Source of the DNA: Bacilli bacterium
Lineage (GTDB): Bacteria; Bacillota_I; Bacilli_A; RFN20; CAG-826
Reading direction: 5' to 3'
DNA: 64,000 bases
Assembly (NCBI GenBank): GCA_035361955.1
Contig: DAOSDC010000004.1
Location: 14,916-78,915 of the forward strand
Part shown: positions 1-64,000 of the stretch, one piece after another
Position numbering within the stretch: position 1 is the stretch's first letter
Layout of the letters: every line of letters begins with the position of its first letter
Made by a program: the position numbers and the translations under genes
Notes under the pieces: generated by a model
What the model was told of the DNA's origin: nothing
Databases searched by the model: none
The model's input: the letters and a program-made list of their open reading frames with translations, nothing else

Positions 1-1
1 G

Positions 2-793
2 AAAACGACCGTCGATGGCACCAATTTGTACTTTGCCGTCAGTTATGAAGCCTTAGCGATTGCCAGTACCGATCAATTTGGTGTCACCTTTGGCGCGTTA
101 GCGTCTGGTTGGGATGGCTGGGGACTTTCTGGCGTTCCGTTTGTCGCCGCTTATGAAGCGGAAAAAGGTGGCGGTTTCGTCGCTCCCGAAATCCCCCACA
201 AATACATTCGCGTTTTATCAAATGGCGCCCTGACTTGGACGCTTAATGATGGCTCGTTTGTGTCACGCGACACCTTAACCGGTGGTTACCGCGTACTTGA
301 AAGCAACTTCGGTGGCAAATTCTTCTCCGGTGGCATTTCCTTTAAGGCACGCCATGGGGCAACGGGTATTGAATTCGTATTTACGGCTCCCGTGAATTTT
401 GAAACCCACCACAAGATCGAACTCTTTATCGACACTGGTTGGGCCAATGCCGGTCAAGACGCATCCACGCGTCGCATCGACATTTGGGCTAACAGCGACG
501 TCATCGCCGGAGTCGAAAAGAACGTTGATGGCGCTGTGATCAGCGTCAACGTGCTTTACACCACGCTCGATATCAGCGCGACCGATCAAATCGGTTTCTC
601 AGTTGGTATTTGGAACCAAAGCGCAGTTGACTGGGATGGTTGGGGCTATGGCGGCGCTCCATTTGCGACGGCCTATGAAACGGCCTATGGCAATACGTTC
701 ATCGCGCCAGAACATGCGAACCGCTACATCCGCTTATTATCAGATGATTCATTAACATTTACCTTAGCGAATTTCTCGTTCTACCACGCCTAA
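2..793 (+). CDS. 5'-truncated ORF whose frame is open to the window edge (the track's 26..793 is only the first Met). It is the C-terminal part of a secreted protein with two copies of a ~110-aa internal repeat (SGWDGWG...YIRVLSNGALTWTL and VDWDGWG...YIRLLSDDSLTFTL), probably a carbohydrate-binding repeat.
   Basis: The frame continues from nt 2 with no upstream stop. The internal duplication is visible in the translation. The gene ends 15 nt before the RBS of the next glycoside-hydrolase gene. No catalytic motif is recognisable. Confidence 0.5.
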   Translation, partial: KTTVDGTNLYFAVSYEALAIASTDQFGVTFGALASGWDGWGLSGVPFVAAYEAEKGGGFVAPEIPHKYIRVLSNGALTWTLNDGSFVSRDTLTGGYRVLESNFGGKFFSGGISFKARHGATGIEFVFTAPVNFETHHKIELFIDTGWANAGQDASTRRIDIWANSDVIAGVEKNVDGAVISVNVLYTTLDISATDQIGFSVGIWNQSAVDWDGWGYGGAPFATAYETAYGNTFIAPEHANRYIRLLSDDSLTFTLANFSFYHA

Positions 794-808
794 GTAAGGG
801 AGGTCTCG

Positions 809-3244
809 ATGAGAAAGACAAAAATTATCATATCGCTGACGCTAGCTATGCTTCTAGCGTCTTGCACAAGTTTATCGACTAGCAGCAGTTCCTCGGAGGG
901 GAGTTCGCTCCCCTCCTCCCTACCCGATGGAGTAACCGAACCAGTTGCTCCCGAAGTACGCAATCTTTACGAAAATAGTTTTGGTGAAGACCGCATTCCT
1001 GATCAGTGGGACGCTTATGGGGTCGGTGATCCGTTCGTGTACCGCTACAATGGCGTTTACTACTTATATGTTTCGACCAAGGACTCGGAAACCGGCGTCC
1101 GTGGTTGGAAGAGTCTTGACCTTGTCAATTGGGAAAAAATCACTGGAACCGGCCTTGAAGAAGGTTATGTCAGCGATGATCCGATTACCAAAGCGGCTTA
1201 CGCTCCCGAGGTCATGTATCTAAACGGCAAGTTTTACATGTTGACTTCACCTGGTGGCAATGGACATTACATGCTGCGTGCCGATGCCCCCGAAGGACCA
1301 TTTGTGGCCATCACCGGCAATTTCGGACAGTCGATTGATGGAAGTTTCTTCCAAGACGATGACGAAAAGATTTACATGACGCGGTCAAATTCGGGTAACA
1401 TCCGGATTGCACAGCTGAAGTCGGACTGGACGGCCAACACCTTGACTTTAAAGACGCTTGACAACACCCAAATCGGTAATTGGACCGAAGGGTCATACAT
1501 CTTGCGCCGCCACGGCATCAACTATATTACATACACGGGCACGCACGTGACCTCAGCCGGTTACCGCGTCGGTTATAGTTGGAGTGAAAGTTCACCGATT
1601 GCTCCTGCCGCCTATACTCAAGACCAAAACAACATCATCTTATCGACGAGTCCCGACTTCAATGGTTTGGGCCATAGCGCAACCGTGCTTGGTCCGGATA
1701 TGGACAGTCATTACATCGTCTACCACAACTTACTAAACTCCGGCGGTCCGATTCGGGCTTACTCGATGAATCGTTTATTCTTCAACGGCACCGACATGAT
1801 GGCCTCTAATGTTAAACGGACAGGCAACATCGTGCCAAGTATGGCTGCTTTTTCAAGCCATGACGCCGCTACGGATTTGGATGTCTCTGGTGCGTTCTTA
1901 TTATCAGAAATGACCACTGGTGATCAATTTACCGCCGAATGGAACTTTACCGGAACTGCGGGACAAGCGGTGTTTGCCTATAATTCGGACACCGACTACT
2001 CCTACATTTCTTGGAACGGAACCACCATTGAAGTTCACAAAGTCGACGGAAGTGATAATTTGCTACACTCCGTCGCCTTGAAGAGCACCCATCCAACCGA
2101 TGTCTTACATACATTTAGAGTCATCTACCGCGATGGTTTGCTTGATTTACAATACGACAACATGACCAAAATATCCGGTCTTGAAGTCGCCCTTGAGCCA
2201 GGAAAAATCGGTTACAAGGACTTTGCCGCCAACGTGATTGGCTACACCGGCTTTTCGCACCATGCCCGTGGCAGTTCCGATAACGCCGAATTCAAACAGG
2301 AAAAAGCGCTCGCCAATAGTTTCGATATTGAACATAGCGAATTCGACAATGGTTCGACGCTCAAAAAACTGACGACGGGATTTGTTTCTCCCTCAGTTAA
2401 GACGGGGTCTTATGACCTTGATTTAAAATCTGGTGACAAAGCGCGCTATCTCCACTATTTCGATGAAGAAGGTTACTATAGCCTATCGATGGCTGTGCCA
2501 GTTTCAATGATGGGTAAATACGTGACCATTAGCATCGATGAAACCGTAAAACGGATGCAAGTGCCAACTTACGAAGTTGACGCCAGCGTCGAGTACATTC
2601 AAGCCGAGTTAGGACGCTTCCCGATTCATAAGGGCAGCCACTATGTCAGTTTCACCGCCGAAGACGGCATCCAATTAAATAGCTACACGTTTGACGTGGC
2701 CACGGATTCAACCGAATCATTTGATCACGACTTAACGACGCTTGGAGGCGACGCCATGCTCTATGCCAACGTGTGGAAAATTAAAAACGGCGGCCACTAT
2801 GCAACCAGCGGTAACCGCCAATTGCTCTACATCGGCAAGCCGACCATCAGAGACGCAACAATTGAAGCCGATTTAAACTTCGATGGTGCAACCGCGGCTT
2901 CGACAGCCGGATTCTTGCTACGAGCTGGTAACGAAGCGTTCTCGGTCCACGAGAATAACGATTCGATTCAAGGTTATTACGTGGCGCTGAATAACGCCCA
3001 AATTTCACTACGTCGCAAAGACTACAACTGGACGCGCATCCTTGATTCAGCCGGGGGCACGTTTGCCTCAGGTAGCGACCACACTTTGCGTGTCTCGATT
3101 TCTGGTAATCGCATCATTATCAGCGTCAACGGCGTTGAATATCTAAACATCGTCGACCCAAGCCCATTTGGCACCGGCCATTTTGGGTTATACACCGATG
3201 GCGCGGCGACCACCTATAAGAACTTAAGCATTACGCTTGGATAG
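809..3244 (+). CDS. Surface lipoprotein: GH43-like five-bladed beta-propeller glycoside hydrolase with a C-terminal DUF1080/LamG-like (3-keto-disaccharide hydrolase-type) jelly-roll domain
   Basis: RBS AGGGAGG 7 nt upstream. Lipobox LLASC followed by a Ser-rich linker. GH43-type motifs GDPFVYRYNGVYYLY, YAPEVMYLNGKFYML and IDGSFFQDDDEKIYM. C-terminal ...GHFGLYTDGAATTYKNLSI, typical of DUF1080. Confidence 0.7.
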   Translation: MRKTKIIISLTLAMLLASCTSLSTSSSSSEGSSLPSSLPDGVTEPVAPEVRNLYENSFGEDRIPDQWDAYGVGDPFVYRYNGVYYLYVSTKDSETGVRGWKSLDLVNWEKITGTGLEEGYVSDDPITKAAYAPEVMYLNGKFYMLTSPGGNGHYMLRADAPEGPFVAITGNFGQSIDGSFFQDDDEKIYMTRSNSGNIRIAQLKSDWTANTLTLKTLDNTQIGNWTEGSYILRRHGINYITYTGTHVTSAGYRVGYSWSESSPIAPAAYTQDQNNIILSTSPDFNGLGHSATVLGPDMDSHYIVYHNLLNSGGPIRAYSMNRLFFNGTDMMASNVKRTGNIVPSMAAFSSHDAATDLDVSGAFLLSEMTTGDQFTAEWNFTGTAGQAVFAYNSDTDYSYISWNGTTIEVHKVDGSDNLLHSVALKSTHPTDVLHTFRVIYRDGLLDLQYDNMTKISGLEVALEPGKIGYKDFAANVIGYTGFSHHARGSSDNAEFKQEKALANSFDIEHSEFDNGSTLKKLTTGFVSPSVKTGSYDLDLKSGDKARYLHYFDEEGYYSLSMAVPVSMMGKYVTISIDETVKRMQVPTYEVDASVEYIQAELGRFPIHKGSHYVSFTAEDGIQLNSYTFDVATDSTESFDHDLTTLGGDAMLYANVWKIKNGGHYATSGNRQLLYIGKPTIRDATIEADLNFDGATAASTAGFLLRAGNEAFSVHENNDSIQGYYVALNNAQISLRRKDYNWTRILDSAGGTFASGSDHTLRVSISGNRIIISVNGVEYLNIVDPSPFGTGHFGLYTDGAATTYKNLSITLG

Positions 3245-3253
3245 AGCAACCGA

Positions 3254-3285
3254 CCATCCCGCCCTCACAAAGCGGGATGGTTTTT
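3254..3285 (+). terminator. Rho-independent terminator: 9-bp perfect stem ccatcccgc/gcgggatgg, 9-nt loop, then TTTTT
   Basis: The inverted repeat and T-run are read directly from the sequence, between the two GH43-like paralogs. Confidence 0.7.
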
Positions 3286-3299
3286 GCTACCCTAATATC

Positions 3300-5729
3300 A
3301 TGAAACAAGTTAAAAAACATATCAAAATACCGCTACTTTCAATTCTGATGCTCATTTCCGCTTGTGGAAGTAGTTCGTCATCTATAATTGCCCAAGATTA
3401 TTCGGGCAACCCTTTCATTGACACTTCAGGGTTAAGAACAAATCTTAGCACCTTTAATAATTCTTTTGATGCCGACCAGATTCCCAATCAATGGCCCAAT
3501 TACGGCATTGGTGATCCATATGTGTATCGGTATAATGGAACTTACTATTTATATCCATCGACATCTAGTCGTGGCGTCCGTGCTTATAAATCATATGATT
3601 TGATGAATTGGGAACCAGTGACTGGTGAGGGTCTTCCCTATGGTTATGTACTTAGCCCCGATTATGATTCGACGATTGTCGCCTATGCCCCAGAAGTCGT
3701 CTATAACGACGGCTGGTTCTACATGTGCCAATCGCAGGCGGGCACCGGGCATTATTTTTATAAATCACGGTCTCCCGAAGGACCGTTTATCCCATATACA
3801 GGCAATGTCGGTGAATCGATTGACGGGAGCTTTTTCATCGATAACGATGGGCAGGCATATTTTTTAAGAGCCAAAGCCGAAACGATTCGCATGATTAAAT
3901 TCAACGAAGACTTTACGCTTTCCAATCAGGCATTTGATATTCAAAACACTTCAATGGGAGGCTGGACAGAAGGTCCCTATATGCTCAGCCTTAATGGCAC
4001 GTATTATTTAACATTCACCGGTGTTCACGTTGCTAGCGCCGGATACAAAGTCGGATATAGTTACATGAATGGCAGCGACACCGTGTTCGTACGCGATGGC
4101 TTCGCGCGTGGCGATAACATCTTAATGAATACCGATACCAACTGGCATACACTGGGCCATTCCTCGACTACACTTGGACCAGATATGGATTCGTATTATA
4201 TCGCCTATCATTCGCGTACAAGCGGTGTCCACGGACGCCACTTTAATTTATCGCGATTGTTATTCAACGGCACCGAAATGGCGGTTGATCGTCCCTCACT
4301 GACTGGAACGGTCATTCCTAATTTGCCCGATTTTTATACCCATGAGCCACTTGAAGACTTAGAACAATCGGGAAGTTTCTTATTAAGTTCACAGGAAACG
4401 AACGAAACATTCACGGCCGAATGGAACTTTATCGGTTCGTCTGGACGTTACGTTTTTTCCCAAATTGACAGCAACAATTATAACTACGTGACATTTGATG
4501 GGGAGGAAGTGACGCTTCGCGAAGTTAACGATGGAGTCGATTCCTTGATTCACAAGATTGATTTGAATAAATCCTACGACACGAGCGTCCTCCATTCGCT
4601 GCGCGTTGGCTATAGTGAGGGAAAACTCGATTTATACTTTGATAACATGCAAAAGCTTGATGACTTCGCATTTGAAATTGTCGGTGGGAAAATCGGCTAC
4701 CATGGCACAGGATTTACTCCCTATTACACGGCTTTTTCGAATGCGGCCCAAGGCAATTCCGACAAAACGTATTCCAAACAACAAATCGCTTACGCAAACG
4801 CTTATGACAAAAATGTTTCATCATTGTCTAACTCGACACTCGCGCCGATTCTTGCGCCACTACAACAAGATGATGAATTCAATGGTAAAGTAGCGAGCAA
4901 TGTGCTGAAACTACGCGGCAACGATCACGCCTCGATGCGCATATACGTTAACGAGACCGGAACTTATCAAGTGACAATGCGTGTTAGTCGCGAATCACTC
5001 GGAAAACGGATGGCGCTTAAGGTCGATAACGGAAATCCGATTGAAATTACCTTGCCCCACTATGACATCGACGCTCCGTATATAAATGTTAATGTAACTA
5101 ATCTCACATTAACAAAAGGCGAACATTATTTATCAATCGTCCGTCGCCAAGACATCGATTTCGTTGCACTTAAATTTGATGAAACAGTAAACCAAACCGG
5201 AGCATATGAAAACTCATTGACAACACTTGATGGCACGATTGACATTCGCGGAGCGGGTTATGATGTATCTGAAAATGGACTGACATCAAGAACTGATCGC
5301 AGCATTGCCTTCATTGACAAAGTTGGCTATACCGATGTTGAAGTATCGGTTCAAATGACATTTAATGGCAGTTCCTCATTTAATTCTTCGGGCATCGTTG
5401 TGCGCGCCGATAACGATGCATATGGACAATGGGATGATATCAATTCGCTTCAAGGCTATTATTTTGGCGTCAAAAACACCCAAGCGTTTCTTATCAGAGC
5501 CGACTATCAGGCGATGTCAAAACAGTTAGCTATCAACTTTGCCAATGTCCCATCAGATCAGGCCGTTACTTTAAAGGTGATTGCAAAAGACAATCAGTTG
5601 ACCTTCTATGTCGATGATGTCGAAGAATTTTCAATTATTGATCCTAACGCCTATTATCGTGGAAGAATTGGCCTTTACACGACTGGTGCTTCCACGACAT
5701 TTAAAAACATTTTAATTACGCCAATTTAA
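3300..5729 (+). CDS. Surface lipoprotein, a paralog of the preceding gene: GH43-like beta-propeller plus C-terminal DUF1080-like domain
   Basis: The true start is taken at ATG 3300 (MKQVKKHIKIPLLSILMLISAC, lipobox LISAC). The track ORF from 3237 would include the terminator hairpin. Motifs GDPYVYRYNGTYYLY, YAPEVVYNDGWFYM and IDGSFFIDNDGQAYF. C-terminal GRIGLYTTGASTTFKNILI. Confidence 0.7.
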   Translation: MKQVKKHIKIPLLSILMLISACGSSSSSIIAQDYSGNPFIDTSGLRTNLSTFNNSFDADQIPNQWPNYGIGDPYVYRYNGTYYLYPSTSSRGVRAYKSYDLMNWEPVTGEGLPYGYVLSPDYDSTIVAYAPEVVYNDGWFYMCQSQAGTGHYFYKSRSPEGPFIPYTGNVGESIDGSFFIDNDGQAYFLRAKAETIRMIKFNEDFTLSNQAFDIQNTSMGGWTEGPYMLSLNGTYYLTFTGVHVASAGYKVGYSYMNGSDTVFVRDGFARGDNILMNTDTNWHTLGHSSTTLGPDMDSYYIAYHSRTSGVHGRHFNLSRLLFNGTEMAVDRPSLTGTVIPNLPDFYTHEPLEDLEQSGSFLLSSQETNETFTAEWNFIGSSGRYVFSQIDSNNYNYVTFDGEEVTLREVNDGVDSLIHKIDLNKSYDTSVLHSLRVGYSEGKLDLYFDNMQKLDDFAFEIVGGKIGYHGTGFTPYYTAFSNAAQGNSDKTYSKQQIAYANAYDKNVSSLSNSTLAPILAPLQQDDEFNGKVASNVLKLRGNDHASMRIYVNETGTYQVTMRVSRESLGKRMALKVDNGNPIEITLPHYDIDAPYINVNVTNLTLTKGEHYLSIVRRQDIDFVALKFDETVNQTGAYENSLTTLDGTIDIRGAGYDVSENGLTSRTDRSIAFIDKVGYTDVEVSVQMTFNGSSSFNSSGIVVRADNDAYGQWDDINSLQGYYFGVKNTQAFLIRADYQAMSKQLAINFANVPSDQAVTLKVIAKDNQLTFYVDDVEEFSIIDPNAYYRGRIGLYTTGASTTFKNILITPI

Positions 5730-5754
5730 CATTTATTTATTATTTAAAGAAATA

Positions 5755-5786
5755 AGCCCCATGACTTTTTGGTCAGGGGCTTTTTA
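5755..5786 (+). terminator. Rho-independent terminator (agccccatgac / gtcaggggct stem, then TTTTT)
   Basis: A GC-rich hairpin plus T-run lies 25 nt after the stop of the second GH43-like gene. Confidence 0.7.
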
Positions 5787-5796
5787 AATAAAGAAA

Positions 5797-5827
5797 AACC
5801 ACAGCCTTGCTGGACCATGCTGTGGTT
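5797..5827 (-). terminator. Terminator for the minus-strand aldolase pair (aaccacagc/gctgtggtt stem; on the minus strand it is followed by TTTTT)
   Basis: A 9-bp inverted repeat with an A-run on its plus-strand 5' side (a T-run on the minus strand). It sits 12 nt past the aldolase stop. Confidence 0.6.
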
Positions 5828-5839
5828 TAAAGGAGGAAA

Positions 5840-6781
5840 CTAGTCTTTGGCGTGTCCGGCCGAACCGAATACGTTAATCATTTTATCAGCGACAAGTGAA
5901 GTGATCGATTCGAGCCCGGCGTTAATAATTAGGCGGGCATCGTATGATTCGGGATGTTCCACCAACACTTTGCGTAGACCCCCTACATAAGCGACGCGAA
6001 TGTCGGTTCCGACATTGATTTTGCAAATAGCGTGGCTTGACGCTTTGCGAAGCATTGGTTCGGGGATGCCAACGGCTTCTTCCATTTGGCCACCATATTT
6101 ATTCAATAATTCAAGCGAAGCTTTGGGAACGCTGGACGCCCCGTGAAGCACAAGCGGGAAGCCTGGTAGTTTCTGTTCGATTTCTTCAAGGATGTCAAAA
6201 CGAAGTTGTGGTTCTTGGCCCGGTTTGAATTTAAATGCGCCATGCGCGGTCCCGATGGCAATGGCTAAACTATCGATACCGGTTTTGGACACGAACTCAA
6301 TCACATCGTCGGGATGGGTGAAATGTCCATATTTATCATCGACGTGAATGTCTTCTTCGATGCCGGCGATGGCTCCAAGTTCGCTTTCGACGACGACGCC
6401 ACGAGCATGAGCGTAGTCGACGACTTCCTTGGTGATTTTAATATTCGTTTCAAAATCGTGTTCGGAGGCATCAATCATCACGCTGGTGAAACCTAAATCG
6501 ACGCATTCTTTGCACATAGCCGCGCCTTTGCCGTGGTCAAGATGGAGTACGACAGGTACGGTAATTGTTTTCATCGCACAGTCAAGGACGCTACGAATGT
6601 ATTCTTTTCCAATGAATTTAAGCGCGCCTCCTGAAATTGCGATGATGACCGGTGATTGTGTTTTCTCGGCCGCGTTTAACACCGCCTTGAGAATGTCGAC
6701 GTTATCGACATTGAAAGCACCAATCGCGTACTTTCCTTTGTAAGCTTTTTCGAACATGAGTTTTGATGTGACTAATGGCAT
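5840..6781 (-). CDS. fba: Class II (metal-dependent) fructose/ketose-1,6-bisphosphate aldolase
   Basis: N-terminal MPLVTSKLMFEKA...GAFNV. HLDHG motif. The overall FbaA/GatY/KbaY family pattern is present. Confidence 0.8.
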   Translation of the reverse strand: MPLVTSKLMFEKAYKGKYAIGAFNVDNVDILKAVLNAAEKTQSPVIIAISGGALKFIGKEYIRSVLDCAMKTITVPVVLHLDHGKGAAMCKECVDLGFTSVMIDASEHDFETNIKITKEVVDYAHARGVVVESELGAIAGIEEDIHVDDKYGHFTHPDDVIEFVSKTGIDSLAIAIGTAHGAFKFKPGQEPQLRFDILEEIEQKLPGFPLVLHGASSVPKASLELLNKYGGQMEEAVGIPEPMLRKASSHAICKINVGTDIRVAYVGGLRKVLVEHPESYDARLIINAGLESITSLVADKMINVFGSAGHAKD

Positions 6782-6808
6782 TTGATGTTCCTCCTTATGC
6801 GTTTTCGT

Positions 6809-7732
6809 CTAGATACGATTGACGCTGTTGAACACATGCATCAATTTATACTTAACTAATTGTTTGACCGCTTCTTTGGCGGGAGCCAAGAAGATGCGTG
6901 GTTCGAAGTTTGATGGATGATTTGCCAACGCTTCGCGTAGTGCGGTAATGTAAGTCATCCGAAAGTCAGTCGCGATATTGATTTTGCTGACGTTGATATG
7001 CATCGCTTGGATCAATAATTGCTCAGGTATGCCGCCGGCTTCTTTGATTTGGCCCCCATATTGATTGAATTTTGCTAATAGATCTGGGTCGATGTGACTG
7101 GCACCATGAAGCACAAGCGGGAAAGAAGGTAACTCTGCTTTTATTTTTTTGAGAATGTCGTAGCGGATATGTGGCACTTCATTCGCAAGAAATTTTTGGA
7201 GTCCATGGCCGGTACCAACGGACACAGCCAGGCAGTCCACACCCGTTTCTTTTATAAAACGGATTGCTTGCTCGGGATTGGTATAGCGCGTTTCTTCACT
7301 TCTGGTGGCATGGGCATCAAGTGGGCCGAGTTCGGCTTCCACCGTAGCTCCCTTCGCGTGTGCGTATGTGCATAAATCTTTTGTTAAAGCGACGTTGGTG
7401 TCGAAATCTAGACCCGAACCATCAAACATCACGCTGGTGAAGCCCTCGTCGATGCACTCTTTACAAAGGTCGATACTATGGCCGTGATCAAGGTGTAGCG
7501 CAAAGGGAATCTTCATATTTGCGGATATGACATTAACCATATCCTTAATATTGCCCGGGTGCATAAACGCGCGCGAACCTTTCGAAAGCGATAGCATCAC
7601 TGGTGAGTTCAGTTCATCGGCCGCTTCTAAAACTGCCTGGGCCATGGCAATGGAATCGATGTTGAAACAACCGATGGCATAACCGTTGGCAGTGGCCTTC
7701 GCTAACATTTCTTTGGCGTTTACAAGGGGCAT
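6809..7732 (-). CDS. Second class II ketose-bisphosphate aldolase paralog (FBA, tagatose-bisP or related aldolase)
   Basis: MPLVNAKEML... start, chosen by analogy to the family N-terminus (the track ORF extends to 7768). HLDHGHS motif. It lies in tandem with the first aldolase. Confidence 0.7.
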   Translation of the reverse strand: MPLVNAKEMLAKATANGYAIGCFNIDSIAMAQAVLEAADELNSPVMLSLSKGSRAFMHPGNIKDMVNVISANMKIPFALHLDHGHSIDLCKECIDEGFTSVMFDGSGLDFDTNVALTKDLCTYAHAKGATVEAELGPLDAHATRSEETRYTNPEQAIRFIKETGVDCLAVSVGTGHGLQKFLANEVPHIRYDILKKIKAELPSFPLVLHGASHIDPDLLAKFNQYGGQIKEAGGIPEQLLIQAMHINVSKINIATDFRMTYITALREALANHPSNFEPRIFLAPAKEAVKQLVKYKLMHVFNSVNRI

Positions 7733-7918
7733 ATCCACTTTTATGCAGACGTCGTAAAGGCGTCGCATCCTTCGTGCTAACTATACATTAGCACTATTGA
7801 TTTTAAAGATAAATGAAAAAAATATAAATTTGAAAACGCTTACTAAAAAAATATTGTTTATAAAATTAAATGGTGCTAACATATTTACAGAAAGATTCTT
7901 AGGAGGATCAAAAAAAAC

Positions 7919-9190
7919 ATGAAGAGAGCATTTATAATTTTGTGCGCGTCTCTTTTCGTCGCGTCAACGGCGGTCTTAGCAGGCTGTGACAGCACGACAC
8001 CAGACGACTCGACTGCTGGCATAGTCGCCCTAGCCAGCGAAATGACGCTAGAAGAACTAGAAGCCGCGTCAGAGGCCGAAATGGAAGCTTCGACCGACAC
8101 CTTTAAAGTCGTTGGTTTGACCTCGACGCTCAGCCGCGCTGTTCAAAAAATGGCCCTTGAGTACGATTGGATCACAACCGGCGAAGGTGGTAACACCTAT
8201 GTCAACAACAGCTACAAAGACTATGCCTTGTTAACAGCGCTTGAACAAGCCGATGACAGTTACTTTGCTGACTTCGCCCTTGTCCAGGATGCTCGTAGCT
8301 TGGCAGACTATCTCGAAGAAGGCATCACAATCAACTACGTTCCCAGTGATTATGCCGAACTCGGTTTAGCAGAAGAAGATACTTATCCGTTAAAAGGTTT
8401 GTATTTCAACAAAATCTTCTTCAGTAACAAGGACCTGAATGTCGATCTCCATAACGTTTGGCAATTAGCGGGTTCACCGGACGATGAAGATCATCTTGAT
8501 AACCTGTCTTTCCAAAGCCCAATTACAGAACAAATCAATATGTCGTTTATTCTCAGTCTCTACGACGAAGCGAATGAAGCACGTCTTTTAGACGCGTATG
8601 AATCATACTATGGCGAAGAATGGGAAGCCAGCGATGACTATACCACCGTTGCCGACCAATTCGTTCATGAATTTATCTCAAATATCTCCCGTTGGCACAC
8701 ATCTGATGGCACGGCTATGAAAGATACCCAAGCGAATGAAGTTCCCGTCGAAGGACAAGATCCATTCGTTTACTATGGCGCATTTGCTAAAATGAAAGAT
8801 GCCGCCGGAACAGGTACCATGGATTCCGTCAAATGGGATCACGAGATTGAAGGTTTCAATGGTTTCATGTACGCGATGTACAGCCAAGTCGTCAAGAACG
8901 CCAAACATCCGTACACTGCTTGTTTATTCGCTCGCTATTTCTTAACGCCGGATTGCTATGAATATGTTATTTATAACTCCAGCACCCCGAATTCGCTAGG
9001 CGAAGCGGCTAATATGTACGGCTACTACTACCCAGCCGCTTCAGAAACTGTCGGCGTCAACGATCTTGACTGGTCGAAGGCCGAATGGATTGATGCGTCA
9101 ATTAATGAAGACTTCAACTTCCTCAAGACGATTAAAGCCGCTCAAGTCAACTCGATTCTTGCGTTAGTGGCCAGCAACAAAAAGGCTTAA
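7919..9190 (+). CDS. Acidic lipoprotein, putative ABC substrate-binding protein
   Basis: Signal peptide plus lipobox LAGCD. It lies immediately upstream of a fused double permease and an ATPase. There are no strong family motifs, so the SBP role is inferred from context. Confidence 0.45.
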   Translation: MKRAFIILCASLFVASTAVLAGCDSTTPDDSTAGIVALASEMTLEELEAASEAEMEASTDTFKVVGLTSTLSRAVQKMALEYDWITTGEGGNTYVNNSYKDYALLTALEQADDSYFADFALVQDARSLADYLEEGITINYVPSDYAELGLAEEDTYPLKGLYFNKIFFSNKDLNVDLHNVWQLAGSPDDEDHLDNLSFQSPITEQINMSFILSLYDEANEARLLDAYESYYGEEWEASDDYTTVADQFVHEFISNISRWHTSDGTAMKDTQANEVPVEGQDPFVYYGAFAKMKDAAGTGTMDSVKWDHEIEGFNGFMYAMYSQVVKNAKHPYTACLFARYFLTPDCYEYVIYNSSTPNSLGEAANMYGYYYPAASETVGVNDLDWSKAEWIDASINEDFNFLKTIKAAQVNSILALVASNKKA

Positions 9191-9238
9191 TTAAAGCCAA
9201 ACCGCAAACAACAGCTCTTAGAAACTTTTAAGCCACAA

Positions 9239-9271
9239 ACGGGGGAAATCGTAATTAATGGTTTCCCCCGT
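9239..9271 (+). promoter_or_regulatory. Intercistronic stem-loop (10-bp perfect stem acgggggaaa/tttcccccgt) between the SBP and permease genes; it may set differential mRNA stability or attenuate read-through
   Basis: The inverted repeat is seen directly. No clean U-run follows it, so it is a weak terminator at best. Confidence 0.4.
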
Positions 9272-9299
9272 TATTCCTATCAATAGGTAAGGACAGCAC

Positions 9300-11180
9300 A
9301 TGAAAAACTTGTCACTCGGTCGGATTTGGAATCAAACAAAAACGTTCTTTTCGAAGCCGGCATCGGTCATCCTCTTGTTTTTCTCCCTTTTCTTAACGGC
9401 GACAGTTATTTATCCCTTGATTTCGTTAATCATCGATAGTTTCACAGTTCAAAGTATTTCCGAGGCGCGTGAAATCGCCGATATTTGGGATATAGTCGTC
9501 AAAAAGGGCGATTTAACTTGGGCGCAATGGCCCAACCTCTTATTCAACCCCGACCGCGAATATTCAATGAACTTCTTTTGGCAACCGCTTTATAAATCGA
9601 TGCTCATGGCCCTCTTGGCGTGTGCCATCGCTGTATTAAGCGGCGGCTTGCTGGCGTGGCTAATTACGCGTAGCAATTTGCCTTTTAAGAAATATATTTC
9701 AATCGTTTTCATCTTTCCTTATATTATGCCCTCGTGGTCAATCGCCATGTTTTGGGAAAACTTTTTCAAGAATACGGCGATTGCTTCGGCCAATTACCAA
9801 ATGGGCATTCTTGAATCATGGACGGGAATTCAAGTACCAGAAAATTTCCTCTATGGACTCGTCCCATGTGCAATTGTGCTCGGTATCCATTATGCTCCAT
9901 TTGCCTACATCCTAATCGGGGGCATCTTACGCAATATGGACGCCAATCTCGAAGAAGCGGCAACGATTCTTAAAGCATCGCGATTCCGTACTTTGAGGAA
10001 AATCACGATTCCCATCGTCGCTCCAGCGATTATCTCAACAATTCTGCTCGTCTTCTCGAGTTCGATTTCTAGTTTTACCGTCCCCGCGTTTCTCAATCCC
10101 AACAATAGTTTTACGGCTATTTCGGTCACAATGCGCGGTTTGTTAATTATCGCTGGCAAGAAAGGCCAAGGTTATGTAGTCGCCGTTATCTTGTTGGTCT
10201 TCAGCGTTTTAATTTTAACGCTAAACAACTGGTTTACCAGGTCGCGCCGTAGTTTTACGACGATCACGGGAAAATCTGGTCAAGTCAGTAAATTCAAGAT
10301 TGGCAACAAACCATGGATTAAATACTTCGTTGGTAGCTTAATCGTAATTATGGTTTCATTCACCGCCGTACTGCCACTGGTCACGTTTATCCTTGAAAGC
10401 TTACAAGAAGTACCGGGAGACATTCGATCCATCACCCTTAAATACTGGTTTTCCAGTGAAAGTTTTGATGTTCGGATTACTTCTCAAGGTCAATCAGCTC
10501 AAGGTATCTTGCACAACTTCACGATTTGGAAAGCGTTTGGCCGCAGCGTTTTAGTAGCAGCGATTGTCGCTTTAATTGCTGGAACCTTCGGCATCTTGAT
10601 TGGCTACGCCGTCAGTAAAAACCGTCGGCGGAGAATTGCTAACTATGTCTCGAGCACCGCATTTTTACCCTACCTCATCCCCGCACTTAGCTTTAGTGCC
10701 ATTTTCTTCTCATTGTCATTTAAGCCGGGCTTCCAATGGCTCAATGTGTCGAGCACTAACAACGAATGGTCGGCAATCATCATTTGCGTCATCGTCGCCT
10801 CGGTCAAATTCTTGCCATTTGCCTCGCGCAGCGGCACTAACGCCATGCTTCAAGTATCTGGAGAAATCGAAGAAGCGGCCATCATCACCGGTTGCCCTTG
10901 GTGGAAGCGGATGACCCGAGTATTATTCCCAATCCAAAAATCAAGTTTGATCAGCGGCTACTTATTGCCGTTTATCTCGTGTATGCGCGAGTTGACACTA
11001 TTCGTGTTAATCACCTCAAGTTTCTCGCTGATTACCAACGTATTATCTTACTTTGACATTTATGGTCTGAATCAAATTACCAACGGTATCAACTTGCTAA
11101 TCGTGTTATTTGTCATCGTCGTCAACTTCCTCGTCAGTAAGCTGACAGGCGCTTCAATCGATAAAGGTATAGGAGGCTAA
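9300..11180 (+). CDS. ABC transporter permease with two fused 6-TM domains (Fe3+/thiamine/polyamine-type double permease)
   Basis: 626 aa with about 12 hydrophobic segments. Two EAA-like loops are present (ILKASRFRTLRKITIPI and IITGCPWWKRMTRVLFPI). Confidence 0.6.
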   Translation: MKNLSLGRIWNQTKTFFSKPASVILLFFSLFLTATVIYPLISLIIDSFTVQSISEAREIADIWDIVVKKGDLTWAQWPNLLFNPDREYSMNFFWQPLYKSMLMALLACAIAVLSGGLLAWLITRSNLPFKKYISIVFIFPYIMPSWSIAMFWENFFKNTAIASANYQMGILESWTGIQVPENFLYGLVPCAIVLGIHYAPFAYILIGGILRNMDANLEEAATILKASRFRTLRKITIPIVAPAIISTILLVFSSSISSFTVPAFLNPNNSFTAISVTMRGLLIIAGKKGQGYVVAVILLVFSVLILTLNNWFTRSRRSFTTITGKSGQVSKFKIGNKPWIKYFVGSLIVIMVSFTAVLPLVTFILESLQEVPGDIRSITLKYWFSSESFDVRITSQGQSAQGILHNFTIWKAFGRSVLVAAIVALIAGTFGILIGYAVSKNRRRRIANYVSSTAFLPYLIPALSFSAIFFSLSFKPGFQWLNVSSTNNEWSAIIICVIVASVKFLPFASRSGTNAMLQVSGEIEEAAIITGCPWWKRMTRVLFPIQKSSLISGYLLPFISCMRELTLFVLITSSFSLITNVLSYFDIYGLNQITNGINLLIVLFVIVVNFLVSKLTGASIDKGIGG

Positions 11181-11184
11181 ACAC

Positions 11185-12297
11185 ATGCCAAGAATTGAAT
11201 TAATCAACGTTACGAAAAAATGGGGTAATTTCACCGCGGTCGATAAACTTAATATGGTAATCGACGATCGCGAGTTCGTGACCTTGCTCGGACCTTCGGG
11301 CTGTGGCAAAACGACGACGCTGCGCATGATTGCCGGTTTAGAAACACCCACCGCGGGAACTATCATCATCGGTGACAAGGTCGTGTTCGATAGCGACAAA
11401 GGTATTAACATTTCGCCCGCAAAGCGCGATGTCGGCTTCTTATTTCAAAACTATGCCTTGTGGCCACACATGACCGTATATAAAAACATCGCCTTTGGTT
11501 TAGAAAACCTTAAATGGAAAAAAGATGCGATTAACGCTCGCGTTGAAGAAGTCATGAAGACGCTCCATATCGAGGAATTCCGCAACCGGTATCCAAGCGA
11601 AATTTCTGGCGGTCAACAACAACGTGTAGCGATCGCCCGCACATTAGCGCCACGTCCACAAGTTCTTTTCATGGACGAACCATTATCAAACCTCGATGCC
11701 AAACTGCGCGGCGAAATGAGAACCGAGTTAAAACGATTACATCGCGATACCGATTCGACGTTTGTTTATGTTACTCACGATCAACTTGAAGCAATGACGT
11801 TAGCCACACGTGTGTGCTTAATGCATAACGGCGTCCTCCAACAATATGAGAAGCCGCTTGACGTCTATGATCATCCCGTCAATTTGTTCGTGGCCGATTT
11901 TGTTGGTAATCCGACGATGAATTTCATCGATTGCAAAGCCAAGCAGTTATCGGACACAGAAGTTCAGCTCGAATTTTTAGGTGTTAAATGCAAATATACC
12001 GCCAACGCGAAAATATCGGCTCCCAAAGACGTCGTGCTCGGCATTCGTCCCGAGTTTATCAATATCCATGAAAAAGGAACGATTGATGGATTAGCTTATT
12101 CAACCCTTCCCAGCGGCATGGAAACGACAATCAAAGTAAGTCTCAAAGACAAAATTTTATCAGCGGTCCAATTCGGCGCTGTCGACTATGATTTCGATGA
12201 AAAAATTAAATTCGATATTACGAGCAATAAGGTAATATTGTTCGATACCGAGACGAAAACTCGGATTGGCATCGGTTCCTGCACGGTTATTAAATAG
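11185..12297 (+). CDS. ABC transporter ATP-binding protein of the MalK/UgpC/MsmK/FbpC clade, with a C-terminal TOBE-like domain
   Basis: Walker A GPSGCGKTT, signature LSGGQQQRVAIAR, Walker B LFMDEPLSNLD, and FVGNPTMNF, which is typical of MalK-like ATPases. Confidence 0.8.
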   Translation: MPRIELINVTKKWGNFTAVDKLNMVIDDREFVTLLGPSGCGKTTTLRMIAGLETPTAGTIIIGDKVVFDSDKGINISPAKRDVGFLFQNYALWPHMTVYKNIAFGLENLKWKKDAINARVEEVMKTLHIEEFRNRYPSEISGGQQQRVAIARTLAPRPQVLFMDEPLSNLDAKLRGEMRTELKRLHRDTDSTFVYVTHDQLEAMTLATRVCLMHNGVLQQYEKPLDVYDHPVNLFVADFVGNPTMNFIDCKAKQLSDTEVQLEFLGVKCKYTANAKISAPKDVVLGIRPEFINIHEKGTIDGLAYSTLPSGMETTIKVSLKDKILSAVQFGAVDYDFDEKIKFDITSNKVILFDTETKTRIGIGSCTVIK

Positions 12298-12317
12298 CGA
12301 CAATTGTCGCTATTTTC
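12294..12317 (+). terminator. Rho-independent terminator (perfect palindrome tagcgacaa|ttgtcgcta, then TTTTCTTC)
   Basis: The palindrome overlaps the stop codon of the ATPase gene. Confidence 0.65.
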
Positions 12318-12336
12318 TTCCCCCAATATTATTGAA

Positions 12337-13287
12337 ATGAACGAATTTGAAGTTAAACAAACCGATACGATCAAACCAAGTGGCCGCCAACTACCCAAGC
12401 CATATTTATTGACGCGTATGGGCGCGGCCTTATTTGATTTGCTCATTGCTATCATCATTTTCGGTGGACTACAAGCCGGCGTCTTTTATGGTCTATACGG
12501 ACCGCTTGGTTATCATCAAGCTCTGGCAAGCGCCCAGGAGGTGCTGTCGGATTCGGGATTATATGTTTATGATGCTCAAAGGGGATATTTGACAATCACT
12601 GAGACCTATGATGACACGTTGACCCCAAGTGAGAATTATGATAATCCGATTACCACTTATTATAGTAACGATGCGCGAGCAATCGCCGAGAATAAACTCG
12701 ATAGTTATTACGTTGCTAAGATTGCTTCAGGCCTTTTTGAATTGAATGACGAACAGATTCCAGAATTGCTCCCCGACGTGTCGGAAACAGCTCTAAAAAG
12801 CTTTTATGGGGCTGAATACGGCAAAGCTGTCGTGTTTCTTGAACAGGACCCGGTTTATGTTGCGGGCATTCGTCAAACATTTTTAATCGCCCTTTTTTCG
12901 AATTTAGTAACGATTACACTATCGTGTTCAATCGTTTATCTATTAGTCCCGATGTTGCGCCCAAACGGGCAAACGCCGATGCAAATTTTATTAAAAATCG
13001 GTTTAGCGGACGCATCATCGGATACGCGCGTAAAGCGGGGTCAAATCGCCATACGATTCGCAATACTGCTCCTTTTCAACGTGTGGTTGCCGATTCTGCT
13101 TTACGCTCGATTTGCCTATTTTACGCTCGTGCCGATTTTCGTCACCCTGATTTTAATGACGATTACGAAGGCTTCGCGTGGACCTCATGACTTTGCGTCC
13201 AATACTTATATTGTTTCACTAAAAGATATGCAGATACCACAAAGGAAACAGCAGGAGATTACGAATTCCGCAGAAGGTTTTAGGTAA
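12337..13287 (+). CDS. Polytopic membrane protein, RDD-family-like
   Basis: Start chosen at ATG 12337 (MNEFEVK...), downstream of the terminator. Several TM segments. N-terminal RxxAxxxDxxI pattern. Function unknown. Confidence 0.45.
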   Translation: MNEFEVKQTDTIKPSGRQLPKPYLLTRMGAALFDLLIAIIIFGGLQAGVFYGLYGPLGYHQALASAQEVLSDSGLYVYDAQRGYLTITETYDDTLTPSENYDNPITTYYSNDARAIAENKLDSYYVAKIASGLFELNDEQIPELLPDVSETALKSFYGAEYGKAVVFLEQDPVYVAGIRQTFLIALFSNLVTITLSCSIVYLLVPMLRPNGQTPMQILLKIGLADASSDTRVKRGQIAIRFAILLLFNVWLPILLYARFAYFTLVPIFVTLILMTITKASRGPHDFASNTYIVSLKDMQIPQRKQQEITNSAEGFR

Positions 13288-13295
13288 GCGATTAA

Positions 13296-14048
13296 ATGTT
13301 CATTAATTTTGAAACCGTTGAAAATATCCGCGATTTGGGCGGGATTAAAACGAGCGATGGTCATACAATCGTCAGCAAGCGATTATTACGAAGCAGTGAG
13401 CTTCACAATCTTTCCAAACGCGAGCTCGACATTCTCAAACATAAATACGATTTACGCGTCGTCATCGATTTCCGTTCGACGCGCTCGACAATTACGCGTA
13501 AAGATAACATTGACGACTCAATTAAATACATGCATATGGTCGTGCTTCATTTTCTTGAAACGAATACTTATGGCACTGAAATAAAGGTGTCGCCCGATGA
13601 GTTCTTTATTGATATTTATCGTTCGCTCGCTATTAGCCCTGAGGCGATTGCAACATATCGTAATTTCTTCCGTGTCGTGTTAGCCCAAGAAGAGGGCTGT
13701 CTTCTATATCATTGCCGGTCAGGCAAAGACCGCACCGGAATTGCCACGACACTGCTACTACATGCCTTGGGAGTTGACAAACGATCAATCTATCAGGAGC
13801 ACTTCCTTACTAACGAGGTAATGCGACCGCTTTATGAACAAAAACTTCGGGAGTTAGATCCGCACGATATTGATAGTATTAACTTCTATCACGCTCTATA
13901 TATTGCCAAAAAAGAATATATTGATGAATACTATCGGGCGATTGAAGAAAAATATGGTTCAATTGATAGTTATTTAAGGGAACAAATCGGCGTTTCCGAC
14001 AAAGAAATAGACATTTTAAGAGCAAGATACCTTGAAAATAATTATTAA
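13296..14048 (+). CDS. Protein tyrosine/serine phosphatase (CX5R, Y_phosphatase3-like)
   Basis: Active-site motif HCRSGKDRTG. Confidence 0.6.
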   Translation: MFINFETVENIRDLGGIKTSDGHTIVSKRLLRSSELHNLSKRELDILKHKYDLRVVIDFRSTRSTITRKDNIDDSIKYMHMVVLHFLETNTYGTEIKVSPDEFFIDIYRSLAISPEAIATYRNFFRVVLAQEEGCLLYHCRSGKDRTGIATTLLLHALGVDKRSIYQEHFLTNEVMRPLYEQKLRELDPHDIDSINFYHALYIAKKEYIDEYYRAIEEKYGSIDSYLREQIGVSDKEIDILRARYLENNY

Positions 14049-14176
14049 AATTACGTTTATGATTAAAAAATATAATCTCAAATACGTTAAAAAAGAATAA
14101 AAATTGATTATTATTAATTAGTGAAAATAATAATATAGAAAAAATTATTTTCAAAAAATTATAGAAGGAGAGCGCT

Positions 14177-15049
14177 ATGGAAAATTGCATCGTTAGGATT
14201 AACGAATCACTCGATTCTTTTTCGAAGCAGGAAAAGAAAGTCGCTCGCTACATTTTAGACCACCAACAAGAAGTATCGGAGATGACGATTACCGAACTGG
14301 CCCGCAAATGCAAAAGCTCGACAGCGACGATTGTCCGGTTTTGCACGATCATCGGATTTAAAGGATATCGCGACTTTATCAAAAGCTTTTATCACGATGT
14401 TGCCAGCGGTGTCTCCGCCGATGAAAACATTTATGAACTCGACAATAAAAACCCCAATGATTTAAGCATTAAGCAAACTATTGAGGTCGTCAGCAGATTA
14501 AACATCGAATCACTTTCCAATACGCTTAAAATTGTCAATGAAGATTGTATTGAACGGGCGGTATCTGCAATCGATAAATCGTGCCGCGTTTGTCTATACG
14601 CATTAAGCGGATCGATCGTTGTTGCCGAAGATGCCGTGTTTAAATTCGAGCGACTCGGAATTGATTGTAAGTTATACAACACACCTCATTCACAAATATT
14701 GTCGACATCGATTCTGAAACCAGAATGCGTTGCCATCTTTATCTCGTATTCAGGCGAGACGAAGGAAATCATCGACGCCGCGGAGATTGCCACATCACGC
14801 GGTGTCACGACAATTTCGATTACAAAATACGGCGAAAATCCTTTAAAGAAAGTTTGTAACATTAACATTCAACACTCATCGATTGGCAAAGGACTGCGAA
14901 CGATGTCAACCCGTTCGCGTATCGTGCAGCAAAACATCGTCGACATCCTTTATGTCGCGCTGGCGCAACGCCGAGGCGATTACCTGAAACGGTATTACGA
15001 ACTATTTGATTACGCGCCGCAAACCGAAAAGAAAAACGGCAAAAAATAA
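14177..15049 (+). CDS. RpiR/MurR-family transcriptional regulator (HTH_6 + SIS domain)
   Basis: RBS AAGGAGAG. N-terminal LDSFSKQEKKVARYILDH...TITELARKCKSSTATIVRFC helix-turn-helix. C-terminal SIS-like region. Confidence 0.75.
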   Translation: MENCIVRINESLDSFSKQEKKVARYILDHQQEVSEMTITELARKCKSSTATIVRFCTIIGFKGYRDFIKSFYHDVASGVSADENIYELDNKNPNDLSIKQTIEVVSRLNIESLSNTLKIVNEDCIERAVSAIDKSCRVCLYALSGSIVVAEDAVFKFERLGIDCKLYNTPHSQILSTSILKPECVAIFISYSGETKEIIDAAEIATSRGVTTISITKYGENPLKKVCNINIQHSSIGKGLRTMSTRSRIVQQNIVDILYVALAQRRGDYLKRYYELFDYAPQTEKKNGKK

Positions 15050-15220
15050 CCAATTTATTGACCACGGATCACCGCCACTATTATTAGGGTATTAAATTCG
15101 TGGTTTTTTGTTTCAGTGAAAAAATACTGCAAATCCGCCCTTGTTTTTTTATATCAATACGCTAATGAAGCGCTTTTAGTATTAACAATCATGAATTTGA
15201 ATGGCTATGTGATATAGTCA

Positions 15221-16924
15221 ATGTATCCAGAACCGCTTATGTTACACGACATTAAAAAATGGAAAAACTACCCGCGTCTACTTACGTCATATCGTAAGGA
15301 AATGTCGGCACTTTCGGATAGTCGACTTCACGAATCATTCTATCGCGACATTGATTTTGGCACCGGTGGCATGCGGGGAGAAATGGGTGCGGGCACTAAC
15401 CGCATCAACGACTATACCATCAAGCAAGCGACAATCGGGCTTGCCTATTATTTACTTGAAAAAAATCCACGACCAATCAATATCGTGATTGCCTATGATA
15501 CAAGAACCAATTCAAAGCGCTATGCCCAAGTGGCAGCGCGCACCTTAGCATATTACGGCATTTATTCACATGTGTTTACGAATCCAAGACCGACTCCACA
15601 ATTATCGTTCATGGTTAGATACTTACACGCGCAAGCGGGCATCGTGATTACCGCAAGTCATAATCCGCCTATTTATAATGGTTACAAAATCTATGATCAA
15701 GAAGGCTGCCAATTTGTTCCCCTACTAGCCGACATTATCAAAGAAAAAATCAGACTTCATGGCGATTATTTTGCATTTGAACTACCGACATATTCTAAAG
15801 CGAAGCAAGCAGGATTTATTAAAACACTATCAAGTAAAGACGATGTGCCATATATCAGTTTTCTTAACGCTTTAGCGATTAGGAAAAATGATAATAAAAC
15901 AATCAAAATCGTGTATACACCGCTGCATGGCACCGGATATGCGTTTGGAGCAAAGTTGTTGGCAACTGCGGGCTATCAAGTCGATGTCGTCAAAGAGCAG
16001 TCTTTCCCCGACGCCATGTTTTCAACGCTAACTTCACCAAATCCTGAAAATCCGAAAGCGTTTATACTCGCCGAAGCTTTGGCGAAACAAACAGGAGCCA
16101 CGCTGTTATTAGCGACCGATCCGGACGCCGATCGTCTTGGAGTGGCCATCAAGCAAAACGAAAATTTCACATATTTATCAGGATCACAGCTCGGTGCATT
16201 AATGCTCGATTACTTGCTAAAAAACAAACCGGGAACAAACCAGGATGTCGTCATTTCGACGATTGTTACGCCTTCTCTTGGTGTCAATATTGCCAAAGCC
16301 CACGGCCTAGAAACGATATTGACACTGACGGGCTTTAAATTCATTGGCGAACAAATCGCCAAACTAGATAAGGTAAAAAAGTTCTATTTCGGCTTTGAAG
16401 AATCGTTTGGCTATCTACTTTCAAGCCAAGTGCGTGATAAAGATGCCTTCCAAGCGATGCTACTGGCCGCGGAAATGTTTAACTACTATCAACAATCAAA
16501 CATCAGCGCTGACCAAGCATTGATTGCCCTTTATGAAACCTATGGCTATTACCAAGACGAATTAATGAATTTCGATTTGCCCGGGTCGATGGGAATGACC
16601 ACGATGAATAACATCATGAACCATGTCCGAGACAATCCGCTTCATGTCCTTGACGGGCAATCAATCATCAAATACGAAGATTACCTTGTTCAGCAAGGGC
16701 AAAATATAGACGGGACTATCTACGATCTTAAATTTCCACAATCAGATGTGATTAAACTATTTATCAGTGAAGACAGCACAATTGTATTTCGACCATCAGG
16801 CACCGAACCAAAGCTAAAGGTGTATGTATCGATGGTTGATAAAGACGAACAAATATCGAAATCAAAGTTATTTGAAGTTAAGCAAGCAATTACCAAGATT
16901 ATGGAGCGGTTTATCAAACCATGA
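15221..16924 (+). CDS. pgcA: alpha-D-phosphohexomutase (phosphomannomutase/phosphoglucomutase)
   Basis: GTGGMRGEMG, active-site TASHNPPIYNGYKIY, and a metal-binding DPDADR motif. Confidence 0.85.
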   Translation: MYPEPLMLHDIKKWKNYPRLLTSYRKEMSALSDSRLHESFYRDIDFGTGGMRGEMGAGTNRINDYTIKQATIGLAYYLLEKNPRPINIVIAYDTRTNSKRYAQVAARTLAYYGIYSHVFTNPRPTPQLSFMVRYLHAQAGIVITASHNPPIYNGYKIYDQEGCQFVPLLADIIKEKIRLHGDYFAFELPTYSKAKQAGFIKTLSSKDDVPYISFLNALAIRKNDNKTIKIVYTPLHGTGYAFGAKLLATAGYQVDVVKEQSFPDAMFSTLTSPNPENPKAFILAEALAKQTGATLLLATDPDADRLGVAIKQNENFTYLSGSQLGALMLDYLLKNKPGTNQDVVISTIVTPSLGVNIAKAHGLETILTLTGFKFIGEQIAKLDKVKKFYFGFEESFGYLLSSQVRDKDAFQAMLLAAEMFNYYQQSNISADQALIALYETYGYYQDELMNFDLPGSMGMTTMNNIMNHVRDNPLHVLDGQSIIKYEDYLVQQGQNIDGTIYDLKFPQSDVIKLFISEDSTIVFRPSGTEPKLKVYVSMVDKDEQISKSKLFEVKQAITKIMERFIKP

Positions 16925-17871
16925 ATGACATCACCACGATAAAACTCAAACCGGTTTTCCAACAAAAGATTTGGGGTGGGCGTCGCCTCGAAAAGTATTT
17001 TGGTAATTTATTACCAACAGGCAATATTGGCGAATGCTGGCTCATATCAGCGCATCCTAACGGAGACACTATCGTTGATGGAGGACCGCTTGATGGAATG
17101 CCGCTGAGTCAGGTTTATCGGCAGCACAAACACCTGTTCGGCAATTCCTCATACAGCGAATTTCCGTTAATTATTAAAATCATCGATGCGAGTGACGATT
17201 TATCAGTGCAAGTTCATCCTGATGACAATTACGCCCATACGATTGGCCAACCATATGGAAAAGAAGAAGCGTGGTTAATCCTCGAACCTTCCATCGATAG
17301 AATGGTGCAACTTGGTCATTATGCCCAGTCAAAAGAACAACTTTCACATTTGATCACAAATGGAGAATGGAAGCGCCTATTGAAGTATTATCCGATTGCC
17401 AAAAACGATTTGGTGCCAGTTAAGCCCGGCACACTCCACGCGATCTTAAAAGGAACGATGATTCTTGAAATACAGCAATCATCGGACACGACCTATCGTC
17501 TATATGATTATGATCGGCTTGATGATGCGGGAAATAAAAGACCACTACATATCAAAGAGTCAATCGAAGTCATATCGGTTCCCGATCCAGCCGGTGGACC
17601 AATCCATATCCAAGAAGCATTAAAGCAACAAACCGCGATGCTTTGGTCTGGTCACTACTTTTCAATCCATGAATGGAATGTGACTACACAAATGAATGTC
17701 ATACTTGAAAGCGGTAATTTTTATCTTCTAACGATTCTATCAGGCACAGGAACGATTAATGGGGTACCTTGTCAAATGGGTGATGCCGTGATTATTACAT
17801 CACTTGCCAAGACAATCGACATTAAAGGAAAAATGAGAATCGTAACTGCGATTCCAGCAAAGGGAGCTTGA
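16921..17871 (+). CDS. manA: Mannose-6-phosphate isomerase, class I
   Basis: Type I PMI motifs QVHPDDNYA and GKEEAWLILE. About 316 aa, like Bacillus ManA. It overlaps pmm by 4 nt. Confidence 0.8.
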   Translation: MNDITTIKLKPVFQQKIWGGRRLEKYFGNLLPTGNIGECWLISAHPNGDTIVDGGPLDGMPLSQVYRQHKHLFGNSSYSEFPLIIKIIDASDDLSVQVHPDDNYAHTIGQPYGKEEAWLILEPSIDRMVQLGHYAQSKEQLSHLITNGEWKRLLKYYPIAKNDLVPVKPGTLHAILKGTMILEIQQSSDTTYRLYDYDRLDDAGNKRPLHIKESIEVISVPDPAGGPIHIQEALKQQTAMLWSGHYFSIHEWNVTTQMNVILESGNFYLLTILSGTGTINGVPCQMGDAVIITSLAKTIDIKGKMRIVTAIPAKGA

Positions 17872-18758
17872 TTGTGAAATATTCGATTGGGGTCGATATC
17901 GGAGGCTCACTCGTTCGTGTCGCCATTGTCGATGAAATGGGCGCTATTCATTATCAACAAGCCGAACCGACTATCAAGCAAGACAAGTTAAAACTTTTAG
18001 CGCAACTCAAAGCCATGATTCAAGCCGCTGCTAATATGGAATTTGACATCGTGGGTATTGGCATTGGGATATCTGGCCCAGTTACACCTAATACTGGCTA
18101 TGTCCATGCATTGCCTAACATCGGCGTTGAAGACTTGGATGTCAAACAATACTTATCCGAATTCTTTTCGCTTCCGATATACGTTGTTAACGATGCCAAT
18201 GCGGCGGGGTTAGCCGAAGCGATATTTGGCGCTGGTAGAGGATATCGTGTCGTGCAATACGTAACATTGTCAACCGGCATCGGCGGTGGTCTTGTCATCG
18301 ATGGCAAAATCTGGACGGGTACGCACGGTTTTGCTCAAGAAATTGGCAATATGATTATTAAACGTGGAAGACCCTCACCTAATAGTCAAATGAATCCTGA
18401 TAGTTTTGAATCATGGTGTTCAGGAGCTAGTCTTGTCAAAATAGCCAATGAGAAAGGCATTAATGTTTTAACAACAAAAGATGTGTTTGATAATCCAATG
18501 TGCACGCCAATCGTCGATGAATGGATTGATCATTTGGGTATCGCTTTAAGCAATTTATATAACATACTAGAACCCGATGTAATCGTTCTTGGTGGCGGAA
18601 TCATGAAATCAAGTGCGCGATTCTTCAATCGTATCCTGCCAAGCGTAACACGTTATGTTTATAAACAAACAACAAAACATGTTTTAATCAAACAAGCGGA
18701 GTTAGGACAAAATTCAGGCCTTATTGGCGCAGCTTTATTATCGTTTCACAGACAATAA
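17868..18758 (+). CDS. ROK-family sugar kinase (gluco-/manno-/fructokinase)
   Basis: N-terminal GVDIGGSLVRVAIVD ATP-binding motif and the ROK signature region. It overlaps manA, with a TTG/GTG start. Confidence 0.7.
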   Translation: MIVKYSIGVDIGGSLVRVAIVDEMGAIHYQQAEPTIKQDKLKLLAQLKAMIQAAANMEFDIVGIGIGISGPVTPNTGYVHALPNIGVEDLDVKQYLSEFFSLPIYVVNDANAAGLAEAIFGAGRGYRVVQYVTLSTGIGGGLVIDGKIWTGTHGFAQEIGNMIIKRGRPSPNSQMNPDSFESWCSGASLVKIANEKGINVLTTKDVFDNPMCTPIVDEWIDHLGIALSNLYNILEPDVIVLGGGIMKSSARFFNRILPSVTRYVYKQTTKHVLIKQAELGQNSGLIGAALLSFHRQ

Positions 18759-18827
18759 AAAACCACATTAGATTAATAATATTTAATTAACTAATATTTA
18801 ACTGGTATTTTAACACGCGTGTGCGTA

Positions 18828-18856
18828 TTGACATTCCTTTTAAGTGGTGCTAATTA
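18828..18856 (+). promoter_or_regulatory. Sigma-A-type promoter for the first tandem-module gene: -35 TTGACA, 17-nt spacer, TGcTAATTA extended -10
   Basis: Hexamers read directly from the sequence. A perfect 10-bp palindrome ACACGCGTGT (18813-18822) abuts the -35. Confidence 0.5.
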
Positions 18857-18901
18857 TAAAGTTGTATAACTATAAAAGCGCTTACTTATAGGAGAACGAT
18901 T

Positions 18902-28097: not shown

Positions 28098-30245
28098 TTA
28101 TTCCCATGACAGCCGAGGCGTGTCACCAGAAAAATCCCAGATTTGTTGGTTGAATGCAGACAGTGTCAATAATCCCGCCGCACTGATTCCGGTAATGCCA
28201 TCGCCACGTCCGCTTGAAGGATTACCGATGCGGTCGCGGGAGGAGATTGTCGAGTTATAAACGCACGATGTATAAAGCGTGGCCACAGTGCCTCCAGGGG
28301 TGACGCCGACAAACGAGCCGGCATAAATGTTGGTGCCCGCAGAAACGACAACAAGATTTTGGGCAATCGAGAAATTGACTTTGTTGTTATATCCTTCCAT
28401 CCGTCCGATGAAGCCTCCGATGTGGACAATGTTTGTTGCTGTCGCGGTGACTGGACCCATCGAATAGGAATTGGAAATTGTCCCGTTACCCATGTAGCCG
28501 ACAAACCCACCAACATAGTTTGGTCCGGTGACCGTAATTTCGGCTTTGCTTTCGGTCACTTCCATGTAGTTGTCGAGGAGTTTACCAATGAACCCACCAG
28601 TCGGGCTTTGTTCGCCACCGACGACAACGATTGAACCTAACGCCGCCGATTGATGAATACGTGATGTGGCACCCGATTGACGGACCAGACCAATTAGACC
28701 ACCTGAAATGGCGTGAGTTGCTTGGACATCGCCATCATATATGACACGCGTGAGGTCAGAGTCGATTGTCGAGCCGATAGCACCGCCGACTTTCGCGGTT
28801 CCGTTACCAGAAACGACAGTCACATCGACATCAATGGTAACCATCTCGATTGTGGAATTAATCAGGGTTCCCGCTAATGCGCCAACCTCAGCTTCTAGCT
28901 GCGTGGTCGCCACATCGATGGCTCCAACTAGTTGGACATTACGGATAATCGCTCCATCGACTTTCTTAAAGAAACCAATCGCGGATAAGGAGTCTGATGT
29001 TTCATCAATATCGATGTTAGAAATAGTATGACCGGCACCGTCAAAGTATCCTTCAAAATCAATCGGTGTCCATGCTGAAGTAAGTGCAATGTCATTGGCT
29101 AGCGTATACGCGCCGCCTTTAACTATCGCTTTAAGCTCCGTTTCGTTAGTAATTGCTAGTGCGCCTAAATATACTTTTTCACTTAATGGCGATGCCATGT
29201 GAATACTTGAAGTGGCTCTAACTTGGAGATAACTACCGGTTTGCGATAGTAGTGTTGGACTAAGCGTATAACTAGTGGTCGTGATGCTTTCAATGAGCCC
29301 GCCATCAACGTAAATGTCATAACCTGTCGCCCCCATCACAGCGTCAAACTCCAGCAAATCGCCTGTTAATCGCAGATTAGTCGGTTGGGCTAGCGTAATT
29401 GGAGCGATGCTTAACGTGACTTCACCCCAAGCGGAATCGACATATTGATCCCCAGTAGCGATGGCCTTAACCTTGATGTTAACGGAACCGACGAAGTCGA
29501 TACCAATCGTCACCGAGTTGGTCGATGATGTGAATTCGCTCATATCATTTACTAACACGACATATGAAGTGGCATTGGTAACAGCATTCCAAGAAACAAC
29601 TCCTTCGTAATATGTGATACTAGTTGGCGTCGCCAGTGGAACTTTGATATATAGAATGTCCGAGAATGGGCTGGAAACGATATAGCCATCGGTTCTTCCA
29701 GTGGCCAAAACTTGAACCGAGGATGGCGAAGTAACGGTAATCGGATATGATGTTTCCAGCGTGAAATTTTCAACATCGTTAATTTTTACGATATAACCAG
29801 TCGCTCCTAATACCGCATCCCATAAAACGGTGCTACCATCTTGCCTTACATTAGCGGGAGCCGCTAGCTCAAGAATGGCGACGACATTAAGTGGCGCAGA
29901 ATAAGCGGTCGTTTCTTCGCCTCGAGTAGCCCGCACTTCGATTGATAAGGGACCAAAGTACGTATGATCTAAATCAAAATAATTGGTTGATGTTTCGTGT
30001 TCGTCAGTGCCATTCAAGCGCACGACATAACCAGTCGCACCAGCAACTTCATCCCAACCGATGCGTCGGCTGGTTAAGGCGACGTTAGCAGGAACTGTCA
30101 GCTCTTGGACAATTGATGAAGAGACTTCACTCGACGATGTACTCGATGTTGAGACACTGCTAGTTGAGGATGACGAAGAACTCTCACCGCATGCATATAG
30201 TAGCGGTACGGCAATTAGTAGCGATAAAAGCAATTTGTGTTTCAT
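28098..30245 (-). CDS. Surface lipoprotein with a Ser-rich linker, about four FN3-like repeats and a C-terminal GLUG-motif beta-helical domain
   Basis: Lipobox LLYACG. Repeated ...W(D/N)AV.GATGY(V/I)V... FN3-like units. Repeated GG(L/F)(I/V)G GLUG motifs (GGLIGL, GGFIGK, VGGFVG, IGGFIG, AGSFVG). Confidence 0.6.
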   Translation of the reverse strand: MKHKLLLSLLIAVPLLYACGESSSSSSTSSVSTSSTSSSEVSSSIVQELTVPANVALTSRRIGWDEVAGATGYVVRLNGTDEHETSTNYFDLDHTYFGPLSIEVRATRGEETTAYSAPLNVVAILELAAPANVRQDGSTVLWDAVLGATGYIVKINDVENFTLETSYPITVTSPSSVQVLATGRTDGYIVSSPFSDILYIKVPLATPTSITYYEGVVSWNAVTNATSYVVLVNDMSEFTSSTNSVTIGIDFVGSVNIKVKAIATGDQYVDSAWGEVTLSIAPITLAQPTNLRLTGDLLEFDAVMGATGYDIYVDGGLIESITTTSYTLSPTLLSQTGSYLQVRATSSIHMASPLSEKVYLGALAITNETELKAIVKGGAYTLANDIALTSAWTPIDFEGYFDGAGHTISNIDIDETSDSLSAIGFFKKVDGAIIRNVQLVGAIDVATTQLEAEVGALAGTLINSTIEMVTIDVDVTVVSGNGTAKVGGAIGSTIDSDLTRVIYDGDVQATHAISGGLIGLVRQSGATSRIHQSAALGSIVVVGGEQSPTGGFIGKLLDNYMEVTESKAEITVTGPNYVGGFVGYMGNGTISNSYSMGPVTATATNIVHIGGFIGRMEGYNNKVNFSIAQNLVVVSAGTNIYAGSFVGVTPGGTVATLYTSCVYNSTISSRDRIGNPSSGRGDGITGISAAGLLTLSAFNQQIWDFSGDTPRLSWE

Positions 30246-30255
30246 AAGTTACTCC

Positions 30256-32754
30256 TTACCGCGGCTCGCTGGTGACTGTTGGTGTCACGGACAAGTAATG
30301 CGAGGGGTTATTTATTAGTTCTAATGTATCGGCATCGACAATATAAGAGACGACATAATAATCAAGTGGCAAGCCCGGGATAAGTGAGATATCGACAGAC
30401 ACGCTGACAGGGATGCCACGGCTATATTTACCACCTTCAAGATGTGAGAAATGCGGGACAACATAAGGTTGCATCGCACTTTCGTATAATGTGCCATCAC
30501 CGCTATAAACATCGATCTTGTAAATGATGTCGCGTGGTGATTTATCACCGTTATAAGATTTGTGAAGCGCCATCGTCGATGCTGTAATCACGTCTTCGAC
30601 TTTTTGATAAGTGGAAGCACCAGCACCAAAATCGGCTCGCGCCATAGCCAGCCCCACATACATATCACCCGCGCCATAATAGAAGTACCATTCCCCGTCA
30701 TGACGAATCATCGTGTCGGCGAACATACATTTGTCAAACAAGCCATAATCGATTTTGTTGGTATCGGTCGGATACATCGTCGGCTCATCAAGGTCGAGAC
30801 GGATATTTGTCAGTTCAAACGGATTGGCCTTGGTCGTTTTAAGCACACCCAAGGCATAGAACCAACCATTGGCGTTTGGTTGTTGGTTTTGAATGGCGGG
30901 ATCACTTAAGACGCCGCCACCATACATTAGATAAATGTCTTGATCGTCTGGCCCATAAATATTGGTAATAGCCATGCACGATTCGTTGCCTTTGGTCAAA
31001 TCTTCGATATCGTTATTACCATAGTTGCCGGTATCGATATCGATGAAATCTTGCTGAGCAATTGATAACACGTCATTCGTGAATCCAATGCGCGTATAGC
31101 CTCCGTCTTTCATGTAAATCATGTAGACTTCACCCCGTTTACCAGGACGCGGATCCGGAATCTTGACGGCGTTACCCTCAGTATCGGTCACAAATGTGCC
31201 GGATTTATGGGCTTGCCCATAACTGGGTGCTAAACGACCCGTTTTATGGAACGTTACGAAATCGTGAGTGTAAATAATACCTTCCCTAGTAATCGAGTTA
31301 TCATACATCGTATAGGTGATGTAATAGGTTGTCAGGCCACCGCGATTAGGATCGTTTTCGATTCTAAACATGCGCGGGTCTTCTAGACCGCCGCCAGCTT
31401 CATCGTTGGTCGTCGGCCAAGCAATTGGGTTATTCTCACCGCGGACGAAATTCTTACCATCGTATGAATAAGCATAAGATAGTGTCGACATATGACCAAG
31501 CTCATAGCGACTGCCAAAATAAGTATCAAAACGATCGGGCAGTTCCGAGCGGTAAATCATGTGGAACATCTCGCGGTCATAGTCGTAGATGACGGCCGGA
31601 TTATAAGTGGCGTAAGATTCAAAGCCGGGGATGTTGCCGCTTGCAATGCTGGCCATGTTGGTGACCACGCCATTGGCATCGATTGGATAACCATGTGGTG
31701 CGAGCACAAGTCCCCCATCGTAAAGAGTGATATTACTCATGGCGACCCAAGCCGGACTGTTTCTAGAAAACTCCATTTCCCGTCCTAATTTGGCGGCATG
31801 GATGTCACTCCATTTGAATAGTTCAAACGAATAAATCGAGAATGTCGATTGCCAAGGATAACGACCCGTCTTCTTGGTCGCTTCGCTGGTTTCGCGTTGA
31901 ATCAATTCCAGTTTGATGTAGCGCGTGGTTTTGTCGCTATTAAGGCGCAGTGTATCAACTTCGCCAAGCCCAGCTTCGGAACCGCTGATGTAGTACCAAT
32001 CTTCATCGTTTCGCTGTGGAGTGGTGACATCAGTTGCTGGATGACCATAAATCTTGAAGATACGCGCGAACGAGACTTCCCAACGAATCTTGATTAAATC
32101 AAATGTCATTGGTGTATTTAAATCAAATAGTGCGTACTGATTATCGGCAACGCTTGAAGCCCATCGGGTATTGGCGAGATTATCAAGCATGGCCGAACCA
32201 GGGAGCGTCGAGGCGTTTTCGTTACTCGAAACATGGACGACGGTCCCGCTTGTGGCTAAGCTTTTCGGACCATAAACTTCAAAACTATAAAACGAATAAC
32301 CATAATCAAGTTTACGGGTGACACCTTGGAATTTAACAAACTGTGTTTCGATCCACTCGGGAAACACAATGATGTCTTTCTCACTCGTTGTTTTGGAAAT
32401 ATCGCCAACGGTTGTCCAATCGATGGCGTTAAGCGACATCTGAAGTCGATACTGCGAGGCATAGGCCGCTTCCCAGTCGATGACGACTTTGCCAACCTTT
32501 TCAACCGAACCTAAATCGACATAGAAATAGGCGCTATTTTGATTGACGGCCGCATAGCGCGTGTTGGGGTTGGCGTCGACGGCATTGGTGTTGACGTTAC
32601 TATCGGTGTGATCACTACTGACAACGCGACGCTTATAAGCCAAATCAACGCCATATTCGCGTTCAGCTGCCGTCGTGCTTGTCATTTGTGGAGGTATCGT
32701 GACTAATAGCGCAAAGACGCTTAATAGACCGAACCATTTCATTGTTTGTTTCAT
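30256..32754 (-). CDS. Secreted protein with two F5/8 type C (discoidin/CBM32-like) domains and a C-terminal GH130-like five-bladed beta-propeller (beta-mannoside hydrolase/phosphorylase family)
   Basis: Start at MKQTMKW (RBS GGAGGG); the track ORF starts earlier at 32829. Discoidin pattern AVDANPNTRYAA...YFYVDLG. GH130 motifs YNPAVIYDYD, GGGLEDPRMF, YYITYTMYD and C-terminal YFYYGAGDMYVG. Confidence 0.7.
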   Translation of the reverse strand: MKQTMKWFGLLSVFALLVTIPPQMTSTTAAEREYGVDLAYKRRVVSSDHTDSNVNTNAVDANPNTRYAAVNQNSAYFYVDLGSVEKVGKVVIDWEAAYASQYRLQMSLNAIDWTTVGDISKTTSEKDIIVFPEWIETQFVKFQGVTRKLDYGYSFYSFEVYGPKSLATSGTVVHVSSNENASTLPGSAMLDNLANTRWASSVADNQYALFDLNTPMTFDLIKIRWEVSFARIFKIYGHPATDVTTPQRNDEDWYYISGSEAGLGEVDTLRLNSDKTTRYIKLELIQRETSEATKKTGRYPWQSTFSIYSFELFKWSDIHAAKLGREMEFSRNSPAWVAMSNITLYDGGLVLAPHGYPIDANGVVTNMASIASGNIPGFESYATYNPAVIYDYDREMFHMIYRSELPDRFDTYFGSRYELGHMSTLSYAYSYDGKNFVRGENNPIAWPTTNDEAGGGLEDPRMFRIENDPNRGGLTTYYITYTMYDNSITREGIIYTHDFVTFHKTGRLAPSYGQAHKSGTFVTDTEGNAVKIPDPRPGKRGEVYMIYMKDGGYTRIGFTNDVLSIAQQDFIDIDTGNYGNNDIEDLTKGNESCMAITNIYGPDDQDIYLMYGGGVLSDPAIQNQQPNANGWFYALGVLKTTKANPFELTNIRLDLDEPTMYPTDTNKIDYGLFDKCMFADTMIRHDGEWYFYYGAGDMYVGLAMARADFGAGASTYQKVEDVITASTMALHKSYNGDKSPRDIIYKIDVYSGDGTLYESAMQPYVVPHFSHLEGGKYSRGIPVSVSVDISLIPGLPLDYYVVSYIVDADTLELINNPSHYLSVTPTVTSEPR

Positions 32755-32756
32755 AA

Positions 32757-35306
32757 TCAGCCCTCCGTCAATAAATTGATATTTAGTATTTTTGTGATGT
32801 ACAGATGTGCATATAGCGCGCATGGCCACGTAAACCAGTCGCGGCTATATTCATTCGGATTATTGGCATTGAATGCTTCATGCATTACGTAGGTGCCACC
32901 TGTCGTATCGGTCATATATTCAATCATTAGTTCTATTTCGCTTTGGTTATTAGTCGTCAGCCCTTGCATGGCAATAGCCATGTGCCATGGAACCGGCGTG
33001 CCTGGATGGGGATTGGTGCCACCAATGCCATCGTGAGGATCACCAATGCCTTTGGCGTATGTTCCTTCGTAGTAATACGGATTATCGAAACTGAGGATGA
33101 AATCACGTGTGTTTTGATAAATCGGATCTTCGATGGGTGCATAGCCTAGCCAAGGAATCGCTAGAAGACTGGGAATATTCGCGGCATCCATCAGTAGTTT
33201 GCCACTGCTGGAATTGGCGTCGCTTGTAAAGCCGTTAACCTCGAAAGCGTAAATTTTGCCATAGGTTGGGTGTTGATACACGCCATATGTTTCGATTGCT
33301 TGACGCACTTGGCTAGCCATCGTGGACGCACGCAAGGCAAGCGCGCTTTCCTTTTCCATTTCAGTTAGCATACTTGCCATCTTTTCCAGCGTAGCGACGG
33401 CGAACATATTGCCGGGTATGAAGAATTTGTAGTAAGTCACATCATCGCTTGGCCGATAACCACTCCAAATAAGGCCACTAGCGGTATTCACTTCATGCGG
33501 ACCGGCGTCACGATCGCTTTGATTAGTAATCCGATAATTGTCATCACTATGATTGCGTTCGTTTTGTAACGTATCGAGTACTTTTGTCAGCGTCATCATG
33601 AAGAAGGTATCAAAGATTGAGGTGTCTTCAGTGATGCGGTAATACTCATATGCGAGCCATAGCGGATAAATCAATGAATCGATTTCGAATTTGAGTTCGA
33701 ACACGGAACCACCGGGATTAAATGCATTGGCGTATTGATTGCGCCGAATCAGTTCGAACTGCATCCGTAGCAATCCTTTAACCATTAATCGCACATCATC
33801 ATCGATGTTCATGAACTGTAAATACGGAAGCACCTGGGCGCTTGAATCTCGTAGCCACATGGCATCAATGTCGCCGGTGATAATAAATGTGTTGCCGTTA
33901 GCATAGTGTTGGACGACACTGGGCCAATTGCCTTTGATGTTGGAGATGCCATCGATCGTCGCAAAGAAAGTTTTTCTAACCGTAGTTCTGGTTGTCGCAT
34001 CCATAATTGAGTCGATATGTGGATTAATGTATGAACGCATCGCCGTGTAGCTTGGATTTGTCACAATCGGATCAAATAAGTTATAAGCGATTTCATCGTT
34101 GATGTTAGGCCAACTGGCGTGATAGGTATTGATGGCTTCAATTGTCAATAAGCCCCAATCGCCGCGCGAATTGTCGACGAATTCAAGATATAGGCAGTTA
34201 TTGCGATATTCGCTTAAATCAATGTGATACAAGTGGGTGTTTTCTTCGTCAGCGTCCCTCCAGCGGTCACTATAAGTGCGATAAATTTCTTCGTTAGTGC
34301 CCACGACTTTGACCGACATGTATGTGAGTTGCCGATTTTTGGTGGCTCCTAATCTGAATGACATCAAATTGGTACCCGCGACTTTGAAAGCACTTGAACG
34401 CAAAACCCCGATTTTAGATTCGTCGGGCCGATTGCTTAAGCGGTTGCTAGAAGAAATATGGCTGGCCCGAAACACCCCATCCTCACCGATAACGGTCCAT
34501 CCGACGAGCGTCTTCGTGGCGAAGTCACCATTATACAAGGCATTAGGAGTACCCGCAAAATCGGTGAATAGCGGCATGATATTTGGCGCTTGGACATAAC
34601 CGACAAGCGCTGGAATCGAAGGATGATAAGTCACGATGTCATCAAGCGTGACATAACCGTGATTGGCAATCGATTGGTCAACGACTTTGATATAGGCCGT
34701 TATTCCTAAATGCGCGGATAAATTAACGAAATAGTTATTCATGTTTTCGACCCGGTAATCACTCGTTCCGCTGGCGGGTTGGTTAAACATTGAATTACCG
34801 ATGCGATAGATTTCTTTTTCGGTTTGGGCGTTGATGATGGAGATGTATGTCAGCGCCTGCATGTAGGCCGCACCCATGCGCATAGTGATATAACCGCTCC
34901 CTCCAATCATAAACGACGAGGATTGCATGATGCCTTCGCTAGTTTGACTCACACCTTTATAGAAGTACGTGCCTTGTTTGTTATATGGCACTGTGGCGTT
35001 TACCATAGTATCGCTACTGACTCCTTGGGAAGAGAAAGCCGCGCCTGATATAATCGTCCAACCAGATAGATCACCAGTTTCGAAGTCACCGTTTTCGATT
35101 GAATAAATCGTTTCATCGATGGCACTTGAAGATGAGCTTGATGAAGGAGTGGAACTTGATGAACTGCTAGAAATCTCACTCGTGCTCGAAGTAGTCGAAC
35201 TCGGGGTTTCGCTTATAGAGGACAGTGAAGATCCGCACGCAGATAAAGACATTGCTCCCAAAAGCAAGGCGAGGAAACCAAGGCGGGATGTAGAAGGTGT
35301 ATGCAT
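32757..35306 (-). CDS. Surface lipoprotein with a Ser-rich linker and two tandem jelly-roll modules (family member 4) fused to a GH125 (metal-independent exo-alpha-1,6-mannosidase, DUF1237) (alpha/alpha)6 catalytic domain
   Basis: RBS AAAGGAG. Lipobox LSACG. ENGDFETGDLSGW... and a second module ...VLRSSAFKV. The catalytic part carries ITGDIDAMWLRDSS, which I recall as the hallmark of GH125/PF06824. Confidence 0.65.
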   Translation of the reverse strand: MHTPSTSRLGFLALLLGAMSLSACGSSLSSISETPSSTTSSTSEISSSSSSSTPSSSSSSSAIDETIYSIENGDFETGDLSGWTIISGAAFSSQGVSSDTMVNATVPYNKQGTYFYKGVSQTSEGIMQSSSFMIGGSGYITMRMGAAYMQALTYISIINAQTEKEIYRIGNSMFNQPASGTSDYRVENMNNYFVNLSAHLGITAYIKVVDQSIANHGYVTLDDIVTYHPSIPALVGYVQAPNIMPLFTDFAGTPNALYNGDFATKTLVGWTVIGEDGVFRASHISSSNRLSNRPDESKIGVLRSSAFKVAGTNLMSFRLGATKNRQLTYMSVKVVGTNEEIYRTYSDRWRDADEENTHLYHIDLSEYRNNCLYLEFVDNSRGDWGLLTIEAINTYHASWPNINDEIAYNLFDPIVTNPSYTAMRSYINPHIDSIMDATTRTTVRKTFFATIDGISNIKGNWPSVVQHYANGNTFIITGDIDAMWLRDSSAQVLPYLQFMNIDDDVRLMVKGLLRMQFELIRRNQYANAFNPGGSVFELKFEIDSLIYPLWLAYEYYRITEDTSIFDTFFMMTLTKVLDTLQNERNHSDDNYRITNQSDRDAGPHEVNTASGLIWSGYRPSDDVTYYKFFIPGNMFAVATLEKMASMLTEMEKESALALRASTMASQVRQAIETYGVYQHPTYGKIYAFEVNGFTSDANSSSGKLLMDAANIPSLLAIPWLGYAPIEDPIYQNTRDFILSFDNPYYYEGTYAKGIGDPHDGIGGTNPHPGTPVPWHMAIAMQGLTTNNQSEIELMIEYMTDTTGGTYVMHEAFNANNPNEYSRDWFTWPCALYAHLYITKILNINLLTEG

Positions 35307-35324
35307 ACACGTCAGGCTCCTTTA

Positions 35325-36836
35325 TTAGTAATTCAAATTAATAGCCATCGTCGCATAGGTGAAAAACGGACGAGTGGCGTAATAGGTAACAATGTTATCG
35401 ATGAAAATCGTATCCCAACTGCCGGTGGCGTTATCGACGATTTCAACATAAAACTTTTGGCCCTGATAATCCGATAAATCAATGAAGTATTGAATCATTG
35501 TTGTACCAGATGACCGATTATTGGCAAAGCGAATCACTTCGCGATTAGTGGCAAAGTGTTTAATGGAAACGAACGTGTCTTTGTCATAACGTGAGCCTTG
35601 CGCGGCCCCGATTTGAAGCGAGGCGATTCCTGAGCCATCGACGCGGAATAGCGACGAGCGAATCAATCCACGGGCGCTATCACCAGTAGCATTACTACGA
35701 AGCGACCCGGAGGTCACGATAAACGTATCGCTATTTCCATCTGGTTTTTGCCAACCAGGCAGATCTGATATCGTCCAGTTTGTCAAATTGGAAGTAAAGT
35801 CACCATTGGCAACTTGATTCGGGGCATAGTCAACCAAATAGATTGGCTTGATGTCAACGGCAATCACACCATCTTCAGGCGCTGTTTCATAATATGTCTC
35901 AAACGCGTCAGCGGTCAGGAAATCCCAATCTCGTGATCCGAAATCAGATAGCTCAATATATAGTTCGTTTCCTAAATACGATGATAAATCGGCCCGGTAT
36001 TTAACAAGGTTTTCACCAAAGTATTGACCCTCGACAACTTGTGAAACATCAAACATTTGATTACCAAATCGTTTAATTTCCAAATCATCACTGGCGCGTC
36101 GAATCGATACATATGACAAATCGGCGGTCTTGCCCGCGCCTAACAAAAACGAGATGTGACCACTACCCCCAAGGGTGAATGTTGATGAACGAAGTTGGCC
36201 GAGTCGTTCTTCAAACGCCGCTTTGGATACAGAAGTTGATCGACCCAACACATAGGAACCTTCACCATCATATGGAAATGTTGCGCTTGGGATTGTTTCA
36301 TTGGCGACGATGGCGGTATCTCGAAACGCTTGAATCGTCGTTTCGCCTTTGAAAATCGTGTGGACCGACCAACCGAATAAATCGCCGGTTTCAAATCCGC
36401 GATTGACGATGCGATGGGCATTGTGACGGTCGATGATTGTCATTGGTAATATCGCCCGACCCAATGTCGTATAAAGCGACAACTCATATGTTCCCGGAAG
36501 TAGCGTGACTAAATAATGTCTCGCAATCGAAATCGAAGTTGGACCAATTTCGTAGTCGCCAGAAGCGATATTGTGTCCTTCGATATGGGAAATCGTGCCA
36601 ATCTCCAGGGCGTCGTATTCATAGCTCAAATCGTTTAATAAATCAAAATCGAATTCGGTAACGAGCGGTGTAATCGGAAGCAGTGTTTCAGATGAGATGG
36701 ATGAGAAAATGTTTGTCGAGGATTCACTGCTTGAACCGGTTGACAAAGATGATTGGTCGCTCATTGAAGAGACGCATCCAGTCATGATTGTCATCAATGC
36801 GATTAATAGCGTAATACTCGACTTCGACACCTTCAT
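35325..36836 (-). CDS. Surface lipoprotein with an Ig-like domain and two tandem jelly-roll modules only (family member 5). No catalytic domain.
   Basis: Lipobox IMTGCV. The Ig-like region is homologous to that of 20695..23457. NRGFETGDLFGW...LRSSTFTLGGSGHISFLLGAG and a second module VANGDFTSNLTNW...LIRSSLFRV. Confidence 0.7.
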   Translation of the reverse strand: MKVSKSSITLLIALMTIMTGCVSSMSDQSSLSTGSSSESSTNIFSSISSETLLPITPLVTEFDFDLLNDLSYEYDALEIGTISHIEGHNIASGDYEIGPTSISIARHYLVTLLPGTYELSLYTTLGRAILPMTIIDRHNAHRIVNRGFETGDLFGWSVHTIFKGETTIQAFRDTAIVANETIPSATFPYDGEGSYVLGRSTSVSKAAFEERLGQLRSSTFTLGGSGHISFLLGAGKTADLSYVSIRRASDDLEIKRFGNQMFDVSQVVEGQYFGENLVKYRADLSSYLGNELYIELSDFGSRDWDFLTADAFETYYETAPEDGVIAVDIKPIYLVDYAPNQVANGDFTSNLTNWTISDLPGWQKPDGNSDTFIVTSGSLRSNATGDSARGLIRSSLFRVDGSGIASLQIGAAQGSRYDKDTFVSIKHFATNREVIRFANNRSSGTTMIQYFIDLSDYQGQKFYVEIVDNATGSWDTIFIDNIVTYYATRPFFTYATMAINLNY

Positions 36837-37762
36837 GTGTTCAGCTCCTCGTATTCGACAAACGGATCTTCAATGATGGCATAGTGGGCCTCGGCATCAG
36901 ATAGACCGGTATACAAAGTGGCCGTGCCGTCGTGATTACGGACCAACCCCCCGACAAATACGACATCGATTAAATCGAGTCTTTTAGCGGCACCTTGTTC
37001 AAAATCCGATCGTTCGCAAATGATTTTCATCGGGGTACGTTTGCGTGAAATCGGGTCAAGCGCGAAGGTCATCCCATAGTAGTGGCGAATGTCGCCTTGA
37101 CTCATGCGCGCGACATGGCCGAGCACGCCTATCATGCCATTTTTCAGGACGTGGACTTGATTGGCGCCACCCCAGCATTCATCGCCGAATAAATCATCAA
37201 GCAGCGGGGCTTTTTGAATGAATTCTGTCGTGATGTGATATAGCGCATCGGTAGAGTCAAAACCAATCTTGCCCCATTTGGCATCGCCACCTTGGGGACG
37301 GCTCATCATGTAGTAATGATTGCCTTTAGCAACTCTGACATCTTTCATTTTCAGTGGCGCTTCAATGATGATTCGTAAATCGCGGAACGACGTTCCTTGA
37401 TAAAACACCGTGCGCCAAGAAGTGATTTTCCCAGTCGTGTCAGGATGAATTTGTGTACCACCGACAAGCAGTTTCCCATCGATGATTTCCACGAACGGAT
37501 CTTGCAGGTTTTCGATGACTTCCCGCGTGGCTTCATAAATATCGGTGCCGATTCGCTTAAAGAATCGGACTGTTGATATTTCGCTATCGCGCTTTTCGAC
37601 GCGGCCGGCGATATAGCGTTCACCTTCAAAAACAAATTCCGAGGAAATGTTGTACACGTCAAAGCCTCGAACACCCAAAAAATGGATTTTTTTCGTAGCT
37701 TTGATGTGGGTGTTTGCCCGGTGGGCTGTTAATAAGTTATCTAAATTGCATTTGTTATTCAT
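36833..37762 (-). CDS. Cytoplasmic GH130-related/DUF1861-like beta-propeller protein (putative mannoside phosphorylase/hydrolase)
   Basis: No signal peptide. DPFVEIIDGKL and C-terminal LYTGLSDAEAHYAII resemble the GH130 YYGAAD ending. Confidence 0.45.
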   Translation of the reverse strand: MNNKCNLDNLLTAHRANTHIKATKKIHFLGVRGFDVYNISSEFVFEGERYIAGRVEKRDSEISTVRFFKRIGTDIYEATREVIENLQDPFVEIIDGKLLVGGTQIHPDTTGKITSWRTVFYQGTSFRDLRIIIEAPLKMKDVRVAKGNHYYMMSRPQGGDAKWGKIGFDSTDALYHITTEFIQKAPLLDDLFGDECWGGANQVHVLKNGMIGVLGHVARMSQGDIRHYYGMTFALDPISRKRTPMKIICERSDFEQGAAKRLDLIDVVFVGGLVRNHDGTATLYTGLSDAEAHYAIIEDPFVEYEELNT

Positions 37763-37766
37763 AACG

Positions 37767-38666
37767 TTATCCTTTAATGCCGACGCCGGCGACGCTTTGG
37801 AGAAATTTCTTTTGCATGAAGCTGAATAATAAGACGACGGGTATTAAGGCAATCAAACTGGCAACCGAGACATAGTTCCATGGCACTAGATACGAACTTG
37901 AACCGCTTTGGAATAAGTTCTCGAATATCGAGATGCTGTTAGCCATGACCCAATTACTCTTATCGGAAATGTATAATGCCGGACCATATAAATCGTTATA
38001 TGTACCCACGAAATATAGCAATACGACTGTCACGATTACGGGAACATTCAGGGGCAGTACAATCTTGAAGAAGATGCGCATTTCGCCATACCCATCCATA
38101 CGTGCCGCTTCAATTAGTGGTTTAGGCACCGTTTGGAAGAATTGACGGAACATAAAAATCACGAATACGTCGGTGGCAAACCACGAGCCAATCCATAGGG
38201 GGATATACGCTACTTCTTTAAGACCAGCGTTGACCATGAACTCGTAAATCGGGATGCCTAATATTTCACCCGGAATCATCATCGTCGAAAGCAGGATGAA
38301 AAAGATGATGTTTTTGCCAGGAAATTTGAACATCGCAAACGCATAAGCTGCCATCGAACAAGTAAGAACAGTCCCCAATGTCTTCATTGCAAAGATGAAC
38401 ATCGTGTTCAAAAACATGCGTAGCACATTGTAATCGGGATGAGCGAGCACGAAGCGGATGTTTTCGAATAGCGCGAACGAGCGGGGGAACATCGTCGCCA
38501 TCGTCGAGGCTTCGTTTAAATCTTTCATAGCCGTGATCATTAAGTAGTACAGCGGTAATAGCGCGACAATCGCAAATAATATGAGCAACACATAAGTGAT
38601 GACTTGTTGCGTTTTGCGCGACATGCTTGTTTTACTATGCCGAGTTTGTTTCAATCGCATTTCCAT
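37767..38666 (-). CDS. CUT1 carbohydrate ABC transporter permease (MalG/UgpE-like)
   Basis: 6 TM segments. EAA loop EAARMDGYGEMRIFFKIVLPL. Confidence 0.8.
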   Translation of the reverse strand: MEMRLKQTRHSKTSMSRKTQQVITYVLLILFAIVALLPLYYLMITAMKDLNEASTMATMFPRSFALFENIRFVLAHPDYNVLRMFLNTMFIFAMKTLGTVLTCSMAAYAFAMFKFPGKNIIFFILLSTMMIPGEILGIPIYEFMVNAGLKEVAYIPLWIGSWFATDVFVIFMFRQFFQTVPKPLIEAARMDGYGEMRIFFKIVLPLNVPVIVTVVLLYFVGTYNDLYGPALYISDKSNWVMANSISIFENLFQSGSSSYLVPWNYVSVASLIALIPVVLLFSFMQKKFLQSVAGVGIKG

Positions 38667-38674
38667 GCTGTCAC

Positions 38675-39616
38675 CTAACTGATCGTGATGTCTTTCTGCA
38701 CATAAAATTTCGACATTAGGAAGTGAATGCCGGTTAAGGCGAGGATTATCAGGAAGAAAATATAAGCCATCGCCGCGGCATAGCCGAGTCTAAATGGCAT
38801 ATTAAACGCTGTCATAAACATATAAATGGGGAATAACAGCGTCGAATTTGATGGCCAACCTTGACCATTACCCATCACAAACGCCAGTGAGAATGCCCGC
38901 AATCCGTCAATCGTAATCAGGATGACGTTGAAAAATAGCATTGGAGAAATAAGCGGCAATGTGATTTTGAAAAATTGTTGGGTTTTCGAGGCGCCTTCGA
39001 TCTCCGCCACCTCGTATAGTTCACTCGGTATCCCTTGAAGCGCGGCTAGAAACACCAGCATCTTGACACCGAATCCAAACGAACTTATGACAATCATCGT
39101 CATCAGCGCCGAATCAGGCGAAATGTACCATAATGGGGGATTGTTGATGTCAATCAAATTAAGCGCGGTCAACAAATTGTTTATCAAGCCTGTCGTTGGA
39201 TTAAACAAGTTTTTATAGACGGCGCCCACGGCGAAACTAGGAATGATAAACGGCAAGAAATAAATCGTGCGGAACACGCCGATGAATTTAACGCGCGAGT
39301 TTAATAGCATCGCTAAAACCAATGATGTCACAAGCACTAAGGCTCCGCTTATAAGAGCGAAAACAAGCGATTGCTGAATCGATTTGGCAAACAACGGATC
39401 GCTTTTCAGCGCATATAGATAATTGGCCCAGCCCACATAGTTGGGATCGGTGTCGAATATCGTTTTATCAGTAAGACTAAGTACGAATGTGCGAATGATT
39501 GGATATAGATAAAATAAGCCAAATCCTAAAATGGCAATGCCACCAAACATCAAAAAATATTTGTAATTGCGATGGAAGTTTTTCTTGAATGAAAGATGCA
39601 TTGCCTTGCTAGCCAT
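38675..39616 (-). CDS. CUT1 carbohydrate ABC transporter permease (MalF/UgpA-like)
   Basis: EAA loop EVAEIEGASKTQQFFKITLPL. The start is uncertain (39616 or 39601; the track ORF extends to 39688 into the upstream gene). Confidence 0.75.
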   Translation of the reverse strand: MASKAMHLSFKKNFHRNYKYFLMFGGIAILGFGLFYLYPIIRTFVLSLTDKTIFDTDPNYVGWANYLYALKSDPLFAKSIQQSLVFALISGALVLVTSLVLAMLLNSRVKFIGVFRTIYFLPFIIPSFAVGAVYKNLFNPTTGLINNLLTALNLIDINNPPLWYISPDSALMTMIVISSFGFGVKMLVFLAALQGIPSELYEVAEIEGASKTQQFFKITLPLISPMLFFNVILITIDGLRAFSLAFVMGNGQGWPSNSTLLFPIYMFMTAFNMPFRLGYAAAMAYIFFLIILALTGIHFLMSKFYVQKDITIS

Positions 39617-39617
39617 A

Positions 39618-40940
39618 TTAACTACCGTACAGTGTCGCGTAATATTGATCGACTTGCGTTTTAATGCGATTGAGCACAATCGTGACATCGGTTTCCGAAC
39701 CGCGCCCGGTATACATCAGTTTATATAGTTCGGCCATCACGATTTCACGCATGACTTTGGAAAAATCGCGTTCGCGCGGTAACGTAACGGCTTCCTCGAT
39801 TGCATCAAACAGAGCATCAGTATTAATGTCTTTTTGTTGTTCTTCGGGCAACGCTTCAATCAAGTCTTGCATATTCTTGAGTGCCCCAACCTTACCGAAC
39901 TCATACATTTTGGTTGCCCCTTCGGATCCGGTCCACATTTTCAAAAACGAAAACGCTTCGCTAACTTGTTTGCTACGTACGGAGATACCAAACGCATCGG
40001 CGGATATTTCCCCACCTTTAGCGCTAGGTCGATCAACAGGCTTTGGCAACACTTGAATATCCCAGTCGATCCCCAAGGCGTCATAGCTAAACCAATCGCC
40101 CATGTGACCGCCGAATATCATCGCCACATTACCACCCAAAAAAGAGTATGAGGAGGCGCTTTCGATTGCGTCCGGCGCAAATTTTGTACCAACGCCACCC
40201 ATTGATTTGTCTCTGAAAAACTGTGTGGCGGCAATTCCTTCGGGCGAGTTGATGGCGCACACCCGATTATTCGAATCGGGAGCGTAGAATGTGCCACCCA
40301 TTTGTTGCACGTACACAAGCCATTCGCCCCACCAGTTAAGTTGGGCTTCAGCGCCAAAGGAAGTATATGTTACGTTGGGGGTCTCACCTGTGAATTTAGA
40401 TAAAACGACACCCGCGGCCTGATAATCATCGTATGTCCAATCCGCTTGCGGATAGACGCTTTCGCTTTGGGTTAAGCCCAATACATCGCGAAGATCGTCA
40501 GCGGAGGCATCGAATAGTGCTTTGTTGTAGTAAAGGAGCGAAGTATTCAGTGAAGTCGGTAGCGCGTAAACTTTTCCATCAATCGTTAACGCATCCATTA
40601 ACGAATCGATGTAGTTGTCAGTATCAATTTCCTCATCCTCATTGATAAGCGTTGTCAAATCAAGTAGCGAAGGTGTCATTGACGTGACGACGACCGTGCT
40701 CGTCTTGATGATGTCGGGTTCATCTTTGGTACCGATTAATTTGCCGATATCTTGACCATATGTCGCTGAAACAGCGATACCGGTTCGTTCGGTAAAGATG
40801 GCAAATAATTCGTCATAACGGCCTTCATCTTCGATATCTAGGGCAATGCGTAATGTTTTGTCGCCATTATTATCACAGGCGGCAAGGACGGGCAGTGTCA
40901 GTATTGATATCAAACTTAATAAAAGTAGCGGCCGTTTCAT
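39618..40940 (-). CDS. Lipoprotein, family-1 extracellular solute-binding protein (oligosaccharide SBP)
   Basis: Lipobox LAACDN. About 440 aa with SBP_bac_1-like composition. It lies adjacent to the two permeases. Confidence 0.7.
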   Translation of the reverse strand: MKRPLLLLSLISILTLPVLAACDNNGDKTLRIALDIEDEGRYDELFAIFTERTGIAVSATYGQDIGKLIGTKDEPDIIKTSTVVVTSMTPSLLDLTTLINEDEEIDTDNYIDSLMDALTIDGKVYALPTSLNTSLLYYNKALFDASADDLRDVLGLTQSESVYPQADWTYDDYQAAGVVLSKFTGETPNVTYTSFGAEAQLNWWGEWLVYVQQMGGTFYAPDSNNRVCAINSPEGIAATQFFRDKSMGGVGTKFAPDAIESASSYSFLGGNVAMIFGGHMGDWFSYDALGIDWDIQVLPKPVDRPSAKGGEISADAFGISVRSKQVSEAFSFLKMWTGSEGATKMYEFGKVGALKNMQDLIEALPEEQQKDINTDALFDAIEEAVTLPRERDFSKVMREIVMAELYKLMYTGRGSETDVTIVLNRIKTQVDQYYATLYGS

Positions 40941-41965
40941 GATACGTTCTCCATATTTTTGAATAGGTCATCGTAAGTCATGTGGCACACAGCGATGTTT
41001 TGGTCACATACGCCATAGTAGATATGGACCATGTCATCATCGTTAGTGACACCACACGTGAAAATGACATTGGGGACAAACCCTTCTTTTTCATAAGGTT
41101 CCGTCGGTTCAATTAAAGGTTGTTTTGATTTTTTGATAACTTTGCTTGGGTCGTCTTTATCAACGAGCAGGGCGCAAAGATGATAACGGTGGTCTTTGTC
41201 GGCGCTATGGTAGATGACGACCCAGCCTTCTTTTGTTAAAAATGGCACGGCGCCAGCGCCCACGCGCGCTGAACATTGATATTCGATGCGAGCCTTCTTC
41301 AGCGCCTCGTGCTCACCCCAGTGGAGCAAGTTCGTGCTTTTAGCCAGCCAAATATCGAGTTTTCCAAAATCGCTCGTCGAAGGACGGTGATAAGCATAGT
41401 ATTGATTATTGATTAATTGCGGAAAAATAACGCAGTCTTTGTTGTCAAAAGGAAAGATGTTGCCAAGCCGATCAAACTTCTTGAAATCATCGGTGACCAT
41501 CAACCCAACGTTGATGCCAAAGCTACTGACTGCGGTATAAGTAATGTAATAACGACCATTGATATACGTGATGCGTGGATCTTCAATTCCATATTCTTCA
41601 TAAACGCTCTCGGGGAAAAGAGGTTGCTCATCAAACACAAAATGATGGCCATCTTCACTACGACCAATCCGGAAGTGCGAGATTGAAGTCAAATAACTTT
41701 CTTCGTGGTTATGAATGACGCGGGCATCGGAAAAATCGTAGTTGGGGTCGCTCATGGCTATTTGGATGAATTGGAATTTCTTGTGGCGCCAGATGGGCAC
41801 ATAAACATAAACGCTGTCGCTTTCCTTCATCGTTTCGGCGACACGGGCAATCATAATCGTCGTTGAGCCGACCTTGATTGTCGCGGGGTTAAACACGCCA
41901 AGCACACGCAGTTCGGGGCTCGTTGGGGCAATGTCTTCGGTTTTAATGATTAAATGCTTTTCCAT
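40937..41965 (-). CDS. Cytoplasmic GH130 beta-mannoside phosphorylase (beta-1,4-mannosylglucose/mannooligosaccharide or Man-beta-1,4-GlcNAc phosphorylase type)
   Basis: No signal peptide. Canonical GH130 motifs GVFNPATI, GIEDPRITYINGRYYITYTAVS, DNKDCVIFP and HIYYGVCDQNIAV. It overlaps the SBP gene by 4 nt (ATGA). Confidence 0.85.
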   Translation of the reverse strand: MEKHLIIKTEDIAPTSPELRVLGVFNPATIKVGSTTIMIARVAETMKESDSVYVYVPIWRHKKFQFIQIAMSDPNYDFSDARVIHNHEESYLTSISHFRIGRSEDGHHFVFDEQPLFPESVYEEYGIEDPRITYINGRYYITYTAVSSFGINVGLMVTDDFKKFDRLGNIFPFDNKDCVIFPQLINNQYYAYHRPSTSDFGKLDIWLAKSTNLLHWGEHEALKKARIEYQCSARVGAGAVPFLTKEGWVVIYHSADKDHRYHLCALLVDKDDPSKVIKKSKQPLIEPTEPYEKEGFVPNVIFTCGVTNDDDMVHIYYGVCDQNIAVCHMTYDDLFKNMENVS

Positions 41966-41969
41966 AAAA

Positions 41970-43910
41970 TTACCGGTCGATTGTATATACTTTCAGCAAA
42001 TCAAGCCGCATTTCAGCATCGGCGAATTGCGCACCGATGTCACTTCCGTTGACGACTAGATATAGCCTGAAATTGCTATAGGCAGGGACGAACGTGACCG
42101 TGTGTTGGCCAATCGTATTACCCGAATCGATTTTTAAGGGGTTGGAACTTATCGCGGTTGTGCCGTTGGTCGCATAATAGAGCACCTTGATTTCCCACAT
42201 CGTTTTCACAAATTCGTTCATTTGGTTCAACGCCGTGACATTGAGTAGCATTTGCACGGCATTGACGTCTGTCGCATTGAAGACGTTGCTGACGATGCCT
42301 CCAAAGCAATATTTGGCTTCGGGGTATTTGTTTTGCTTCATCACTAGTTGACTGTTTTCAATGCGTAGCGAAGCGGGGCTTAAAGCATGGATGACAGCAT
42401 CGATGTTTTGTTTCGTGCGATCAGGAATTGTCCAAAGCGACGTGTTCATGAAATCGGTAGGACGGCTTTCCGATAACAGTGTCGTGTTAATGACGCGCAG
42501 GCGATATTTATAAACCTCACTCGAACCCCAAACGACAATGGTCTCTTCGATGTAATCATCGATGCGGTTCCAAGATGGGCTATTCGATGCGTAATCAATC
42601 GGCAAAGTGCCAGTGTATGAGGTTTGATATAGTTTGCCGTCGATGTTGCGATAGGCTGTTGCCGATGCGGTGCCAGTTAAACTCATGGACGCGGCGGCGC
42701 TTGTGCCCGATAAGCGCGATGTCGCCTCGGTTACGTGGGCCGATGTCGAAGGATTAAAGTAGTTTTCGATGATGACGTCGCCGTCAGCGCTTAAATGATC
42801 GTCGAGGGCCACCAACGTTTCGATGGTGACGTTTTGACGCGTATTTAGTCCCCATGTCGTTTTAAATAAATCGGTAAAACGGTTACCATCGGTCGTCGCG
42901 CCTCCGTAGGTAAGCGTCGCCAATTCGTTTTTCAAATTGGTGGTATTTTCAAAGCCGCTTAAAACATTGACGGGCAGTGCCGCTTGCTTGCTTTGGTCAA
43001 TCCGCGATTTGGCGATAATGGTGGCGGTACCCACGCCGATGAATGATAATACGCCAGCTTCGGTAATCGTAGCCACCGTCTCATCGCTTGACGACCAGAT
43101 GACCGATTTATCACTGATCTCGCTAGGGGTGATTGACGAAGTCAACGTGACAGCGGGGCTTCCTTTTAGTTTTTCGATTTTACCGGAGACGATTTCCGCC
43201 GAATTGATGGAAATGCCGGTAACTGCCGGTTGGTTGTTATAAATGGCGATATGCGTAAGCACTAGTTCCGCGGTTTGTCGCTCGCCGTCGGGTCCTTTGG
43301 CGAGAATGTGGAACGTGCAATTTTTCACTTGATTGTCATATTTCCAGCCGGTGTTATATCCCGGGTCGGGCTGGGTGTTCTTTTCACGGTATTTTTGCGA
43401 TAACATGGCGTCGACGACGTTGATGGAAATGAGTCCGGGCGTGCCTTCATCAGACAGCACGTAATAATATTCAATCTCGCCTTCAACCGCGAGTTTGACG
43501 ATATATTGGGAATAACTGCTGACGACGTTCATTTCAAAAATGACCGCTTTTGAAAAATCGAGCGACAGCGCGGGTGTTTGGACACCGCCATAATTATCGA
43601 GACTGGCATCGATATTCCAAATCACGACGGTGTCGTTACTGCTTTCATAGTTGGCGACGCCGGCGGGCGTGCCACTACCAAAGCCACGAATGTCATAAGC
43701 CGTGTAATGGATGCTACTACCATCCCAAACAGGGATGGTGTAAGAAGATGAACCGACGCTTGAAGTTTGGCTATCGGTGGATGTGGTTATTGAACTTGTT
43801 TGACTACTGGATGTGGTTGAAGGCATCGATGTATTCGACGATGAATCACAGCCAATCAAAAACGTTCCGATGATTGCTAATAACATGATCTGAGATCTAC
43901 TTGTTTTCAC
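41970..43910 (-). CDS. Surface lipoprotein with a Ser/Thr-rich linker, a beta-sandwich domain and a Big_2 (bacterial Ig-like) domain. Function unknown.
   Basis: Lipobox LIGCDS. Big_2-like segment ISINSAEIVSGKI...VATITEAGVLSFIGVGTATIIAKS. Confidence 0.6.
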   Translation of the reverse strand: MKTSRSQIMLLAIIGTFLIGCDSSSNTSMPSTTSSSQTSSITTSTDSQTSSVGSSSYTIPVWDGSSIHYTAYDIRGFGSGTPAGVANYESSNDTVVIWNIDASLDNYGGVQTPALSLDFSKAVIFEMNVVSSYSQYIVKLAVEGEIEYYYVLSDEGTPGLISINVVDAMLSQKYREKNTQPDPGYNTGWKYDNQVKNCTFHILAKGPDGERQTAELVLTHIAIYNNQPAVTGISINSAEIVSGKIEKLKGSPAVTLTSSITPSEISDKSVIWSSSDETVATITEAGVLSFIGVGTATIIAKSRIDQSKQAALPVNVLSGFENTTNLKNELATLTYGGATTDGNRFTDLFKTTWGLNTRQNVTIETLVALDDHLSADGDVIIENYFNPSTSAHVTEATSRLSGTSAAASMSLTGTASATAYRNIDGKLYQTSYTGTLPIDYASNSPSWNRIDDYIEETIVVWGSSEVYKYRLRVINTTLLSESRPTDFMNTSLWTIPDRTKQNIDAVIHALSPASLRIENSQLVMKQNKYPEAKYCFGGIVSNVFNATDVNAVQMLLNVTALNQMNEFVKTMWEIKVLYYATNGTTAISSNPLKIDSGNTIGQHTVTFVPAYSNFRLYLVVNGSDIGAQFADAEMRLDLLKVYTIDR

Positions 43911-45995
43911 TTAACGGCACACCACCCTTTTAGTCACGTAGTCATAACGGCTTTGTGCCGTCAATATTTCAATTCGCATCGTATAATCGGTATCTGGTAG
44001 CAATGCTTTGTTATACCGGTAAGTCGCTAATGGTTCGCCATCGTAGGCGAGGATGTCACCGAAATATACTTTCATGTTGACGATTTCATCATCCAATGGT
44101 GCCGACATGGCAATATTGATGTCGGATGATGAAGTAAGCTCTTGTCTAGTTGTGATATTCGTCAAATTGACCGCGGCCTGTTTTCTGGCGATTAACTCGT
44201 CGGCGATGACCACTCCATTATCGGCCATGCTTGGAACCGAATTGGCGGGCAGTTGCCGTACCACCAGCGATTGCTTGGTCGGAACTCTTAAATGCACGGA
44301 GCCTGATACATTACGGGCGAGGATCGTCTGTGATAAAGCGTCGAATAGGTCATATGCATATTCGGGACCTTCATAGTTAACGATATATGCCTGGTTATAC
44401 GGGTTATAAAACAAATAACCCGGCATTTGGGATGGCCCGAAACTATCGGTGGCGTTCAAATCAATGCGCAAAATTCCATTCACATTCGTTTTTTGGGCCA
44501 CAGCCCCGAGGCCCCCGATAAAAGCCGAGCTATACAAACTGAGATCTGAAGGTTGTCCAAACATCGTCGTGGCATCGCCCATGGCATAACCAGTCATTGA
44601 ATTCCAGCTTTGACGGAATCCTTCATAAATAAGCGTGCCTTTTGTATCAAATGGTAAATAACTGTTCATCGATTGGTGTGACAAACTATGCGTTTGCGGG
44701 AAAAAGTAGCGGGCATTGCTGACGAGATTGAGCATGTATTTGCCAATCGCGTTTGCGTAACGGGGGTCGTATTTGACCATGGGTGCTAACGTGGTGGCTA
44801 AATGAAGCGAATTCATCGCAAATGCATAATCGCCGGCTTGCCCGACGAGCCCATGGACCGGATAATCGCCAAACGAGCCGCTCATGACAGCCCAACCCGG
44901 CCGGAACGAGGAATCGCCATCAAATAGAAAATCAATGAATTTACCGATATCGTAGGAGGTGCCATGATGCGCGTTTAATATCGCGGCGATGTATGGTGCG
45001 TAATCGGTTAGAGCTTCATAATTCGGATTCTTTTGATAGGTTTGTAAATAATCGAGTACTTCCTTCGTACCGTCAAGATATTTTTCATCACCCGTTATTT
45101 TATAAGCCGAGTAGAATAACGCCGCGAGTCCACCATTGGGAGGCTCGATGTGACCTCCGGTAACCGTCGGAGATTCAAGCACGACGTTATATCCGACGAA
45201 TTCGTAGTTCGGCACCCCGCTTTTAACGAAATAAGGTAGCGCTTCGAGCCATTCATTCGCCCCGTTAAGCACGATTTCTTGCATGAAGGGGGTGTCAGGA
45301 TAAAGCTCATACAAGCGCGCGAATATTATTTGAGGAAACAGATCGTACCAGAAGCTTTGTCCTTGAACGCCATAGTTATGAACTAATTTCGACCCGGTGT
45401 CATAGCTTGAAAAAGTCATTTCCACGAAATCATAAGTAGTATCACCAAATTGTTGGTTTTGTTTGTCGATGCCGGCATAACTAGCGCCGAGCACTGAAGA
45501 AATCGTGGTCATTGCTTCGCTACCGGAACTGACGACGCGATTATCACCCACGTATGTCGGAAGCCCAAACGTGCGTTTTAGATAACCGGTTTCCAGTGGG
45601 TTATAAACTGGAGGCTGCCGTGGCTGGTCGAGCCAATATCCAATTGGGTTCCATGATGAAGGATCGCTTGAGATGTATGAAGGGATTCTGACAGTCGGAT
45701 CATTGGCAAAACCGAAAATGACCCGGTCGAGCTCTCGAGCCGCTGCTCCATAATCGTAATAGCGGTAATTAGTTGGAATATCTGGGAAAGAATTGATTTT
45801 TGAAATCGTTTTTTCAACACCGATATCGGACGCTAAAAAGGTGGGTTGCTCACTCGATTCACCGCTTGATTCGTTTGAAGTAATTGGCGTTGTAGACGAA
45901 GAAAAATCGCTAACTGAAAGCGATGAAGTTGCCGATTCACACGCTGATAGTAGCAACACCAGAATACCGAGCCCAGTTTTAAGATGTCGTTTTAT
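43911..45995 (-). CDS. Surface lipoprotein of unrecognised family (paralog 2 of 23494..26382). Putative novel glycan-active enzyme. It probably initiates at a non-ATG codon (ATA 45995 or ATT 45998).
   Basis: The track ORF begins with GTG-encoded 'M'LLLSAC at 45959, which is too short for a signal peptide. The in-frame upstream sequence after the TGA at 46008-46010 encodes G-G-E-I-I-KRHLKTGLGILVLLLSAC, a canonical lipoprotein signal, and is preceded by the SD GAGGTGG. The central region is homologous to the 23494 protein. Confidence 0.6.
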   Translation of the reverse strand: MKRHLKTGLGILVLLLSACESATSSLSVSDFSSSTTPITSNESSGESSEQPTFLASDIGVEKTISKINSFPDIPTNYRYYDYGAAARELDRVIFGFANDPTVRIPSYISSDPSSWNPIGYWLDQPRQPPVYNPLETGYLKRTFGLPTYVGDNRVVSSGSEAMTTISSVLGASYAGIDKQNQQFGDTTYDFVEMTFSSYDTGSKLVHNYGVQGQSFWYDLFPQIIFARLYELYPDTPFMQEIVLNGANEWLEALPYFVKSGVPNYEFVGYNVVLESPTVTGGHIEPPNGGLAALFYSAYKITGDEKYLDGTKEVLDYLQTYQKNPNYEALTDYAPYIAAILNAHHGTSYDIGKFIDFLFDGDSSFRPGWAVMSGSFGDYPVHGLVGQAGDYAFAMNSLHLATTLAPMVKYDPRYANAIGKYMLNLVSNARYFFPQTHSLSHQSMNSYLPFDTKGTLIYEGFRQSWNSMTGYAMGDATTMFGQPSDLSLYSSAFIGGLGAVAQKTNVNGILRIDLNATDSFGPSQMPGYLFYNPYNQAYIVNYEGPEYAYDLFDALSQTILARNVSGSVHLRVPTKQSLVVRQLPANSVPSMADNGVVIADELIARKQAAVNLTNITTRQELTSSSDINIAMSAPLDDEIVNMKVYFGDILAYDGEPLATYRYNKALLPDTDYTMRIEILTAQSRYDYVTKRVVCR

Positions 45996-46025
45996 AATTT
46001 CGCCACCTCACAAAGATTCTCATTT

Positions 46026-46060
46026 AGTATAGCATAATGAAAATAAGTGGTATAAAAATT
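46026..46060 (-). promoter_or_regulatory. Candidate sigma-A promoter of the 14-gene minus-strand operon (minus-strand reading: TTATAC, 18-nt spacer, TGcTATACT)
   Basis: The extended -10 TGnTATACT lies about 30 nt upstream of the GAGGTGG RBS of the first operon gene. The region is AT-rich. The -35 is weak. Confidence 0.35.
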
Positions 46061-46170
46061 TAATATTATATTAATAAAAAATTAACCAATTAATATTTGA
46101 TAATTTTTATAATAATTTAAATAAAATGCGGTATAAACGCATATTAGGAATCATTCGTGGTGCGAGTTAA

Positions 46171-47178
46171 TTAATCAATTACCTCAGAAACCGGATTTAA
46201 ATCTTTTACTGATTCCCGTTCGACTAAATGCGATCGCAGTTGCACAAGGGCGTGTTTGCCTTTAATAGCATCGACCATCGCTCCAAACGCTTTGCGGGCG
46301 ACGCTGTCTTTATTAGGACCAACTGAGGTTAATTTTGGCATCAAGTTTTCGCAAAGCATCGTATTGTCAAAGCTGATAACTGAAACATCGTCGGGTACTT
46401 TCAGTCCATTGACGGATAGTAGCGAATATAACTTTTGCGCCGCCGAATCGCAGTGGCAAATGTAGGCTGTCGGCAGATTGTTCAGTGGAAGGTCGAATAA
46501 CGATACTTGGCGCTCAATGTTTTCGTTGATGTGCCAAGCGGGGTCAATTCGTAAGCCCTTTTCATTCATAGCTTTGACATAGCCCATATAGCGATCCGAT
46601 ATTGAGGTCGTCTTATTGATGTTGCCGATAAAACCAATTTTTGTATGACCTTTGTCAATCAGATAGTGAGCCAGCATATAAGAGACCTGATAATTGTCGA
46701 CGTAAAGGAAATTACACGAAAATAGCGGTGAGTAAATATCGATAAAAACGCTGGGAACGGGATGTTTCTCCATAAATTGGAGAATTTTTTGGCTAACTTC
46801 ACAGGCAAAAAACACACCATCGGGATTAAAATTGGCAATCGTCGTTTTGATTTTTTCAACCGGCTGTTCTGGTTCAAGGAATGATATTTGTAACATGCTA
46901 TTTACTTTTGCGAGTTCGGAAGTCAAATAATAGAAAATCGTCGAGTAGTATTGTTCCGATGGAGTTAGGAAAAAATCTTGATTGATGAAAAAGAGAAACC
47001 GTTTCTTATTAATGCCCTGATGCGATGATTTGCCAACATAGCCAACTGATTTGGCGTAAGCCTTGATTTTGCGTCGCAAGGGATCGCTGACGCCCGATTG
47101 GTTGTTGAGCGCTTTAAAAACGGCGACGGTGCTGACGTTCATTTTATCAGCGATAGTCTTTAATGTAATTTTTGCCAT
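46171..47178 (-). CDS. LacI-family transcriptional regulator
   Basis: N-terminal HTH MAKITLKTIADKMNVSTVAVFKALNN. Periplasmic-binding-like C-terminal domain. Confidence 0.8.
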   Translation of the reverse strand: MAKITLKTIADKMNVSTVAVFKALNNQSGVSDPLRRKIKAYAKSVGYVGKSSHQGINKKRFLFFINQDFFLTPSEQYYSTIFYYLTSELAKVNSMLQISFLEPEQPVEKIKTTIANFNPDGVFFACEVSQKILQFMEKHPVPSVFIDIYSPLFSCNFLYVDNYQVSYMLAHYLIDKGHTKIGFIGNINKTTSISDRYMGYVKAMNEKGLRIDPAWHINENIERQVSLFDLPLNNLPTAYICHCDSAAQKLYSLLSVNGLKVPDDVSVISFDNTMLCENLMPKLTSVGPNKDSVARKAFGAMVDAIKGKHALVQLRSHLVERESVKDLNPVSEVID

Positions 47179-47377
47179 ATGATTTCCTTAATCCAATCTT
47201 AATAATATATTAATCAAAAATAAAGTTAATAAGGCTTTTTACCCATGATATTGAAAAAATGGTCATTTGACAATAATTTGGAGGTATAAATCATTTTTTT
47301 AATTCGCATCCAAACAATGATTTTAGTTATTTTAACTAAGCGAACTAACGATGAGATAAAAAGCGACATGTTATAAT

Positions 47378-48862
47378 TTGCGTATGAAACTTTGGACCAA
47401 CGGACATTTCCATACGATGGTTGATGAAACTTCCTGTTTCAATAACGTTTTGACTAACGAAGGAAAAATTGTGGCCACTAATGTTAATGAGGCGGACTAT
47501 CCTATGGCCGAACGCATTGATTTAGGTGGTCACCATGTCTATCCGGGCATGGTTGATGCTCATTTACATCTGATTGGTTATGGACAAAAACTTGCCCGGA
47601 TTGATTTATCGAAACACCACGATAAAAAAGCCATCATCGAAATACTGATGACTTCACATGGCGAGCAAATAATCGCCGAGGGGTATCACGATATCGGAAT
47701 CACCAAATTTGACTTAGATAATATATCGGACGCAAAACCAATCGTTTTGACGCATAACGATTACCATTCAGTTACCATCAATAGCGTAGCCCTTAAAATT
47801 GCAAATACCGATTCCCCGACAGGCATTTTGACTGAAGATGAAGCCAAAATCGTGACTTCACGGGTCTTGACCTACGATAAAGCAACATTGAAAAGATACT
47901 TTGCCACAGCCCTTAAACAGCTTCATGAATATGGGATTACGGGCGGGCATAGCGACGATTTGTCCTACTTTGGAGATATGAGGCGCACATATGAAGCGAT
48001 TGACGAAACATTAAAGGAACTACCGTTTCGCGCGCATCTATTAGTCCATTACCGCATTTTCAATCAGTGGCGCACTATCGCTTCTGATATCAATAATCCG
48101 TATCTCGAATATGGTGCGGTCAAACTGTTTTACGATGGGACATTGTCCTCTAAAACAGCACTGGTAACAAGTAAATATTGTGGTAGTGACCAACAAGGAC
48201 TCCGCATGCATTCAATCGATGAATTCAAGTCATTGGTAGCCCACGCTCGATCATTTGGATATACGGTCGCCATTCACGTCATCGGTGATAAGGCACTAGA
48301 CGAAGTATGCGACATTTTATTGGCACTGCCACCAAGGCCAGGCCAAAAAGATCGCATCATTCACGCCTCACTAGCGACAAAGAACACCATTAAAAAATTG
48401 GCGAAGCTTCCGGCGATTTTCGATATTCAACCACTGTTCGTGACCAGCGACCTGCCATATATGAATCGCTTATTTGTTTCAAAACCCAAGCTTATTTATC
48501 CTTGGAAATCATATCTGGATCAGGGGTTGATATTACTTGGTAGTTCCGACGCTCCGGTTGAAGATCCTAATCCGCTTTTAGGCATCCATGCGCTTGTCAC
48601 CCGTCAATCAAATAATAATGGCAAAGTCTATCATCCATCACAGCGCATCGATCGGTTTAAAGCTACGCAGATGTATACGACCGACTATGCGGTGATTACC
48701 AACACTCCAACGATGAGAGGGTATATCGACATTGGCTATCTATCCGATTTCACCGTTTATGCACATGATATATTGACCTGCCCGCTTGAACAATTAAAGT
48801 CATTAAAGCCAAGCATGACCGTGATTGATGAAAAAATCGTCTACAAGACGATTAATCAATGA
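47378..48862 (+). CDS. Amidohydrolase-3 family metal-dependent hydrolase
   Basis: HVYPGMVDAHLHLIGYG metal-binding motif, with a distal HASLAT...DAP region. A TATAAT box sits 9 nt upstream with no SD, so the transcript may be leaderless. Confidence 0.6.
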   Translation: MRMKLWTNGHFHTMVDETSCFNNVLTNEGKIVATNVNEADYPMAERIDLGGHHVYPGMVDAHLHLIGYGQKLARIDLSKHHDKKAIIEILMTSHGEQIIAEGYHDIGITKFDLDNISDAKPIVLTHNDYHSVTINSVALKIANTDSPTGILTEDEAKIVTSRVLTYDKATLKRYFATALKQLHEYGITGGHSDDLSYFGDMRRTYEAIDETLKELPFRAHLLVHYRIFNQWRTIASDINNPYLEYGAVKLFYDGTLSSKTALVTSKYCGSDQQGLRMHSIDEFKSLVAHARSFGYTVAIHVIGDKALDEVCDILLALPPRPGQKDRIIHASLATKNTIKKLAKLPAIFDIQPLFVTSDLPYMNRLFVSKPKLIYPWKSYLDQGLILLGSSDAPVEDPNPLLGIHALVTRQSNNNGKVYHPSQRIDRFKATQMYTTDYAVITNTPTMRGYIDIGYLSDFTVYAHDILTCPLEQLKSLKPSMTVIDEKIVYKTINQ

Positions 48863-48880
48863 TGCTTTTTGATTAACGTG

Positions 48881-49411
48881 CTAGTTACTGCAAGCGAGGA
48901 AGCGATGCTCGATTTCTTCGACTAGATCGAGAAAAACCTTTTCGAGATCAAACTCGATGTTTGCCAACATCATCATCGATGTTGCCAGCAAACCCTGGCT
49001 AAAAGATGTTTGTTTGACGTTTAATCCAATACCGATAATCAGATATTCATATGCACCAGATATCTGACGCGTCTCAAGCAACATTCCGGCTATTTTTTTG
49101 TCATCGACGTAAATGTCGTTGGGTAACTTAATTCGCGAGGATATTCCATAATTGCTCAGCATCATCACGATCGCGTCTAATGTGGCCCGTTCATATGACT
49201 TAATGATGTTTGAATCTAGTCCGCTTTTAATCAAGAGCGAGAATAACAGATTCTTTCCATCATCGCTTTCCCAACGGCGAGTGAATTGACCGCGACCCCT
49301 TGTTTGGTAATCGGCCCGAATCAGTGAAAAATCATTCAGCGTCCGAAAGTTTTGTTTTGCATAATCAGAGGTTGAATCAAGAATTTCGAACTTTTTAATG
49401 TCAAAGTTCAT
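48881..49411 (-). CDS. birA: Biotin--[acetyl-CoA-carboxylase] ligase, catalytic domain only (group I BirA, no DNA-binding domain)
   Basis: RGRGQFTRRWES..GKNLLFSL (the GRGRxGRxW motif). 176 aa. Confidence 0.7.
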   Translation of the reverse strand: MNFDIKKFEILDSTSDYAKQNFRTLNDFSLIRADYQTRGRGQFTRRWESDDGKNLLFSLLIKSGLDSNIIKSYERATLDAIVMMLSNYGISSRIKLPNDIYVDDKKIAGMLLETRQISGAYEYLIIGIGLNVKQTSFSQGLLATSMMMLANIEFDLEKVFLDLVEEIEHRFLACSN

Positions 49412-49412
49412 A

Positions 49413-49838
49413 TTAAGAAGTTATCGCAAAGGAGCAGGTGGCTTCTGCGGCAACTTCGTCTCCAACAAACGCTTTAAATTTTCCGATACCGTAATAGCTG
49501 CGTAGCTTGATGATGTCTATTTCGAGTCGCAGAACATCTCCCGGAATCACTTTGCGGCGAAACTTAGCGTTATCGATTCCCGCAAAATAGGCGAGTTTTC
49601 CTTTAAAACTATCATGGGTCAGTAAGCAAACAGCACCTACTTGGGCCAACGCTTCGATAATAAGCACGCCAGGCATGACTGGCATCCCAGGAAAATGGCC
49701 AGGAACCCAAAAATCGTCAGCATTAACGAGCTTGGTGCCCACCGCTCGTTTGGTGGGAATAAGTTCGATAATTTCGTCAATTAATAAAAATGGTTGGCGA
49801 TGCGGAATGATCGCCTCAATATCTTTCCTTGATAACAT
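49413..49838 (-). CDS. fabZ: 3-hydroxyacyl-ACP dehydratase
   Basis: LPHRQPFLLIDEI...GHFPGMPVMPGVLIIEALAQ. Confidence 0.9.
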   Translation of the reverse strand: MLSRKDIEAIIPHRQPFLLIDEIIELIPTKRAVGTKLVNADDFWVPGHFPGMPVMPGVLIIEALAQVGAVCLLTHDSFKGKLAYFAGIDNAKFRRKVIPGDVLRLEIDIIKLRSYYGIGKFKAFVGDEVAAEATCSFAITS

Positions 49839-49841
49839 ACC

Positions 49842-51074
49842 TTAAACCTTCTTAAAGACAACAGCGGCGTTTTGGCCACCGAAACCCATATTGATATTCA
49901 TCGAAACGTTAACATTGCGTTTGACGCTATGTCCAAGCGTGTAGTTTAAATCGCAATCGGCATCGGTTTCCGTCGTGTTAATCGTGGGAGGAATCATGCC
50001 ATCGCGTAGCGCAAGCACGGCGACGATCGATTCGACAGCGCCAGCGGCGCCAAGCATGTGTCCGGTCATCGATTTTGTCGATGATAGATTCAATCGATAC
50101 GCATGTTCTTTAAACGCTTTCTTGACAGCGATCGACTCGATTTTATCGTTGAGGACGGTCGAAGTACCATGCGCGTTGATATAATCGACTTCTTCTGGTT
50201 TTAGATTAGCTTCTTGTAACGCATGAAGGAAACATGCGGCGATGCTTTCGCCTGTTTCATCGGGTGCCGTCATGTGGAAGGCATCGCTTGTGGCTCCAAA
50301 ACCAACGATTTCGGCATATATCTTGGCCCCTCGAGCAACGGCGTGCTCGTATTCTTCCAAAATCATGACGCCGGCACCTTCGCCGACGACGAAGCCGCTA
50401 CGCTGTTTATCAAACGGAATTGAAGCGCGCTGTGGATCGTTAGAAAAATTTAAGGCGCGCATGACAGTGAAACCGCCGATACCCAGCGGATTAATCGCCG
50501 ATTCGGCGCCACCCGCTAAAGCAATGTCAAGATATCCATGTTTAATATATCGAAACGCTTCGCCGATACCATTTGTGCCTGATGAACAAGCGGTAACCAC
50601 GGGAATGTTTGGTCCTTTGATGTTGTATTTGATGGTGATGTGACCGCCGATGAGGTTAACGATAGAATTTGGAATAAAGAAGGGGGACATGCGATCAGCG
50701 CCTTTTTGTCCAGCCACTTGGCTTTCCGACCAAATGGAATCGGTGCCACCCATTCCGGATGTGACAAAACTTCCAATCCGATAGCGGTCGATTTCGACAT
50801 GTGGCAATCCAGCGTCTTCATACGCTTGCGAAGCGGCGACAAGTCCTAATACGATTGTGCGGTCTAATCTGGCCACTTGGCGTGGTTCGACATAACGGCT
50901 CGGATCAAAGTTTTTAACTTCTCCAGCGATTTTTACGCGCATTTGCGAGGCATCGTAGTGGGTAATCGGTCCAATGCCATTAACTCCATTTAACATCGCT
51001 TGCCAAGTGGTATTCACATCCTGGCCCAGCGGCGTGACCATGCCTAAACCAGTGACGACAACTCTTCGTTCCAT
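49842..51074 (-). CDS. fabF: 3-oxoacyl-ACP synthase II
   Basis: Start at MERRVVVTGLG (RBS AAAGGAG). KAS active-site region ACSSG...HGTST. Confidence 0.9.
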   Translation of the reverse strand: MERRVVVTGLGMVTPLGQDVNTTWQAMLNGVNGIGPITHYDASQMRVKIAGEVKNFDPSRYVEPRQVARLDRTIVLGLVAASQAYEDAGLPHVEIDRYRIGSFVTSGMGGTDSIWSESQVAGQKGADRMSPFFIPNSIVNLIGGHITIKYNIKGPNIPVVTACSSGTNGIGEAFRYIKHGYLDIALAGGAESAINPLGIGGFTVMRALNFSNDPQRASIPFDKQRSGFVVGEGAGVMILEEYEHAVARGAKIYAEIVGFGATSDAFHMTAPDETGESIAACFLHALQEANLKPEEVDYINAHGTSTVLNDKIESIAVKKAFKEHAYRLNLSSTKSMTGHMLGAAGAVESIVAVLALRDGMIPPTINTTETDADCDLNYTLGHSVKRNVNVSMNINMGFGGQNAAVVFKKV

Positions 51075-51084
51075 ATTTGCTCCT

Positions 51085-51831
51085 TTAATACATTGATAAA
51101 CCACCGTCGACGCACAGCGTCACCCCGGTGATGTATGATGCTTGTTCGCTTGCTAAAAATATCGTGGCTGCGGCGACGTCTTGACATGTGCCCATGCGTC
51201 CAAGTGGAATCGCTTTTATGGCTGTTTCGATAATGACATCAGCAAGTTTTTTGGTCATGTCAGTGTCGATGAAACCTGGAACGATGGCGTTGACGGTAAT
51301 TTGTTTGGAGGCGAATTCGCGGGCTAATGATTTGGTGAGGCCGATGACGCCGGCTTTGGCAGCGCTGTAGTTACTTTGACCGGCATTTCCAAGCAGTCCC
51401 GATACCGAAGAAATGTTGATAATGCGGCCGCTACCCTGTCTCAGCATTGGTCGCGCGACATGTTTTGATAGTGCCCAAACCGCTTTCAAGTCAGTGGCGA
51501 TGACTCGGTCGAATTGCGCTTCGTTCATCCGCAAAATCAGGCCATCGTCGGTGACCCCAGCGTTATTAACGAGCACGTCGATGCGACCAAATGCTTCAAG
51601 CGTTTCTTTGATTAATCGTTCGCATTCACTGTATTTGGATATGTCGGCCTTGATGGACACGGCCTTGCCGCCTAGTTGTTTGATTTCTTCGATTAATTGG
51701 GCTGCAGCTTGTTCGCTGGAGTTATAATGAACGACTAATTGATAACCCTGTTTTGCGAAAGCTTGGGAGATCGCTTTACCGATACCAGCGGCGCCTCCGG
51801 TCACTAGGACGACTTGTTCAGATGAGTTCAT
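51085..51831 (-). CDS. fabG: 3-oxoacyl-ACP reductase (SDR)
   Basis: TGGAAGIGKA Rossmann motif. YSAAKAG catalytic motif. Confidence 0.9.
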   Translation of the reverse strand: MNSSEQVVLVTGGAAGIGKAISQAFAKQGYQLVVHYNSSEQAAAQLIEEIKQLGGKAVSIKADISKYSECERLIKETLEAFGRIDVLVNNAGVTDDGLILRMNEAQFDRVIATDLKAVWALSKHVARPMLRQGSGRIINISSVSGLLGNAGQSNYSAAKAGVIGLTKSLAREFASKQITVNAIVPGFIDTDMTKKLADVIIETAIKAIPLGRMGTCQDVAAATIFLASEQASYITGVTLCVDGGLSMY

Positions 51832-52774
51832 GGGTTTGTAACCATCCTTTCAAAGATTCAAAATCCGACGTTTTTTGATAACTGAATACTTCAATTTCCG
51901 GCGCGCATTTACGAATAAGTCCGGCGAGCACCGTGCCCGGTCCGATTTCGATCACACAGGTGATGCCAGCCTCTTTAAGCGCGGTCACCGTCTGCTCAAA
52001 TAATACAGGTTTTTCAATCTGTTCGGCCATTCGAAGTTTGATTTCATCAAAACATAGCGGTTTTGCGGTTGTATTCATAATGATTGGAGTGTGTGGTTTG
52101 GACAATGATGAGGTTTCTAGCGCTTGTTCAAAGGCGATACGGGCACTATGCATAAGTGGCGAGTGGAAGGCGCCGCTGACTGCTAGTGGCATCGCCCGTC
52201 TGGCTCCAGCCGATAGGCAGGCACCACTTGCGCGTTTGACGGCTTCGGTGTTTCCACTGATGACGATTTGGCCGGGGCAATTGAAATTGGCGGGAACAAC
52301 GATTTCTTGATCGGTTGAAGATTGGACACAGGCAGCAATTGTTTTAGGAATATCCAGGCCTAAAATAGCGGCCATCGCTCCTGGATGTTTTGTTGCCGCA
52401 TCATGCATCAACCTCGCGCGTATATTAATTAATCGAAACGCTTCTTTGGTGGAAAAAACGCCTCCAGCGTATAACGCGGCATATTCTCCAAGCGAGAAGC
52501 CACACAATGCTTCTGGCTTAAGATTCAATTCTTGGATTAGGTGTTCATATAAAAGCAGTTCGGCTAATAGCATGGCTGGTTGCGTATAGATCGTTTCATG
52601 AATTCGGGTATCGCCTTGAGCAATAATGTCTTGTAACGGAGCACCGGTTTCTTGTGTAGCGATATCAATGATGTTTTTAAGATTGGGGAGTCGCTCAATA
52701 ACATCAAGACCCATTCCTGCGGTTTGCGCTCCTTGCCCGGGGAAAGCTAGTGCTAATTTGTGTTTCATGCTCAT
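51818..52774 (-). CDS. fabD: Malonyl-CoA:ACP transacylase
   Basis: FPGQGAQ and GFSLGEYAALYAGG active-site motifs. The start overlaps the fabH stop (ATGA). Confidence 0.9.
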   Translation of the reverse strand: MSMKHKLALAFPGQGAQTAGMGLDVIERLPNLKNIIDIATQETGAPLQDIIAQGDTRIHETIYTQPAMLLAELLLYEHLIQELNLKPEALCGFSLGEYAALYAGGVFSTKEAFRLINIRARLMHDAATKHPGAMAAILGLDIPKTIAACVQSSTDQEIVVPANFNCPGQIVISGNTEAVKRASGACLSAGARRAMPLAVSGAFHSPLMHSARIAFEQALETSSLSKPHTPIIMNTTAKPLCFDEIKLRMAEQIEKPVLFEQTVTALKEAGITCVIEIGPGTVLAGLIRKCAPEIEVFSYQKTSDFESLKGWLQTHELI

Positions 52775-53706
52775 ATCGTAATAATGGCGCTTCCCCACGT
52801 TAGGCCGCCACCGAAGCCGACTAACATAATGCGCTCTCCGGCGACCTTGGGATGCGTGTCGAAATATTCGTCAAGGCCAATCGGGATGCTGGCCGCCGAG
52901 GTGTTACCGTATTTTTCAATGTTCATATGAAATAAATCAAGCGGGACTTGTAATGATTCGGCCACCGATTCGATGATGCGGGAGTTGGCTTGATGAGGAA
53001 TGATTTTTGCTAAGTCAGCCATACCAATATGATAATACGCCAGCACCTTGTACATTGCTTTTTTGATGGCTTCGATGGCAAAACGATAAACCTTGCGACC
53101 GTTCATGCTTACATGTTCTTTAACGATGAGCGCATCATCGATGTCACCTTCACTAGCGGTATAAAAAAGAGCCCGTTGATTCGATTCGCCGGCACCAATG
53201 ATAATCGCCCCAGCCCCATCTCCAAACAAAATGCACGTATTGCGGTCGGTATAGTCGACCATTTTGGTGATTACTTCGGCTCCAATCACTAACGCATAAC
53301 GGGCCATGCCCGATTGGACATAGGCGGCCGCGGCTTGGAGGGCATAAATAAATCCGGTGCAGGCAGCGCTGATGTCAAAACAGGTGATGTCGCGGTGGTT
53401 AAGACCAAGCTTTGATTGGACGAGGGAAGCCGTTGAAGGCACCTTCATATCAGGCGTAAACGTGGCCACGACGATCATGTCAATCATTTCTTTATCAATG
53501 TTGGCTTTGGCCAAAGCGTTTTGCGCGGCTTTTGTCGCTAAGTCACTCGTATCTTCGCCGACGGCTTTATGACGGGTTAAAATACCGGTGTGGTCAACAA
53601 TCCAATCATTGGAAGTGGCCACCATTTTTTCTAAATCTTCATTAGTGATAATTGTTTCGGGAATATAACGACCAGTCCCGACGATGCGTAAATGTGTTTC
53701 TTTCAT
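52771..53706 (-). CDS. fabH: 3-oxoacyl-ACP synthase III
   Basis: Cys-His-Asn KAS III pattern (AACTGF..., HQAN). Confidence 0.9.
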   Translation of the reverse strand: MKETHLRIVGTGRYIPETIITNEDLEKMVATSNDWIVDHTGILTRHKAVGEDTSDLATKAAQNALAKANIDKEMIDMIVVATFTPDMKVPSTASLVQSKLGLNHRDITCFDISAACTGFIYALQAAAAYVQSGMARYALVIGAEVITKMVDYTDRNTCILFGDGAGAIIIGAGESNQRALFYTASEGDIDDALIVKEHVSMNGRKVYRFAIEAIKKAMYKVLAYYHIGMADLAKIIPHQANSRIIESVAESLQVPLDLFHMNIEKYGNTSAASIPIGLDEYFDTHPKVAGERIMLVGFGGGLTWGSAIITI

Positions 53707-53715
53707 GGTGATGAT

Positions 53716-54528
53716 TCATTCTTTGTAAGCGCCGATGCGGCGGTATTTAAGGTAACGATTGTTAAGGATTGTTTCGCTTGATTGGCAACATAGACGCTTC
53801 AAGTCCTTTTTGATGGTTGTTCTAATTTGTCCAATCGTGTATTCAATGTCTTCATGGAATCCGCCGGGTGCTTCTTTAATCTTGCCATCGATGATGTGGT
53901 AAGATTGTAAATCTTCGGCGGTTAATTTCATGAGCCCAGCCGCCTTCTTGGCTAGTGTACTGTCTTTGAACAATATCGAAGCGAATCCTTCGGGTGATAG
54001 AATCGAATAAATACTATTTTCGAGCATGTACACCTTGTCGGCGACACCGATGGCGAGGGCGCCACCAGAGCCACCTTCGCTGATGACGAAAGCGATAATC
54101 GGGGTCTTGATGCTCGACATTTCAAATAAATTGTAAGCAATCGCTTGGGCTTGGCCGCGTTCTTCGGCTCCGATGCCCGGATATGCCCCAGGCGTGTCGA
54201 TGAACACGATGATGGGACGGTGGAACTTTTCGGCTTGACGCATCGCACGTAATGCTTTGCGGTATCCTTCGGGATGAGGCATGCCGAAATTACGTTTGAT
54301 GCGTTCTGGTGTCGAGATGCCTTTTTCTTGGGCGATGATTGTCACGGGTGTGCCTTCAAAACTACCGATGCCAACGATAAACGCCTTGTCATCGCTAAAT
54401 TGGCGGTCCCCCGCTAATTCGATGAAATCATCAAAGACACGCGGGATAATCGATTGTGAAGTCGGGCGTTTGGGATGACGCGCCAGTTTTATTCGAGCCC
54501 AAATGGCGTCTTCGTGAGTTTGACTCAT
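53716..54528 (-). CDS. accA: Acetyl-CoA carboxylase carboxyltransferase alpha subunit
   Basis: Typical AccA sequence (IDTPGAYPGIGAEERGQAQAIA). Confidence 0.9.
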   Translation of the reverse strand: MSQTHEDAIWARIKLARHPKRPTSQSIIPRVFDDFIELAGDRQFSDDKAFIVGIGSFEGTPVTIIAQEKGISTPERIKRNFGMPHPEGYRKALRAMRQAEKFHRPIIVFIDTPGAYPGIGAEERGQAQAIAYNLFEMSSIKTPIIAFVISEGGSGGALAIGVADKVYMLENSIYSILSPEGFASILFKDSTLAKKAAGLMKLTAEDLQSYHIIDGKIKEAPGGFHEDIEYTIGQIRTTIKKDLKRLCCQSSETILNNRYLKYRRIGAYKE

Positions 54529-55394
54529 TGGTGTGCACCATATCCGTGTAATTGTAATAGTTTGATTAACAAAGGTCGAATTTGCGCGCGTTTAGCCACG
54601 ATGTCGACTTGACCATGATCGAGTTGAAACGATGAAGTTTGGAAACCTTCTGGTAGATCTTGTTGGATTGTTTGCTTGATGACGCGGGGACCGGCGAAGC
54701 CGATTAAAGCGCCAGGTTCGGCGATAAGAATGTCGCCAAGCGAAGCAAAGCTGGCAGCGACGCCGCCTGTGGTCGGATCGGTAATCACCGAGATGTATAA
54801 AAGTCCTTTGTCGGAGTGACGTTTTATCGCGGCTGATGTTTTCGCCATTTGCATGAGTGAATAAATGCCTTCTTGCATGCGGGCGCCACCAGAGGCGGCC
54901 ACGATGATAAGGGGGAGTTTTTCGCTAATCGAAAGTTCGACTAGACGCGTGATTTTCTCGCCGACGACCGAACCCATCGATCCCATCATGAAAAATGGAT
55001 CAAGCACGCCGAATGCTAACGGAATACTACCGATTGTTCCCGTGCCAGACACAAACGCTTCGTTCATGTTCAGCAGTTGACTGCTTTTCTTCAGTTTCTC
55101 GTCATATTCAGGCATCTCTAGCGGATTTAGCGAAGTCATGCCCTCATCGATTTCATTAAATGAATTTTCATCAAGTGTCACGGTAATGCGTTCTTTGGCG
55201 CTTAACCGAAAATGGTGCTGGCAGTTAGGGCAAACTCGTAAATTGTCATCGAGCACTTTTTGATAAATTGCCCCATGGCATTTATCGCAAGCGATAAAAA
55301 GACCGCCCGGAATGTCGCGGGGCTTAATCTCAGGCGCACTATCCACCTTTTTCAGTTGGTTTTGCGCTTTAAGTTTTTCGATAATGGTGCCCAC
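54525..55394 (-). CDS. accD: Acetyl-CoA carboxylase carboxyltransferase beta subunit
   Basis: N-terminal Cys4 zinc finger CDKCHGAIYQ...CPNCQHH plus a carboxyltransferase domain. Confidence 0.9.
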   Translation of the reverse strand: MGTIIEKLKAQNQLKKVDSAPEIKPRDIPGGLFIACDKCHGAIYQKVLDDNLRVCPNCQHHFRLSAKERITVTLDENSFNEIDEGMTSLNPLEMPEYDEKLKKSSQLLNMNEAFVSGTGTIGSIPLAFGVLDPFFMMGSMGSVVGEKITRLVELSISEKLPLIIVAASGGARMQEGIYSLMQMAKTSAAIKRHSDKGLLYISVITDPTTGGVAASFASLGDILIAEPGALIGFAGPRVIKQTIQQDLPEGFQTSSFQLDHGQVDIVAKRAQIRPLLIKLLQLHGYGAHQ

Positions 55395-56740
55395 TATTTG
55401 GCGCTCTCCAATAGCCTGGTGATGAACCCGGTATCGTAATGACCGTTGATGAACGATTCATTACCGATCACGCATTCTAAAAAGTCGATGTTGGTCTTAA
55501 TCCCTTCAACGCAAAATTCTTTTAACGCCGCGCGCATTTTTTCAATCGCTTCGGCGCGAGTCGGCGCATGGGCGACTAGCTTCGCTAGAAGCGAATCATA
55601 ATGGCACGGAATCGTGTATCCGGCGTATATATGCGTGTCTACCCGAATACCCATGCCACCTGGCAGCGAGACTTTTTCAATCCTACCCGCACATGGCATA
55701 AAGTTACTCTCGGTGTCTTCGGCGTTAATCCGACATTCGATCGCATGACCGCGACTCGTGATTTCGGTTCGTTTGAAACCAACCGGTTGATTCAATGCGA
55801 TGCGAATTTGCTCTTTGACGATGTCGATGCCGGTGACAGCTTCGGTGACTGGATGCTCGACTTGAATGCGCGTGTTCATTTCAATAAAATAGAAGTTGAA
55901 TTTTTGATCGACTAGAAATTCCATCGTGCCCGCCCCTAAATATTTGACGGCTTTGGCAATGCGAATGGCAGCCTGACCCATGCGCCGACGTAATGAGACG
56001 TCAATTAATGGGGAAGGCGTTTCTTCGATGATTTTTTGATTACGCCGTTGCAAGGAACAATCGCGTTCGCCTAAATAGTAGACGTTGCCGCTGCGATCGG
56101 CTAGAATTTGTACCTCGATATGGCGTGGGGTCTCGATGTATTTTTCGACGTAGAGACGCCCACTTCCAAAACTGGTTTCGGCTTCAAGTGACGTTTTGTG
56201 GAATATTGTTTTGAATTCGGCTTCCGAACGAATAATCGAGATGCCGCGACCACCACCACCATTGGTAGCTTTAAGCATGACCGGATAGCCGATTTTCCTG
56301 GCTACTGCTAATCCTTCAGACAATGTTTCAATCGTTCCTTCACTTCCGGTTACGACAGGTACATGGGCGGCTTTAGCGATCTTTTTGGCTGTGGCCTTGT
56401 CACCCATGCTTCGCATAGATGCGGCCGAAGGTCCGATAAATGTGATGTGGCAGCCTTCGACGATTTCGGCAAACTGGGCGTTTTCAGATAAAAAGCCATA
56501 GCCAGGATGAATAAGTGAGACTCCAGTGGCTAAGGCGGCGGAAATAATGTTATTGATGTTGAGATAGCTTTCTTTTGGTGAAGGACCGCCGATACAAACC
56601 GCTTCGTCAGCGAGGCGGACATGTAAACTGTCTTGATCGGCCGTCGAATATACGGCAACCGTTTCCAGTCCCAGTTCGCGACAAGCACGAATAATGCGGA
56701 CCGCGATTTCACCGCGATTGGCAATCAATACCTTGGGCAT
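55394..56740 (-). CDS. accC: Biotin carboxylase
   Basis: ATP-grasp biotin carboxylase motifs throughout (MLKATNGGGGRGI, EMNTRIQVEHPVTE). Confidence 0.9.
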   Translation of the reverse strand: MPKVLIANRGEIAVRIIRACRELGLETVAVYSTADQDSLHVRLADEAVCIGGPSPKESYLNINNIISAALATGVSLIHPGYGFLSENAQFAEIVEGCHITFIGPSAASMRSMGDKATAKKIAKAAHVPVVTGSEGTIETLSEGLAVARKIGYPVMLKATNGGGGRGISIIRSEAEFKTIFHKTSLEAETSFGSGRLYVEKYIETPRHIEVQILADRSGNVYYLGERDCSLQRRNQKIIEETPSPLIDVSLRRRMGQAAIRIAKAVKYLGAGTMEFLVDQKFNFYFIEMNTRIQVEHPVTEAVTGIDIVKEQIRIALNQPVGFKRTEITSRGHAIECRINAEDTESNFMPCAGRIEKVSLPGGMGIRVDTHIYAGYTIPCHYDSLLAKLVAHAPTRAEAIEKMRAALKEFCVEGIKTNIDFLECVIGNESFINGHYDTGFITRLLESAK

Positions 56741-56745
56741 AATGG

Positions 56746-57207
56746 TTACTCTTTCGTCCTAATGACGATCATGGACTGGTCAAAACCGACGACCGATCCG
56801 TTTTTAACGAGTTTCTTTTCGACGACACCATCGCAAGGCGCGGCGATTTCATTCATGATTTTCATCGCCTCGATGATACAAACGGTATCGCCTTTTTTGA
56901 CATTTTGTCCAACTTGAACAAATGGACTCCCTTCGGGAGAATCGCCATCGTAGTAGGTACCCACAAGCGGTGATTTGACATGACGAAGATAAATTTCATC
57001 AGGGTCAGGCGGAATTTGATCTTTAATCGCCGGATTTTGAAGTGCAAGATCGGGATTGGTAATGACCGTTTTTATTTCATGAGTTGACGGGGGCGGAGTG
57101 TCTAGTTTGGACACCGACAATTTGAAATCGCCTTCTTCGATATGAAGCGTGGTCAGCGATGATGCTTCAAAATAGCGAAGCAACTCGTTAATGCGTTTGT
57201 AGTCCAT
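56746..57207 (-). CDS. accB: Biotin carboxyl carrier protein
   Basis: Biotinylation motif EAMKIMNEI. Confidence 0.9.
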   Translation of the reverse strand: MDYKRINELLRYFEASSLTTLHIEEGDFKLSVSKLDTPPPSTHEIKTVITNPDLALQNPAIKDQIPPDPDEIYLRHVKSPLVGTYYDGDSPEGSPFVQVGQNVKKGDTVCIIEAMKIMNEIAAPCDGVVEKKLVKNGSVVGFDQSMIVIRTKE

Positions 57208-57228
57208 GATGATATTAGTGGCTAGCCT

Positions 57229-57459
57229 TTATTGGGCTTGCGCATCGATGTAGTTGACAATGTCGCCGACGGTCACAAATTTGGCCGCGTCTTCATCTTT
57301 GATTGAAATCGAAAACTTGTCTTCGAGTTCCATCACCATTTCGACTGAATCGAGACTGTCGATGTTGAGATCTTCCTTAAGTTTTGTATCCACCGTGATT
57401 GTGTCAACGGCAACTTGAAATTTGTCAGCGATCATTTGGGAGACGGTAGCGAGAGTCAT
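57229..57459 (-). CDS. acpP: Acyl carrier protein
   Basis: LNIDSLDSVEMVMELEDKF with the phosphopantetheine-attachment Ser. Confidence 0.85.
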   Translation of the reverse strand: MTLATVSQMIADKFQVAVDTITVDTKLKEDLNIDSLDSVEMVMELEDKFSISIKDEDAAKFVTVGDIVNYIDAQAQ

Positions 57460-57672
57460 ATGCGAGAATCCTTTCGGTGTTCGGGTTGAAGTGACAATTG
57501 GCGCTCGAATTTTAGTAGGCGTCTCGGCGTTGTTTTATCTTATCATTATGAGGCAATTTGTCAAGAGAGGGCCGAAGCCGCTCTTGTTGTTACAACGATT
57601 TATCCAATAGTCGTAATAATTAATGAAGGCACACTCTCAAAAACAATGCTATGTAGCAAGTTATGAAAACAG

Positions 57673-57724
57673 ACTTTCAAAAGTATCAAAAAAACGGAAG
57701 TTATGTAAATACACTTTCAAAAGT
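57673..57724. repeat. Two copies of a 12-bp palindromic box ACTTTCAAAAGT (57673-57684 and 57713-57724), 40 bp apart, in the divergent intergenic region between the acpP-acc-fab operon and the AAA/DUF4143 gene. A candidate operator pair.
   Basis: Exact direct repeat read from the sequence. Each copy is an inverted repeat (ACTTT-ca-AAAGT). Confidence 0.5.
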
Positions 57725-57741
57725 GTTGATATCTTGTACAA

Positions 57742-58992
57742 ATGTATTATGATAAATTCGAGGAATATATCGTGGAACAAAACATCATTAAAAGAGATGA
57801 GTATCTTAATCAATTAATCAAATGGAAAGACCATAAAATAATAAAGGTCATTACTGGAATTCGGCGTTGTGGAAAATCAACCCTACTATGTTCGATTTTT
57901 AGAAATTATCTATTGGAACAAGGAGTCACACCCGAGCAGATTATCGTTATTAATTTGGAACTTCTTGAAAATGAACATTTGTGTGATTATCGAAGTTTAT
58001 ATAACCACGTTATGACAAATGTCGTTCCTGATAAACGCAACTACGTGATGATTGATGAAGTCCAAAACGCGAACCAATTTCAAAAAGCTATCGATAGTTT
58101 GTCGTTGTTTGAAAGTATCGATTTATACATTACCGGATCAAACGCCTATTTGCTTTCAGGCGAGCTGGCCACATTGTTGTCGGGGCGTTATGTAACCATC
58201 GAAATGTTACCGTTGTCGTTGATCGAATTTGTCGGGACGCGTACTAAATCAACAAATATTGAGAGTCTCTACAGAGATTATGCTAGATGGGGTGGATTTC
58301 CTTTTGTCCGACAACTTAACGGGGATAGCGAACTCATAAATCAGTACCTCGATGGTTTATATAACACAATTATCAAAAAAGACATTATTACAAGAAATAA
58401 AATATCAGATATCTTCGTTCTTGAAGATGTCATCAGATTTGTATTTGATAACATAGGAAACATCCTATCGTCAAAAAAAATTAGTGATTCACTGACGTCA
58501 CACGGAAGAAAGGTTTCGCGACCAACAATCGACGCCTATCTTGGATATTTGATCAATAGTTATGCCATCAATAAAGTCGGCCGTTATGATATCAAAGGCA
58601 AAGAACATCTTAAATCACTGGAAAAATATTATGTGACAGATTTGGGTTTGAGAAATTATTTGTTGGGGTTTCGGGACATTGACCGCGGTTATATTCTTGA
58701 AAACATCATCTACCTAGAGCTAAAACGACGCGGATTTGATGTATTCATCGGGAAATATGAGGATAAAGAAATTGATTTTATCGCTAACAACAACGACGGC
58801 GTTGTCTATATCCAGGTTGCCGAAACAATCAAAACCAAGGTCGTTTTAGAAAGAGAGTTAGCGCCACTGAAGGCAATAAAAAACTTTCATCGTCGCGTCG
58901 TAATAACACTTGATTACGAGATTAATCAATCATTCGAAGGAATTAGGATTATTAATGCGCTTGAATGGCTAACGCGAAAAATTGATTTTTAA
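57742..58992 (+). CDS. AAA+ ATPase with a C-terminal DUF4143 domain (AAA_14/DUF4143 family)
   Basis: Walker A GIRRCGKSTLL. Walker B VMIDEVQ. Confidence 0.65.
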   Translation: MYYDKFEEYIVEQNIIKRDEYLNQLIKWKDHKIIKVITGIRRCGKSTLLCSIFRNYLLEQGVTPEQIIVINLELLENEHLCDYRSLYNHVMTNVVPDKRNYVMIDEVQNANQFQKAIDSLSLFESIDLYITGSNAYLLSGELATLLSGRYVTIEMLPLSLIEFVGTRTKSTNIESLYRDYARWGGFPFVRQLNGDSELINQYLDGLYNTIIKKDIITRNKISDIFVLEDVIRFVFDNIGNILSSKKISDSLTSHGRKVSRPTIDAYLGYLINSYAINKVGRYDIKGKEHLKSLEKYYVTDLGLRNYLLGFRDIDRGYILENIIYLELKRRGFDVFIGKYEDKEIDFIANNNDGVVYIQVAETIKTKVVLERELAPLKAIKNFHRRVVITLDYEINQSFEGIRIINALEWLTRKIDF

Positions 58993-59128
58993 CACGCATT
59001 ATATATGTACTTTCTCATTAATGAAAAGTAGTCAATATTAAAATAGCTTCTTTAACATTTCTGCATTATGCTTGCTATAATGACCACACCGATTGTCAAC
59101 TGCACGATTTCACCTAGGAGACATATCC

Positions 59129-60301
59129 ATGGTCATTAAACCGATTATCCGTTCCAATGTTTTTCTAACAGCGCATCCAATCGGATGCTTTGAGCACGCC
59201 ATGGAACAATTTTATGAAGCCAAACGCCTACCGTCATTTAAAGGACCAAAAGAAGTACTGATTATCGGAGGCTCGTCCGGTTATGGCTTTGCTTCACGCG
59301 TCGCTTTGACTATTGCTGGTGGAGCCAACACCATTAATGTTTCATACGAATCCGGTCCTAAAGCAGAACGTTCAGGCACGGCCGGTTATTGGCACAACCT
59401 CGCATTTGAAAAACTAGTGAAAGATTTGCCCTCAATCCATCGCGATTTCCTCGGTGATGCGTTTTCTGCTCAAATGAAGCAACAAGTCATCGAACATATG
59501 ATTCAAACAGGACGAAAAATCGATTTAGTCATCTATTCGATTGCCGCAGGGGCGCGTTTTGATGAACAAAGACAAGAAACGATTCGTTCACATATTAAGA
59601 CAATCGGCGAACCCATCGTTGGTAAAACAATCGATATTGCGACGAAATCGGTGAAAGAAATAACTGTGACCGGCGGAACCGAACAAGAAGTCAAAGACAC
59701 CGTGTTCGTAATGGGCGGTAGCGATTGGGCTGATTGGATTCATCGATTAGACGACGCAGGTGTATTAGCCACAGGCGTTAAAACGATTTCATACACCTAT
59801 ATCGGAAGCGATTCGACCGCGCGCATTTATCGCGATGGCACGATTGGACAAGCCAAAGAGCATTTAGAACAAACGGCGCTGGATATGAACCCATTGCTAC
59901 AGAAAAAATATCGAGGCGAAGCCTTAATATCTTCAAGCAAAGCCGTGGTCACCAAAGCCAGCGTCTTTATCCCCCAAATGCCGATTTATGTTTCATGCCT
60001 GATTGAGGTCATGAGCAAACATGGTGTCCACGAAGCGATTTTGGAACATAAATATCGTTTGTTTAAAGATATGGTTTATGGAGATAAAAGACTAGTTGAT
60101 GATAAGGGCCGCATTAGAATTGATCACCAGGAAATGGACCCCTCGATACAACGGGAAGTAGTCAACATGATGAAAAATCTGACTGACGAGCAACTGCTAG
60201 CGCTCGATGGTACCAAACGTTTCTTGAGCGAGTTTTATCAAATCCATGGCTTTGGATATCCAAACATCGATTACGAACAACCAGTCGTTATTGAAGAGTA
60301 A
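59129..60301 (+). CDS. fabV: Enoyl-ACP reductase, FabV/Ter (trans-2-enoyl-CoA reductase) family
   Basis: Start chosen at MVIKPIIRSNVFLTAHPIGC (RBS AGGAGA 8 nt upstream; the track ORF starts at 59093). The FabV/Ter family pattern is recalled: TAHP.GC, GPK.VL.IG.S.GYG.A.R.A, a ~400-aa length, and a Y...K catalytic region. Confidence 0.7.
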   Translation: MVIKPIIRSNVFLTAHPIGCFEHAMEQFYEAKRLPSFKGPKEVLIIGGSSGYGFASRVALTIAGGANTINVSYESGPKAERSGTAGYWHNLAFEKLVKDLPSIHRDFLGDAFSAQMKQQVIEHMIQTGRKIDLVIYSIAAGARFDEQRQETIRSHIKTIGEPIVGKTIDIATKSVKEITVTGGTEQEVKDTVFVMGGSDWADWIHRLDDAGVLATGVKTISYTYIGSDSTARIYRDGTIGQAKEHLEQTALDMNPLLQKKYRGEALISSSKAVVTKASVFIPQMPIYVSCLIEVMSKHGVHEAILEHKYRLFKDMVYGDKRLVDDKGRIRIDHQEMDPSIQREVVNMMKNLTDEQLLALDGTKRFLSEFYQIHGFGYPNIDYEQPVVIEE

Positions 60302-60369
60302 CATTGCCTTTTACAAATTAACTATCTGATAGTGTTTCCTTTTCATGGCGACATTTTTAAAATATAGCC

Positions 60370-60816
60370 ATGAGTATTCATCCCGATTTAATCGCTCCTT
60401 GTGGCATGAACTGCGCGTTATGCGTGGCCTATCAGTTTCGTGAAAAAGATTTAAACAAACTTGGGTATCATCGAACCTATTGTCCGGGATGTATTTCCCG
60501 AGGAAAACATTGTACTTTCACTGGTGGTCTTTGCGAGCAACTAGCTAACGGCACGATTCGGTTTTGCCATGAGTGCGAGTTATTTCCCTGTCCGAGGCTA
60601 AAACGACTCGACAAGCGTTACCGGACCAAATATGACATGAGCATGATTGCCAATCAACAGATGATGAAAGAGCAAGGCATCCAAGCCTTCCTTGCTAGCC
60701 AAGAAGCCAAATGGTCGTGTCCAACATGTGGCGATATCATTTGCACACACATGCACATGTGCTTGGAATGCAATCGGCAGCGACTTAACAAGAAGACTAC
60801 TAGACACACAGGCTGA
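60370..60816 (+). CDS. Small Cys-rich protein (16 Cys, several CxxC pairs), DUF3795-like. Putative metal/FeS-binding protein of unknown function.
   Basis: CGMNCALC, CPGC, CHEC..C, CPTC and CLEC motifs. Confidence 0.45.
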   Translation: MSIHPDLIAPCGMNCALCVAYQFREKDLNKLGYHRTYCPGCISRGKHCTFTGGLCEQLANGTIRFCHECELFPCPRLKRLDKRYRTKYDMSMIANQQMMKEQGIQAFLASQEAKWSCPTCGDIICTHMHMCLECNRQRLNKKTTRHTG

Positions 60817-60897
60817 TTCCAAATAAGCCCAATCCCATTAAAAGATTATGGGCAAGATGCGCTTGTGGATATGACAAAACGAAAACAATTGATATTT

Positions 60898-60936
60898 GAA
60901 GGGTTTATCGAATATTTACGATGAAAGCCCTTTTTC
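60898..60936 (+). terminator. Rho-independent terminator (aagggttt / aaagccctt stem with one bulge, 17-nt loop, then TTTTC)
   Basis: Seen directly, about 80 nt downstream of the DUF3795-like gene. Confidence 0.5.
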
Positions 60937-60979
60937 TTGTTGAAATAACAAATCGCGATAAATAATGCTTGACTCAAAC

Positions 60980-61007
60980 TGGTCATCACCTAAAATTAGG
61001 AGTAATC
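60980..61007 (+). promoter_or_regulatory. Sigma-A-type promoter driving the T-box leader: -35 TTGACT, 16-nt spacer, -10 TAAAAT
   Basis: Hexamers read directly. The predicted TSS is about 61014. Confidence 0.55.
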
Positions 61008-61013
61008 ACATAA

Positions 61014-61299
61014 CAAAAGACCGTGATGAAGAGATGCGTGAATTGTGGGCAATAGAGAGTTTGCGGTTGGTGGAAGCAAACACCGAGAGTTAACGATATA
61101 CACTTCGGAGTCAGGCGCCGAACGAGTTAGTAGGCCGCCTCGGAATCCTCCCGTTAGCGAGGCTAGAGTTGTAAGACTCGATAAGCGATGGAAAATCCAT
61201 AATCAGGGTGGTACCACGGAATCTCGCAAGGTTTTCGTCCCTACATGAGTGAAGGGCGGAAATCTTTTTATTTACTCCCTTCAAAACGAAAGGAGCATT
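61014..61299 (+). promoter_or_regulatory. T-box riboswitch leader (tRNA-sensing)
   Basis: T-box motif AATCAGGGTGGTACCACGG (61201-61219), matching the consensus AAUUAGGGUGGNACCGCGG at 17/19. F-box-like CCGTTA (61151-61156). Stem-I elements AGAGAG (61054-59) and GUUGG (61066-70), plus a GA-rich K-turn-like tgatgaagag (61023-61032). Alternative pairings tgaaggg/cccttca and ctccctt/aaaggag lie around the SD (61283-61289). Confidence 0.65.
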
Positions 61300-62742
61300 A
61301 TGCCACAATTAGCCCGTTACAAAGTCGCGCCGTTTCCACTGGAAATGCATAAAGCGCGCATCGTTCAAAAACTGAATTTGCTACCACTTGAAGATCGCTT
61401 AAAAGCGATACAGGAAGCAGGCAATAACACGTTTCTGCTCAAAAATCGCGATGTGTTTCTTGACATGCTAACCGATAGCGGCACTAACGCCATGAGCGAC
61501 CGTCAACTCGCGGCGATGACGCTGGCCGATGATTCTTACGCTGGTAGTGAAACGTTTTTCCGCCTCGAGGCGATGCTACAAAAATTCTTCGGGATGCCCT
61601 ACTTTTTACCAGCGCACCAAGGACGCGCCTGTGAACACATACTGGCTAAAGTATTCGTCAAACCAGGCGATGTCGCTGTCATGAACTATCATTTCACGAC
61701 GACGAAAGCCCATATCATGGAAATGGGCGGGACGGTCATCGAATGTCATCTTGACGAAGCAATCGAATCCGAATCCACGCATCCATTTAAAGGCGATATG
61801 GATCTTGAAAAACTGCAAGATGTTATTGCCAGTAATCGCATTTCGTTCGTCAGAATTGAACTTGGAACAAATTTGATTGGTGGCCAACCCATCTCGTTAA
61901 CCAACATCGAAGCCGTTAGTAAGATGTGCAAGAAACACAACTTATTGCTAATCATGGATGCCAGCTTATTGAGTGATAACTTATTCTTCAATAAAACCAG
62001 GGAAAAACGTTGCCAAAGCATGTCGATTCACGAGATCAATTTAGCAATTTCTCGATGTGCGGATATCATCTATTTTTCGGCAAGAAAACTAGGTAGCGCT
62101 CGCGGTGGCGGCCTTGTAATGAGGGATAAATCGCTATTCGATAAAATGAAAAATCTCGTGCCACTCTATGAAGGTTTCTTGACTTACGGGGGCATGTCGG
62201 TTCGCGAAATGGAGGCATTGACGATTGGTCTTGAAGAAACGCTTGATCAAGATGTCATTTCACAAGGTCCGCAATTCATACAAGCATTCGCCGATATGTT
62301 AATAAAGCACAAGGTGCCGATTGTTACTCCGGCGGGTGGTCTTGGAGTTCATATTGACGCTAGGGCATTTTTATCTCATGTACCGGGAGAACAATATCCG
62401 GCTGGGGGACTAGCGGCCGCCATCTATATCGTATCCGGTGCCCGTGGTATGGAGCGCGGTACGATTTCAGAAACGCGCAATCCCGATGGAAGCGACCACA
62501 TCGCCAGCATGGAACTCGTGCGGTTGGCACTACCTCGCCGCGTCTTCTCGCTCTCGCATATTACATATATCGTCGATCGCCTGATTTGGCTGTTTGAAAA
62601 TCGCCATCTAATTGGTGGCTTAACGTTTATTGAAGAACCGCAAATAATGCGTTTCTTCATGGGAAGACTGGCGCCGATTGGTGATTGGCAAGAAAAATTG
62701 ACCGCTAAATTTCGCGCGGATTTTGGAAATGATGCAATTTAG
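61300..62742 (+). CDS. Beta-eliminating lyase of the tyrosine phenol-lyase/tryptophanase family (PLP-dependent). From recalled reference sequences it resembles TPL more than TnaA.
   Basis: Start at MPQLARY (RBS AAAGGAG 6 nt upstream; the track ORF starts at 61249). LTDSGTNAMSD, the PHQGR region, the PLP-lysine region SARKLGSARGGG, and a full-length match to TnaA/TPL architecture. Confidence 0.8.
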   Translation: MPQLARYKVAPFPLEMHKARIVQKLNLLPLEDRLKAIQEAGNNTFLLKNRDVFLDMLTDSGTNAMSDRQLAAMTLADDSYAGSETFFRLEAMLQKFFGMPYFLPAHQGRACEHILAKVFVKPGDVAVMNYHFTTTKAHIMEMGGTVIECHLDEAIESESTHPFKGDMDLEKLQDVIASNRISFVRIELGTNLIGGQPISLTNIEAVSKMCKKHNLLLIMDASLLSDNLFFNKTREKRCQSMSIHEINLAISRCADIIYFSARKLGSARGGGLVMRDKSLFDKMKNLVPLYEGFLTYGGMSVREMEALTIGLEETLDQDVISQGPQFIQAFADMLIKHKVPIVTPAGGLGVHIDARAFLSHVPGEQYPAGGLAAAIYIVSGARGMERGTISETRNPDGSDHIASMELVRLALPRRVFSLSHITYIVDRLIWLFENRHLIGGLTFIEEPQIMRFFMGRLAPIGDWQEKLTAKFRADFGNDAI

Positions 62743-62748
62743 AATATA

Positions 62749-64000
62749 TCAATGAGTATGTTTTCGATGGAATTTTAGAGGGAAATTTTGAGCGATAACG
62801 ACAACGATACCGGCGACAAGCCCGGCCGTAAAACCATTGTTATATAAATCAAAACCGCCCTGTAGCGCTAGTGCATAAGGCGAGATTAACAAATGCAGGA
62901 AGCCTGCCAATAGACCATAAATGATGCCAAACTTTCCAGCCACAGGTGCTAGCGCAGTTACAAAGAATATCGCGATGCTCGGACCCAAATTTGTAATTGA
63001 GAAACCAGGAATCAATGATGCCAACAACAATCCGGCGATGACCGGTGTCGAGTTTTGGATATGTTTGCCATAGCTTCCAAAACCAATTAACGTGAACATC
63101 GCGGCAATCATCGGTCCAGATATTTTAAGATTTAAAGATAAAATGATGATTAAACTAAAGACACCCAAACTGCCGATGTTGAATAGTGTCGTCGCAAAGC
63201 CATACTCCTTGACATAATCACTTGGCAAATTTCCTGGACTTTGTAGTAAGCGAAGCCATGATTTAAAGACGTTCTTGTTCAGGAAGAATGCGGCAATCAT
63301 CAATAATAGGGAAATGACTAAAAGCGACCAAAACAATATCGAGTGATAGGCTTCGGTCGTCATTGGGGTAACCGTTAGCGTGACATTAAAGGCGCGTAAC
63401 AAACTGGCAAACACCATGGCAATGAATCCAAGGCCAAAACCAGTGTTATAAAGATTGTAGCCTTGATGGAATTTACCGACGATGGAGACAACCATTGGTG
63501 TCAAGAAACCGGCGATAATCCCAGCTAATATGCCAAGTGGTAGACTCGCCCATAGCGGCAGTCCCGGAATTCCAAACGCGATGAAACTAGCCAAAGGAGC
63601 GATACCTGAAGAAAAAAGGAAGGTTCCAGTATATTGATTAAGTTGCTGCCGTTTGATGCGCACGTATAAAAAGAAGCCAAGCCAAACAGGCAAAAAATTC
63701 CAGATATTTTTACCAAAGAAAGCGAAGCCGGCGATCGTTAAGACACCAGCGATGGATACGCCTGAAAAATTGGCCTTGATTAGTCGCAAAGCGAATATCG
63801 ACATCCAAGTCGTGATCCACACGTTTAATAGCGTACCGGCAAAGCCACCGACACCAAGATAATCAGTCACTAAAAGCGAGGGATGAATCTGGATCGCCCA
63901 AAAGCCTTGAATTGTCGCTAGAAACGGAGCGGACAATAAAATGATTAGCGCTCCCGTAAGCGCTAATGAGAGTAGAACCGTGGATTTGATTTTAATAGCG
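62749..64000 (-). CDS. 5'-truncated polytopic integral membrane protein (at least 10 TM segments) of unknown function. Its frame is open to the window end.
   Basis: The in-frame translation upstream of the track's first codon (TTG at 63936) continues with no stop to nt 64000. It is highly hydrophobic with repeated G-rich TM helices. No family is recognised. Confidence 0.5.
   Translation of the reverse strand, partial: AIKIKSTVLLSLALTGALIILLSAPFLATIQGFWAIQIHPSLLVTDYLGVGGFAGTLLNVWITTWMSIFALRLIKANFSGVSIAGVLTIAGFAFFGKNIWNFLPVWLGFFLYVRIKRQQLNQYTGTFLFSSGIAPLASFIAFGIPGLPLWASLPLGILAGIIAGFLTPMVVSIVGKFHQGYNLYNTGFGLGFIAMVFASLLRAFNVTLTVTPMTTEAYHSILFWSLLVISLLLMIAAFFLNKNVFKSWLRLLQSPGNLPSDYVKEYGFATTLFNIGSLGVFSLIIILSLNLKISGPMIAAMFTLIGFGSYGKHIQNSTPVIAGLLLASLIPGFSITNLGPSIAIFFVTALAPVAGKFGIIYGLLAGFLHLLISPYALALQGGFDLYNNGFTAGLVAGIVVVIAQNFPLKFHRKHTH

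Follow-up and report, generated by a model that had tools for sequence, protein, structure and literature searches.

The Bacteroides MAN-PUL2 block BT3780-BT3783 encodes a GH130 hydrolase, a GH125 enzyme, a GH76 enzyme and a phosphatase. GH125 and GH130 enzymes also occur in N-glycan pathways, and GH130 phosphorylases are found in plant beta-1,4-mannan/glucomannan loci of the Roseburia/Ruminococcus type. The CAZy family GT108 is known only for beta-1,2-mannan; its enzymes can work reversibly, and strict transferases occur among them. We analysed a 33-kb cluster within a 64,000-nt stretch of a Bacilli contig (the window). Every member of the BT3780-BT3783 block has a counterpart here, and the resemblance to Bacteroides alpha-mannan PULs pointed out in a preliminary description of this DNA is apt. 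We read the locus as a conserved Gram-positive-type PUL (uncultured Izemoplasmatales/Acholeplasmatales-like Bacilli) for mannan carrying beta-1,2-linked mannose, with a probability of about 0.55. The locus most likely targets beta-1,2-mannosides rather than N-glycan or beta-1,4-mannan, and Candida-type phosphopeptidomannan is the best-known candidate substrate.

Gene content and organization

All 20 ORFs (20/20) are present at the coordinates listed in Table 1. HMM scans bore out the families first assigned from the sequence: GH125, GH130, phosphohexomutase, PMI, ROK, PAP-like esterase, CUT1 importer and the RpiR and LacI regulators that flank the locus. Seven proteins are without a curated family assignment; to call them carbohydrate-binding proteins, as had been done, is too narrow, since two of the seven carry a catalytic-looking (alpha/alpha)6 barrel. 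On the minus strand, 13 genes form a tight run of 22.5 kb from 45998 down to 23494, in which no gap exceeds 32 nt. The length of this run had been given correctly, but 14 genes had been counted; the LacI gene is set off 172 nt upstream by an AT-rich spacer. For three genes the start is not that of the longest ORF. Translation of u695, the first gene of the operon, most probably begins at ATT 45998, preceded by GAGGTGG; this start yields a full lipoprotein signal. Gene calls on an identical contig place the start of the secreted GH130 at ATG 32754 (longest ORF 30256-32829) and that of permease 1 at 39616. The spacer contains a terminator-like hairpin 3' of lacI (46142-46126) and a -35/-10-like site (46137-46109), both of them consensus matches only, and it yielded no definable operator. 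Similar hairpins lie 3' of the RpiR and u548 genes, and the promoter and terminator scans performed no better than on shuffled sequence. The presumed operon structure and regulation are read from gene spacing only.

The cluster is real and evolutionarily conserved, not a chance grouping. The core LacI-u695-u646-GH130-SBP-perm-perm-GT108-u503-GH125 has the same gene order in about 20 species-level MAGs at 50 to 85% amino acid identity, and one other genome shares the full 17-gene order PAP-PMM-PMI-ROK-LacI-...-GH125-sGH130-u715-u550. In nearly all related loci the LacI gene adjoins the u695 homologue. The homologues come from MAGs with the labels Izemoplasmatales, Acholeplasmatales, Tenericutes or Bacilli, consistent with the Gram-positive/wall-less-type genome proposed earlier.

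Table 1. Features of the probable mannan locus (positions in the window)
Feature	Coordinates	Strand	Basis
RpiR/MurR-family regulator	14177..15049	+	Pfam HTH_6 + SIS (phosphosugar-binding)
Alpha-D-phosphohexomutase	15221..16924	+	Pfam PGM_PMM I-IV
Class I mannose-6-phosphate isomerase (ManA)	16921..17871	+	Pfam PMI_typeI_cat + MPI_cupin
ROK-family sugar kinase	17868..18758	+	Pfam ROK, 192 bits
Surface protein u548 (signal peptide, tandem CBM-fold module, helical stalk, C-terminal TM)	18902..20548	+	No Pfam match
Lipoprotein PAP920	20695..23457	+	Pfam Metallophos + Pur_ac_phosph_N
u962, last operon gene	23494..26382	-	blastp to u695, TM reading
u550, u548 paralogue (tandem CBM-fold module, stalk, TM anchor)	26415..28067	-	
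u715 lipoprotein (four FN3-like repeats, then GLUG-motif repeat region)	28098..30245	-	Sequence reading
Secreted GH130-type enzyme, two N-terminal F5/8 type C (CBM32-like) domains	30256..32754	-	Pfam
Lipoprotein GH125 exo-alpha-1,6-mannosidase	32757..35306	-	Pfam PF06824, 377 bits, aa 441-835
u503 lipoprotein (tandem CBM-fold module)	35325..36836	-	blastp
Cytoplasmic DUF1861 / CAZy GT108 protein	36833..37762	-	Pfam PF08950, 313 bits
CUT1-type ABC permease 2	37767..38666	-	Pfam BPD_transp_1
CUT1-type ABC permease 1	38675..39616	-	Pfam BPD_transp_1
Importer solute-binding lipoprotein	39618..40940	-	Pfam SBP_bac_1 + SBP_bac_8; lipobox LAAC
Cytoplasmic GH130, subfamily 4 type	40937..41965	-	Pfam GH130, 173 bits
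u646 lipoprotein (one Big_2 domain)	41970..43910	-	Pfam Big_2 only
u695 lipoprotein, first operon gene ((alpha/alpha)6 barrel, then two beta-sandwich domains)	43911..45998	-	
AT-rich intergenic region, presumed operon promoter/operator	45999..46170	-	Sequence
LacI-family regulator	46171..47178	-	Pfam LacI + Peripla_BP_3

Surface enzymes and putative binding proteins

By hydropathy and N-terminal reading, eight proteins have a lipobox followed by a Ser/Thr-rich linker, and the proteins at 18902, 23494 and 26415 end in C-terminal TM anchors with basic tails. On the sequence and fold evidence, the cell surface displays eight lipoproteins and three proteins anchored at the C terminus, in line with the anchoring described at the outset. 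Catalytic domains at the surface are those of GH125, of the GH130 that carries two CBM32-like domains and of a metallophosphoesterase, together with the (alpha/alpha)6 barrels of two paralogues.

The barrels belong to u695 and u962, which share 29% identity over 511 aa (blastp E 2e-49), and no Pfam or NCBIfam model covers this secreted domain. u962 is made up of a signal peptide, the barrel (aa 35-527), further domains, a Ser-rich linker and the C-terminal TM segment (936-954). Its C-terminal region is weakly similar to the N-terminus of u646, and a relative of 1858 aa adjoins GT108 in a Clostridia MAG (L045). The (alpha/alpha)6 domain is structurally nearest to alpha-1,6-mannanases and not to any beta-mannanase; a whole-chain Foldseek search lists GH127/GH146 instead (TM 0.3). 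We infer that u695 is a candidate new glycoside hydrolase family, probably of endo-mannanases. Among adequately flanked loci, 23 of 25 (Bacillota and Bacteroidota) have a u695-type domain no more than 10 kb from a phosphorylase of the beta-1,2 type. One of them, a PUL of Pseudozobellia thermophila (L051), consists only of SusC/D, a GH130_4-type gene, an MFS gene and a u695 relative; another pairs a u695 relative with two GT108 genes and an ABC system but lacks both GH130 and GH125.

The locus could also be a strict MAN-PUL-type system for yeast alpha-mannan, in which u695 and u962 are divergent GH76-like endo-alpha-1,6-mannanases, GH125 finishes the digestion and the beta-1,2 enzymes deal with caps only. 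The sole profile match of the u695 domain among PDB sequences, marginal and confined to a short motif, is indeed a GH76; GH125 follows directly in the operon of many relatives, and the BT3780-BT3783 analogy fits as well. However, Pfam gives the u695 family no match to GH76, even with the threshold relaxed to E<=5, and the alignment of the family has no invariant adjacent Asp pair. Nor does the locus encode a cytoplasmic or other alpha-mannosidase to use imported alpha-mannosides. In four loci (L051, L052, L035 and L040) the u695 family accompanies beta-1,2-type phosphorylases and an importer without GH125 and, among genes with Pfam annotations, without any other recognisable CAZyme domain. We consider the alpha-mannan reading unlikely.

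The surface GH125 exo-alpha-1,6-mannosidase and the secreted GH130-like beta-mannosidase had both been recognised correctly. GH125 has the lipobox LSAC and an N-terminal tandem CBM-fold module (aa 68-400). The secreted GH130 has the signal peptide MKQTMKWFGLLSVFALL. In both NCBIfam and PDB its closest relatives are beta-1,2-mannosidases of the BT3780 type, and all of them fall well short of the equivalog cut-off. No basic residue is present at two aligned base positions (residue roles: PMC4599007), and the alignment to BT3780 is weak around Lys199, Glu227 and Glu268. The enzyme is predicted to be an exo-beta-1,2-mannosidase (hydrolase); its architecture is repeated in L048 and L045.

PAP920, already noted as a surface PAP-like phosphoesterase, contains a Ser-rich linker, a tandem CBM-fold module (aa 161-536), a PAP-N domain and a metallophosphoesterase domain. 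The metal-binding motifs are intact (GD / GDxxE / GNHD / H / GHDH), but on motif inspection the Tyr that serves as a ligand in true purple acid phosphatases is missing. It may act as a phosphomannan phosphodi- or monoesterase. In L047 its homologue is located immediately upstream of PMM-PMI-ROK-LacI-operon.

The tandem module of about 350 aa is common to five surface proteins (u503, u548, u550, PAP920 and GH125); it has a CBM-like fold and no Pfam match. u503 shows 34 to 40% identity to the other four by blastp, and its gene directly follows the GT108 gene in all syntenic loci. u548 (TM segment at residues 517-535) is 48% identical to u550. u548 and u503 are probably surface glycan-binding proteins. 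u646, which is always encoded by the second operon gene in related loci, with u695 as its conserved partner, may bind glycan too; only about four full-length cluster representatives of u646 were found among 1.8 billion proteins. u715 is perhaps an adhesin or binding protein. It gave a weak Pfam Glug match and no match among PDB sequences; its homologues occupy the same position in L048 and adjoin GT108 in L045.

Putative cytoplasmic phosphorylases and importer

The only cytoplasmic bond-cleaving enzymes in the locus are a Lin0857-type GH130_4 and a GT108 protein. Two cytoplasmic GH130 phosphorylases had been proposed; the first is a GH130, but PF08950 (DUF1861) places the second in GT108, the Leishmania mannogen enzyme family, and its GH130 assignment was rejected. 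Its PDB matches are Leishmania MTP2, MTP4 and 2b4w (E 1e-42 to 1e-43). It keeps the catalytic Asp motif LQDPF and an Arg at the MTP4 Arg150 position, and is 50% identical to the reconstructed ancestor AncX. AncX acts strictly as a transferase, and GT108 activity is not determined by the Arg in the active site. The protein is probably a beta-1,2-mannooligosaccharide phosphorylase; its sequence is compatible with a strict GDP-mannose transferase too. In related loci the gene always follows the second permease gene, and L050 is a minimal LacI-ABC-GH130-GT108 cassette.

Part of the locus might instead serve an internal reserve cycle of the Leishmania kind, in which GT108 and GH130_4 use mannose taken up by the cell to build an intracellular beta-1,2-mannan ('mannogen') and later mobilise it. 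The reversibility of GT108 enzymes and the strict transferases among them would allow this, and two genomes, one of them that of Cohnella fermenti, have GT108 away from any glycan locus, beside a PHO4/PhoU phosphate transporter. Here and in about 25 other loci, however, GT108 is translationally packed between sugar permease and surface-protein genes under a LacI repressor, a signature of imported-oligosaccharide catabolism, and the locus has no GDP-mannose pyrophosphorylase. A reserve cycle is therefore improbable.

The cytoplasmic GH130 has no signal peptide. Its top PDB matches are Lin0857 (E 2e-89), then Uhgb_MS, with Teth514 enzymes also among the best, and its top NCBIfam model is the Lin0857 type (386 bits, below the cut-off of 550). 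It keeps R47, E136-D137, the lid residues R88-V89 and a long lid loop (roles of such residues: PMC12814180). We infer a beta-1,2-mannobiose/-triose phosphorylase.

These features bear on the N-glycan half of the original proposal. A high-mannose N-glycan locus would combine GH125 with a phosphorylase for Man-beta-1,4-GlcNAc, like the N-glycan systems of streptococci and Bacteroides. The presence of GH125 and GH130, the ROK kinase and ManA would fit. However, the catalytic Asp has a Glu beside it, which, like the GH130_4 lid, is typical of beta-1,2 enzymes; the top matches are all beta-1,2-specific, and GT108 points to beta-1,2-mannan. The locus has no endo-beta-N-acetylglucosaminidase (GH18/GH85), GH20, GH38, GH92 or GlcNAc-handling enzyme. 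The mannan part of the proposal stands and the N-glycan part is very improbable. Least probable is a plant beta-1,4-mannan/glucomannan locus, which would share the general architecture (surface enzymes, ABC importer, GH130, mutase, isomerase) but for which GH26, GH5 or GH113 mannanase, cellobiose/mannobiose 2-epimerase and esterase are all missing, GH125 and GT108 have no role, and beta-1,4-specific GH130 structures score far lower (E 1e-34 or worse vs 1e-89).

The CUT1 importer proposed earlier is present as a binding protein and two permeases (permease 2 with 5-6 hydrophobic segments), but no ABC ATPase is encoded within the locus.

Predicted mannose phosphate metabolism

Among the plus-strand genes, ManA, as named before, was also confirmed by NCBIfam (TIGR00218, 150 bits vs cut-off 116); its ORF overlaps each neighbour by 4 nt. 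The phosphohexomutase had been called a phosphomannomutase. Pfam confirms its family, but the mannose specificity (Man-1-P to Man-6-P) is drawn from context because no NCBIfam equivalog reaches its cut-off. The gene adjoins the operon in L006, L009, L028, L010, L011 and L047. The ROK kinase, also as predicted, has the ROK glucokinase subfamily as its top NCBIfam match (below cut-off) and is probably a mannose (hexose) kinase. RpiR gave NCBIfam MurR/RpiR matches below cut-off, and its gene was not seen beside the operon in relatives.

Proposed pathway

In the proposed beta-1,2-mannan pathway, u695 and u962 would cut the polymer to beta-1,2-manno-oligosaccharides, GH125 would trim alpha-1,6-mannose at the surface and the secreted GH130 would take off beta-1,2 caps. 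The phosphoesterase would remove phosphate or mannosyl-phosphate bridges, and the stand-alone module proteins u548, u550 and u503 would hold the glycan at the surface. After import by the ABC system, with the ATPase presumably encoded elsewhere, GT108 (longer chains) and GH130_4 (DP 2-3) would phosphorolyse the oligosaccharides to alpha-Man-1-P and mannose, which the mutase, kinase and ManA would convert to Fru-6-P. LacI may control the 13-gene operon and RpiR, as a phosphosugar sensor, the plus-strand genes. The logic of the preliminary description, from surface trimming through ABC import and phosphorolysis to Man-1-P and Fru-6-P, holds with these family assignments. Complete yeast-mannan debranching is left unexplained because the locus has no side-chain alpha-mannosidase of GH92, GH38 or GH99. 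The locus holds several surface protein families without described relatives, and it is the first catabolic context for a bacterial GT108.

Gene Content, Borders and Operon Structure

Of the 20 long ORFs in the locus, the plus strand carries six and the minus strand 14; the features discussed are listed in the table. The preliminary description had read it as a PUL-like mannoside utilization locus, and this interpretation is supported in its main lines. Nearly all of the families it named were confirmed by Pfam scans: the RpiR regulator (HTH_6 and SIS domains), a four-domain phosphohexomutase, a ROK kinase, LacI, a class I phosphomannose isomerase (which also passes the NCBIfam manA cut-off), two BPD_transp_1 permeases and an SBP_bac_1/8 binding protein of a CUT1-type importer, GH125 (377 bits), a cytoplasmic GH130 (173 bits) and a second GH130 domain located behind two F5/8 type C domains. 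The gene at 36833–37762 had been taken for another GH130 phosphorylase and is instead a DUF1861 protein (313 bits), which corresponds to CAZy GT108. The tightly packed run of genes, counted earlier as 14, consists of 13 genes from 45998 to 23494 with gaps or overlaps of up to 32 nt. The proposed borders are reasonable because both flanks hold unrelated genes: GH43 genes, aldolases and another ABC transporter on the left, and an amidohydrolase and a fab/acc operon on the right.

Features of the mannoside locus and of its surroundings in the window
Feature	Coordinates	Strand	Assignment or content
GH43 pair	809–5729	+	tandem paralogs
Aldolase pair	5840–7768	−	class II fructose-bisphosphate aldolase family
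Second transporter operon	7919–14048	+	double permease, ATPase and others
ABC ATPase	11185–12297		MalK-type OB domain
Locus	14177–47178		20 long ORFs
u548	18902–20548	+	surface protein, tandem module
PAP920	20695–23457	+	PAP-like metallophosphoesterase lipoprotein
u962	23494–26382	−	barrel protein, last gene of the operon
u550	26415–28067	−	surface protein, tandem module
u715	28098–30245	−	surface protein, FN3-like and GLUG repeats
Secreted GH130	30256–32754	−	F5/8 type C domains, GH130 domain
GH125	32757–35306	−	predicted exo-α-1,6-mannosidase
u503	35325–36836	−	surface protein, tandem module
GT108	36833–37762	−	DUF1861
Cytoplasmic GH130	40937–41965	−	putative subfamily 4 phosphorylase
u646	41970–43910	−	Big_2 domain, second gene of the operon
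u695	43911–45998	−	barrel protein, first gene of the operon
Ligase ORF	48881–49411	−	biotin/lipoate protein ligase family
T-box leader	61014–61245	+	Rfam RF00230
Lyase ORF	61249–62742		β-eliminating lyase, PF01212

The lacI gene is set apart from the 13-gene run by 172 nt of AT-rich DNA with a terminator-like hairpin; hairpins were taken into account only where they were placed in intergenic gaps. Consensus scans for promoters and terminators across the locus found sites no more numerous than in shuffled sequence, and a search for palindromes upstream of the operon that could serve as a LacI operator yielded only AT-rich repeats of low information content. The first operon gene, u695, very probably starts at an ATT codon (45996–45998, minus strand) located 7 nt after the ribosome-binding site GAGGTGG, which would restore a complete lipoprotein signal peptide. 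The longest ORF with an ATG, GTG or TTG start begins at GTG 45959 and cuts this signal peptide to MLLLSAC. On the identical public contig, the secreted GH130 starts at ATG 32754 and the first permease at 39616. Reading of the protein termini revealed a lipobox followed by a Ser/Thr-rich linker on eight proteins and a C-terminal hydrophobic helix with a basic tail on three (u548, u962 and u550).

No ABC ATPase is encoded within the locus. The nearest one, with a MalK-type OB domain, lies inside another transporter operon, and an ATPase shared between importers is common in Gram-positive bacteria. This second operon also encodes a fused double permease (626 aa) and a 423-aa protein that matched nothing in Pfam and may be a binding protein. 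The transporter genes are followed by those for an RDD-family protein and a Y_phosphatase3 tyrosine phosphatase. Within the window, no ATPase other than that of this second operon is a candidate for energizing the mannoside importer.

No Pfam domain of SusC (TonB-dependent) or SusD type was found anywhere in the locus, and it is therefore not a PUL in the strict sense. A Gram-positive PUL is defined as one locus with a regulator, a transporter and at least one glycan-degrading enzyme. LacI and RpiR, the CUT1 ABC importer, GH125 and GH130 are present, with synteny in about 20 species. The locus works like a PUL and fits this looser definition.

Conservation of the Locus in Related Genomes

Identical proteins are on record as HOJ44790–HOJ44799 from a metagenome-assembled "Bacilli bacterium." Homologs of u695 are found almost only in metagenome-assembled genomes (MAGs) labeled Izemoplasmatales, Acholeplasmatales, Tenericutes, Erysipelotrichia or Bacilli, plus some Clostridia, and these labels are consistent with the earlier impression of a wall-less-type genome. 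About 20 species-representative genomes with enough flanking sequence share the gene order LacI - u695 - u646 - GH130 - SBP - permease - permease - GT108 - u503 - (GH125) at 50 to 85% amino acid identity. GH125 is given in brackets because the 10-kb flank stops inside this gene; sequence identity confirms it for about half of the genomes. The PMM, PMI, ROK and u548 genes often adjoin lacI divergently in related genomes. On a 610-kb contig of another species, the whole series lies on one strand: PAP-like esterase - PMM - PMI - ROK - LacI - u695 - u646 - GH130 - SBP - permeases - GT108 - u503 - GH125 - F5/8C-GH130 - u715 - u550. The only additions in the window's genome are RpiR, u548 and u962. 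The recurrent gene order in these genomes and on the 610-kb contig therefore indicates a conserved functional unit and not a chance neighborhood. The operon is also found in a MAG labeled Bacillus subtilis (JALMRS010000002.1), where nearly every gene is broken into two to four frameshifted fragments; errors in assembly or sequencing, together with a questionable taxonomic label, are a likelier explanation than pseudogenization.

Cytoplasmic GH130 and GT108

The cytoplasmic GH130 scores far above the PF04041 gathering cut-off of 26 bits. Among solved structures, a PDB search ranked Lin0857 of Listeria innocua (E = 2e-89) and Uhgb_MS (E = 1.5e-80) highest; β-1,4-specific enzymes score far lower. 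A residue-level alignment (Uhgb_MS numbering) indicated that Arg47, Glu136-Asp137, the lid residues Arg88-Val89 and the long lid loop are all retained. Arg47, Glu136, Arg88/Val89 and the long lid loop are the marks that limit subfamily GH130_4 to β-1,2-linked substrates of DP 2–3 (PMC12814180). The enzyme is thus inferred to belong to subfamily 4, as a putative β-1,2-mannobiose/-triose phosphorylase. Among the NCBIfam equivalogs the Lin0857-type model NF050092 is the best match, with a score of 386 bits against its cut-off of 550, so that orthology with Lin0857 is not established. Lin0857 and Uhgb_MS (PDB 5B0P, 9ERH; PMC12814180) are the closest characterized relatives and have in common with it the lid loop and those +1 subsite residues by which substrates are restricted to DP 2–3. 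They differ in genomic setting: an association with GT108 and surface machinery is undescribed for those enzymes in the literature examined.

GT108 matches PF08950 with 313 bits (gathering cut-off, 28) and aligns over its full length with the Leishmania MTP structures 2b4w, 6q4x and 6q50 (E = 1e-42 to 1e-43). Its LQDPF motif aligns to the catalytic Asp motif EDPF (MTP2 Asp94). At the position of MTP4 Arg150/MTP2 His161, the motif SRPQGG provides Arg and not His, and this Arg alone does not decide phosphorylase activity (PMC10913872). The reconstructed strict transferase AncX (PMC10913872) is 50% identical to the window's GT108. For the family as a whole, no substrate other than β-1,2-mannan is known, and the one characterized bacterial member, AsGT of Anaerocolumna sedimenticola, was studied in vitro only (PMC10913872). 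Bacterial GT108 has been discussed as the source of the Leishmania mannogen enzymes (PMC10913872).

In the window, as in every syntenic locus, the GT108 gene lies directly 3′ of the second permease gene. A minimal cassette, LacI - SBP - permease - permease - β-1,2-mannobiose phosphorylase - GT108, occurs in a metagenomic organism of high abundance, and the phosphorylase of this cassette scores above the equivalog cut-off. Outside glycan loci, in Paenibacillaceae-type genomes (L044 of Cohnella fermenti and L049, both 10001–10945), GT108 immediately follows PhoU_div and a PHO4 phosphate transporter, which ties it recurrently to phosphate uptake. These contexts (permease adjacency, the minimal cassette and the PHO4/PhoU neighbors) favor a phosphate-dependent catabolic role. 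We favor phosphorolysis of imported β-1,2-oligomers by GT108, complementing the DP 2–3-limited GH130_4; the sequence taken alone is compatible with a transferase as well. The window's GT108 resembles Leishmania MTP1-7 and AsGT (Sernee et al., 2019; PMC10913872) in the PF08950 domain, the five-bladed propeller, the catalytic Asp and the phosphate-pocket Arg. Unlike the Leishmania enzymes, which cycle an internal reserve, it is encoded inside a LacI-controlled uptake and degradation operon, and this placement points to a catabolic role in bacteria. No paper on the physiology of bacterial GT108 was found in the literature searched.

Secreted GH130, GH125 and the Phosphoesterase

The secreted GH130 has an N-terminal hydrophobic signal and a PF04041 domain (47.7 bits; cut-off, 26), and its nearest PDB chains are 3taw, 5a7v (BT3780), 3qc2 and 3r67. 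It scores 56.6 bits against the NCBIfam equivalog NF058598, whose cut-off is 550. In the hydrolase group the basic phosphate-binding residues are replaced by carboxylates (Glu227 and Glu268, the two candidate bases of BT3780), and Lys199 is the β-1,2 determinant (PMC4599007). In a low-confidence region of the alignment, the positions of Glu227 and Glu268 are Asp and Asn, neither of them basic; Asn stands opposite Lys199, and a Lys follows three positions further on. At the −1 subsite, the residues Asn, Glu-Asp and Asp363 are retained. The protein appears to be, at best, a distant member of the BT3780-type β-1,2-mannosidase group. The predicted exo-α-1,6-mannosidase covers profile positions 6 to 412 of 414 of PF06824 with 376.8 bits and is named GH125 family protein by PGAP.

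The phosphoesterase PAP920 had been called PAP-like. The metallophosphoesterase domain was borne out by Pfam and the five metal-binding motifs are intact (GD, GNHD, H and GHDH, with GDLVEEG as motif II), but the Tyr ligand of purple acid phosphatases is absent from motif II and Pur_ac_phosph_N reaches only 22.4 bits of the required 30. By its motifs it is classified as a PAP-like metallophosphoesterase and not a true PAP.

An (α/α)6 Barrel Domain in u695 and u962

All-against-all comparison found a domain of about 480 aa common to u695 and u962 (29% identity, E = 2e-49). The u695 model (pLDDT 90, pTM 0.89) consists of an (α/α)6 barrel followed by two β-sandwiches. The barrel fold is closest to GH76 structures, with BT3782 as the best structural match; whole-chain Foldseek of u695 returned GH127/GH146 at a TM score of about 0.3. 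Pfam and PDB searches placed the u695 barrel in no family at the sequence level: PF03663 (Glyco_hydro_76) did not match either protein even at E ≤ 5, and single-sequence phmmer of u695 against the PDB gave nothing at E ≤ 1. A profile of the barrel family gave only a marginal 36-residue helix-motif match to the GH76 chain 6u4z (E = 1e-3). In a 34-sequence family alignment the acidic residues E161, E328, E459 and D475 are invariant; an adjacent invariant Asp pair, compare the catalytic D136/D137 of GH76 in PDB 6shm, is absent from it.

All family members inspected are secreted. For 25 loci the flanks of the family member extend at least 7 kb in each direction, and in 23 of these a GH130_4-type or GT108 gene lies no more than 10 kb away. 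Pseudozobellia thermophila, a cultured flavobacterium, has a classical PUL that contains a barrel-family lipoprotein and otherwise only a hybrid two-component regulator, SusC, SusD, a GH130 (best on the Lin0857-type model) and an MFS transporter. Another locus combines a barrel member carrying two CBM32-like domains with two GT108 genes and an ABC importer, and has neither GH130 nor GH125. Similar gene sets surround barrel family members in Clostridia MAGs. Since β-1,2-mannoside phosphorylases are the sole downstream enzymes of the minimal loci, the simplest interpretation is release of β-1,2-manno-oligosaccharides by the barrel enzyme. We put the probability that the u695/u962 barrel is such an endo-β-1,2-mannanase at about 0.35 to 0.45. 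Endo-β-1,2-glucanases are also (α/α)6 barrels, and an endo-β-1,2-mannanase is undescribed in the literature searched. A GH76-like α-1,6-mannanase would agree with the fold similarity and with the presence of GH125 in the locus; the genomic context, with a β-1,2-type phosphorylase gene in 23 of 25 loci, argues otherwise, and we consider this activity unlikely. Other barrel activities take up the remaining probability.

In a rumen Clostridia MAG (L045, 13028–17366), GT108, u962-like, u715-like and F5/8C-GH130 genes are interleaved with SASA-family and CE2/GDSL esterase genes, a hint that in some habitats the substrate met in nature might carry acetyl groups.

Tandem Module and Other Surface Proteins

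A tandem module of about 350 aa was detected by all-against-all comparison in five surface proteins, namely u548, u550, u503 and the N-terminal halves of PAP920 and GH125. It has no sequence match in Pfam, NCBIfam or the PDB, and a single-sequence PDB search with u550 found nothing at E ≤ 1. The u550 model (pLDDT 83) shows two β-sandwiches, a helical stalk and a TM helix. The module has more than 1000 homologs, mostly in the same lineage and in varied fusions. We read it as a candidate new substrate-targeting CBM, with the stand-alone u548, u550 and u503 as putative surface glycan-binding proteins. The u715 protein contains four FN3-like repeats and a GLUG-repeat region, and a single-sequence PDB search gave no match at E ≤ 1; a weak Pfam match to DUF4992 was set aside because it falls in the Ser-rich linker. 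One Big_2 domain was found in u646. This domain dominates the matches in an exhaustive search of protein cluster representatives, and full-length relatives are few.

Probable Substrate and Proposed Pathway

The cytoplasmic and secreted GH130, GT108, GH125 and the phosphoesterase together point to a mannan with β-1,2-mannose, α-1,6-mannose and phosphate. Candida phosphopeptidomannan is the best-known glycan with these three constituents. N-glycan, named as an alternative substrate in the preliminary description, and β-1,4-mannan were rejected because their hallmark enzymes are absent and the cytoplasmic GH130 is of the wrong subfamily.

The pathway is built on elements that sequence or fold provides: surface display, a CBM-fold module, the catalytic families, the importer, two cytoplasmic β-1,2-type enzymes, ManA and conservation as a unit. 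The glycan would be bound by the module proteins and depolymerized by u695 and u962. GH125 would trim α-1,6-mannose, the secreted GH130 the β-1,2 caps, and PAP920 the phosphate or phosphodiester bridges. The β-1,2-oligomers would enter via the ABC system with an ATPase encoded elsewhere, GT108 and GH130_4 would convert them to α-Man-1-P and mannose, and the mutase, the ROK kinase and ManA would lead to Fru-6-P. LacI and RpiR presumably regulate the process. GH92, GH38 and GH99 are absent from the locus, and its content leaves the removal of α-1,2/α-1,3 side chains unexplained.

Comparison With Known Systems

The likeness to Bacteroides mannan PULs noted earlier holds for MAN-PUL2 of Bacteroides thetaiotaomicron (Cuskin et al., 2015; PMC4978465, PMC4599007), where BT3780 is a GH130 β-1,2-mannosidase, BT3781 GH125, BT3782 GH76 and BT3783 a phosphatase. 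Each of the four activities has a counterpart: the secreted GH130 of putative hydrolase type, GH125, the (α/α)6 barrel and the phosphoesterase. Both systems have surface-tethered enzymes, dedicated proteins for glycan binding (putative ones in the locus) and a "selfish" layout in which oligosaccharides are imported. Unlike MAN-PUL2, the locus has a CUT1 ABC importer and lipoprotein/TM anchors in place of SusC/SusD and a periplasm, and lacks those debranching GH92, GH38 and GH99 enzymes. Its phosphoesterase is a metallophosphoesterase and not of the EEP fold, its barrel is not GH76 by sequence, and its cytoplasmic phosphorolytic branch (GH130_4 and GT108) is missing in Bacteroides.

Thermoanaerobacter sp. 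X-514 (Teth514_1785-1796; Chiku et al., 2014; PMC4264767) combines, as the locus probably does, an ABC importer with two cytoplasmic β-1,2-mannoside phosphorylases, which both yield α-Man-1-P and for which a division of work by chain length was proposed. We liken the proposed split between GT108 and GH130_4 to that of Teth514_1788 and Teth514_1789. The Thermoanaerobacter phosphorylases are both members of GH130_6, and Man-1-P is converted there to GDP-mannose (guanylyltransferase, GT4). The locus pairs GH130_4 with GT108, would direct the products to Fru-6-P and glycolysis via the mutase and ManA, and adds about ten surface proteins.

The locus follows the logic of Gram-positive PULs such as those for β-mannan in Roseburia intestinalis: a regulator and an ABC importer are combined with glycanases that carry CBMs at the surface and, in the cytoplasm, GH130 phosphorylases, together with a phosphomutase and an isomerase. 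The predicted linkages are β-1,2 and α-1,6 instead of β-1,4, lipoboxes and C-terminal TM helices take the place of sortase motifs, and the surface protein families are uncharacterized. No paper on this type of locus was found in the literature searched.

Other Genes in the Window

Just left of the locus lies a separate glycan-degrading pair of tandem paralogs (39% identity), each with a GH43 and a C-terminal 3-keto-disaccharide hydrolase-like domain (PF06439). One of the two adjacent aldolases (313 and 319 aa) may be a tagatose- or other ketose-bisphosphate aldolase. On the right, the ligase ORF (176 aa) directly follows fabZ at the end of the fab/acc operon and is much shorter than typical BirA or LplA. 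The T-box leader (99 bits, above gathering) is located upstream of a 497-aa lyase of the tryptophanase/tyrosine phenol-lyase family, and this target is neither an aminoacyl-tRNA synthetase nor a biosynthetic gene. The specifier position reads UAU (Tyr) in a gapped region of the alignment. A starvation-induced degradative-type lyase under T-box control would be unusual and could mean that the enzyme is used in the synthetic direction.

Significance of the Locus

In Candida, β-1,2-mannosides are immunodominant epitopes; in Leishmania they form the reserve glycan. The characterized degraders of these glycans are only exo-acting GH130 members and GT108 phosphorylases; an endo-acting enzyme or a complete bacterial pathway is undescribed in the literature examined. 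Two candidate new families are encoded in the locus, one of glycoside hydrolases and one of CBMs, and bacterial GT108 gains what would be its first coherent catabolic context. The locus supplies a testable candidate for the endo-acting enzyme and a candidate mannan-binding module, and would give a physiological role to bacterial members of a family so far studied for its Leishmania enzymes and as a model of enzyme evolution. A joint reading is offered tentatively, with the odds against all of its parts holding at once: the u695/u962 barrel would found a new GH family of endo-β-1,2-mannanases feeding the phosphorylases of Bacillota and Bacteroidota, bacterial GT108 enzymes would be catabolic β-1,2-manno-oligosaccharide phosphorylases from an operon type ancestral to the mannogen-cycling enzymes of trypanosomatids, and the tandem module would be a new mannan-binding CBM family. 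The uncultured, wall-less-type lineage is frequently met in digesters, sediments and rumen. Here it assembles a PUL-like surface machine from lipoproteins and TM-anchored proteins, which points to fungal or protist cell-wall glycans as one of its food sources.

Follow-up and report, generated by a model that had tools for sequence, protein, structure and literature searches.

Thirteen ORFs form a run on the minus strand (23494..45959, spacing −4 to +32 nt) of the 64-kb stretch of DNA analyzed here, referred to below as the window. This operon includes the gene of an exported GH130-like protein (the target), a second GH130 gene and a DUF1861 gene (Table 1). Independent metagenome contigs carry these genes in the same order, the locus is kept in 30 MAG loci, and related loci are bordered by LacI homologues. 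Scans for promoters and terminators at both ends of the operon gave signals no better than those of shuffled controls and do not delimit the transcript.

Table 1. Features of the target gene, its operon and the neighboring genes in the window.
Feature	Position	Strand	Evidence
LacI-family regulator	46171..47178	-	NCBIfam LacI/RbsR-type matches; directly upstream of operon
Putative cytoplasmic GH130 phosphorylase, Lin0857/Uhgb_MS-like, long lid loop	40937..41965	-	Pfam, PDB, NCBIfam, alignment
ABC sugar importer: permeases 37767..38666 and 38675..39616, lipoprotein solute-binding protein 39618..40940	37767..40940	-	Pfam, identical contig
DUF1861 = GT108-family β-1,2-mannoside phosphorylase/transferase homologue, cytoplasmic	36833..37762	-	Pfam, PDB, literature
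Lipoprotein GH125, exo-α-1,6-mannosidase family, N-terminal extension of ~430 aa	32757..35306	-	PF06824 E = 1.7e-112; lipobox LSAC
Shine-Dalgarno-like GGAGGG	32761..32766	-	6 nt 5′ of target ATG; direct sequence reading
Exported GH130-like protein gene (target)	30256..32754	-	ORF list and translation; stop codon 30256..30258
Predicted Sec/SPI signal peptide, aa 1-30	32665..32754	-	Hydropathy and charge script
F5/8 type C (discoidin, CBM32-like) domain 1, aa ~33-163	32266..32658	-	Pfam PF00754/PF22633
F5/8 type C domain 2, aa ~170-318, approximate boundaries	31801..32247	-	Second PF00754 stretch and conserved A1 block
GH130-like five-bladed β-propeller, aa 329-708	30631..31770	-	AF2, Foldseek vs PDB, MAFFT, hhalign
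C-terminal β-sandwich, aa 709-832	30259..30630	-	AF2 secondary structure, pTM 0.89, invariant columns
Lipoprotein: four FnIII-like repeats and GLUG-motif β-helix head	28098..30245	-	Pfam Glug, AF2, Foldseek
Phosphomannomutase-type PGM/PMM 15221..16924, type I phosphomannose isomerase 16921..17871, ROK sugar kinase 17868..18758	15221..18758	+	Pfam

Translation of the target ORF from the ATG at 32754 yields an 832-aa product that begins MKQTMKW, and an identical protein (P0001) is present on independent metagenome contigs. The longest minus-strand ORF here reaches further, to a GTG start (30256..32829). The ATG is likely the true start, because GGAGGG lies 6 nt upstream, because the TGA of the GH125 gene (32757..32759) ends 2 nt upstream, and because homologues with an intact N-terminus in alignment A1 begin at an equivalent Met/Lys-rich N-terminus; the ribosome binding site, the overlap and the homologues speak against the GTG at 32829. 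The spacing between the GH125 stop and the target ATG is that of translational coupling.

The target is a protein of four parts: a Sec-type signal peptide, two F5/8 type C domains, a GH130-like propeller and a C-terminal β-sandwich. A preliminary description of the locus had named a secreted GH130-like protein with two discoidin domains, and the ORF, Pfam, hhalign, AF2/Foldseek and hydropathy results agree with it. The predicted signal peptide runs through MKQTMK, WFGLLSVFALLVTIPP and QMTSTTAA, followed by ER, with the cleavage site at T-A-A↓E. The hydropathy and charge script finds two Lys, a hydrophobic core with a KD of 2.57 and no lipobox Cys at this N-terminus, and a similar hydrophobic N-terminus in 78 of 82 full-length family members (hydropathy script); secretion of the protein is predicted from its sequence.

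F5_F8_type_C (PF00754) matches two stretches of the target (E = 3.8e-24; 85.7 bits, cut-off 28.2). The family profile matches Paenibacillus chitosan-binding discoidin domains (4ZY9/4ZZ5) at E ~4e-30, and the discoidin β-sandwich fold resembles that of the chitosan-binding DD1/DD2 of Paenibacillus glucanase/chitosanase (4ZY9, 4ZZ5, 2RVA). A 2020 survey recorded a CBM on 0 of 6308 GH130 sequences (PMC7660257). The combination of GH130 and discoidin is not unique to the target, as a metagenomic GH130_3-like protein (P0182) carries an F5/8C domain at its C-terminus. A literature search for GH130-CBM32 fusions brought up nothing but CAZyme inventories, none of them a study of the fusion. The C-terminal β-sandwich packs confidently against the propeller in the AF2 model (pTM 0.89), with His768, Tyr777 and Gly780 invariant in alignment A1. 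Other GH130s lack this module.

The Pfam model Glyco_hydro_130 (PF04041) matches aa 380-508 only (E = 1.2e-12; 47.9 bits, cut-off 26), and a phmmer search of the PDB extends the match to aa 377-706. Alignment of the target family with GH130 profiles by hhalign gives a probability of 99.95% (E = 3.5e-37). The best 32 Foldseek PDB matches to the AF2 model (pLDDT 89.8, pTM 0.89) are all GH130 structures, with target-normalized TM values of 0.67-0.78 for the top ~16. The top matches, 3TAW, 3QC2, 5A7V (BT3780), 3R67 and 4ONZ (E = 5.5e-19 to 2.8e-17), belong to the GH130 hydrolase group of β-1,2-mannosidases, and the β-1,2 phosphorylases 7FIP/9GPH rank behind this group.

The target is about 21% identical to any solved GH130 and ~21-23% identical to characterized hydrolases. 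Its best NCBIfam model is that of the BT3780 β-1,2-mannosidase (NF058598), and since it scores 56.7 bits where an equivalog needs 550, the target is a distant relative of BT3780 and no equivalog. By hhalign score the family profile is equidistant from hydrolases (216) and phosphorylases (220). This GH130 branch is unusually divergent and occurs solely in MAGs of uncultured Bacilli/Izemoplasmatales-type bacteria and Clostridia. By sequence, its nearest relatives (34% identity, hhalign E = 5.5e-49) form a sister clade of single-domain GH130s with the motif E-x-C-x-A-x-T-D (P0126, P0128, P0129, P0130, P0132, P0164, P0190), whose hhalign score to the hydrolases is 489. These proteins share with the target the Glu591-equivalent motif and the absent HRP loop, mostly show an acidic residue (Asp or Glu) where the target has Asp550, and in many cases carry signal peptides. 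Unlike the target, they give full-length Pfam GH130 matches, lack the discoidin domains and the DPRPG insertion, and stop at about aa 708, without the C-terminal sandwich. A "GH130 xylanase" (AH2) was set aside as irrelevant to the target, being 79% identical to BfMGP/3WAS.

Active-site residues were mapped with MAFFT L-INS-i, using bridging sequences, and with two independent hhalign profile alignments; we checked the BT3780 numbering on P0161 and counted invariance over 71 homologues, down to 43% identity. In the MAFFT and hhalign alignments N385, R402, E458/D459, K517, Y633, F678 and D697 of the target pair with N74, R89, E141/D142, K199, Y302, F344 and D363 of BT3780. Asp459 falls on the GH130 proton-donor position (UhgbMP D104/BT3780 D142), and Asn385, Tyr633, Phe678 and Asp697 fall on those of the −1 subsite. 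Glu458 and Lys517 correspond to the Glu/Lys pair (BT3780 E141/K199) that marks β-1,2 specificity (PMC4599007, PMC7660257). Invariant in 71/71 sequences are Asn385, Arg402, Glu458-Asp459 (EDPR), Tyr484, Lys517, DPRPG (534-538), Lys549-Asp550, Glu591, Gly612, Tyr633, Phe678 and Asp697; Glu584 (68/71) and Tyr611 (70/71) are near-invariant.

The phosphate-binding residues are replaced. Asp550 aligns with BT3780 E227, the position of the phosphorylase HRP Arg, in the MAFFT and both hhalign alignments, so that the base position carries Asp in the target family, against Glu in BT3780. The HRP loop is deleted, the phosphorylase His position is occupied by Tyr611 or Gly612, and the third phosphorylase position holds no basic residue in the MAFFT and hhalign alignments. 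The BT3780 motif TECGPP (E268) is replaced by NESCMAITN; in MAFFT the invariant Glu591 falls two positions ahead of E268, and hhalign pairs Glu584 with E268 at low confidence, so by alignment either glutamate could be its counterpart. A phmmer alignment to 5A7V that pairs E227 with Thr559 and E268 with Asn598, implying loss of both bases, is shifted in register: YMIYMKD pairs with YFMYWGE in MAFFT, in both hhalign alignments and by the strand-turn-strand pattern of the model.

Because the phosphate-binding Arg and His are replaced, the proton donor, −1 subsite and Glu/Lys pair are invariant, and the nearest structures are β-1,2-mannosidases, we read the target as a probable hydrolase. The preliminary description had proposed a hydrolytic rather than phosphorolytic GH130 and had suggested an inspection of the phosphate ligands; that inspection favors a hydrolase, and the residue pattern and nearest structures support the proposal in silico. 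A phosphorylase working outside the cell, with phosphate from the environment bound at a rebuilt site (e.g., Arg536, Lys539 or Lys549), would fit the profile scores, which set the family no further from phosphorylases than from hydrolases, and the invariant, family-specific basic residues Arg536 (in the DPRPG insertion) and Lys549. We regard it as very improbable: both canonical ligands (HRP Arg, YHG His) and the HRP loop are gone, the Arg position holds an invariant Asp, signal peptides are absent from all characterized glycoside phosphorylases (PMC7660257), and CBMs are unexpected on enzymes for imported oligosaccharides.

As a comparison set we used the GH130_3 β-1,2-mannosidases BT3780 (5A7V), BACOVA_03624 (3QC2) and Dyadobacter fermentans ACT94389.1, which we take to be Dfer_3176. 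These share with the target a five-bladed propeller, a signal peptide, the EDPR proton-donor Asp, the Asn/Tyr/Phe/Asp −1 subsite, the Glu beside this Asp together with the Lys at K199, the loss of the phosphate Arg/His with a carboxylate at the E227 position, and a genomic context of α/β-mannan degradation. The target differs in having Asp for Glu at the base, NESCMAITN for TECGPP, an 8-residue DPRPGKxG insertion, the fused C-terminal β-sandwich and two N-terminal discoidin domains, and it occurs in Gram-positive-type or wall-less MAGs, whereas GH130_3 is found in Bacteroidota PULs. BT3780 is itself a poor catalyst whose acid is not clear-cut, and residue logic in GH130 hydrolases is imperfect for that reason. 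The GH130 β-1,2-mannoside phosphorylases (Lin0857 5B0P, Teth514_1788/1789 9FJ8/7FIP, Uhgb_MS) agree with the target in fold, in the proton donor and in the Glu/Lys pair of the +1 subsite but keep the HRP Arg and YHG His, are single-domain and lack a signal peptide.

The two signal-less genes of the preliminary description lie where it had placed them. It had called the product of 40937..41965 a canonical GH130, and the matches confirm this (Pfam GH130 E = 7.6e-51; Lin0857/5B0P E = 1.9e-89; NCBIfam BtaManbiosPhlase 386 bits). This single module without a signal peptide retains the HRP Arg, YHS His and Glu/Lys pair in the alignment, and we annotate it as a putative Lin0857-like β-1,2-mannobiose phosphorylase. 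The product of 36833..37762, whose N-terminus is not hydrophobic and lacks a signal peptide according to the hydropathy script, is a DUF1861 protein as proposed (PF08950 E = 1.9e-93, 313 bits) and matches the Leishmania MTPs (2B4W/6Q4X) at E ~1e-43. It is no GH130 paralogue: DUF1861, the domain with homologues in Leishmania MTPs and bacterial AsGT, is CAZy family GT108, with a GH130-like propeller yet outside GH130 (PMC12814180, PMC10913872). The proposal of three GH130-like paralogues in one operon thus holds for their place in the 13-ORF run but not for the third as a GH130. Both signal-less copies match characterized β-1,2-mannoside phosphorylases, in keeping with the phosphorolytic role suggested for them.

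The ABC solute-binding lipoprotein has the lipobox LAAC, and the GH125 gene adjoins the target upstream in most related loci. Two further operon proteins (43911..45959 and 23494..26382) are exported paralogues without a recognized fold. PDB sequence searches with 43911..45959 and 35325..36836 gave no match at E ≤ 1.

In our assessment the target is probably an exported inverting GH130-fold hydrolase and no phosphorylase, most likely a β-1,2-mannosidase acting on extracellular mannan or mannosylated glycoconjugates, judging from sequence and model. Hydrolysis, the β-1,2 linkage, the CBM ligand and the flow of products are what we infer in the following scheme. The Sec signal peptide would export the protein and the two N-terminal CBM32-like discoidin domains would hold it on the glycan. 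In the propeller, Asp459 of the EDPR motif would act as proton donor, Asn385, Tyr633, Phe678 and Asp697 would form the −1 subsite for mannose, and Arg402, Glu458 and Lys517 a β-1,2-type +1 subsite. Water rather than phosphate would be the nucleophile; Asp550 would activate it, probably together with Glu591 or Glu584. Released mannose or β-1,2-manno-oligosaccharides may enter the cell through the operon's ABC importer, where the Lin0857-like GH130 and the GT108 enzyme would phosphorolyse the imported sugars to Man-1-P, which PMM and PMI could convert to Fru-6-P. The β-1,2-specific phosphorylase homologues, ABC importer, PMM, PMI and ROK kinase are all encoded in the same window.

Release of mannose only would leave the two cytoplasmic β-1,2-oligomannoside phosphorylases unexplained by the target alone. 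A GH130-fold hydrolase of other specificity or mode, either an endo-β-1,2-mannanase or an enzyme for another β-linked sugar or linkage, would instead feed oligosaccharides to the importer and phosphorylases, and we consider it somewhat unlikely though worth weighing. The cytoplasmic GH130 and GT108 require imported β-1,2-oligomers, and Pfam and NCBIfam recognize no other exported β-mannan-active enzyme in the operon. The two CBM-like domains suggest a polymeric substrate. The branch is long (216 to the hydrolases, against 489 for the sister clade), and the invariant DPRPG insertion and the fused β-sandwich with its invariant His768/Tyr777 do not occur in exo-mannosidases. The −1/+1 subsite residues, including the Lys that determines β-1,2 specificity, are nevertheless kept as in exo-mannosidases, and an endo activity could come from 43911..45959, 23494..26382 or several other uncharacterized operon modules.

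GH130 is a textbook fold for switching between phosphorolysis and hydrolysis. To our knowledge, its hydrolytic side is represented only by the Bacteroidota/Dyadobacter β-1,2-mannosidase group. As a probable β-1,2-mannosidase, the target would give a second, deeply divergent hydrolytic solution: its base position holds Asp, the second carboxylate would lie in a different motif, and a loop, a fused sandwich and CBMs are added. The rule that an exported GH130 lacking the phosphate ligands is a hydrolase dates from 2015, when Cuskin et al. gave biochemical proof of the signature in BT3780 and BACOVA_03624 (PMC4599007); for β-1,2 hydrolases, Li et al. (2020) described it as D/E at E227, absent R/H phosphate ligands, the E/K pair and signal peptides (PMC7660257). 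The reasoning behind the hydrolase assignment is sound yet not new, since it is published in these two papers, and as the principle is established the gain is incremental unless specificity or mode proves new. What is new is the lineage, with its ~21% identity, DPRPG insertion, N-terminal tandem CBMs, fused β-sandwich and GLUG partner. The locus would unite, in uncultured anaerobes, enzymes for β-1,2-mannosides on both sides of the membrane with an importer and the metabolism of Man-1-P, and the co-location of these functions makes the source and fate of environmental β-1,2-mannans directly testable. The target is also a new candidate enzyme for the analysis of Candida- or Leishmania-type β-1,2-mannans.

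The gene of the GLUG lipoprotein lies 3′ of the target gene in every related locus with downstream DNA. The lipoprotein has an invariant Cys19 and an AF2 model of pLDDT 85, with Foldseek matches to fibronectin arrays and 3N6Z; model and matches yield no function beyond an FnIII stalk with a 3N6Z-like head. The search for homologues returned nine close relatives only, swamped by Ser-rich low-complexity words. The strict coupling of the two genes would suit a non-catalytic surface lectin or scaffold, whose degenerate propeller and discoidin domains capture mannan for other enzymes and which the GLUG lipoprotein might anchor; the target is the sole exported operon protein without a membrane anchor, and its Pfam GH130 match is partial. 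This seems very unlikely to us, as the whole catalytic constellation of proton-donor Asp, base-position carboxylate and −1 subsite is invariant across the 71 sequences, arguing for retained catalysis, and such residues are usually lost in binding-only derivatives.

More speculatively, and with only a small chance in our view, the target and the GLUG/FnIII lipoprotein may form a surface-tethered complex in wall-less Izemoplasmatales-like bacteria, whose GH130-like module, equipped with the DPRPG insertion, the β-sandwich and the tandem CBMs, would attack polymeric β-1,2-mannan, e.g., as the first endo-β-1,2-mannanase, which would make the locus an undescribed Gram-positive-type β-1,2-mannan system. 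Phosphodiester-linked β-1,2-oligomannosides of fungal phosphomannan are a possible substrate of such a complex. Such a system would consist largely of uncharacterized modules, namely the one with NGGFETGD, the paralogues 43911 and 23494, and a metallophosphoesterase that is exported.

The longest minus-strand ORF over the GH130-like gene yields an 832-aa protein when read from the ATG at 32754. A GGAGGG lies 6 nt upstream of this ATG, the preceding GH125 gene has its stop codon 2 nt upstream, and homologues with an intact N-terminus in our alignment (A1) begin at the equivalent Met; the gene boundaries assigned in the preliminary description are therefore right. Pfam also recovered the modules proposed there: F5/8-type-C (discoidin) matches in two stretches (E 3.8e-24), and a GH130 match that exceeds the gathering score (E 1.2e-12) and is partial, spanning aa 380-508. 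For discoidin domain 1, the closest resemblance is to chitosan-binding CBM32 domains from a Paenibacillus glucanase (profile E ~4e-30). The N-terminus, which carries two Lys, a 16-residue hydrophobic core and a T-A-A|E site but no lipobox cysteine, has a counterpart in 78 of the 82 full-length homologues and agrees with the signal peptide suggested earlier, and we infer that the protein is exported.

For aa 329-832, AlphaFold2 with 71 homologues gave a confident model (pLDDT 89.8, pTM 0.89) in which a beta-sandwich (aa ~709-832) follows a propeller. A Foldseek search of the PDB ranked the GH130 hydrolase group first (3TAW, 3QC2, 3R67, 4ONZ and 5A7V, the characterised beta-1,2-mannosidase BT3780; E 5.5e-19 to 2.8e-17, 19-23% identity), beta-1,2-mannoside phosphorylases second (7FIP, 9GPH, 9FJ8) and other GH130 phosphorylases after these. 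The top NCBIfam model was the BT3780 beta-1,2-mannosidase equivalog, but the score of 56.7 bits falls short of its cut-off of 550. Among 1.84 billion cluster representatives, only two are full-length members of the family, and the nearest other relatives match at E ~1e-21 to 1e-23 with ~37% identity. Local hhalign scores between clade profiles were 352 for the family against a single-domain sister clade (metagenomic homologues including P0126, P0128, P0129 and P0130), 216 against BT3780-type hydrolases and 220 against phosphorylases; the sister clade scored 489 and 404 against the latter two. On these profile scores, the family is a long branch attached to the non-phosphorylase GH130s.

The active site of BT3780 comprises N74, R89, E141, D142, K199, E227, E268, Y302, F344 and D363, and carboxylates take the place of the basic phosphate ligands in hydrolases (Cuskin et al., PMC4599007). 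Family-wide, Arg and His bind phosphate in the phosphorylases, which lack a signal peptide; the hydrolases carry signal peptides, show D/E at the E227 position and lack the R/H ligands; and an E/K pair marks beta-1,2 specificity (Li et al., PMC7660257). We mapped these positions by a MAFFT L-INS-i alignment with bridging sequences and by two hhalign profile alignments, using as reference the related protein P0161, whose numbering matches BT3780 exactly. Equivalents are N385 (N74), R402 (R89), E458/D459 (E141/D142), K517 (K199), Y633 (Y302), F678 (F344) and D697 (D363). D550 ('YMIYMKD') corresponds to E227 ('YFMYWGE') and to the Arg that phosphorylases carry in their 'HRP' loop, a loop deleted here; the phosphorylase His ('IYHG/S') becomes Y611 or G612, and where phosphorylases have their third basic position ('R/K-V-G') the alignments place no basic residue. 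The mapped residues are invariant (71/71), except Y611 (70/71). The TECGPP motif containing E268 becomes NESCMAITN. MAFFT sets Glu591, which is invariant and also kept in the sister clade ('E-x-C-x-A-x-T-D'), two residues before E268, and residues two positions apart on a beta-strand generally face the same side; hhalign gives a low-confidence pairing of E268 with Glu584 (68/71). A first pairwise alignment by phmmer, in which both catalytic bases appeared lost, was off by one hairpin register and was rejected.

Judged by this residue pattern, the phosphate site is gone, a carboxylate occupies the hydrolase position and the beta-1,2 signature is intact. Far from retaining all phosphate-binding residues, the protein has lost these ligands, and together with D550 and the E/K pair this favours the hydrolase over the phosphorylase, as first proposed. 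The pattern likewise speaks against an extracellular phosphorylase, which we consider extremely improbable even though a rebuilt anion site is conceivable around Arg536, and against a non-catalytic lectin, a highly improbable reading. The protein is probably an exported beta-mannosidase of the inverting type, with beta-1,2 as its most likely specificity. Asp459 would serve as proton donor, water would be activated by Asp550 with Glu591 or Glu584, and the discoidin domains would direct the enzyme to its glycan; products would then pass through the importer to the cytoplasmic phosphorylases.

The protein nevertheless differs from known GH130 hydrolases. Its base position is Asp rather than Glu, its second-carboxylate motif is different, and an invariant eight-residue insertion (D534-P-R536-P-G-K-x-G) lies just before the base-bearing strand. 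It also has two N-terminal discoidin domains and a fused C-terminal beta-sandwich (invariant His768, Tyr777 and Gly780), which is packed confidently on the propeller in the model. The main alternative, somewhat unlikely in our estimate, is that the same chemistry works in another mode or on another substrate, for example as an endo-beta-1,2-mannanase; this would accommodate the additional structural elements, the CBMs and a pathway that needs imported oligomers, but the exo-type subsites are fully conserved and other, uncharacterised exported proteins of the locus could do the endo job.

None of 6308 GH130 sequences carried a CBM (Li et al., PMC7660257). The combination is not unique in metagenome collections, since the BT3780-like GH130 P0182 has a C-terminal F5/8C domain; a literature search found no published description of either GH130-F5/8C arrangement. 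In two other metagenomic proteins of ~1,200 aa (P0150, P0188), a DUF4062-NACHT/AAA STAND-type NTPase carries a distant GH130 propeller at its C-terminus; the fusion is unexpected, and the fold may act there as a sensor domain.

The GH130-like gene is the tenth of 13 tightly spaced ORFs with a LacI-type regulator upstream. Directly upstream of it lies a lipoprotein gene of GH125, an exo-alpha-1,6-mannosidase family. The preliminary description had named two further GH130 copies without signal peptides. Neither has a hydrophobic N-terminus, and one is a GH130 of the Lin0857/Uhgb_MS type (5B0P, the beta-1,2-mannobiose phosphorylase Lin0857, E 1.9e-89; 386 bits to the NCBIfam beta-1,2-mannobiose phosphorylase model), which in alignment keeps the HRP Arg, the YHS His, the E/K pair and the subfamily's long lid loop. 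The other is DUF1861 (Pfam), homologous to Leishmania mannogen MTPs; as CAZy places DUF1861 in GT108, whose propeller resembles that of GH130 and whose bacterial member AsGT acts as both phosphorylase and transferase on beta-1,2-mannosides (PMC10913872, PMC12814180), 'GH130 paralogue' is inexact for it. An ABC importer with a lipoprotein binding protein lies between the two genes. On the opposite strand, a PGM/PMM-type mutase, a type I phosphomannose isomerase and a ROK kinase complete, by annotation, the route Man-1-P/mannose to Man-6-P to Fru-6-P. The proposed partition, with hydrolysis outside the cell and phosphorolysis inside, is thus real at the level of sequence signals.

Coordinates of the genes and features discussed
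Feature	Coordinates	Strand
Run of 13 tightly spaced ORFs	23494..45959	-
Longest ORF over the GH130-like gene	30256..32829	-
GH130-like protein	30256..32754	-
GLUG-motif protein	28098..30245	-
GT108 (DUF1861) gene	36833..37762	
Lin0857/Uhgb_MS-type GH130	40937..41965	
First gene of operon	43911..45959	-
Last gene of operon	23494..26382	-
~200-aa module carrier	18902..20548	+
~200-aa module carrier (N-terminal half); metallophosphoesterase lipoprotein	20695..23457	+
~200-aa module carrier	26415..28067	-
~200-aa module carrier	35325..36836	-
~200-aa module carrier (N-terminal ~430 aa)	32757..35306	-

Scanning one genome per GTDB species located the family at 30 loci, all in metagenome-assembled genomes (labelled Bacilli, Izemoplasmatales, Acholeplasmatales, 'Tenericutes', Erysipelotrichia, or rumen/caecum Clostridia) and none in a cultured isolate. 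Related loci (L003-L035) were searched with the window's proteins, with independent contigs besides. Every copy with downstream DNA is followed by a same-strand homologue of the GLUG-motif protein, including each of the two copies in Clostridia loci L005 and L020. In most loci GH125 is the immediate upstream neighbour, and Bacilli-type loci have GT108, the importer and the GH130 phosphorylase upstream. The GLUG protein is a lipoprotein (invariant Cys19) modelled as four FnIII-like domains and a beta-helix head resembling 3N6Z, a domain labelled 'putative IgA1 protease'. All other exported operon products are membrane-tethered, and the GH130-like protein alone lacks both a lipobox Cys and a C-terminal transmembrane anchor. 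This and the strictly conserved pairing suggest that the GLUG lipoprotein may tether or assist the enzyme and that the two form an obligate functional pair. Pfam reported no sortase, SLH or cell-wall-binding domains in the operon proteins scanned, and the tethering pattern would fit a membrane-anchoring strategy in wall-less-type hosts, a host type suggested by the MAG labels.

That a GH130 with a signal peptide and lost phosphate ligands is a hydrolase is already published and explains the finding to that extent; undescribed in this lineage are the active-site variant, the four-module architecture, the restriction to uncultured anaerobes and the apparently obligate pairing with a GLUG/FnIII lipoprotein. 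The locus around it also contains many uncharacterised exported modules. Its importance would rise substantially if the enzyme were endo-acting or part of a tethered complex.

At Clostridia MAG loci L004/L032 and L005/L020, a divergent copy (43-47% identity) neighbours SASA-type and CE2/GDSL esterases and a PGM/PMM gene; the esterases hint that the natural substrate may be acetylated. The operon's first and last genes are paralogous (29% identity over ~510 aa, E 1e-50), and both products are predicted to be exported, one with a lipobox and the other with a C-terminal transmembrane anchor. Neither has a convincing Pfam match, and a PDB sequence search with the first gene's product found no relative; both are candidates for novel glycanases and could provide the locus's endo activity.

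A ~200-aa module, usually present twice per protein, recurs in five exported proteins of the window (motifs NGGFETGDLxGW ... ERMGxLRSSxFxLGGSGWISFKLGGG ... ARFGN). It has no Pfam match at E<=0.01, no PDB sequence relative and only a faint match to TIGR04362 ('choice-of-anchor C'), and probably represents a carbohydrate-binding or catalytic module not described before. Giant ORFs matching it (up to ~6 kb of DNA, about 1,100-2,000 aa) lie between GT108 and GH125 in related loci. One carrier in the window, an exported lipoprotein whose gene converges on the operon end, joins these modules to a purple-acid-phosphatase-like metallophosphoesterase domain (Metallophos E 4e-13, Pur_ac_phosph_N). As Candida phosphomannan bears beta-1,2-oligomannosides on phosphodiester bridges, this protein could be a phosphodiesterase that releases them.

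Follow-up and report, generated by a model that had tools for sequence, protein, structure and literature searches.

A lipoprotein gene heading a glycan-utilisation operon in an uncultured Bacilli bacterium is probably translated from a conserved AUA or AUU codon

Results

A candidate non-canonical start behind an extended Shine-Dalgarno sequence

A lipoprotein gene that opens a 22-kb mannan/N-glycan-utilisation operon is probably translated from an AUA or AUU codon (hereafter AUH, or ATH in DNA). Comparison with its orthologues leads us to put the probability of this reading at roughly 85%, with AUA at 45995-45993 as the likeliest start and AUU at 45998-45996 as an alternative or additional one. 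The source is a metagenome-assembled genome of an uncultured, wall-less-type Bacilli bacterium of an Izemoplasmatales/Acholeplasmatales-like lineage, and positions refer to the whole 64-kb stretch of DNA that was analysed (the window). The features at the head of the gene, in the order of transcription, are as follows.

46126..46142, minus strand: terminator-like hairpin downstream of a LacI-family regulator gene (46171-47178), from sequence
46026..46034, minus strand: extended -10 promoter element of the operon, TGcTATACT; TGnTATACT is invariant in 9 of 9 nearest-relative loci
46008..46010, minus strand: in-frame TGA stop that closes the frame upstream and overlaps the Shine-Dalgarno sequence (SD), from sequence and translation
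46003..46009, minus strand: extended SD, GAGGTGG; duplex energy -10.7 kcal/mol with the anti-SD assumed for Bacillota
45996..45998, minus strand: ATT, the alternative candidate start, 4 nt after GAGGTGG and 7 nt after GAGG, from sequence
45993..45995, minus strand: ATA, the favoured start, 7 nt after GAGGTGG and 10 nt after GAGG, from the orthologue alignment
43911..45995, minus strand: re-annotated full coding sequence, 694 codons plus stop, of a putative surface lipoprotein of an uncharacterised family, from translation
45942..45995, minus strand: predicted signal peptide of 18 codons, with (M)KRHLK as n-region, TGLGILVLLL as h-region and L-S-A of the lipobox, from translation
45957..45959, minus strand: GTG, earliest canonical start after the TGA and the one adopted by the public gene call P0001 (682 aa); no SD precedes it
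45939..45941, minus strand: TGT, the Cys of the lipobox, predicted to be lipidated and to become residue 1 of the mature protein, from translation and orthologues

From the TGA (46010-46008), the frame reads GGT GGC GAA ATT (45998-45996) ATA (45995-45993) AAA CGA CAT CTT AAA and continues with ACT GGG CTC GGT ATT CTG GTG (45959-45957) TTG CTA CTA TCA GCG TGT (45941-45939), so that it translates to a stop followed by GGEIIKRHLKTGLGILVLLLSAC. The initial annotation had held that a textbook lipoprotein signal, here KRHLKTGLGILVLLLSAC, is encoded downstream of this TGA in a segment free of ATG, GTG and TTG as far as GTG 45959. Strand sequence and translation bear out that absence and the coordinates given for it, as well as the placement of GAGGTGG 4 nt ahead of ATT and 7 nt ahead of ATA. 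The description of the signal is likewise apt, nearly every full-length orthologue having an equivalent signal that begins M-K/R. Started at ATA, the product has the sequence features of an Lgt/Lsp substrate, namely a charged n-region, a hydrophobic h-region and the lipobox LSA-C. The open reading frame listing begins the gene at GTG 45959, which falls inside the h-region, and no canonical in-frame start gives a functional N-terminus; the first canonical codon comes likewise too late in the orthologues L029, L031 and L032. An ATH codon lies behind the SD at a distance (~5-10 nt) that is workable for a non-canonical start.

The promoter context places this arrangement close to the beginning of the transcript. 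The -10 element lies 27-31 nt ahead of the ATH start and 21 nt ahead of the ATG in an ATG-using subclade, and from its position transcription is predicted to start near 46019. The hairpin at 46126..46142 speaks for a separate transcription unit that begins with the lipoprotein gene. RNA folding around the start gave a minimum free energy of -14.9 kcal/mol (z = 0.03), with no sign of a regulatory fold. We also considered, and rejected, an upstream open reading frame from ATG 46023 (+1 frame, 14 codons, overlapping SD and start); this ATG sits 2 nt past the -10 box without an SD and is ATA in L001, the nearest orthologue.

As to the product, the AlphaFold model (pLDDT 90.6) consists of helical repeats followed by beta-sandwich domains, and a Foldseek search with it returned distant GH127/GH146-like matches. 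Searches with the protein gave no match above the cut-off in Pfam and no match among PDB sequences.

The motif itself is not rare: GAGGTG followed after 2-8 nt by ATH occurs 6 times in the window against 6.9 expected. However, only this one of the window's 44 long ORFs has a strong SD and ATH ahead of its first canonical start with no canonical codon adjoining, and the other 43 long ORFs in the 64 kb all have a canonical start available, with no second case of an ATH start among them. The motif alone being no rarer than chance, the weight falls on its position at the head of a 695-codon ORF with no canonical start ahead of the signal peptide, its uniqueness among the 44 long ORFs and its conservation among orthologues.

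The SD-ATH arrangement is conserved in six lineages

ATA or ATT stands at the homologous codon in six orthologue lineages, that is, in the window and in five others at 67-86% protein identity, which read as follows.

L001 (86% identical, the nearest orthologue): ATT ATA AAC CGA
L003/L019/L034: ATT ATT AAA CAC
L029/L030: ATT ATT TAT AAT AAG CGT
L031: ATA AAA ATA AAA CGT; no canonical codon in the open frame until 53 codons in
L032: TTT ATA AAA CGC

For three of the ATH lineages, identical copies came from 2-4 assemblies each. These assemblies represent different samples or databases, but some of the records may go back to the same reads. Four of the six have a stop in frame upstream and no canonical start there, whereas L001 and L003 have an in-frame ATG five codons upstream, where a start would be possible. 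The more distant orthologues read ATG AAA, and the start is canonical throughout the other orthologues examined (ATG except for one GTG and one TTG). Several truncated public calls that we inspected as further candidates (P0006, P0062 and P0063, and P0007/P0009 via L016/L017) were set aside after ordinary upstream ATG starts were found for them.

Between the window and L001, the block from GAGGTGG to ATA AA is identical at 20 of 20 nt, whereas the 7 nt just upstream differ at four; over 40 codons of the signal-peptide region, the two differ by 7 synonymous and 13 non-synonymous changes. The comparison of orthologues, which the initial annotation had proposed as a check, recovers the same SD-ATH arrangement in six lineages and decides for rare ATA/ATT initiation against an error. 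In a neighbour-joining tree, the six ATH lineages group with the ATG subclade (bootstrap 89/200) and are themselves monophyletic in 51/200 replicates, so the branching order is poorly resolved.

The strength of the SD varies with the start codon. Duplex energies at the six ATH sites range from -7.9 to -14.9 kcal/mol (mean -11.0), compared to a mean of -6.5 kcal/mol at 24 canonical sites (Mann-Whitney p = 0.002, with kinship ignored and a consensus Bacillota anti-SD assumed), and the SDs of the closest relatives that use ATG are weak (-3.0 to -4.9 kcal/mol).

Choice between ATA and ATT

On cross-orthologue grounds only, the ATA at 45995-45993 is the best candidate. It aligns with ATA in L001, L031 and L032, with ATT in L003 and L029, and with ATG AAA in the other orthologues, and this is the sole position that offers ATH at a GAGG-core spacing of 7-10 nt in all six lineages, for which reason we favour it. 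A start at ATT 45998-45996 would involve the same mechanism one codon earlier, with a product beginning fMet-Ile-Lys-Arg, and we regard it as rather unlikely but still the most serious of the alternatives. The ATT lies 7 nt past the GAGG core, near the median spacing of the window's ATG genes, as against 10 nt for ATA, and ATT occupies this position in four of the six lineages. Nevertheless, the homologous codon is TTT in L032 and, in L031, an ATA just 3 nt from the SD, so this first position cannot serve as the start in every lineage. Moreover, two other lipoprotein-like genes in the window (18899 and 32757) read ATT ATG AAA, which suggests that ATT is a spacer triplet and ATA a former ATG.

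Canonical starts, sequence errors and altered codes

A start at GTG 45959 or TTG 45956, as in the public call, would yield a cytoplasmic protein without a signal peptide. These are the only canonical codons on offer and the gene caller picked the GTG (P0001), but several observations make such a start improbable. The sequence ahead of the two codons, ACTGGGCTCGGTATTCTG, contains no SD, and the GTG product would begin MLLLSAC, a six-residue stub before the Cys that leaves a lipobox without n- and h-regions. The 16 codons upstream of the GTG encode exactly these missing regions and show coding conservation, with synonymous substitutions between the window and L001. In L031, furthermore, the first canonical codon lies past the whole signal and linker.

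It is very improbable that a normal ATG was lost through faulty sequencing or assembly, through a frameshift or through a recently acquired inactivating mutation. Just upstream, the window has TTG TGA where L001 has ATG CGA, a difference that could be read as a nonsense mutation; yet the same ATH codon recurs in six diverged lineages, with identical copies of three of them from several assemblies, the ORF runs intact for 694 codons and its product shares 86% identity with that of L001, and no ATG in any other frame is preceded by an SD, the ATG at 46023 included. The error or frameshift that the initial annotation had offered as its second option is effectively refuted by the six-lineage conservation and the multi-assembly recovery.

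Just as improbable is translation through the upstream frame, with TGA read as Trp (code 4) or the stop read through and initiation at TTG 46013 or at the upstream ATG of orthologues. Relatives are labelled Izemoplasmatales, Acholeplasmatales or Tenericutes, and both L001 and L003 have an in-frame ATG where the window has TTG 46013. Against this, TGA terminates 12 of the 44 long ORFs, all 229 Trp codons are TGG and the long ORFs are intact under table 11; the first two observations indicate that the genome uses code 11. The upstream ATG/TTG, in addition, has no SD and would fall ~5 nt from the predicted 5′ end, ahead of the strong SD, and L029, L031 and L032 have no such in-frame codon. In the leader, no stretch differs more between the window and L001 than the 7 nt that include this upstream codon.

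Two further candidates were rejected. Reassignment of AUA to Met is contradicted by the gene's five internal ATA codons, opposite which 47 orthologues have mostly Ile (in sum 108 Ile, 31 Leu and 30 Met residues), and by the two lineages that use ATT. For a leaderless or 5′-proximal AUG, the window has TTG TGA at the relevant place, and only L001 and L003 have an ATG in frame, 12 nt past the -10 box.

Discussion

The analysis establishes the anatomy of the sequence, its conservation, the correlation with SD strength and the confinement of the arrangement to this gene within the window. Initiation at AUA or AUU is inferred, a reduced output would be expected from measurements in S. aureus and E. 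coli, and any regulatory role is conjectural. In the proposed mechanism, a short leader would be transcribed from the conserved extended -10 promoter, and the 30S subunit would be anchored near the 5′ end of this leader by the extended SD GAGGUGG. The initiator tRNA would then form two of the three base pairs with AUA or AUU, the weak codon lowering initiation and the strong SD partly compensating. The product would begin fMet-Lys-Arg-His-Leu-Lys; following its export, Cys19 would be lipidated and the chain cut by signal peptidase II. Given that this peptidase cuts off the signal peptide, N-terminal proteomics, another check put forward in the initial annotation, can establish that a signal peptide exists but cannot name the start codon.

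We tentatively raise the possibility, which we hold to be less likely than its opposite, that the weak AUA/AUU codon with its extended SD is a selected translational set-point for the head gene of the ~22-kb operon and not a tolerated mutation. If so, synthesis of a surface lipoprotein enzyme would be throttled, perhaps in response to IF3, ppGpp or nutrient state, and a ribosome held at the 5′-proximal SD could also protect the long transcript. One gene family would then have alternated between two equivalent arrangements, a weak codon behind a strong SD and an AUG whose SD is weak and whose leader is 9 nt shorter, and start regulation of the S. aureus type would extend to secreted proteins and to Izemoplasmatales/Acholeplasmatales-like Bacilli. 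The two arrangements offer a natural comparison for the tuning of initiation in Bacillota-type ribosomes.

The case also bears on annotation. All six public gene calls for the orthologue group (682, 700, 681, 695, 641 and 639 aa, from GTG, ATG, TTG, ATG, TTG and ATG, respectively) are wrong or mutually inconsistent. The lipoprotein signal is lost partly or wholly in four of the six, so that the location of an enzyme at the cell surface, encoded in a glycan-degradation locus, would be mispredicted. Non-canonical starts that gene callers miss in metagenomic genomes can be recovered by checking for absent signal peptides and comparing orthologues.

Comparison with known systems

Bacterial lipoprotein signals are processed by the Lgt/Lsp pathway at a lipobox of the form [LVI][ASTVI][GAS]C. 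The signal described here, with a positive n-region (KRHLK), a 10-residue hydrophobic core and L-S-A-C, conforms to this pattern, and only its start codon is unusual. Our literature search for start codons in Izemoplasma and for lipoproteins with ATA or ATT starts found nothing relevant.

Ribosome-binding 5′ stabilisers, or STAB-SDs, occur on Bacillus mRNAs such as cryIIIA and aprE and are not known to be coupled to a start codon. The gene resembles them in having a strong SD ~10-15 nt from the predicted 5′ end of a ~22 kb operon transcript; it differs in that its SD is correctly spaced from the start of the ORF and in that the ATG-using relatives manage with weak SDs.

In E. coli, infC and pcnB have AUU starts subject to IF3-dependent discrimination and autoregulation (cited in PMC13009471 and PMC5499595), and weak starts of the AUA/AUU type yield 0.1-3% of the output of AUG. 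The weak AUU start limits translation and renders it sensitive to IF3 level, nutrient state and ppGpp. The weakness of the start codon is common to both systems. However, the present gene gives no sign of a tie to IF3 or of a feedback loop, AUA is favoured over AUU, and E. coli does not rely on extended SDs.

A stronger SD has been found to compensate for weak start codons by Belinky, Rogozin and Koonin (2017), whose analysis covered switches from AUG to GUG and UUG (PMC5622118). Likewise, weak codons here go with stronger SDs and related ATG sites with weak ones, but the switch is to AUA/AUU and the comparison covers one gene family with kinship ignored.

The closest resemblance is to the conserved AUA/AUU starts with extended SDs of S. 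aureus and B. subtilis, comprising infC (AUA), ccpN (AUA), cvfC1 (AUU) and citZ (AUA) (PMC13009471, Nat Commun 2026). In S. aureus, these non-canonical starts have been demonstrated by experiment, and comparable sites there gave ~10% of the output of AUG (PMC13009471). Like the members of this class, the gene comes from the Bacillota and has an AUA or AUU preceded by a strong SD that reaches toward the start (GGAGGUG-type, with G:U wobble tolerated), and its non-canonical codon is conserved among relatives; cvfC1, too, heads an operon. The differences are that the host here is an uncultured Izemoplasmatales/Acholeplasmatales-like bacterium in which the start is predicted from sequence comparison, that AUA and AUU interchange among the orthologues while a neighbouring subclade has AUG and a weak SD, and that the product, from a glycan-utilisation operon, is an exported lipoprotein and not a regulator, IF3 or a metabolic enzyme. 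A conserved AUA/AUU start is thus of a kind already known, and the present case would carry it beyond the classic infC, pcnB and ccpN to a non-regulatory exported protein.

A lipoprotein signal that follows ATT and ATA codons

The gene at the head of the operon carries a lipoprotein signal whose frame, read on the minus strand of the window after the TGA at 46010-46008, translates to *GGEIIKRHLKTGLGILVLLLSAC, exactly as the initial annotation had read it. A mechanical ORF list places the start of this 682-codon ORF at the GTG at 45959. The start region contains the following features.

Minus strand, codons from the in-frame stop: TGA (46010-46008) GGT GGC GAA ATT (45998-45996) ATA (45995-45993) AAA CGA CAT CTT AAA ACT GGG CTC GGT ATT CTG GTG (45959-45957) TTG CTA CTA TCA GCG TGT (45941-45939)
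46009-46003, minus strand: Shine-Dalgarno (SD) sequence GAGGTGG, 4 nt 5′ of ATT and 7 nt 5′ of ATA
46034-46026, minus strand: extended -10 element TGcTATACT
46142-46126: terminator-like hairpin, 3′ of the upstream LacI-family regulator gene (46171-47178)

Because the terminator-like hairpin lies behind the LacI-family gene, the lipoprotein gene appears to head its own transcription unit. Among all long open frames of the window, it is the only one in which a strong SD and an ATA or ATT (ATH) precede the first canonical start with no canonical codon adjacent. Enrichment of the bare motif GAGGTG-N2-8-ATH was not found in the window, nor was unusual RNA structure found in the leader and early coding region (z = 0.03).

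Six lineages share ATA or ATT at the homologous codon

The publicly called N-termini of the closest homologues are erratic (MLLLSAC..., MRGGEIINRHLK..., LWIPLVLALASC..., MLEVAIIKHLK..., MPRGTAVNK..., MNQPINK...), since their DNA has ATA or ATT at the start site; among the more distant homologues, nearly all open with a lipoprotein signal of the MKK type. The window protein belongs to a 100%-identical cluster found on several contigs; on one of these (locus L005), the DNA upstream of the gene matches that of the window.

Start regions of the orthologous ATH loci (public protein, identity to the window protein)
L001/L002/L033 (P0002, 86%): ATG CGA GGT GGC GAA ATT ATA AAC CGA; in-frame ATG upstream
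L003/L004/L019/L034 (P0004, 67%): ATG CTG GAG GTG GCA ATT ATT AAA CAC; in-frame ATG upstream
L029/L030 (P0003, 71%): TGA GGT GAC ATT ATT TAT AAT AAG CGT; in-frame stop upstream
L031 (P0005, 70%): GCGAGGAAT ATA AAA ATA AAA CGT; first canonical codon 53 codons into the open frame
L032 (P0008, 70%): GGAGGCCG TGA TTT ATA AAA CGC; in-frame stop upstream

Comparison with orthologues, a check that the initial annotation had named, thus revealed ATA or ATT in six lineages at a site where other orthologues have ATG, supporting its proposal of rare ATA/ATT initiation. The public starts of these six all differ, giving proteins of 682 (L005), 700 (L001), 681 (L029), 695 (L003), 641 (L031) and 639 (L032) aa. 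The remaining orthologous loci examined, among them the nearest relatives with an ATG start (L016, L017 and L062), have ATG AAA-type starts, except for one GTG and one TTG. For the ATG orthologues P0006, P0007 and P0009, the public calls are truncated within the signal peptide, and an ordinary upstream ATG is present. For three of the six ATH lineages, identical copies are present in two to four assemblies each; these come from different samples or databases, although some of the records may stem from the same reads. This recurrence excludes sequencing error, the alternative initially offered, as well as assembly error and recent pseudogenisation. Separately, a more distant orthologue (L051, Ga0224525_1000010, ~2400-2500) has a signal-peptide region apparently frameshifted relative to its close relative L050, with its start, ATG AAG ACA AAA..., out of frame with the gene body; either a genuine pseudogene or a faulty assembly could account for this.

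A neighbor-joining tree placed the six ATH lineages together with the ATG subclade (P0006, P0007 and P0009). Bootstrap support was weak for this group of nine (89/200) and for a monophyletic set of ATH lineages (51/200), and reached 200/200 for the ATG subclade. Whether through a single origin, with or without a reversion, or through several, the weak codon has been kept or has arisen again over lineages ~30% apart in protein sequence, with ATA and ATT interchanged.

ATA is the favored start codon

Only the second triplet is ATH throughout the six lineages: it reads ATA in the window, L001, L031 and L032, reads ATT in L003 and L029, and lies 10, 10, 8, 7, 9 and 9 nt from the GAGG core. The alignment therefore favors the ATA at 45995-45993 as the start codon, which would yield MKRHLKTGLGILVLLLSA|C; the signal would then be 18 residues long and combine a charged n-region and a 10-residue core with the lipobox L-S-A-C. 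Initiation may instead occur at the ATT at 45998-45996, or at both codons, as the spacing of ATT is the more typical when judged in the window alone; against this, L032 has TTT as its first triplet, and in L031 that triplet is just 3 nt away from the SD. Elsewhere in the window, two further lipoprotein-like genes (18899 and 32757) have ATT ATG AAA behind their SD, so ATT ATA AAA could simply have arisen from an ancestral ATT ATG AAA by a G-to-A change.

In L001 and L003, an in-frame ATG that lies five codons upstream could be read as the start of an N-terminal extension. However, this ATG lies 12 nt past the -10 box and ~5 nt from the predicted 5′ end, and it lacks an SD of its own, the strong SD being downstream of it. 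The window has TTG TGA at this site, and L029, L031 and L032 have no equivalent codon. Moreover, the window and L001 differ at 4 positions in the 7 nt spanning the upstream ATG codon, the next 20 nt (GAGGTGGCGAAATTATAAA) are identical, and the 40 downstream signal-peptide codons carry 7 synonymous and 13 non-synonymous differences. A coding N-terminal extension does not fit this pattern, which does fit coding sequence preceded by a conserved, non-coding block of SD, spacer and start.

A start-type codon does lie 0-2 nt 5′ of the SD in 4 of the 6 ATH lineages: TTG TGA, a start-stop pair, in the window (46008-46013), an in-frame ATG in L001 and L003 (3001-3003 in each), and ATG AGG TGA in L029 (about 1758-1766). 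This could be chance, or a 5′-proximal AUG that aids ribosome recruitment.

Altered genetic codes were rejected. In orthologues, the residues aligned with the five internal ATA codons of the lipoprotein gene are mostly Ile, so AUA has not been reassigned; TGA is the stop codon of 12 of the 44 long ORFs in the window and 229 TGG codons specify Trp, so the code in use is 11 and not the Mycoplasma code.

The gene heads a putative mannan or N-glycan utilization locus

The same-strand gene run continues from the lipoprotein gene to about 23494 in the window (GC ~45%) and includes, after it:

a Big_2-domain lipoprotein
a GH130 enzyme
a solute-binding protein and two ABC permeases
a DUF1861 protein
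a GH125 alpha-mannosidase
a GH130 protein with F5/8 type C domains

The operon looks like a mannan or N-glycan utilization locus under the control of a LacI-type regulator. On the minus strand, the GTG of the second gene (43910-43908) adjoins the stop codon of the first (43913-43911) with no gap, which suggests translational coupling. Read from this GTG, the second product starts VKTSRSQIMLLAIIGTFLIGC, a lipoprotein signal; in the public call of the identical contig L005, the start is 8 codons later and the signal is truncated. For the GH130/F5-8 gene, also on the minus strand, the ORF list gives GTG 32829, with a 73-nt overlap with the preceding gene; ATG 32754, with the SD GGAGG at 7 nt spacing and the product MKQTMKWFGLLSVFALL..., seems the more plausible start.

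Neither a Pfam domain above cut-off nor a sequence relative in the PDB was found for the first protein (43911-45995, minus strand). Its confident AlphaFold model (pLDDT 90.6) comprises a helical-repeat domain followed by beta-sandwich domains, and Foldseek matched it, only distantly, to GH127/GH146 beta-L-arabinofuranosidases (E about 3e-7, with TM only 0.27-0.34); the protein is probably an uncharacterized glycoside-hydrolase-like enzyme. Its family is large, lacks a Pfam domain and occurs in Izemoplasmatales/Acholeplasmatales-like Bacilli, the source MAGs of homologues being labeled Bacilli, Izemoplasmatales, Acholeplasmatales, Tenericutes and Erysipelotrichia. More remote members are found in Bacteroidota and Planctomycetota, some with PF18962, which we take to be the Por secretion-system C-terminal sorting domain. 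The protein may represent a new glycoside hydrolase family tied to GH130/GH125 mannan loci.

Upstream of the operon (window 46059-46094, minus strand) lie three or four ATTAAT/TTAAT/ATTAAA boxes ~9-11 nt apart; such boxes and an invariant extended -10, TGnTATACT, are kept in all nine related loci (the window, L001, L003, L029, L031, L032, L016, L017 and L062). A LacI/cre-like palindrome of the TGAAAGCnCTTTCA type adjoins the -10 in L016, L017, L062, L029 and L032 and is degenerate in the window (TATACCACTTATTTTCA). Boxes and palindrome are probably regulator binding sites.

Strong SD sequences accompany the weak start codons

From the anatomy, its conservation, its uniqueness in the window and the correlation with SD strength, we infer a pathway in which transcription from the extended -10 promoter would produce a leader of ~23 nt, the 30S subunit would anchor on the extended SD, and fMet-tRNA would decode AUA or AUU. 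Output would be reduced and possibly sensitive to IF3 or nutrients, and the product would be exported, lipidated and cleaved before Cys19. One possible reason for throttling an operon-head lipoprotein is stoichiometry with the downstream transporter and enzymes. The strong SD might also act as a 5′-stabilizer, an idea from the Bacillus STAB-SD literature.

SD energies were calculated by folding the 20 nt 5′ of the start codon with the consensus 3′ end of Bacillota 16S rRNA, assumed for these genomes. The six ATH sites ranged from -7.9 to -14.9 kcal/mol (mean -11.0), compared with a mean of -6.5 kcal/mol for 24 canonical orthologous sites (one-sided Mann-Whitney p = 0.002, ignoring kinship of the sequences). 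In the nearest relatives that use ATG, the SDs are weak (-3.0 to -4.9) and the leader is shorter by 9 nt.

[quoted passage not shown] In E. coli, AUA, AUU, AUC and CUG starts give 0.1-3% of AUG (10.1101/063800), and low nutrient supply and ppGpp preferentially depress non-AUG starts (PMC5499595). Retapamulin profiling in S. aureus identified conserved AUA/AUU starts in infC, cvfC1, ccpN and citZ, all with an extended SD and with ~10% of the output of an AUG reporter, ccpN reaching up to 30% in rich medium (PMC13009471). The ATH sites described here likewise have a strong SD, and their pairing of weak starts with stronger SDs resembles the tendency of stronger SDs to compensate for weak start codons (PMC5622118).

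Follow-up and report, generated by a model that had tools for sequence, protein, structure and literature searches.

The lyase locus

The window, that is the whole analyzed stretch of 64,000 nucleotides of a Bacilli bacterium contig, carries a gene for a 480-aa PLP-dependent beta-eliminating lyase of the tyrosine phenol-lyase (TPL)/tryptophanase family, preceded by a putative promoter, a T-box leader, an intrinsic terminator and a Shine-Dalgarno (SD) sequence (Table 1). The upstream DUF3795 gene ends in an intrinsic terminator of its own, the hairpin of which had a folding energy of -15.5 kcal/mol (z = -3.05, 1 of 200 shuffled sequences being as good), and the lyase gene was therefore regarded as an independent transcription unit. 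The sigma-70-type promoter matched the consensus at 10 of 12 positions and precedes the first position of the T-box by about 18 nt, which is a fitting distance.

No consistent neighbor of the lyase gene was detected by an all-against-all BLAST of the ORFs from 81 loci. Apparent clusters of neighbors were rejected, being antisense shadow ORFs within the lyase gene. The DUF1576 gene, convergent in the window, was not conserved near the lyase, and the DUF3795 gene recurred only in the closest relative (L082). Aromatic amino-acid genes were sought within the 64 kb window, and none was found there. No tRNA genes were found in the 64 kb window either.

Table 1. Coordinates of the features at the lyase locus, numbered from the first nucleotide of the window.
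Feature	Position	Strand	Basis or remark
Intrinsic terminator of the upstream DUF3795 gene (hairpin 60898-60933 and U-rich tail)	60898..60941	+	Folding
Sigma-70-type promoter (-35 TTGACT 60969-60974, 16-nt spacer, -10 TAAAAT 60991-60996)	60969..60996	+	Consensus match only
T-box leader (Stem I, Stem II, IIA/B region, Stem III, antiterminator)	61014..61245	+	RF00230
Stem I	61020..61111	+	Rfam alignment
GA/K-turn region	61022-61029 with GGA 61107-61109	+	Stem I, Rfam alignment
Stem I helix	GAAG 61028-61031 / CUUC 61103-61106	+	Rfam alignment
Specifier loop	61032-61036 / 61096-61102	+	Rfam alignment
AG bulge AGAGAG	61054-61059	+	Stem I
Distal loop GGUUGGUGGAA	61065-61075	+	Stem I
Specifier UAC (Tyr) 61099-61101 and conserved 3' purine A61102	61099..61102	+	Aligned to Rfam codon positions
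F-box CCGUUA (Stem IIA/B region)	61151-61156	+	Rfam alignment, coordinates
Stem III (GAUGGA AAA UCCAU)	61187..61200	+	Rfam alignment
T-box sequence AAUCAGGGUGGUACCACGG	61201-61219	+	Rfam alignment, coordinates
Antiterminator helix (AGGG 61205-61208, CCCU 61239-61242)	61205..61242	+	Rfam alignment
Bulge UGGU	61209-61212	+	In the antiterminator; pairs with tRNA 3' end ACCA
Intrinsic terminator (hairpin 61229-61265, -15.2 kcal/mol; U-tract UUUUUAUUU 61265-61273)	61229..61273	+	Folding
UGAAGGG, terminator loop and 3' arm (proposed anti-anti-SD)	61250..61256	+	Pairs with 61277-61283
Post-terminator segment CUCCCUUCA	61275..61283	+	Anti-SD overlapping the complement of 61250-61256
Anti-SD CUCCCUU	61275-61281	+	Within CUCCCUUCA
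CCCUUCA, complement of 61250-61256	61277-61283	+	Within CUCCCUUCA
Shine-Dalgarno AAAGGAG	61289..61295	+	4 nt upstream of ATG 61300
Lyase, 480 aa, third TPL/tryptophanase clade, TPL-type pocket	61300..62742	+	Profiles, alignment

Identification of the T-box leader

The leader matched the Rfam T-box covariance model (RF00230) with a score of 99.4 bits against a gathering threshold of 93 (E 1.1e-20), and the alignment spanned the full model (1-219). It was the sole Rfam match in the window. The score was only 6 bits above the threshold, and the S-turn motifs of the specifier loop (AGUA/GAA) were degenerate. Stem I contained the GA/K-turn, a codon followed by a purine, the AG bulge and the distal-loop motif, and the T-box sequence formed an antiterminator with a UGGN bulge. 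An earlier note on this DNA had described a T-box riboswitch here, listing the promoter, AGAGAG, GUUGG, the F-box, the T-box sequence and the downstream pairings, and had pointed to RF00230 as the check; each of these elements was found in its place and the leader scored as a T-box. The match was far beyond chance, and the leader was confirmed to be a genuine T-box.

Terminator and antiterminator

Folding revealed a hairpin that abuts the U-tract UUUUUAUUU and is built on the 3' strand of the antiterminator. The two structures, which share positions 61229-61242, are mutually exclusive, as in T-boxes of the transcriptional class. An equivalent hairpin and U-tract were present in all 24 leaders analyzed. 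The competing hairpin of a translational T-box holds the SD and has no U-tract; in the window, however, the hairpin ends at position 61265 with a U-tract after it, and the SD is located outside, about 25 nt past the U-tract. The view of the earlier note, that the downstream pairings look like a means of sequestering the SD and not like a classic terminator, which would make the T-box a translational one, had to be abandoned. A consensus terminator scanner, limited to loops of no more than 8 nt and to hairpins with no bulges, flagged no terminator at the leader. The true absence of a terminator was rejected as an explanation of this result, since a hairpin with a bulge and a structured loop appears on folding. 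The leaders of L105 and L112 did not fit the routine used for finding terminators and were excluded from the statistics; their expression platform seems to differ from that of the other leaders. Overall, the analysis showed a terminator/antiterminator architecture of the leader.

Conservation of the T-box and its tRNA specificity

A T-box was present directly 5' of the lyase gene in 23 of the 80 GTDB species-level loci, with 17 matches at or above the Rfam gathering threshold and 6 full-length matches below it. These loci belonged, among others, to Bacilli, Erysipelotrichaceae, Acholeplasmataceae, Clostridia, Halanaerobiales and Dethiobacter, and most close metagenomic relatives also carried a T-box upstream of the lyase. 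It was absent upstream of the lyase in three AT-rich Bacilli relatives, in several Firmicutes loci and in all non-Firmicutes orthologs. As judged by sequence comparison, the pairing of T-box and lyase was shown to be conserved among Firmicutes.

The triplet UAC, which the earlier note had taken as a candidate Tyr specifier, falls on the codon positions of the Rfam alignment, and together with the adjoining A it sits directly 5' of the closing helix. It was invariant in all 37 full-length leaders upstream of orthologs from diverse Firmicutes (the window and 36 others), while the flanking bases varied; the following base was A or G in 35 of these 37. When read in the -1 frame, the specifier varied (AUA, UUA, GUA), and the +1 frame was ACN (Thr) in every leader, AC being fixed. 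The bulge was UGGU in 24 of 24 leaders scored. Bacterial tRNA-Tyr has the anticodon GUA and the discriminator A73, and would match both the UAC specifier and the UGGU bulge. Near the lyase in related loci no tRNA-Tyr gene was found, the tRNAs present there being those for Cys, Pro and Leu. In one locus (L045), the lyase gene adjoins a trpB-like gene under a Trp T-box with a UGG specifier and a UGGC bulge. The frames AUA (Ile) and ACA (Thr), as well as a Trp reading, were rejected on the basis of the alignment, the conserved UAC and the UGGU bulge. We inferred that the leader responds to tRNA-Tyr.

Pairing downstream of the terminator

The two pairings reported by the earlier note downstream of the T-box sequence (tgaaggg with cccttca, and ctccctt with AAAGGAG) were found to be real, and the first of them co-varied among relatives. 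According to the folding predictions, UGAAGGG pairs with CCCUUCA once the 5' arm of the terminator is withheld, and in the terminator state the SD is paired within a hairpin of -6.8 kcal/mol (61275-61295). The predicted unpaired probability of the SD in the window was 0.20 in the terminator state vs 0.59 in the antiterminator state.

The pairing register and the sequences were too divergent for a trustworthy MAFFT alignment, hence the pairing was assessed by permuting cognate and non-cognate duplexes instead of comparing alignment columns. Duplexes between the 3' half of the terminator and the segment past the U-tract had a mean energy of -12.6 kcal/mol for cognate and -8.5 kcal/mol for non-cognate combinations. 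The cognate pairing was the stronger in 20000 of 20000 permutations, as it was under three definitions of the segment; in an earlier run, 2 of 20000 permutations were as good as the cognate set. For 12 of the 13 distinct leaders of the Bacilli clade to which the window belongs, folding predicted greater exposure of the SD in the antiterminator state. The difference averaged +0.33 over 12 clade leaders (Wilcoxon p = 0.0007 on those 12), and in the 13th, L109, the exposure rose from 0.13 to 0.77. The clade member L085 showed no SD effect, and L091 had almost no pairing. Among the wider Firmicutes leaders there was no such trend (difference -0.09). These values are thermodynamic predictions for phylogenetically related sequences, and some of the complementarity may have arisen incidentally, because the 3' arm of the terminator is necessarily purine-rich and SD-like. 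Such predictions suggest that in the Bacilli lineage of the window an extra translational lock may be added to transcription attenuation. Of the SD masking put forward by the earlier note, the predicted closing of the SD in the terminator state and its opening in the antiterminator state were retained, but as an addition to attenuation and not as its replacement.

The lyase protein

The lyase scored 154.6 bits against Pfam PF01212 (Beta_elim_lyase, cut-off 27) and 562.6 bits against the NCBIfam tryptophanase subfamily NF009709 (PRK13238, cut-off 285), which bore out the family assigned to the regulated gene by the earlier note. It remained below the TPL equivalog TIGR02618 (421.4 vs 720.7 bits) and below both TnaA equivalogs (TIGR02617, 324.8 vs 825.8; NF053783, 385.9 vs 750). 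The best matches among solved structures were TPLs (E about 1e-109), and by this similarity the fold of the lyase is fixed. Based on sequence comparison, the protein is placed in a deep third clade branching outside both TPL and TnaA. The database name tryptophanase is probably wrong as to the substrate. Members of the third clade, currently annotated as tryptophanase, are widespread in anaerobes of guts, termites and digesters.

The residues were compared using TPL numbering verified against PDB 2EZ1. The catalytic Tyr71, Asn185, Asp214, PLP-lysine Lys257 and Arg404, together with the phosphate-binding Gln98-Gly99-Arg100 and Ser254, were kept in the lyase of the window and in all 80 orthologs. 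Five positions separate TPL from tryptophan indole-lyase, namely Thr124, Met288, Met379, Arg381 and Phe448 (PMC5805759). Four of the five were of the TPL type (Thr124, Met379, Arg381 and Phe448) and invariant in the 81 clade members, position 288 being Phe as in indole-lyase. In place of the residues specific for indole (Asp137, Ile396 and His463 in E. coli numbering), the protein has Thr, Arg and Phe. R217L and K256R, both at positions conserved across TPL and TnaA, were invariant in 81 of 81 members, and V283P and M288F were clade-invariant as well. Arg217 of TPL presumably contacts O3' of PLP; nothing was found in the literature on this residue. Since the lyase of the window is below the equivalog cut-off and carries R217L and K256R invariantly, its chemistry may differ from that of TPL.

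Proposed mechanism

We proposed that transcription would begin near position 61003 from the TTGACT/TAAAAT promoter, and that Stem I would present UAC to the GUA anticodon of tRNA-Tyr. An uncharged tRNA would pair through its free ACCA end with UGGU and steady the antiterminator, allowing read-through into the lyase gene. When the tRNA is charged, positions 61229-61242 would join the terminator hairpin instead and transcription would halt at the U-tract. In the antiterminator state, which holds the 5' arm of the terminator, the freed UGAAGGG would capture CCCUUCA; left uncaptured, this segment would pair, as CUCC.UUC, with the SD region. Efficient translation of the read-through transcripts would in this way require the tRNA-bound conformation in the Bacilli lineage of the window. 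The lyase would be made when tyrosine is scarce and would then supply it, most plausibly by the reversed TPL reaction from phenol, pyruvate and NH4+, or alternatively by beta-replacement between phenol and serine or cysteine. Either reaction would be a salvage of phenol, a compound plentiful in guts and digesters. A transcription-attenuating tRNA-Tyr T-box controlling a single-gene TPL-like lyase unit, likely with a second layer at the SD and with a tyrosine-supplying enzyme as its product, is the best explanation of the data, and we consider it fairly probable.

Alternative explanations

Other readings of the leader were weighed against this mechanism. A purely translational T-box, having no functional terminator and setting SD accessibility by tRNA binding alone, would account for the existence of both pairings, for their predicted effect on the SD and for the negative result of the scanner. 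However, that scanner bars just the kind of loop and bulge found here, the -15.2 kcal/mol hairpin is made from the antiterminator 3' strand and abuts UUUUUAUUU, the design recurs in 24 of 24 leaders, and the SD lies outside the structure competing with the antiterminator, unlike in the actinobacterial ileS-type T-boxes; this reading was judged highly improbable. Equally improbable is a leader that senses another tRNA, either Trp or, through a shifted specifier frame, Thr (ACA) or Ile (AUA). The +1 frame does read ACN throughout, and shifted frames are on record in TBDB (PMC7778990). Nevertheless, the specifier loop has no UGG, the true Trp T-box of L045 combines UGG with a UGGC bulge in place of UGGU, the -1 frame is unconserved, an ACN codon would turn the next base into the first pair of the helix, Rfam sets UAC with its conserved purine on the codon positions, and the pocket of the regulated enzyme is of the tyrosine type. 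A less remote alternative concerns the second layer, where the co-varying pairing of the terminator 3' half may be real and yet unrelated to translation, for example by protecting the read-through mRNA from RNases or by avoiding misfolding. L085 and L095 pair strongly with a small predicted effect on the SD, and L105 and L112 have no obvious anti-SD beside their hairpin, the loop of which is the U-tract. Against it stand the location of the segment directly 5' of the SD and the predicted opening of the SD in 12 of the 13 clade leaders; we regard this alternative as possible but rather doubtful.

The direction of the enzyme was considered in the same manner. A biosynthetic role was deduced solely from how the gene is regulated. 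Tyrosine itself, acting through TyrR, switches on the classical, catabolic tpl; induction by starvation reverses this logic and, therefore, points to a tyrosine-forming role of the lyase. The synthetic direction suggested by the earlier note, as far as the supply of tyrosine is concerned, follows from the logic of the T-box in the same way. Its second option, tryptophan from indole, does not agree with a specifier other than UGG, a UGGU bulge and a pocket with Thr, Arg and Phe instead of Asp, Ile and His. TPL forms tyrosine from phenol, pyruvate and NH3 with a kcat 1.5-fold that of elimination, and also from serine and phenol; the Km values of the classical enzyme (20 mM for NH3, 12 mM for pyruvate and 1.1 mM for phenol) are high for synthesis (PMC10170061). 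The T-box could operate as described while the lyase does not make tyrosine from phenol, being catabolic or having a different amino acid, phenolic or beta-substituted, as its substrate; the link to tRNA-Tyr would then serve the release of a tyrosine-related metabolite, detoxification of phenol, or scavenging of nitrogen or carbon. The score under the TPL equivalog cut-off, the four invariant substitutions (R217L, K256R, V283P, M288F), the non-Firmicutes orthologs free of T-box control, the lack of a tyrosine-related gene among conserved neighbors and the high Km values of classical TPL in the reverse reaction all speak for such a reading. Against it, induction of a tyrosine-consuming enzyme by uncharged tRNA-Tyr would be counter-productive, and all other documented Tyr T-box targets raise tyrosine supply or charging, i.e. 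tyrS, transporters, aro genes and phenylalanine hydroxylase (PMC2494555). Besides, all 81 sequences have the phenol-binding Thr124, Arg381 and Phe448, and the retention of UAC in Firmicutes far apart from each other speaks for a benefit tied to tyrosine. A lyase that does not form tyrosine from phenol was considered rather unlikely.

Comparison with known systems

The leader resembles that of B. subtilis tyrS, the founding Tyr T-box (RF00230), in the UAC codon followed by a purine, the UGGU bulge, Stem I with K-turn, AG bulge and distal loop, and the antiterminator competing with a terminator and U-tract. It differs in controlling a lyase rather than a tyrosyl-tRNA synthetase, in its degenerate S-turn motifs and the score 6 bits over gathering, and in the probable extra SD relay. 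In the Bacillus cereus group, a Tyr T-box controls phenylalanine-4-hydroxylase (Wels et al. 2008, PMC2494555), likewise an enzyme yielding tyrosine in one step and bypassing the shikimate route; there a pterin-dependent hydroxylase acts on phenylalanine, whereas here a PLP lyase would act, in the proposed reverse reaction, on phenol. Access to the SD depends on tRNA in the actinobacterial ileS translational T-boxes, which is plausible here as a second layer. In the ileS type, the sequestrator hairpin itself holds the SD and there is no U-tract, while the leader of the window has a full intrinsic terminator and reaches the SD through an intermediate segment, as a three-element relay.

The TPLs of Citrobacter freundii and Erwinia herbicola (EC 4.1.99.2; PDB 2EZ1, 1TPL) are 40.7% identical to the lyase over 445 residues and have in common with it the fold family, the catalytic residues and the specificity residues Thr124, Met379, Arg381 and Phe448. 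Unlike the classical enzymes, the lyase falls below the cut-off and carries R217L, K256R, V283P and M288F, and its gene is wired for induction by tyrosine limitation, not by tyrosine. With TnaA (EC 4.1.99.1) it shares the NF009709 subfamily and PLP chemistry at 34.7% identity, TPL and TnaA being 43.5% identical to each other.

The earlier note had called a beta-eliminating lyase an unusual T-box target, which agrees with the surveys examined: no lyase target was present in Wels 2008 with its supplements (PMC2494555) or in the text and supplements of TBDB (PMC7778990). No literature linking a T-box to TPL or tryptophanase was found; the main regulon surveys were outside the scope and an earlier mention is possible. 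No report of a T-box with both terminator and SD control was found either.

Significance

The regulatory logic provides a rare sequence-only clue to the in vivo direction of a reversible enzyme. That many Firmicutes have kept a Tyr-starvation switch on a TPL-like gene is an argument for tyrosine supply by this uncharacterized clade as a whole. In its broadest form, which we put forward tentatively and consider rather unlikely to hold as a whole, the proposal is that the entire third clade consists of anabolic tyrosine synthases salvaging phenol from the environment, with either pyruvate and NH4+ or serine as co-substrates, and that the T-box of the Bacilli lineage of the window exerts dual transcriptional and translational control through the three-element relay. 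If the clade does supply tyrosine, phenol, which tyrosine fermentation leaves as a toxic end product and from which the uremic toxin phenyl sulfate arises, would be turned back into an amino acid, and metagenomic surveys counting the genes of the clade as tryptophanase, i.e. as indole producers, would mis-assign them. R217L and K256R would then be the signature of a natural TPL variant, perhaps one adapted to synthesis and of interest for making L-tyrosine and L-DOPA analogues. A leader with both an intrinsic terminator and an SD relay would represent a type of expression platform not yet described for the T-box class. For the communities in which these bacteria live, tyrosine formation by the lyase would mean a phenol-to-tyrosine cross-feeding among members, parallel to the salvage of indole by TrpB.

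Identity and specificity of the leader

The region preceding the lyase gene matched the Rfam covariance model RF00230 over its full length (99.4 bits, E 1.1e-20; curated threshold 93 bits), and the scan of the 64 kb window revealed no other family. The T-box proposed in the earlier note was thus confirmed, and each motif named there was found at its position. The RNA itself belongs to a thoroughly known family, which any Rfam-based annotation would reveal.

Coordinates of features in the window and in related loci
Feature	Position	Strand	Remark
GH43 + 3-keto-disaccharide-hydrolase paralogues; class II fructose-bisphosphate-aldolase-family genes	809-5729; 5840-7768	+; -	two tandem paralogues (811, 830 aa); two tandem aldolase genes
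Large ORFs lacking Pfam match	23494-28067, 35325-36836, 43911-45959	-	mannoside cluster
acc/fab operon; FabV-type enoyl-ACP reductase	49842-57207; 59093-60301	-; +	complete operon; separate gene
DUF3795 protein gene	60370-60816	+	cysteine-rich; just 5' of leader
DUF3795 terminator hairpin	60898-60933
Promoter	60969-60996		TTGACT / 16 nt / TAAAAT
RF00230 match	61014-61245	+
GAAG, specifier helix	61028-61031
AGAGAG	61054-61059
Distal loop	61065-61075		GGUUGGUGGAA
UAC-A	61099-61102
F-box	61151-61156		CCGUUA
T-box sequence	61201-61219		AAUCAGGGUGGUACCACGG
Terminator hairpin	61229-61265
Antiterminator 3' strand	61232-61242		UUUUCGUCCCU
SD-covering hairpin	61275-61295		predicted
Lyase gene	61300-62742	+	480 aa
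DUF1576 membrane protein gene	62749-63936	-	395 aa, two DUF1576 repeats; convergent with lyase
T-box leaders without simple terminator	L105:560-703; L112:1-84
Three T-boxes in a row	L045:2625-7073
NiCo and FMN riboswitches	L033:5671-5771; L014:5598-5704; L002:8474-8597

Since the upstream DUF3795 gene had its own terminator and the downstream gene was convergent, the transcription unit comprised the promoter, the leader and one gene. The lyase and DUF1576 stop codons were 6 nt apart, with no terminator evident between the two genes. Of the other loci, only that of L082, the closest relative, also had the DUF3795 gene 5' of its leader; the DUF1576 neighbour was not kept elsewhere.

Aligned to the Rfam model, the specifier loop read AUAUACA on its 3' side, with the CUUC strand that pairs with GAAG following at once; UAC occupied the model codon positions and A61102 that of the conserved purine. 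Leaders were collected from 80 species-representative genomes, metagenomes and contigs encoding near-identical proteins. The UAC candidate of the earlier note proved invariant in all 37 full-length leaders (the window and 36 others), the flanks being variable (AAUACAC, GUUACAC, GAAUACAU, GAAUACGC and others) and the next base being A or G in 35. The -1 frame was rejected because its codon was not conserved, and the +1 frame (ACN) because the codon would abut the helix without a following purine. Further, the bulge pairing with the tRNA 3' end was UGGU in 24 of 24 leaders scored, matching A73, the discriminator of bacterial tRNA-Tyr. A genuine tryptophan T-box beside the lyase in locus L045 had a UGG specifier and a UGGC bulge, unlike the lyase leaders. 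The window contained no tRNA genes.

Expression platform

The antiterminator 3' strand was also part of a hairpin of -15.2 kcal/mol, followed without a gap by UUUUUAUUU. A simple terminator scan missed this hairpin, which has a bulge and a loop too large for it. A hairpin including the ...CGUCCYU strand and followed by a U-run occurred in all 24 leaders analysed; therefore, the primary mechanism was classical transcription attenuation. The suggestion that SD sequestration took the place of a terminator was abandoned in view of this hairpin and U-tract. It was concluded that the leader is very probably a tyrosine-specific transcriptional T-box.

The T-box leaders of two close relatives, L105 and L112 (lyase 75-76% identical), lacked a simple terminator hairpin ahead of the U-tract. 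In its place, ACCAUCG-UUUUUUAUUAG-CGAUGG folded into a hairpin whose loop is the U-tract. The ACCAUCG strand was complementary also to the Stem III 5' strand, and these leaders may use a different expression platform.

The two leader pairings described in the earlier note were real. In close relatives, too, the segment 3' of the U-tract complemented the loop and 3' arm of its own terminator, the sequences differing between leaders.

Complementary segments in the window and in leaders of close relatives
Leader	Terminator loop/3' arm	Post-U-tract segment
Window	UGAAGGG	CCCUUCA
L083	AAGGACG	CGUCCUU
L085	GAUUGCG	CGCAAUC
L089	GCAAGG	CCUUGC
L095	AGCUAG	CUAGCU
L096	AGUUAGG	CCUAACU
L099	GGAGAAAA	UUUUCUCC
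L109	GCAAG	CUUGU

In the Bacilli clade to which the window belongs, 13 distinct leaders gave a mean duplex energy of -12.6 kcal/mol for cognate and -8.5 kcal/mol for non-cognate pairs; 0 of 20000 permutations equalled the cognate mean under three segment definitions, and 2 of 20000 did so under an earlier, stricter one. The signal was weaker in a wider Firmicutes set (63-409 of 20000). SD-like composition of the terminator 3' arms may be the source of part of the complementarity.

Two states were modelled, with the terminator enforced or with its 5' arm withheld to mimic the antiterminator. Predicted SD accessibility was higher in the latter for 12 of the 13 clade leaders (mean difference +0.33, Wilcoxon p 0.0007, for 12 leaders without L109; L109 itself rose from 0.13 to 0.77), and no such trend was seen in the wider set (-0.09). 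For the window, the value rose from 0.20 to 0.59: in the predicted terminator state the SD was covered by a CUCC.UUC / GAA.GGAG hairpin (-6.8 kcal/mol), and in the antiterminator state 61250-61256 paired with 61277-61283, leaving GGAG free. We proposed a relay of terminator 3' arm, post-U-tract anti-SD segment and SD, by which leaky read-through transcripts would be left untranslated. Judged from prediction and related sequences, the chances that the relay has a translational role are about even. No terminator-coupled SD relay was reported in the literature searched.

The lyase protein

The lyase was a Beta_elim_lyase protein assigned to the NCBIfam tryptophanase subfamily (562.6 bits), scoring far below the equivalog cut-offs of tyrosine phenol-lyase (TPL; 421 vs 720.7) and of tryptophanase (325 vs 826 and 386 vs 750). 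The top solved-structure matches were TPLs (about 368 bits), with tryptophanases at no more than 312 bits. It was 40.7% identical to Citrobacter freundii TPL and 34.7% to Escherichia coli TnaA; as these two are closer to each other (43.5%), the lyase formed a third, deeper branch.

The protein and 80 orthologs were aligned to TPL, with numbering checked, and to TnaA. Tyr71, Gln98-Gly99-Arg100, Asn185, Asp214, Ser254, Lys257 and Arg404 were kept in all 81 sequences. Five positions separate TPL from tryptophan indole-lyase (PMC5805759).

Residues at the discriminating positions
Position	TPL	Indole-lyase	Lyase clade
124	Thr	Asp	Thr
288	Met	Phe	Phe
379	Met	Val	Met
381	Arg	Ile	Arg
448	Phe	His	Phe

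The 81 members shared an invariant or nearly invariant signature of R217L, K256R, M288F and mostly V283P: TPL and TnaA both have Arg217, Lys256 and Val283, whereas the clade has Leu, Arg and usually Pro. Together, the discriminating residues and this signature point to a phenol-type pocket with a different cofactor environment. An identical protein from a MAG was deposited as 'tryptophanase [Bacilli bacterium]', a label that is probably wrong as to substrate.

Distribution and genomic context

Of the 80 genome loci, 17 had a T-box at or above the gathering score immediately before the lyase ortholog, and 6 more gave full-length matches that stayed below that score (E no higher than 1e-7). These loci belonged, among others, to Bacilli, Erysipelotrichaceae, Acholeplasmataceae, Christensenellaceae, Oscillospiraceae, Clostridiaceae, Defluviitaleaceae, Halanaerobiales and Dethiobacter. 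No T-box accompanied the orthologs of Proteobacteria, Bacteroidota, Actinomycetota, Planctomycetota, Elusimicrobiota, an archaeon and further groups, in keeping with the known taxonomic distribution of these leaders. Four Firmicutes loci checked with Rfam had none either. A T-box was also missing from L108, L110 and L111, loci of AT-rich Bacilli relatives (lyase 68-70% identical) with only 117-157 nt upstream (upstream of position 701); the leader was therefore lost, or never gained, within the same clade.

The lyase had no conserved neighbour genes. At 55-69% identity the clade occurred in very distant phyla, and termite guts and digesters were the source of many of the carriers, which included Rhodopseudomonas palustris, Oxalobacter, Bacteroidales, Planctomycetaceae, Acidobacteriota, Propionibacteriaceae, Elusimicrobium, Endomicrobium, Verrucomicrobiota, Fusobacteria and a Methanomassiliicoccaceae archaeon. 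Such a spread suggests that a stand-alone gene has undergone extensive horizontal transfer. Two unrelated Firmicutes loci had a nickel/cobalt (NiCo) riboswitch just 3' of the lyase, and a third locus contained an FMN riboswitch.

The rest of the window held carbohydrate (mannoside, GH43) utilisation genes and the fab/acc operon, with no aromatic amino-acid genes. The mannoside cluster comprised GH125, GH130, DUF1861 and an ABC transporter, and large ORFs of 962, 550, 503 and 682 aa within it had no Pfam match at E <= 1e-5. The FabV score (392) was just below the equivalog cut-off of 400 and above the subfamily cut-off.

Physiological role

Uncharged cognate tRNA is the signal by which a T-box activates its gene. 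In the Clostridiaceae MAG locus L045, three T-boxes stood in a row: Leu (CUC) on a divergent leuS, Tyr (UAC) on the lyase and, immediately 3' of that unit, Trp (UGG/UGGC) on a TrpB-like gene. TrpB makes tryptophan from indole and serine. The locus resembles a small group of units that respond to amino-acid starvation, possibly with phenol and indole salvage side by side, a parallel graded as suggestive.

Known tyrosine T-box targets are tyrS, NhaC-type transporters, aro genes and phenylalanine-4-hydroxylase, every one of which increases either the supply of tyrosine or its charging (PMC2494555). Classical tpl is tyrosine-induced via TyrR and regarded as degradative; the TPL reaction is reversible, phenol, pyruvate and NH3 giving tyrosine with a kcat 1.5-fold that of elimination and Km values of 1.1, 12 and 20 mM, respectively, and TPL also forms tyrosine from serine and phenol by beta-replacement (PMC10170061).

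Neither a lyase-type T-box target nor its physiological implication was met in the literature searched, two key T-box surveys lying outside its coverage, and both the target gene class and the implication appear new. We give a tyrosine-supplying role of the lyase a slightly better than even chance. The simplest reading is that this clade would supply tyrosine by phenol salvage, in line with the finding that most of its sequences come from gut, termite and digester sources.
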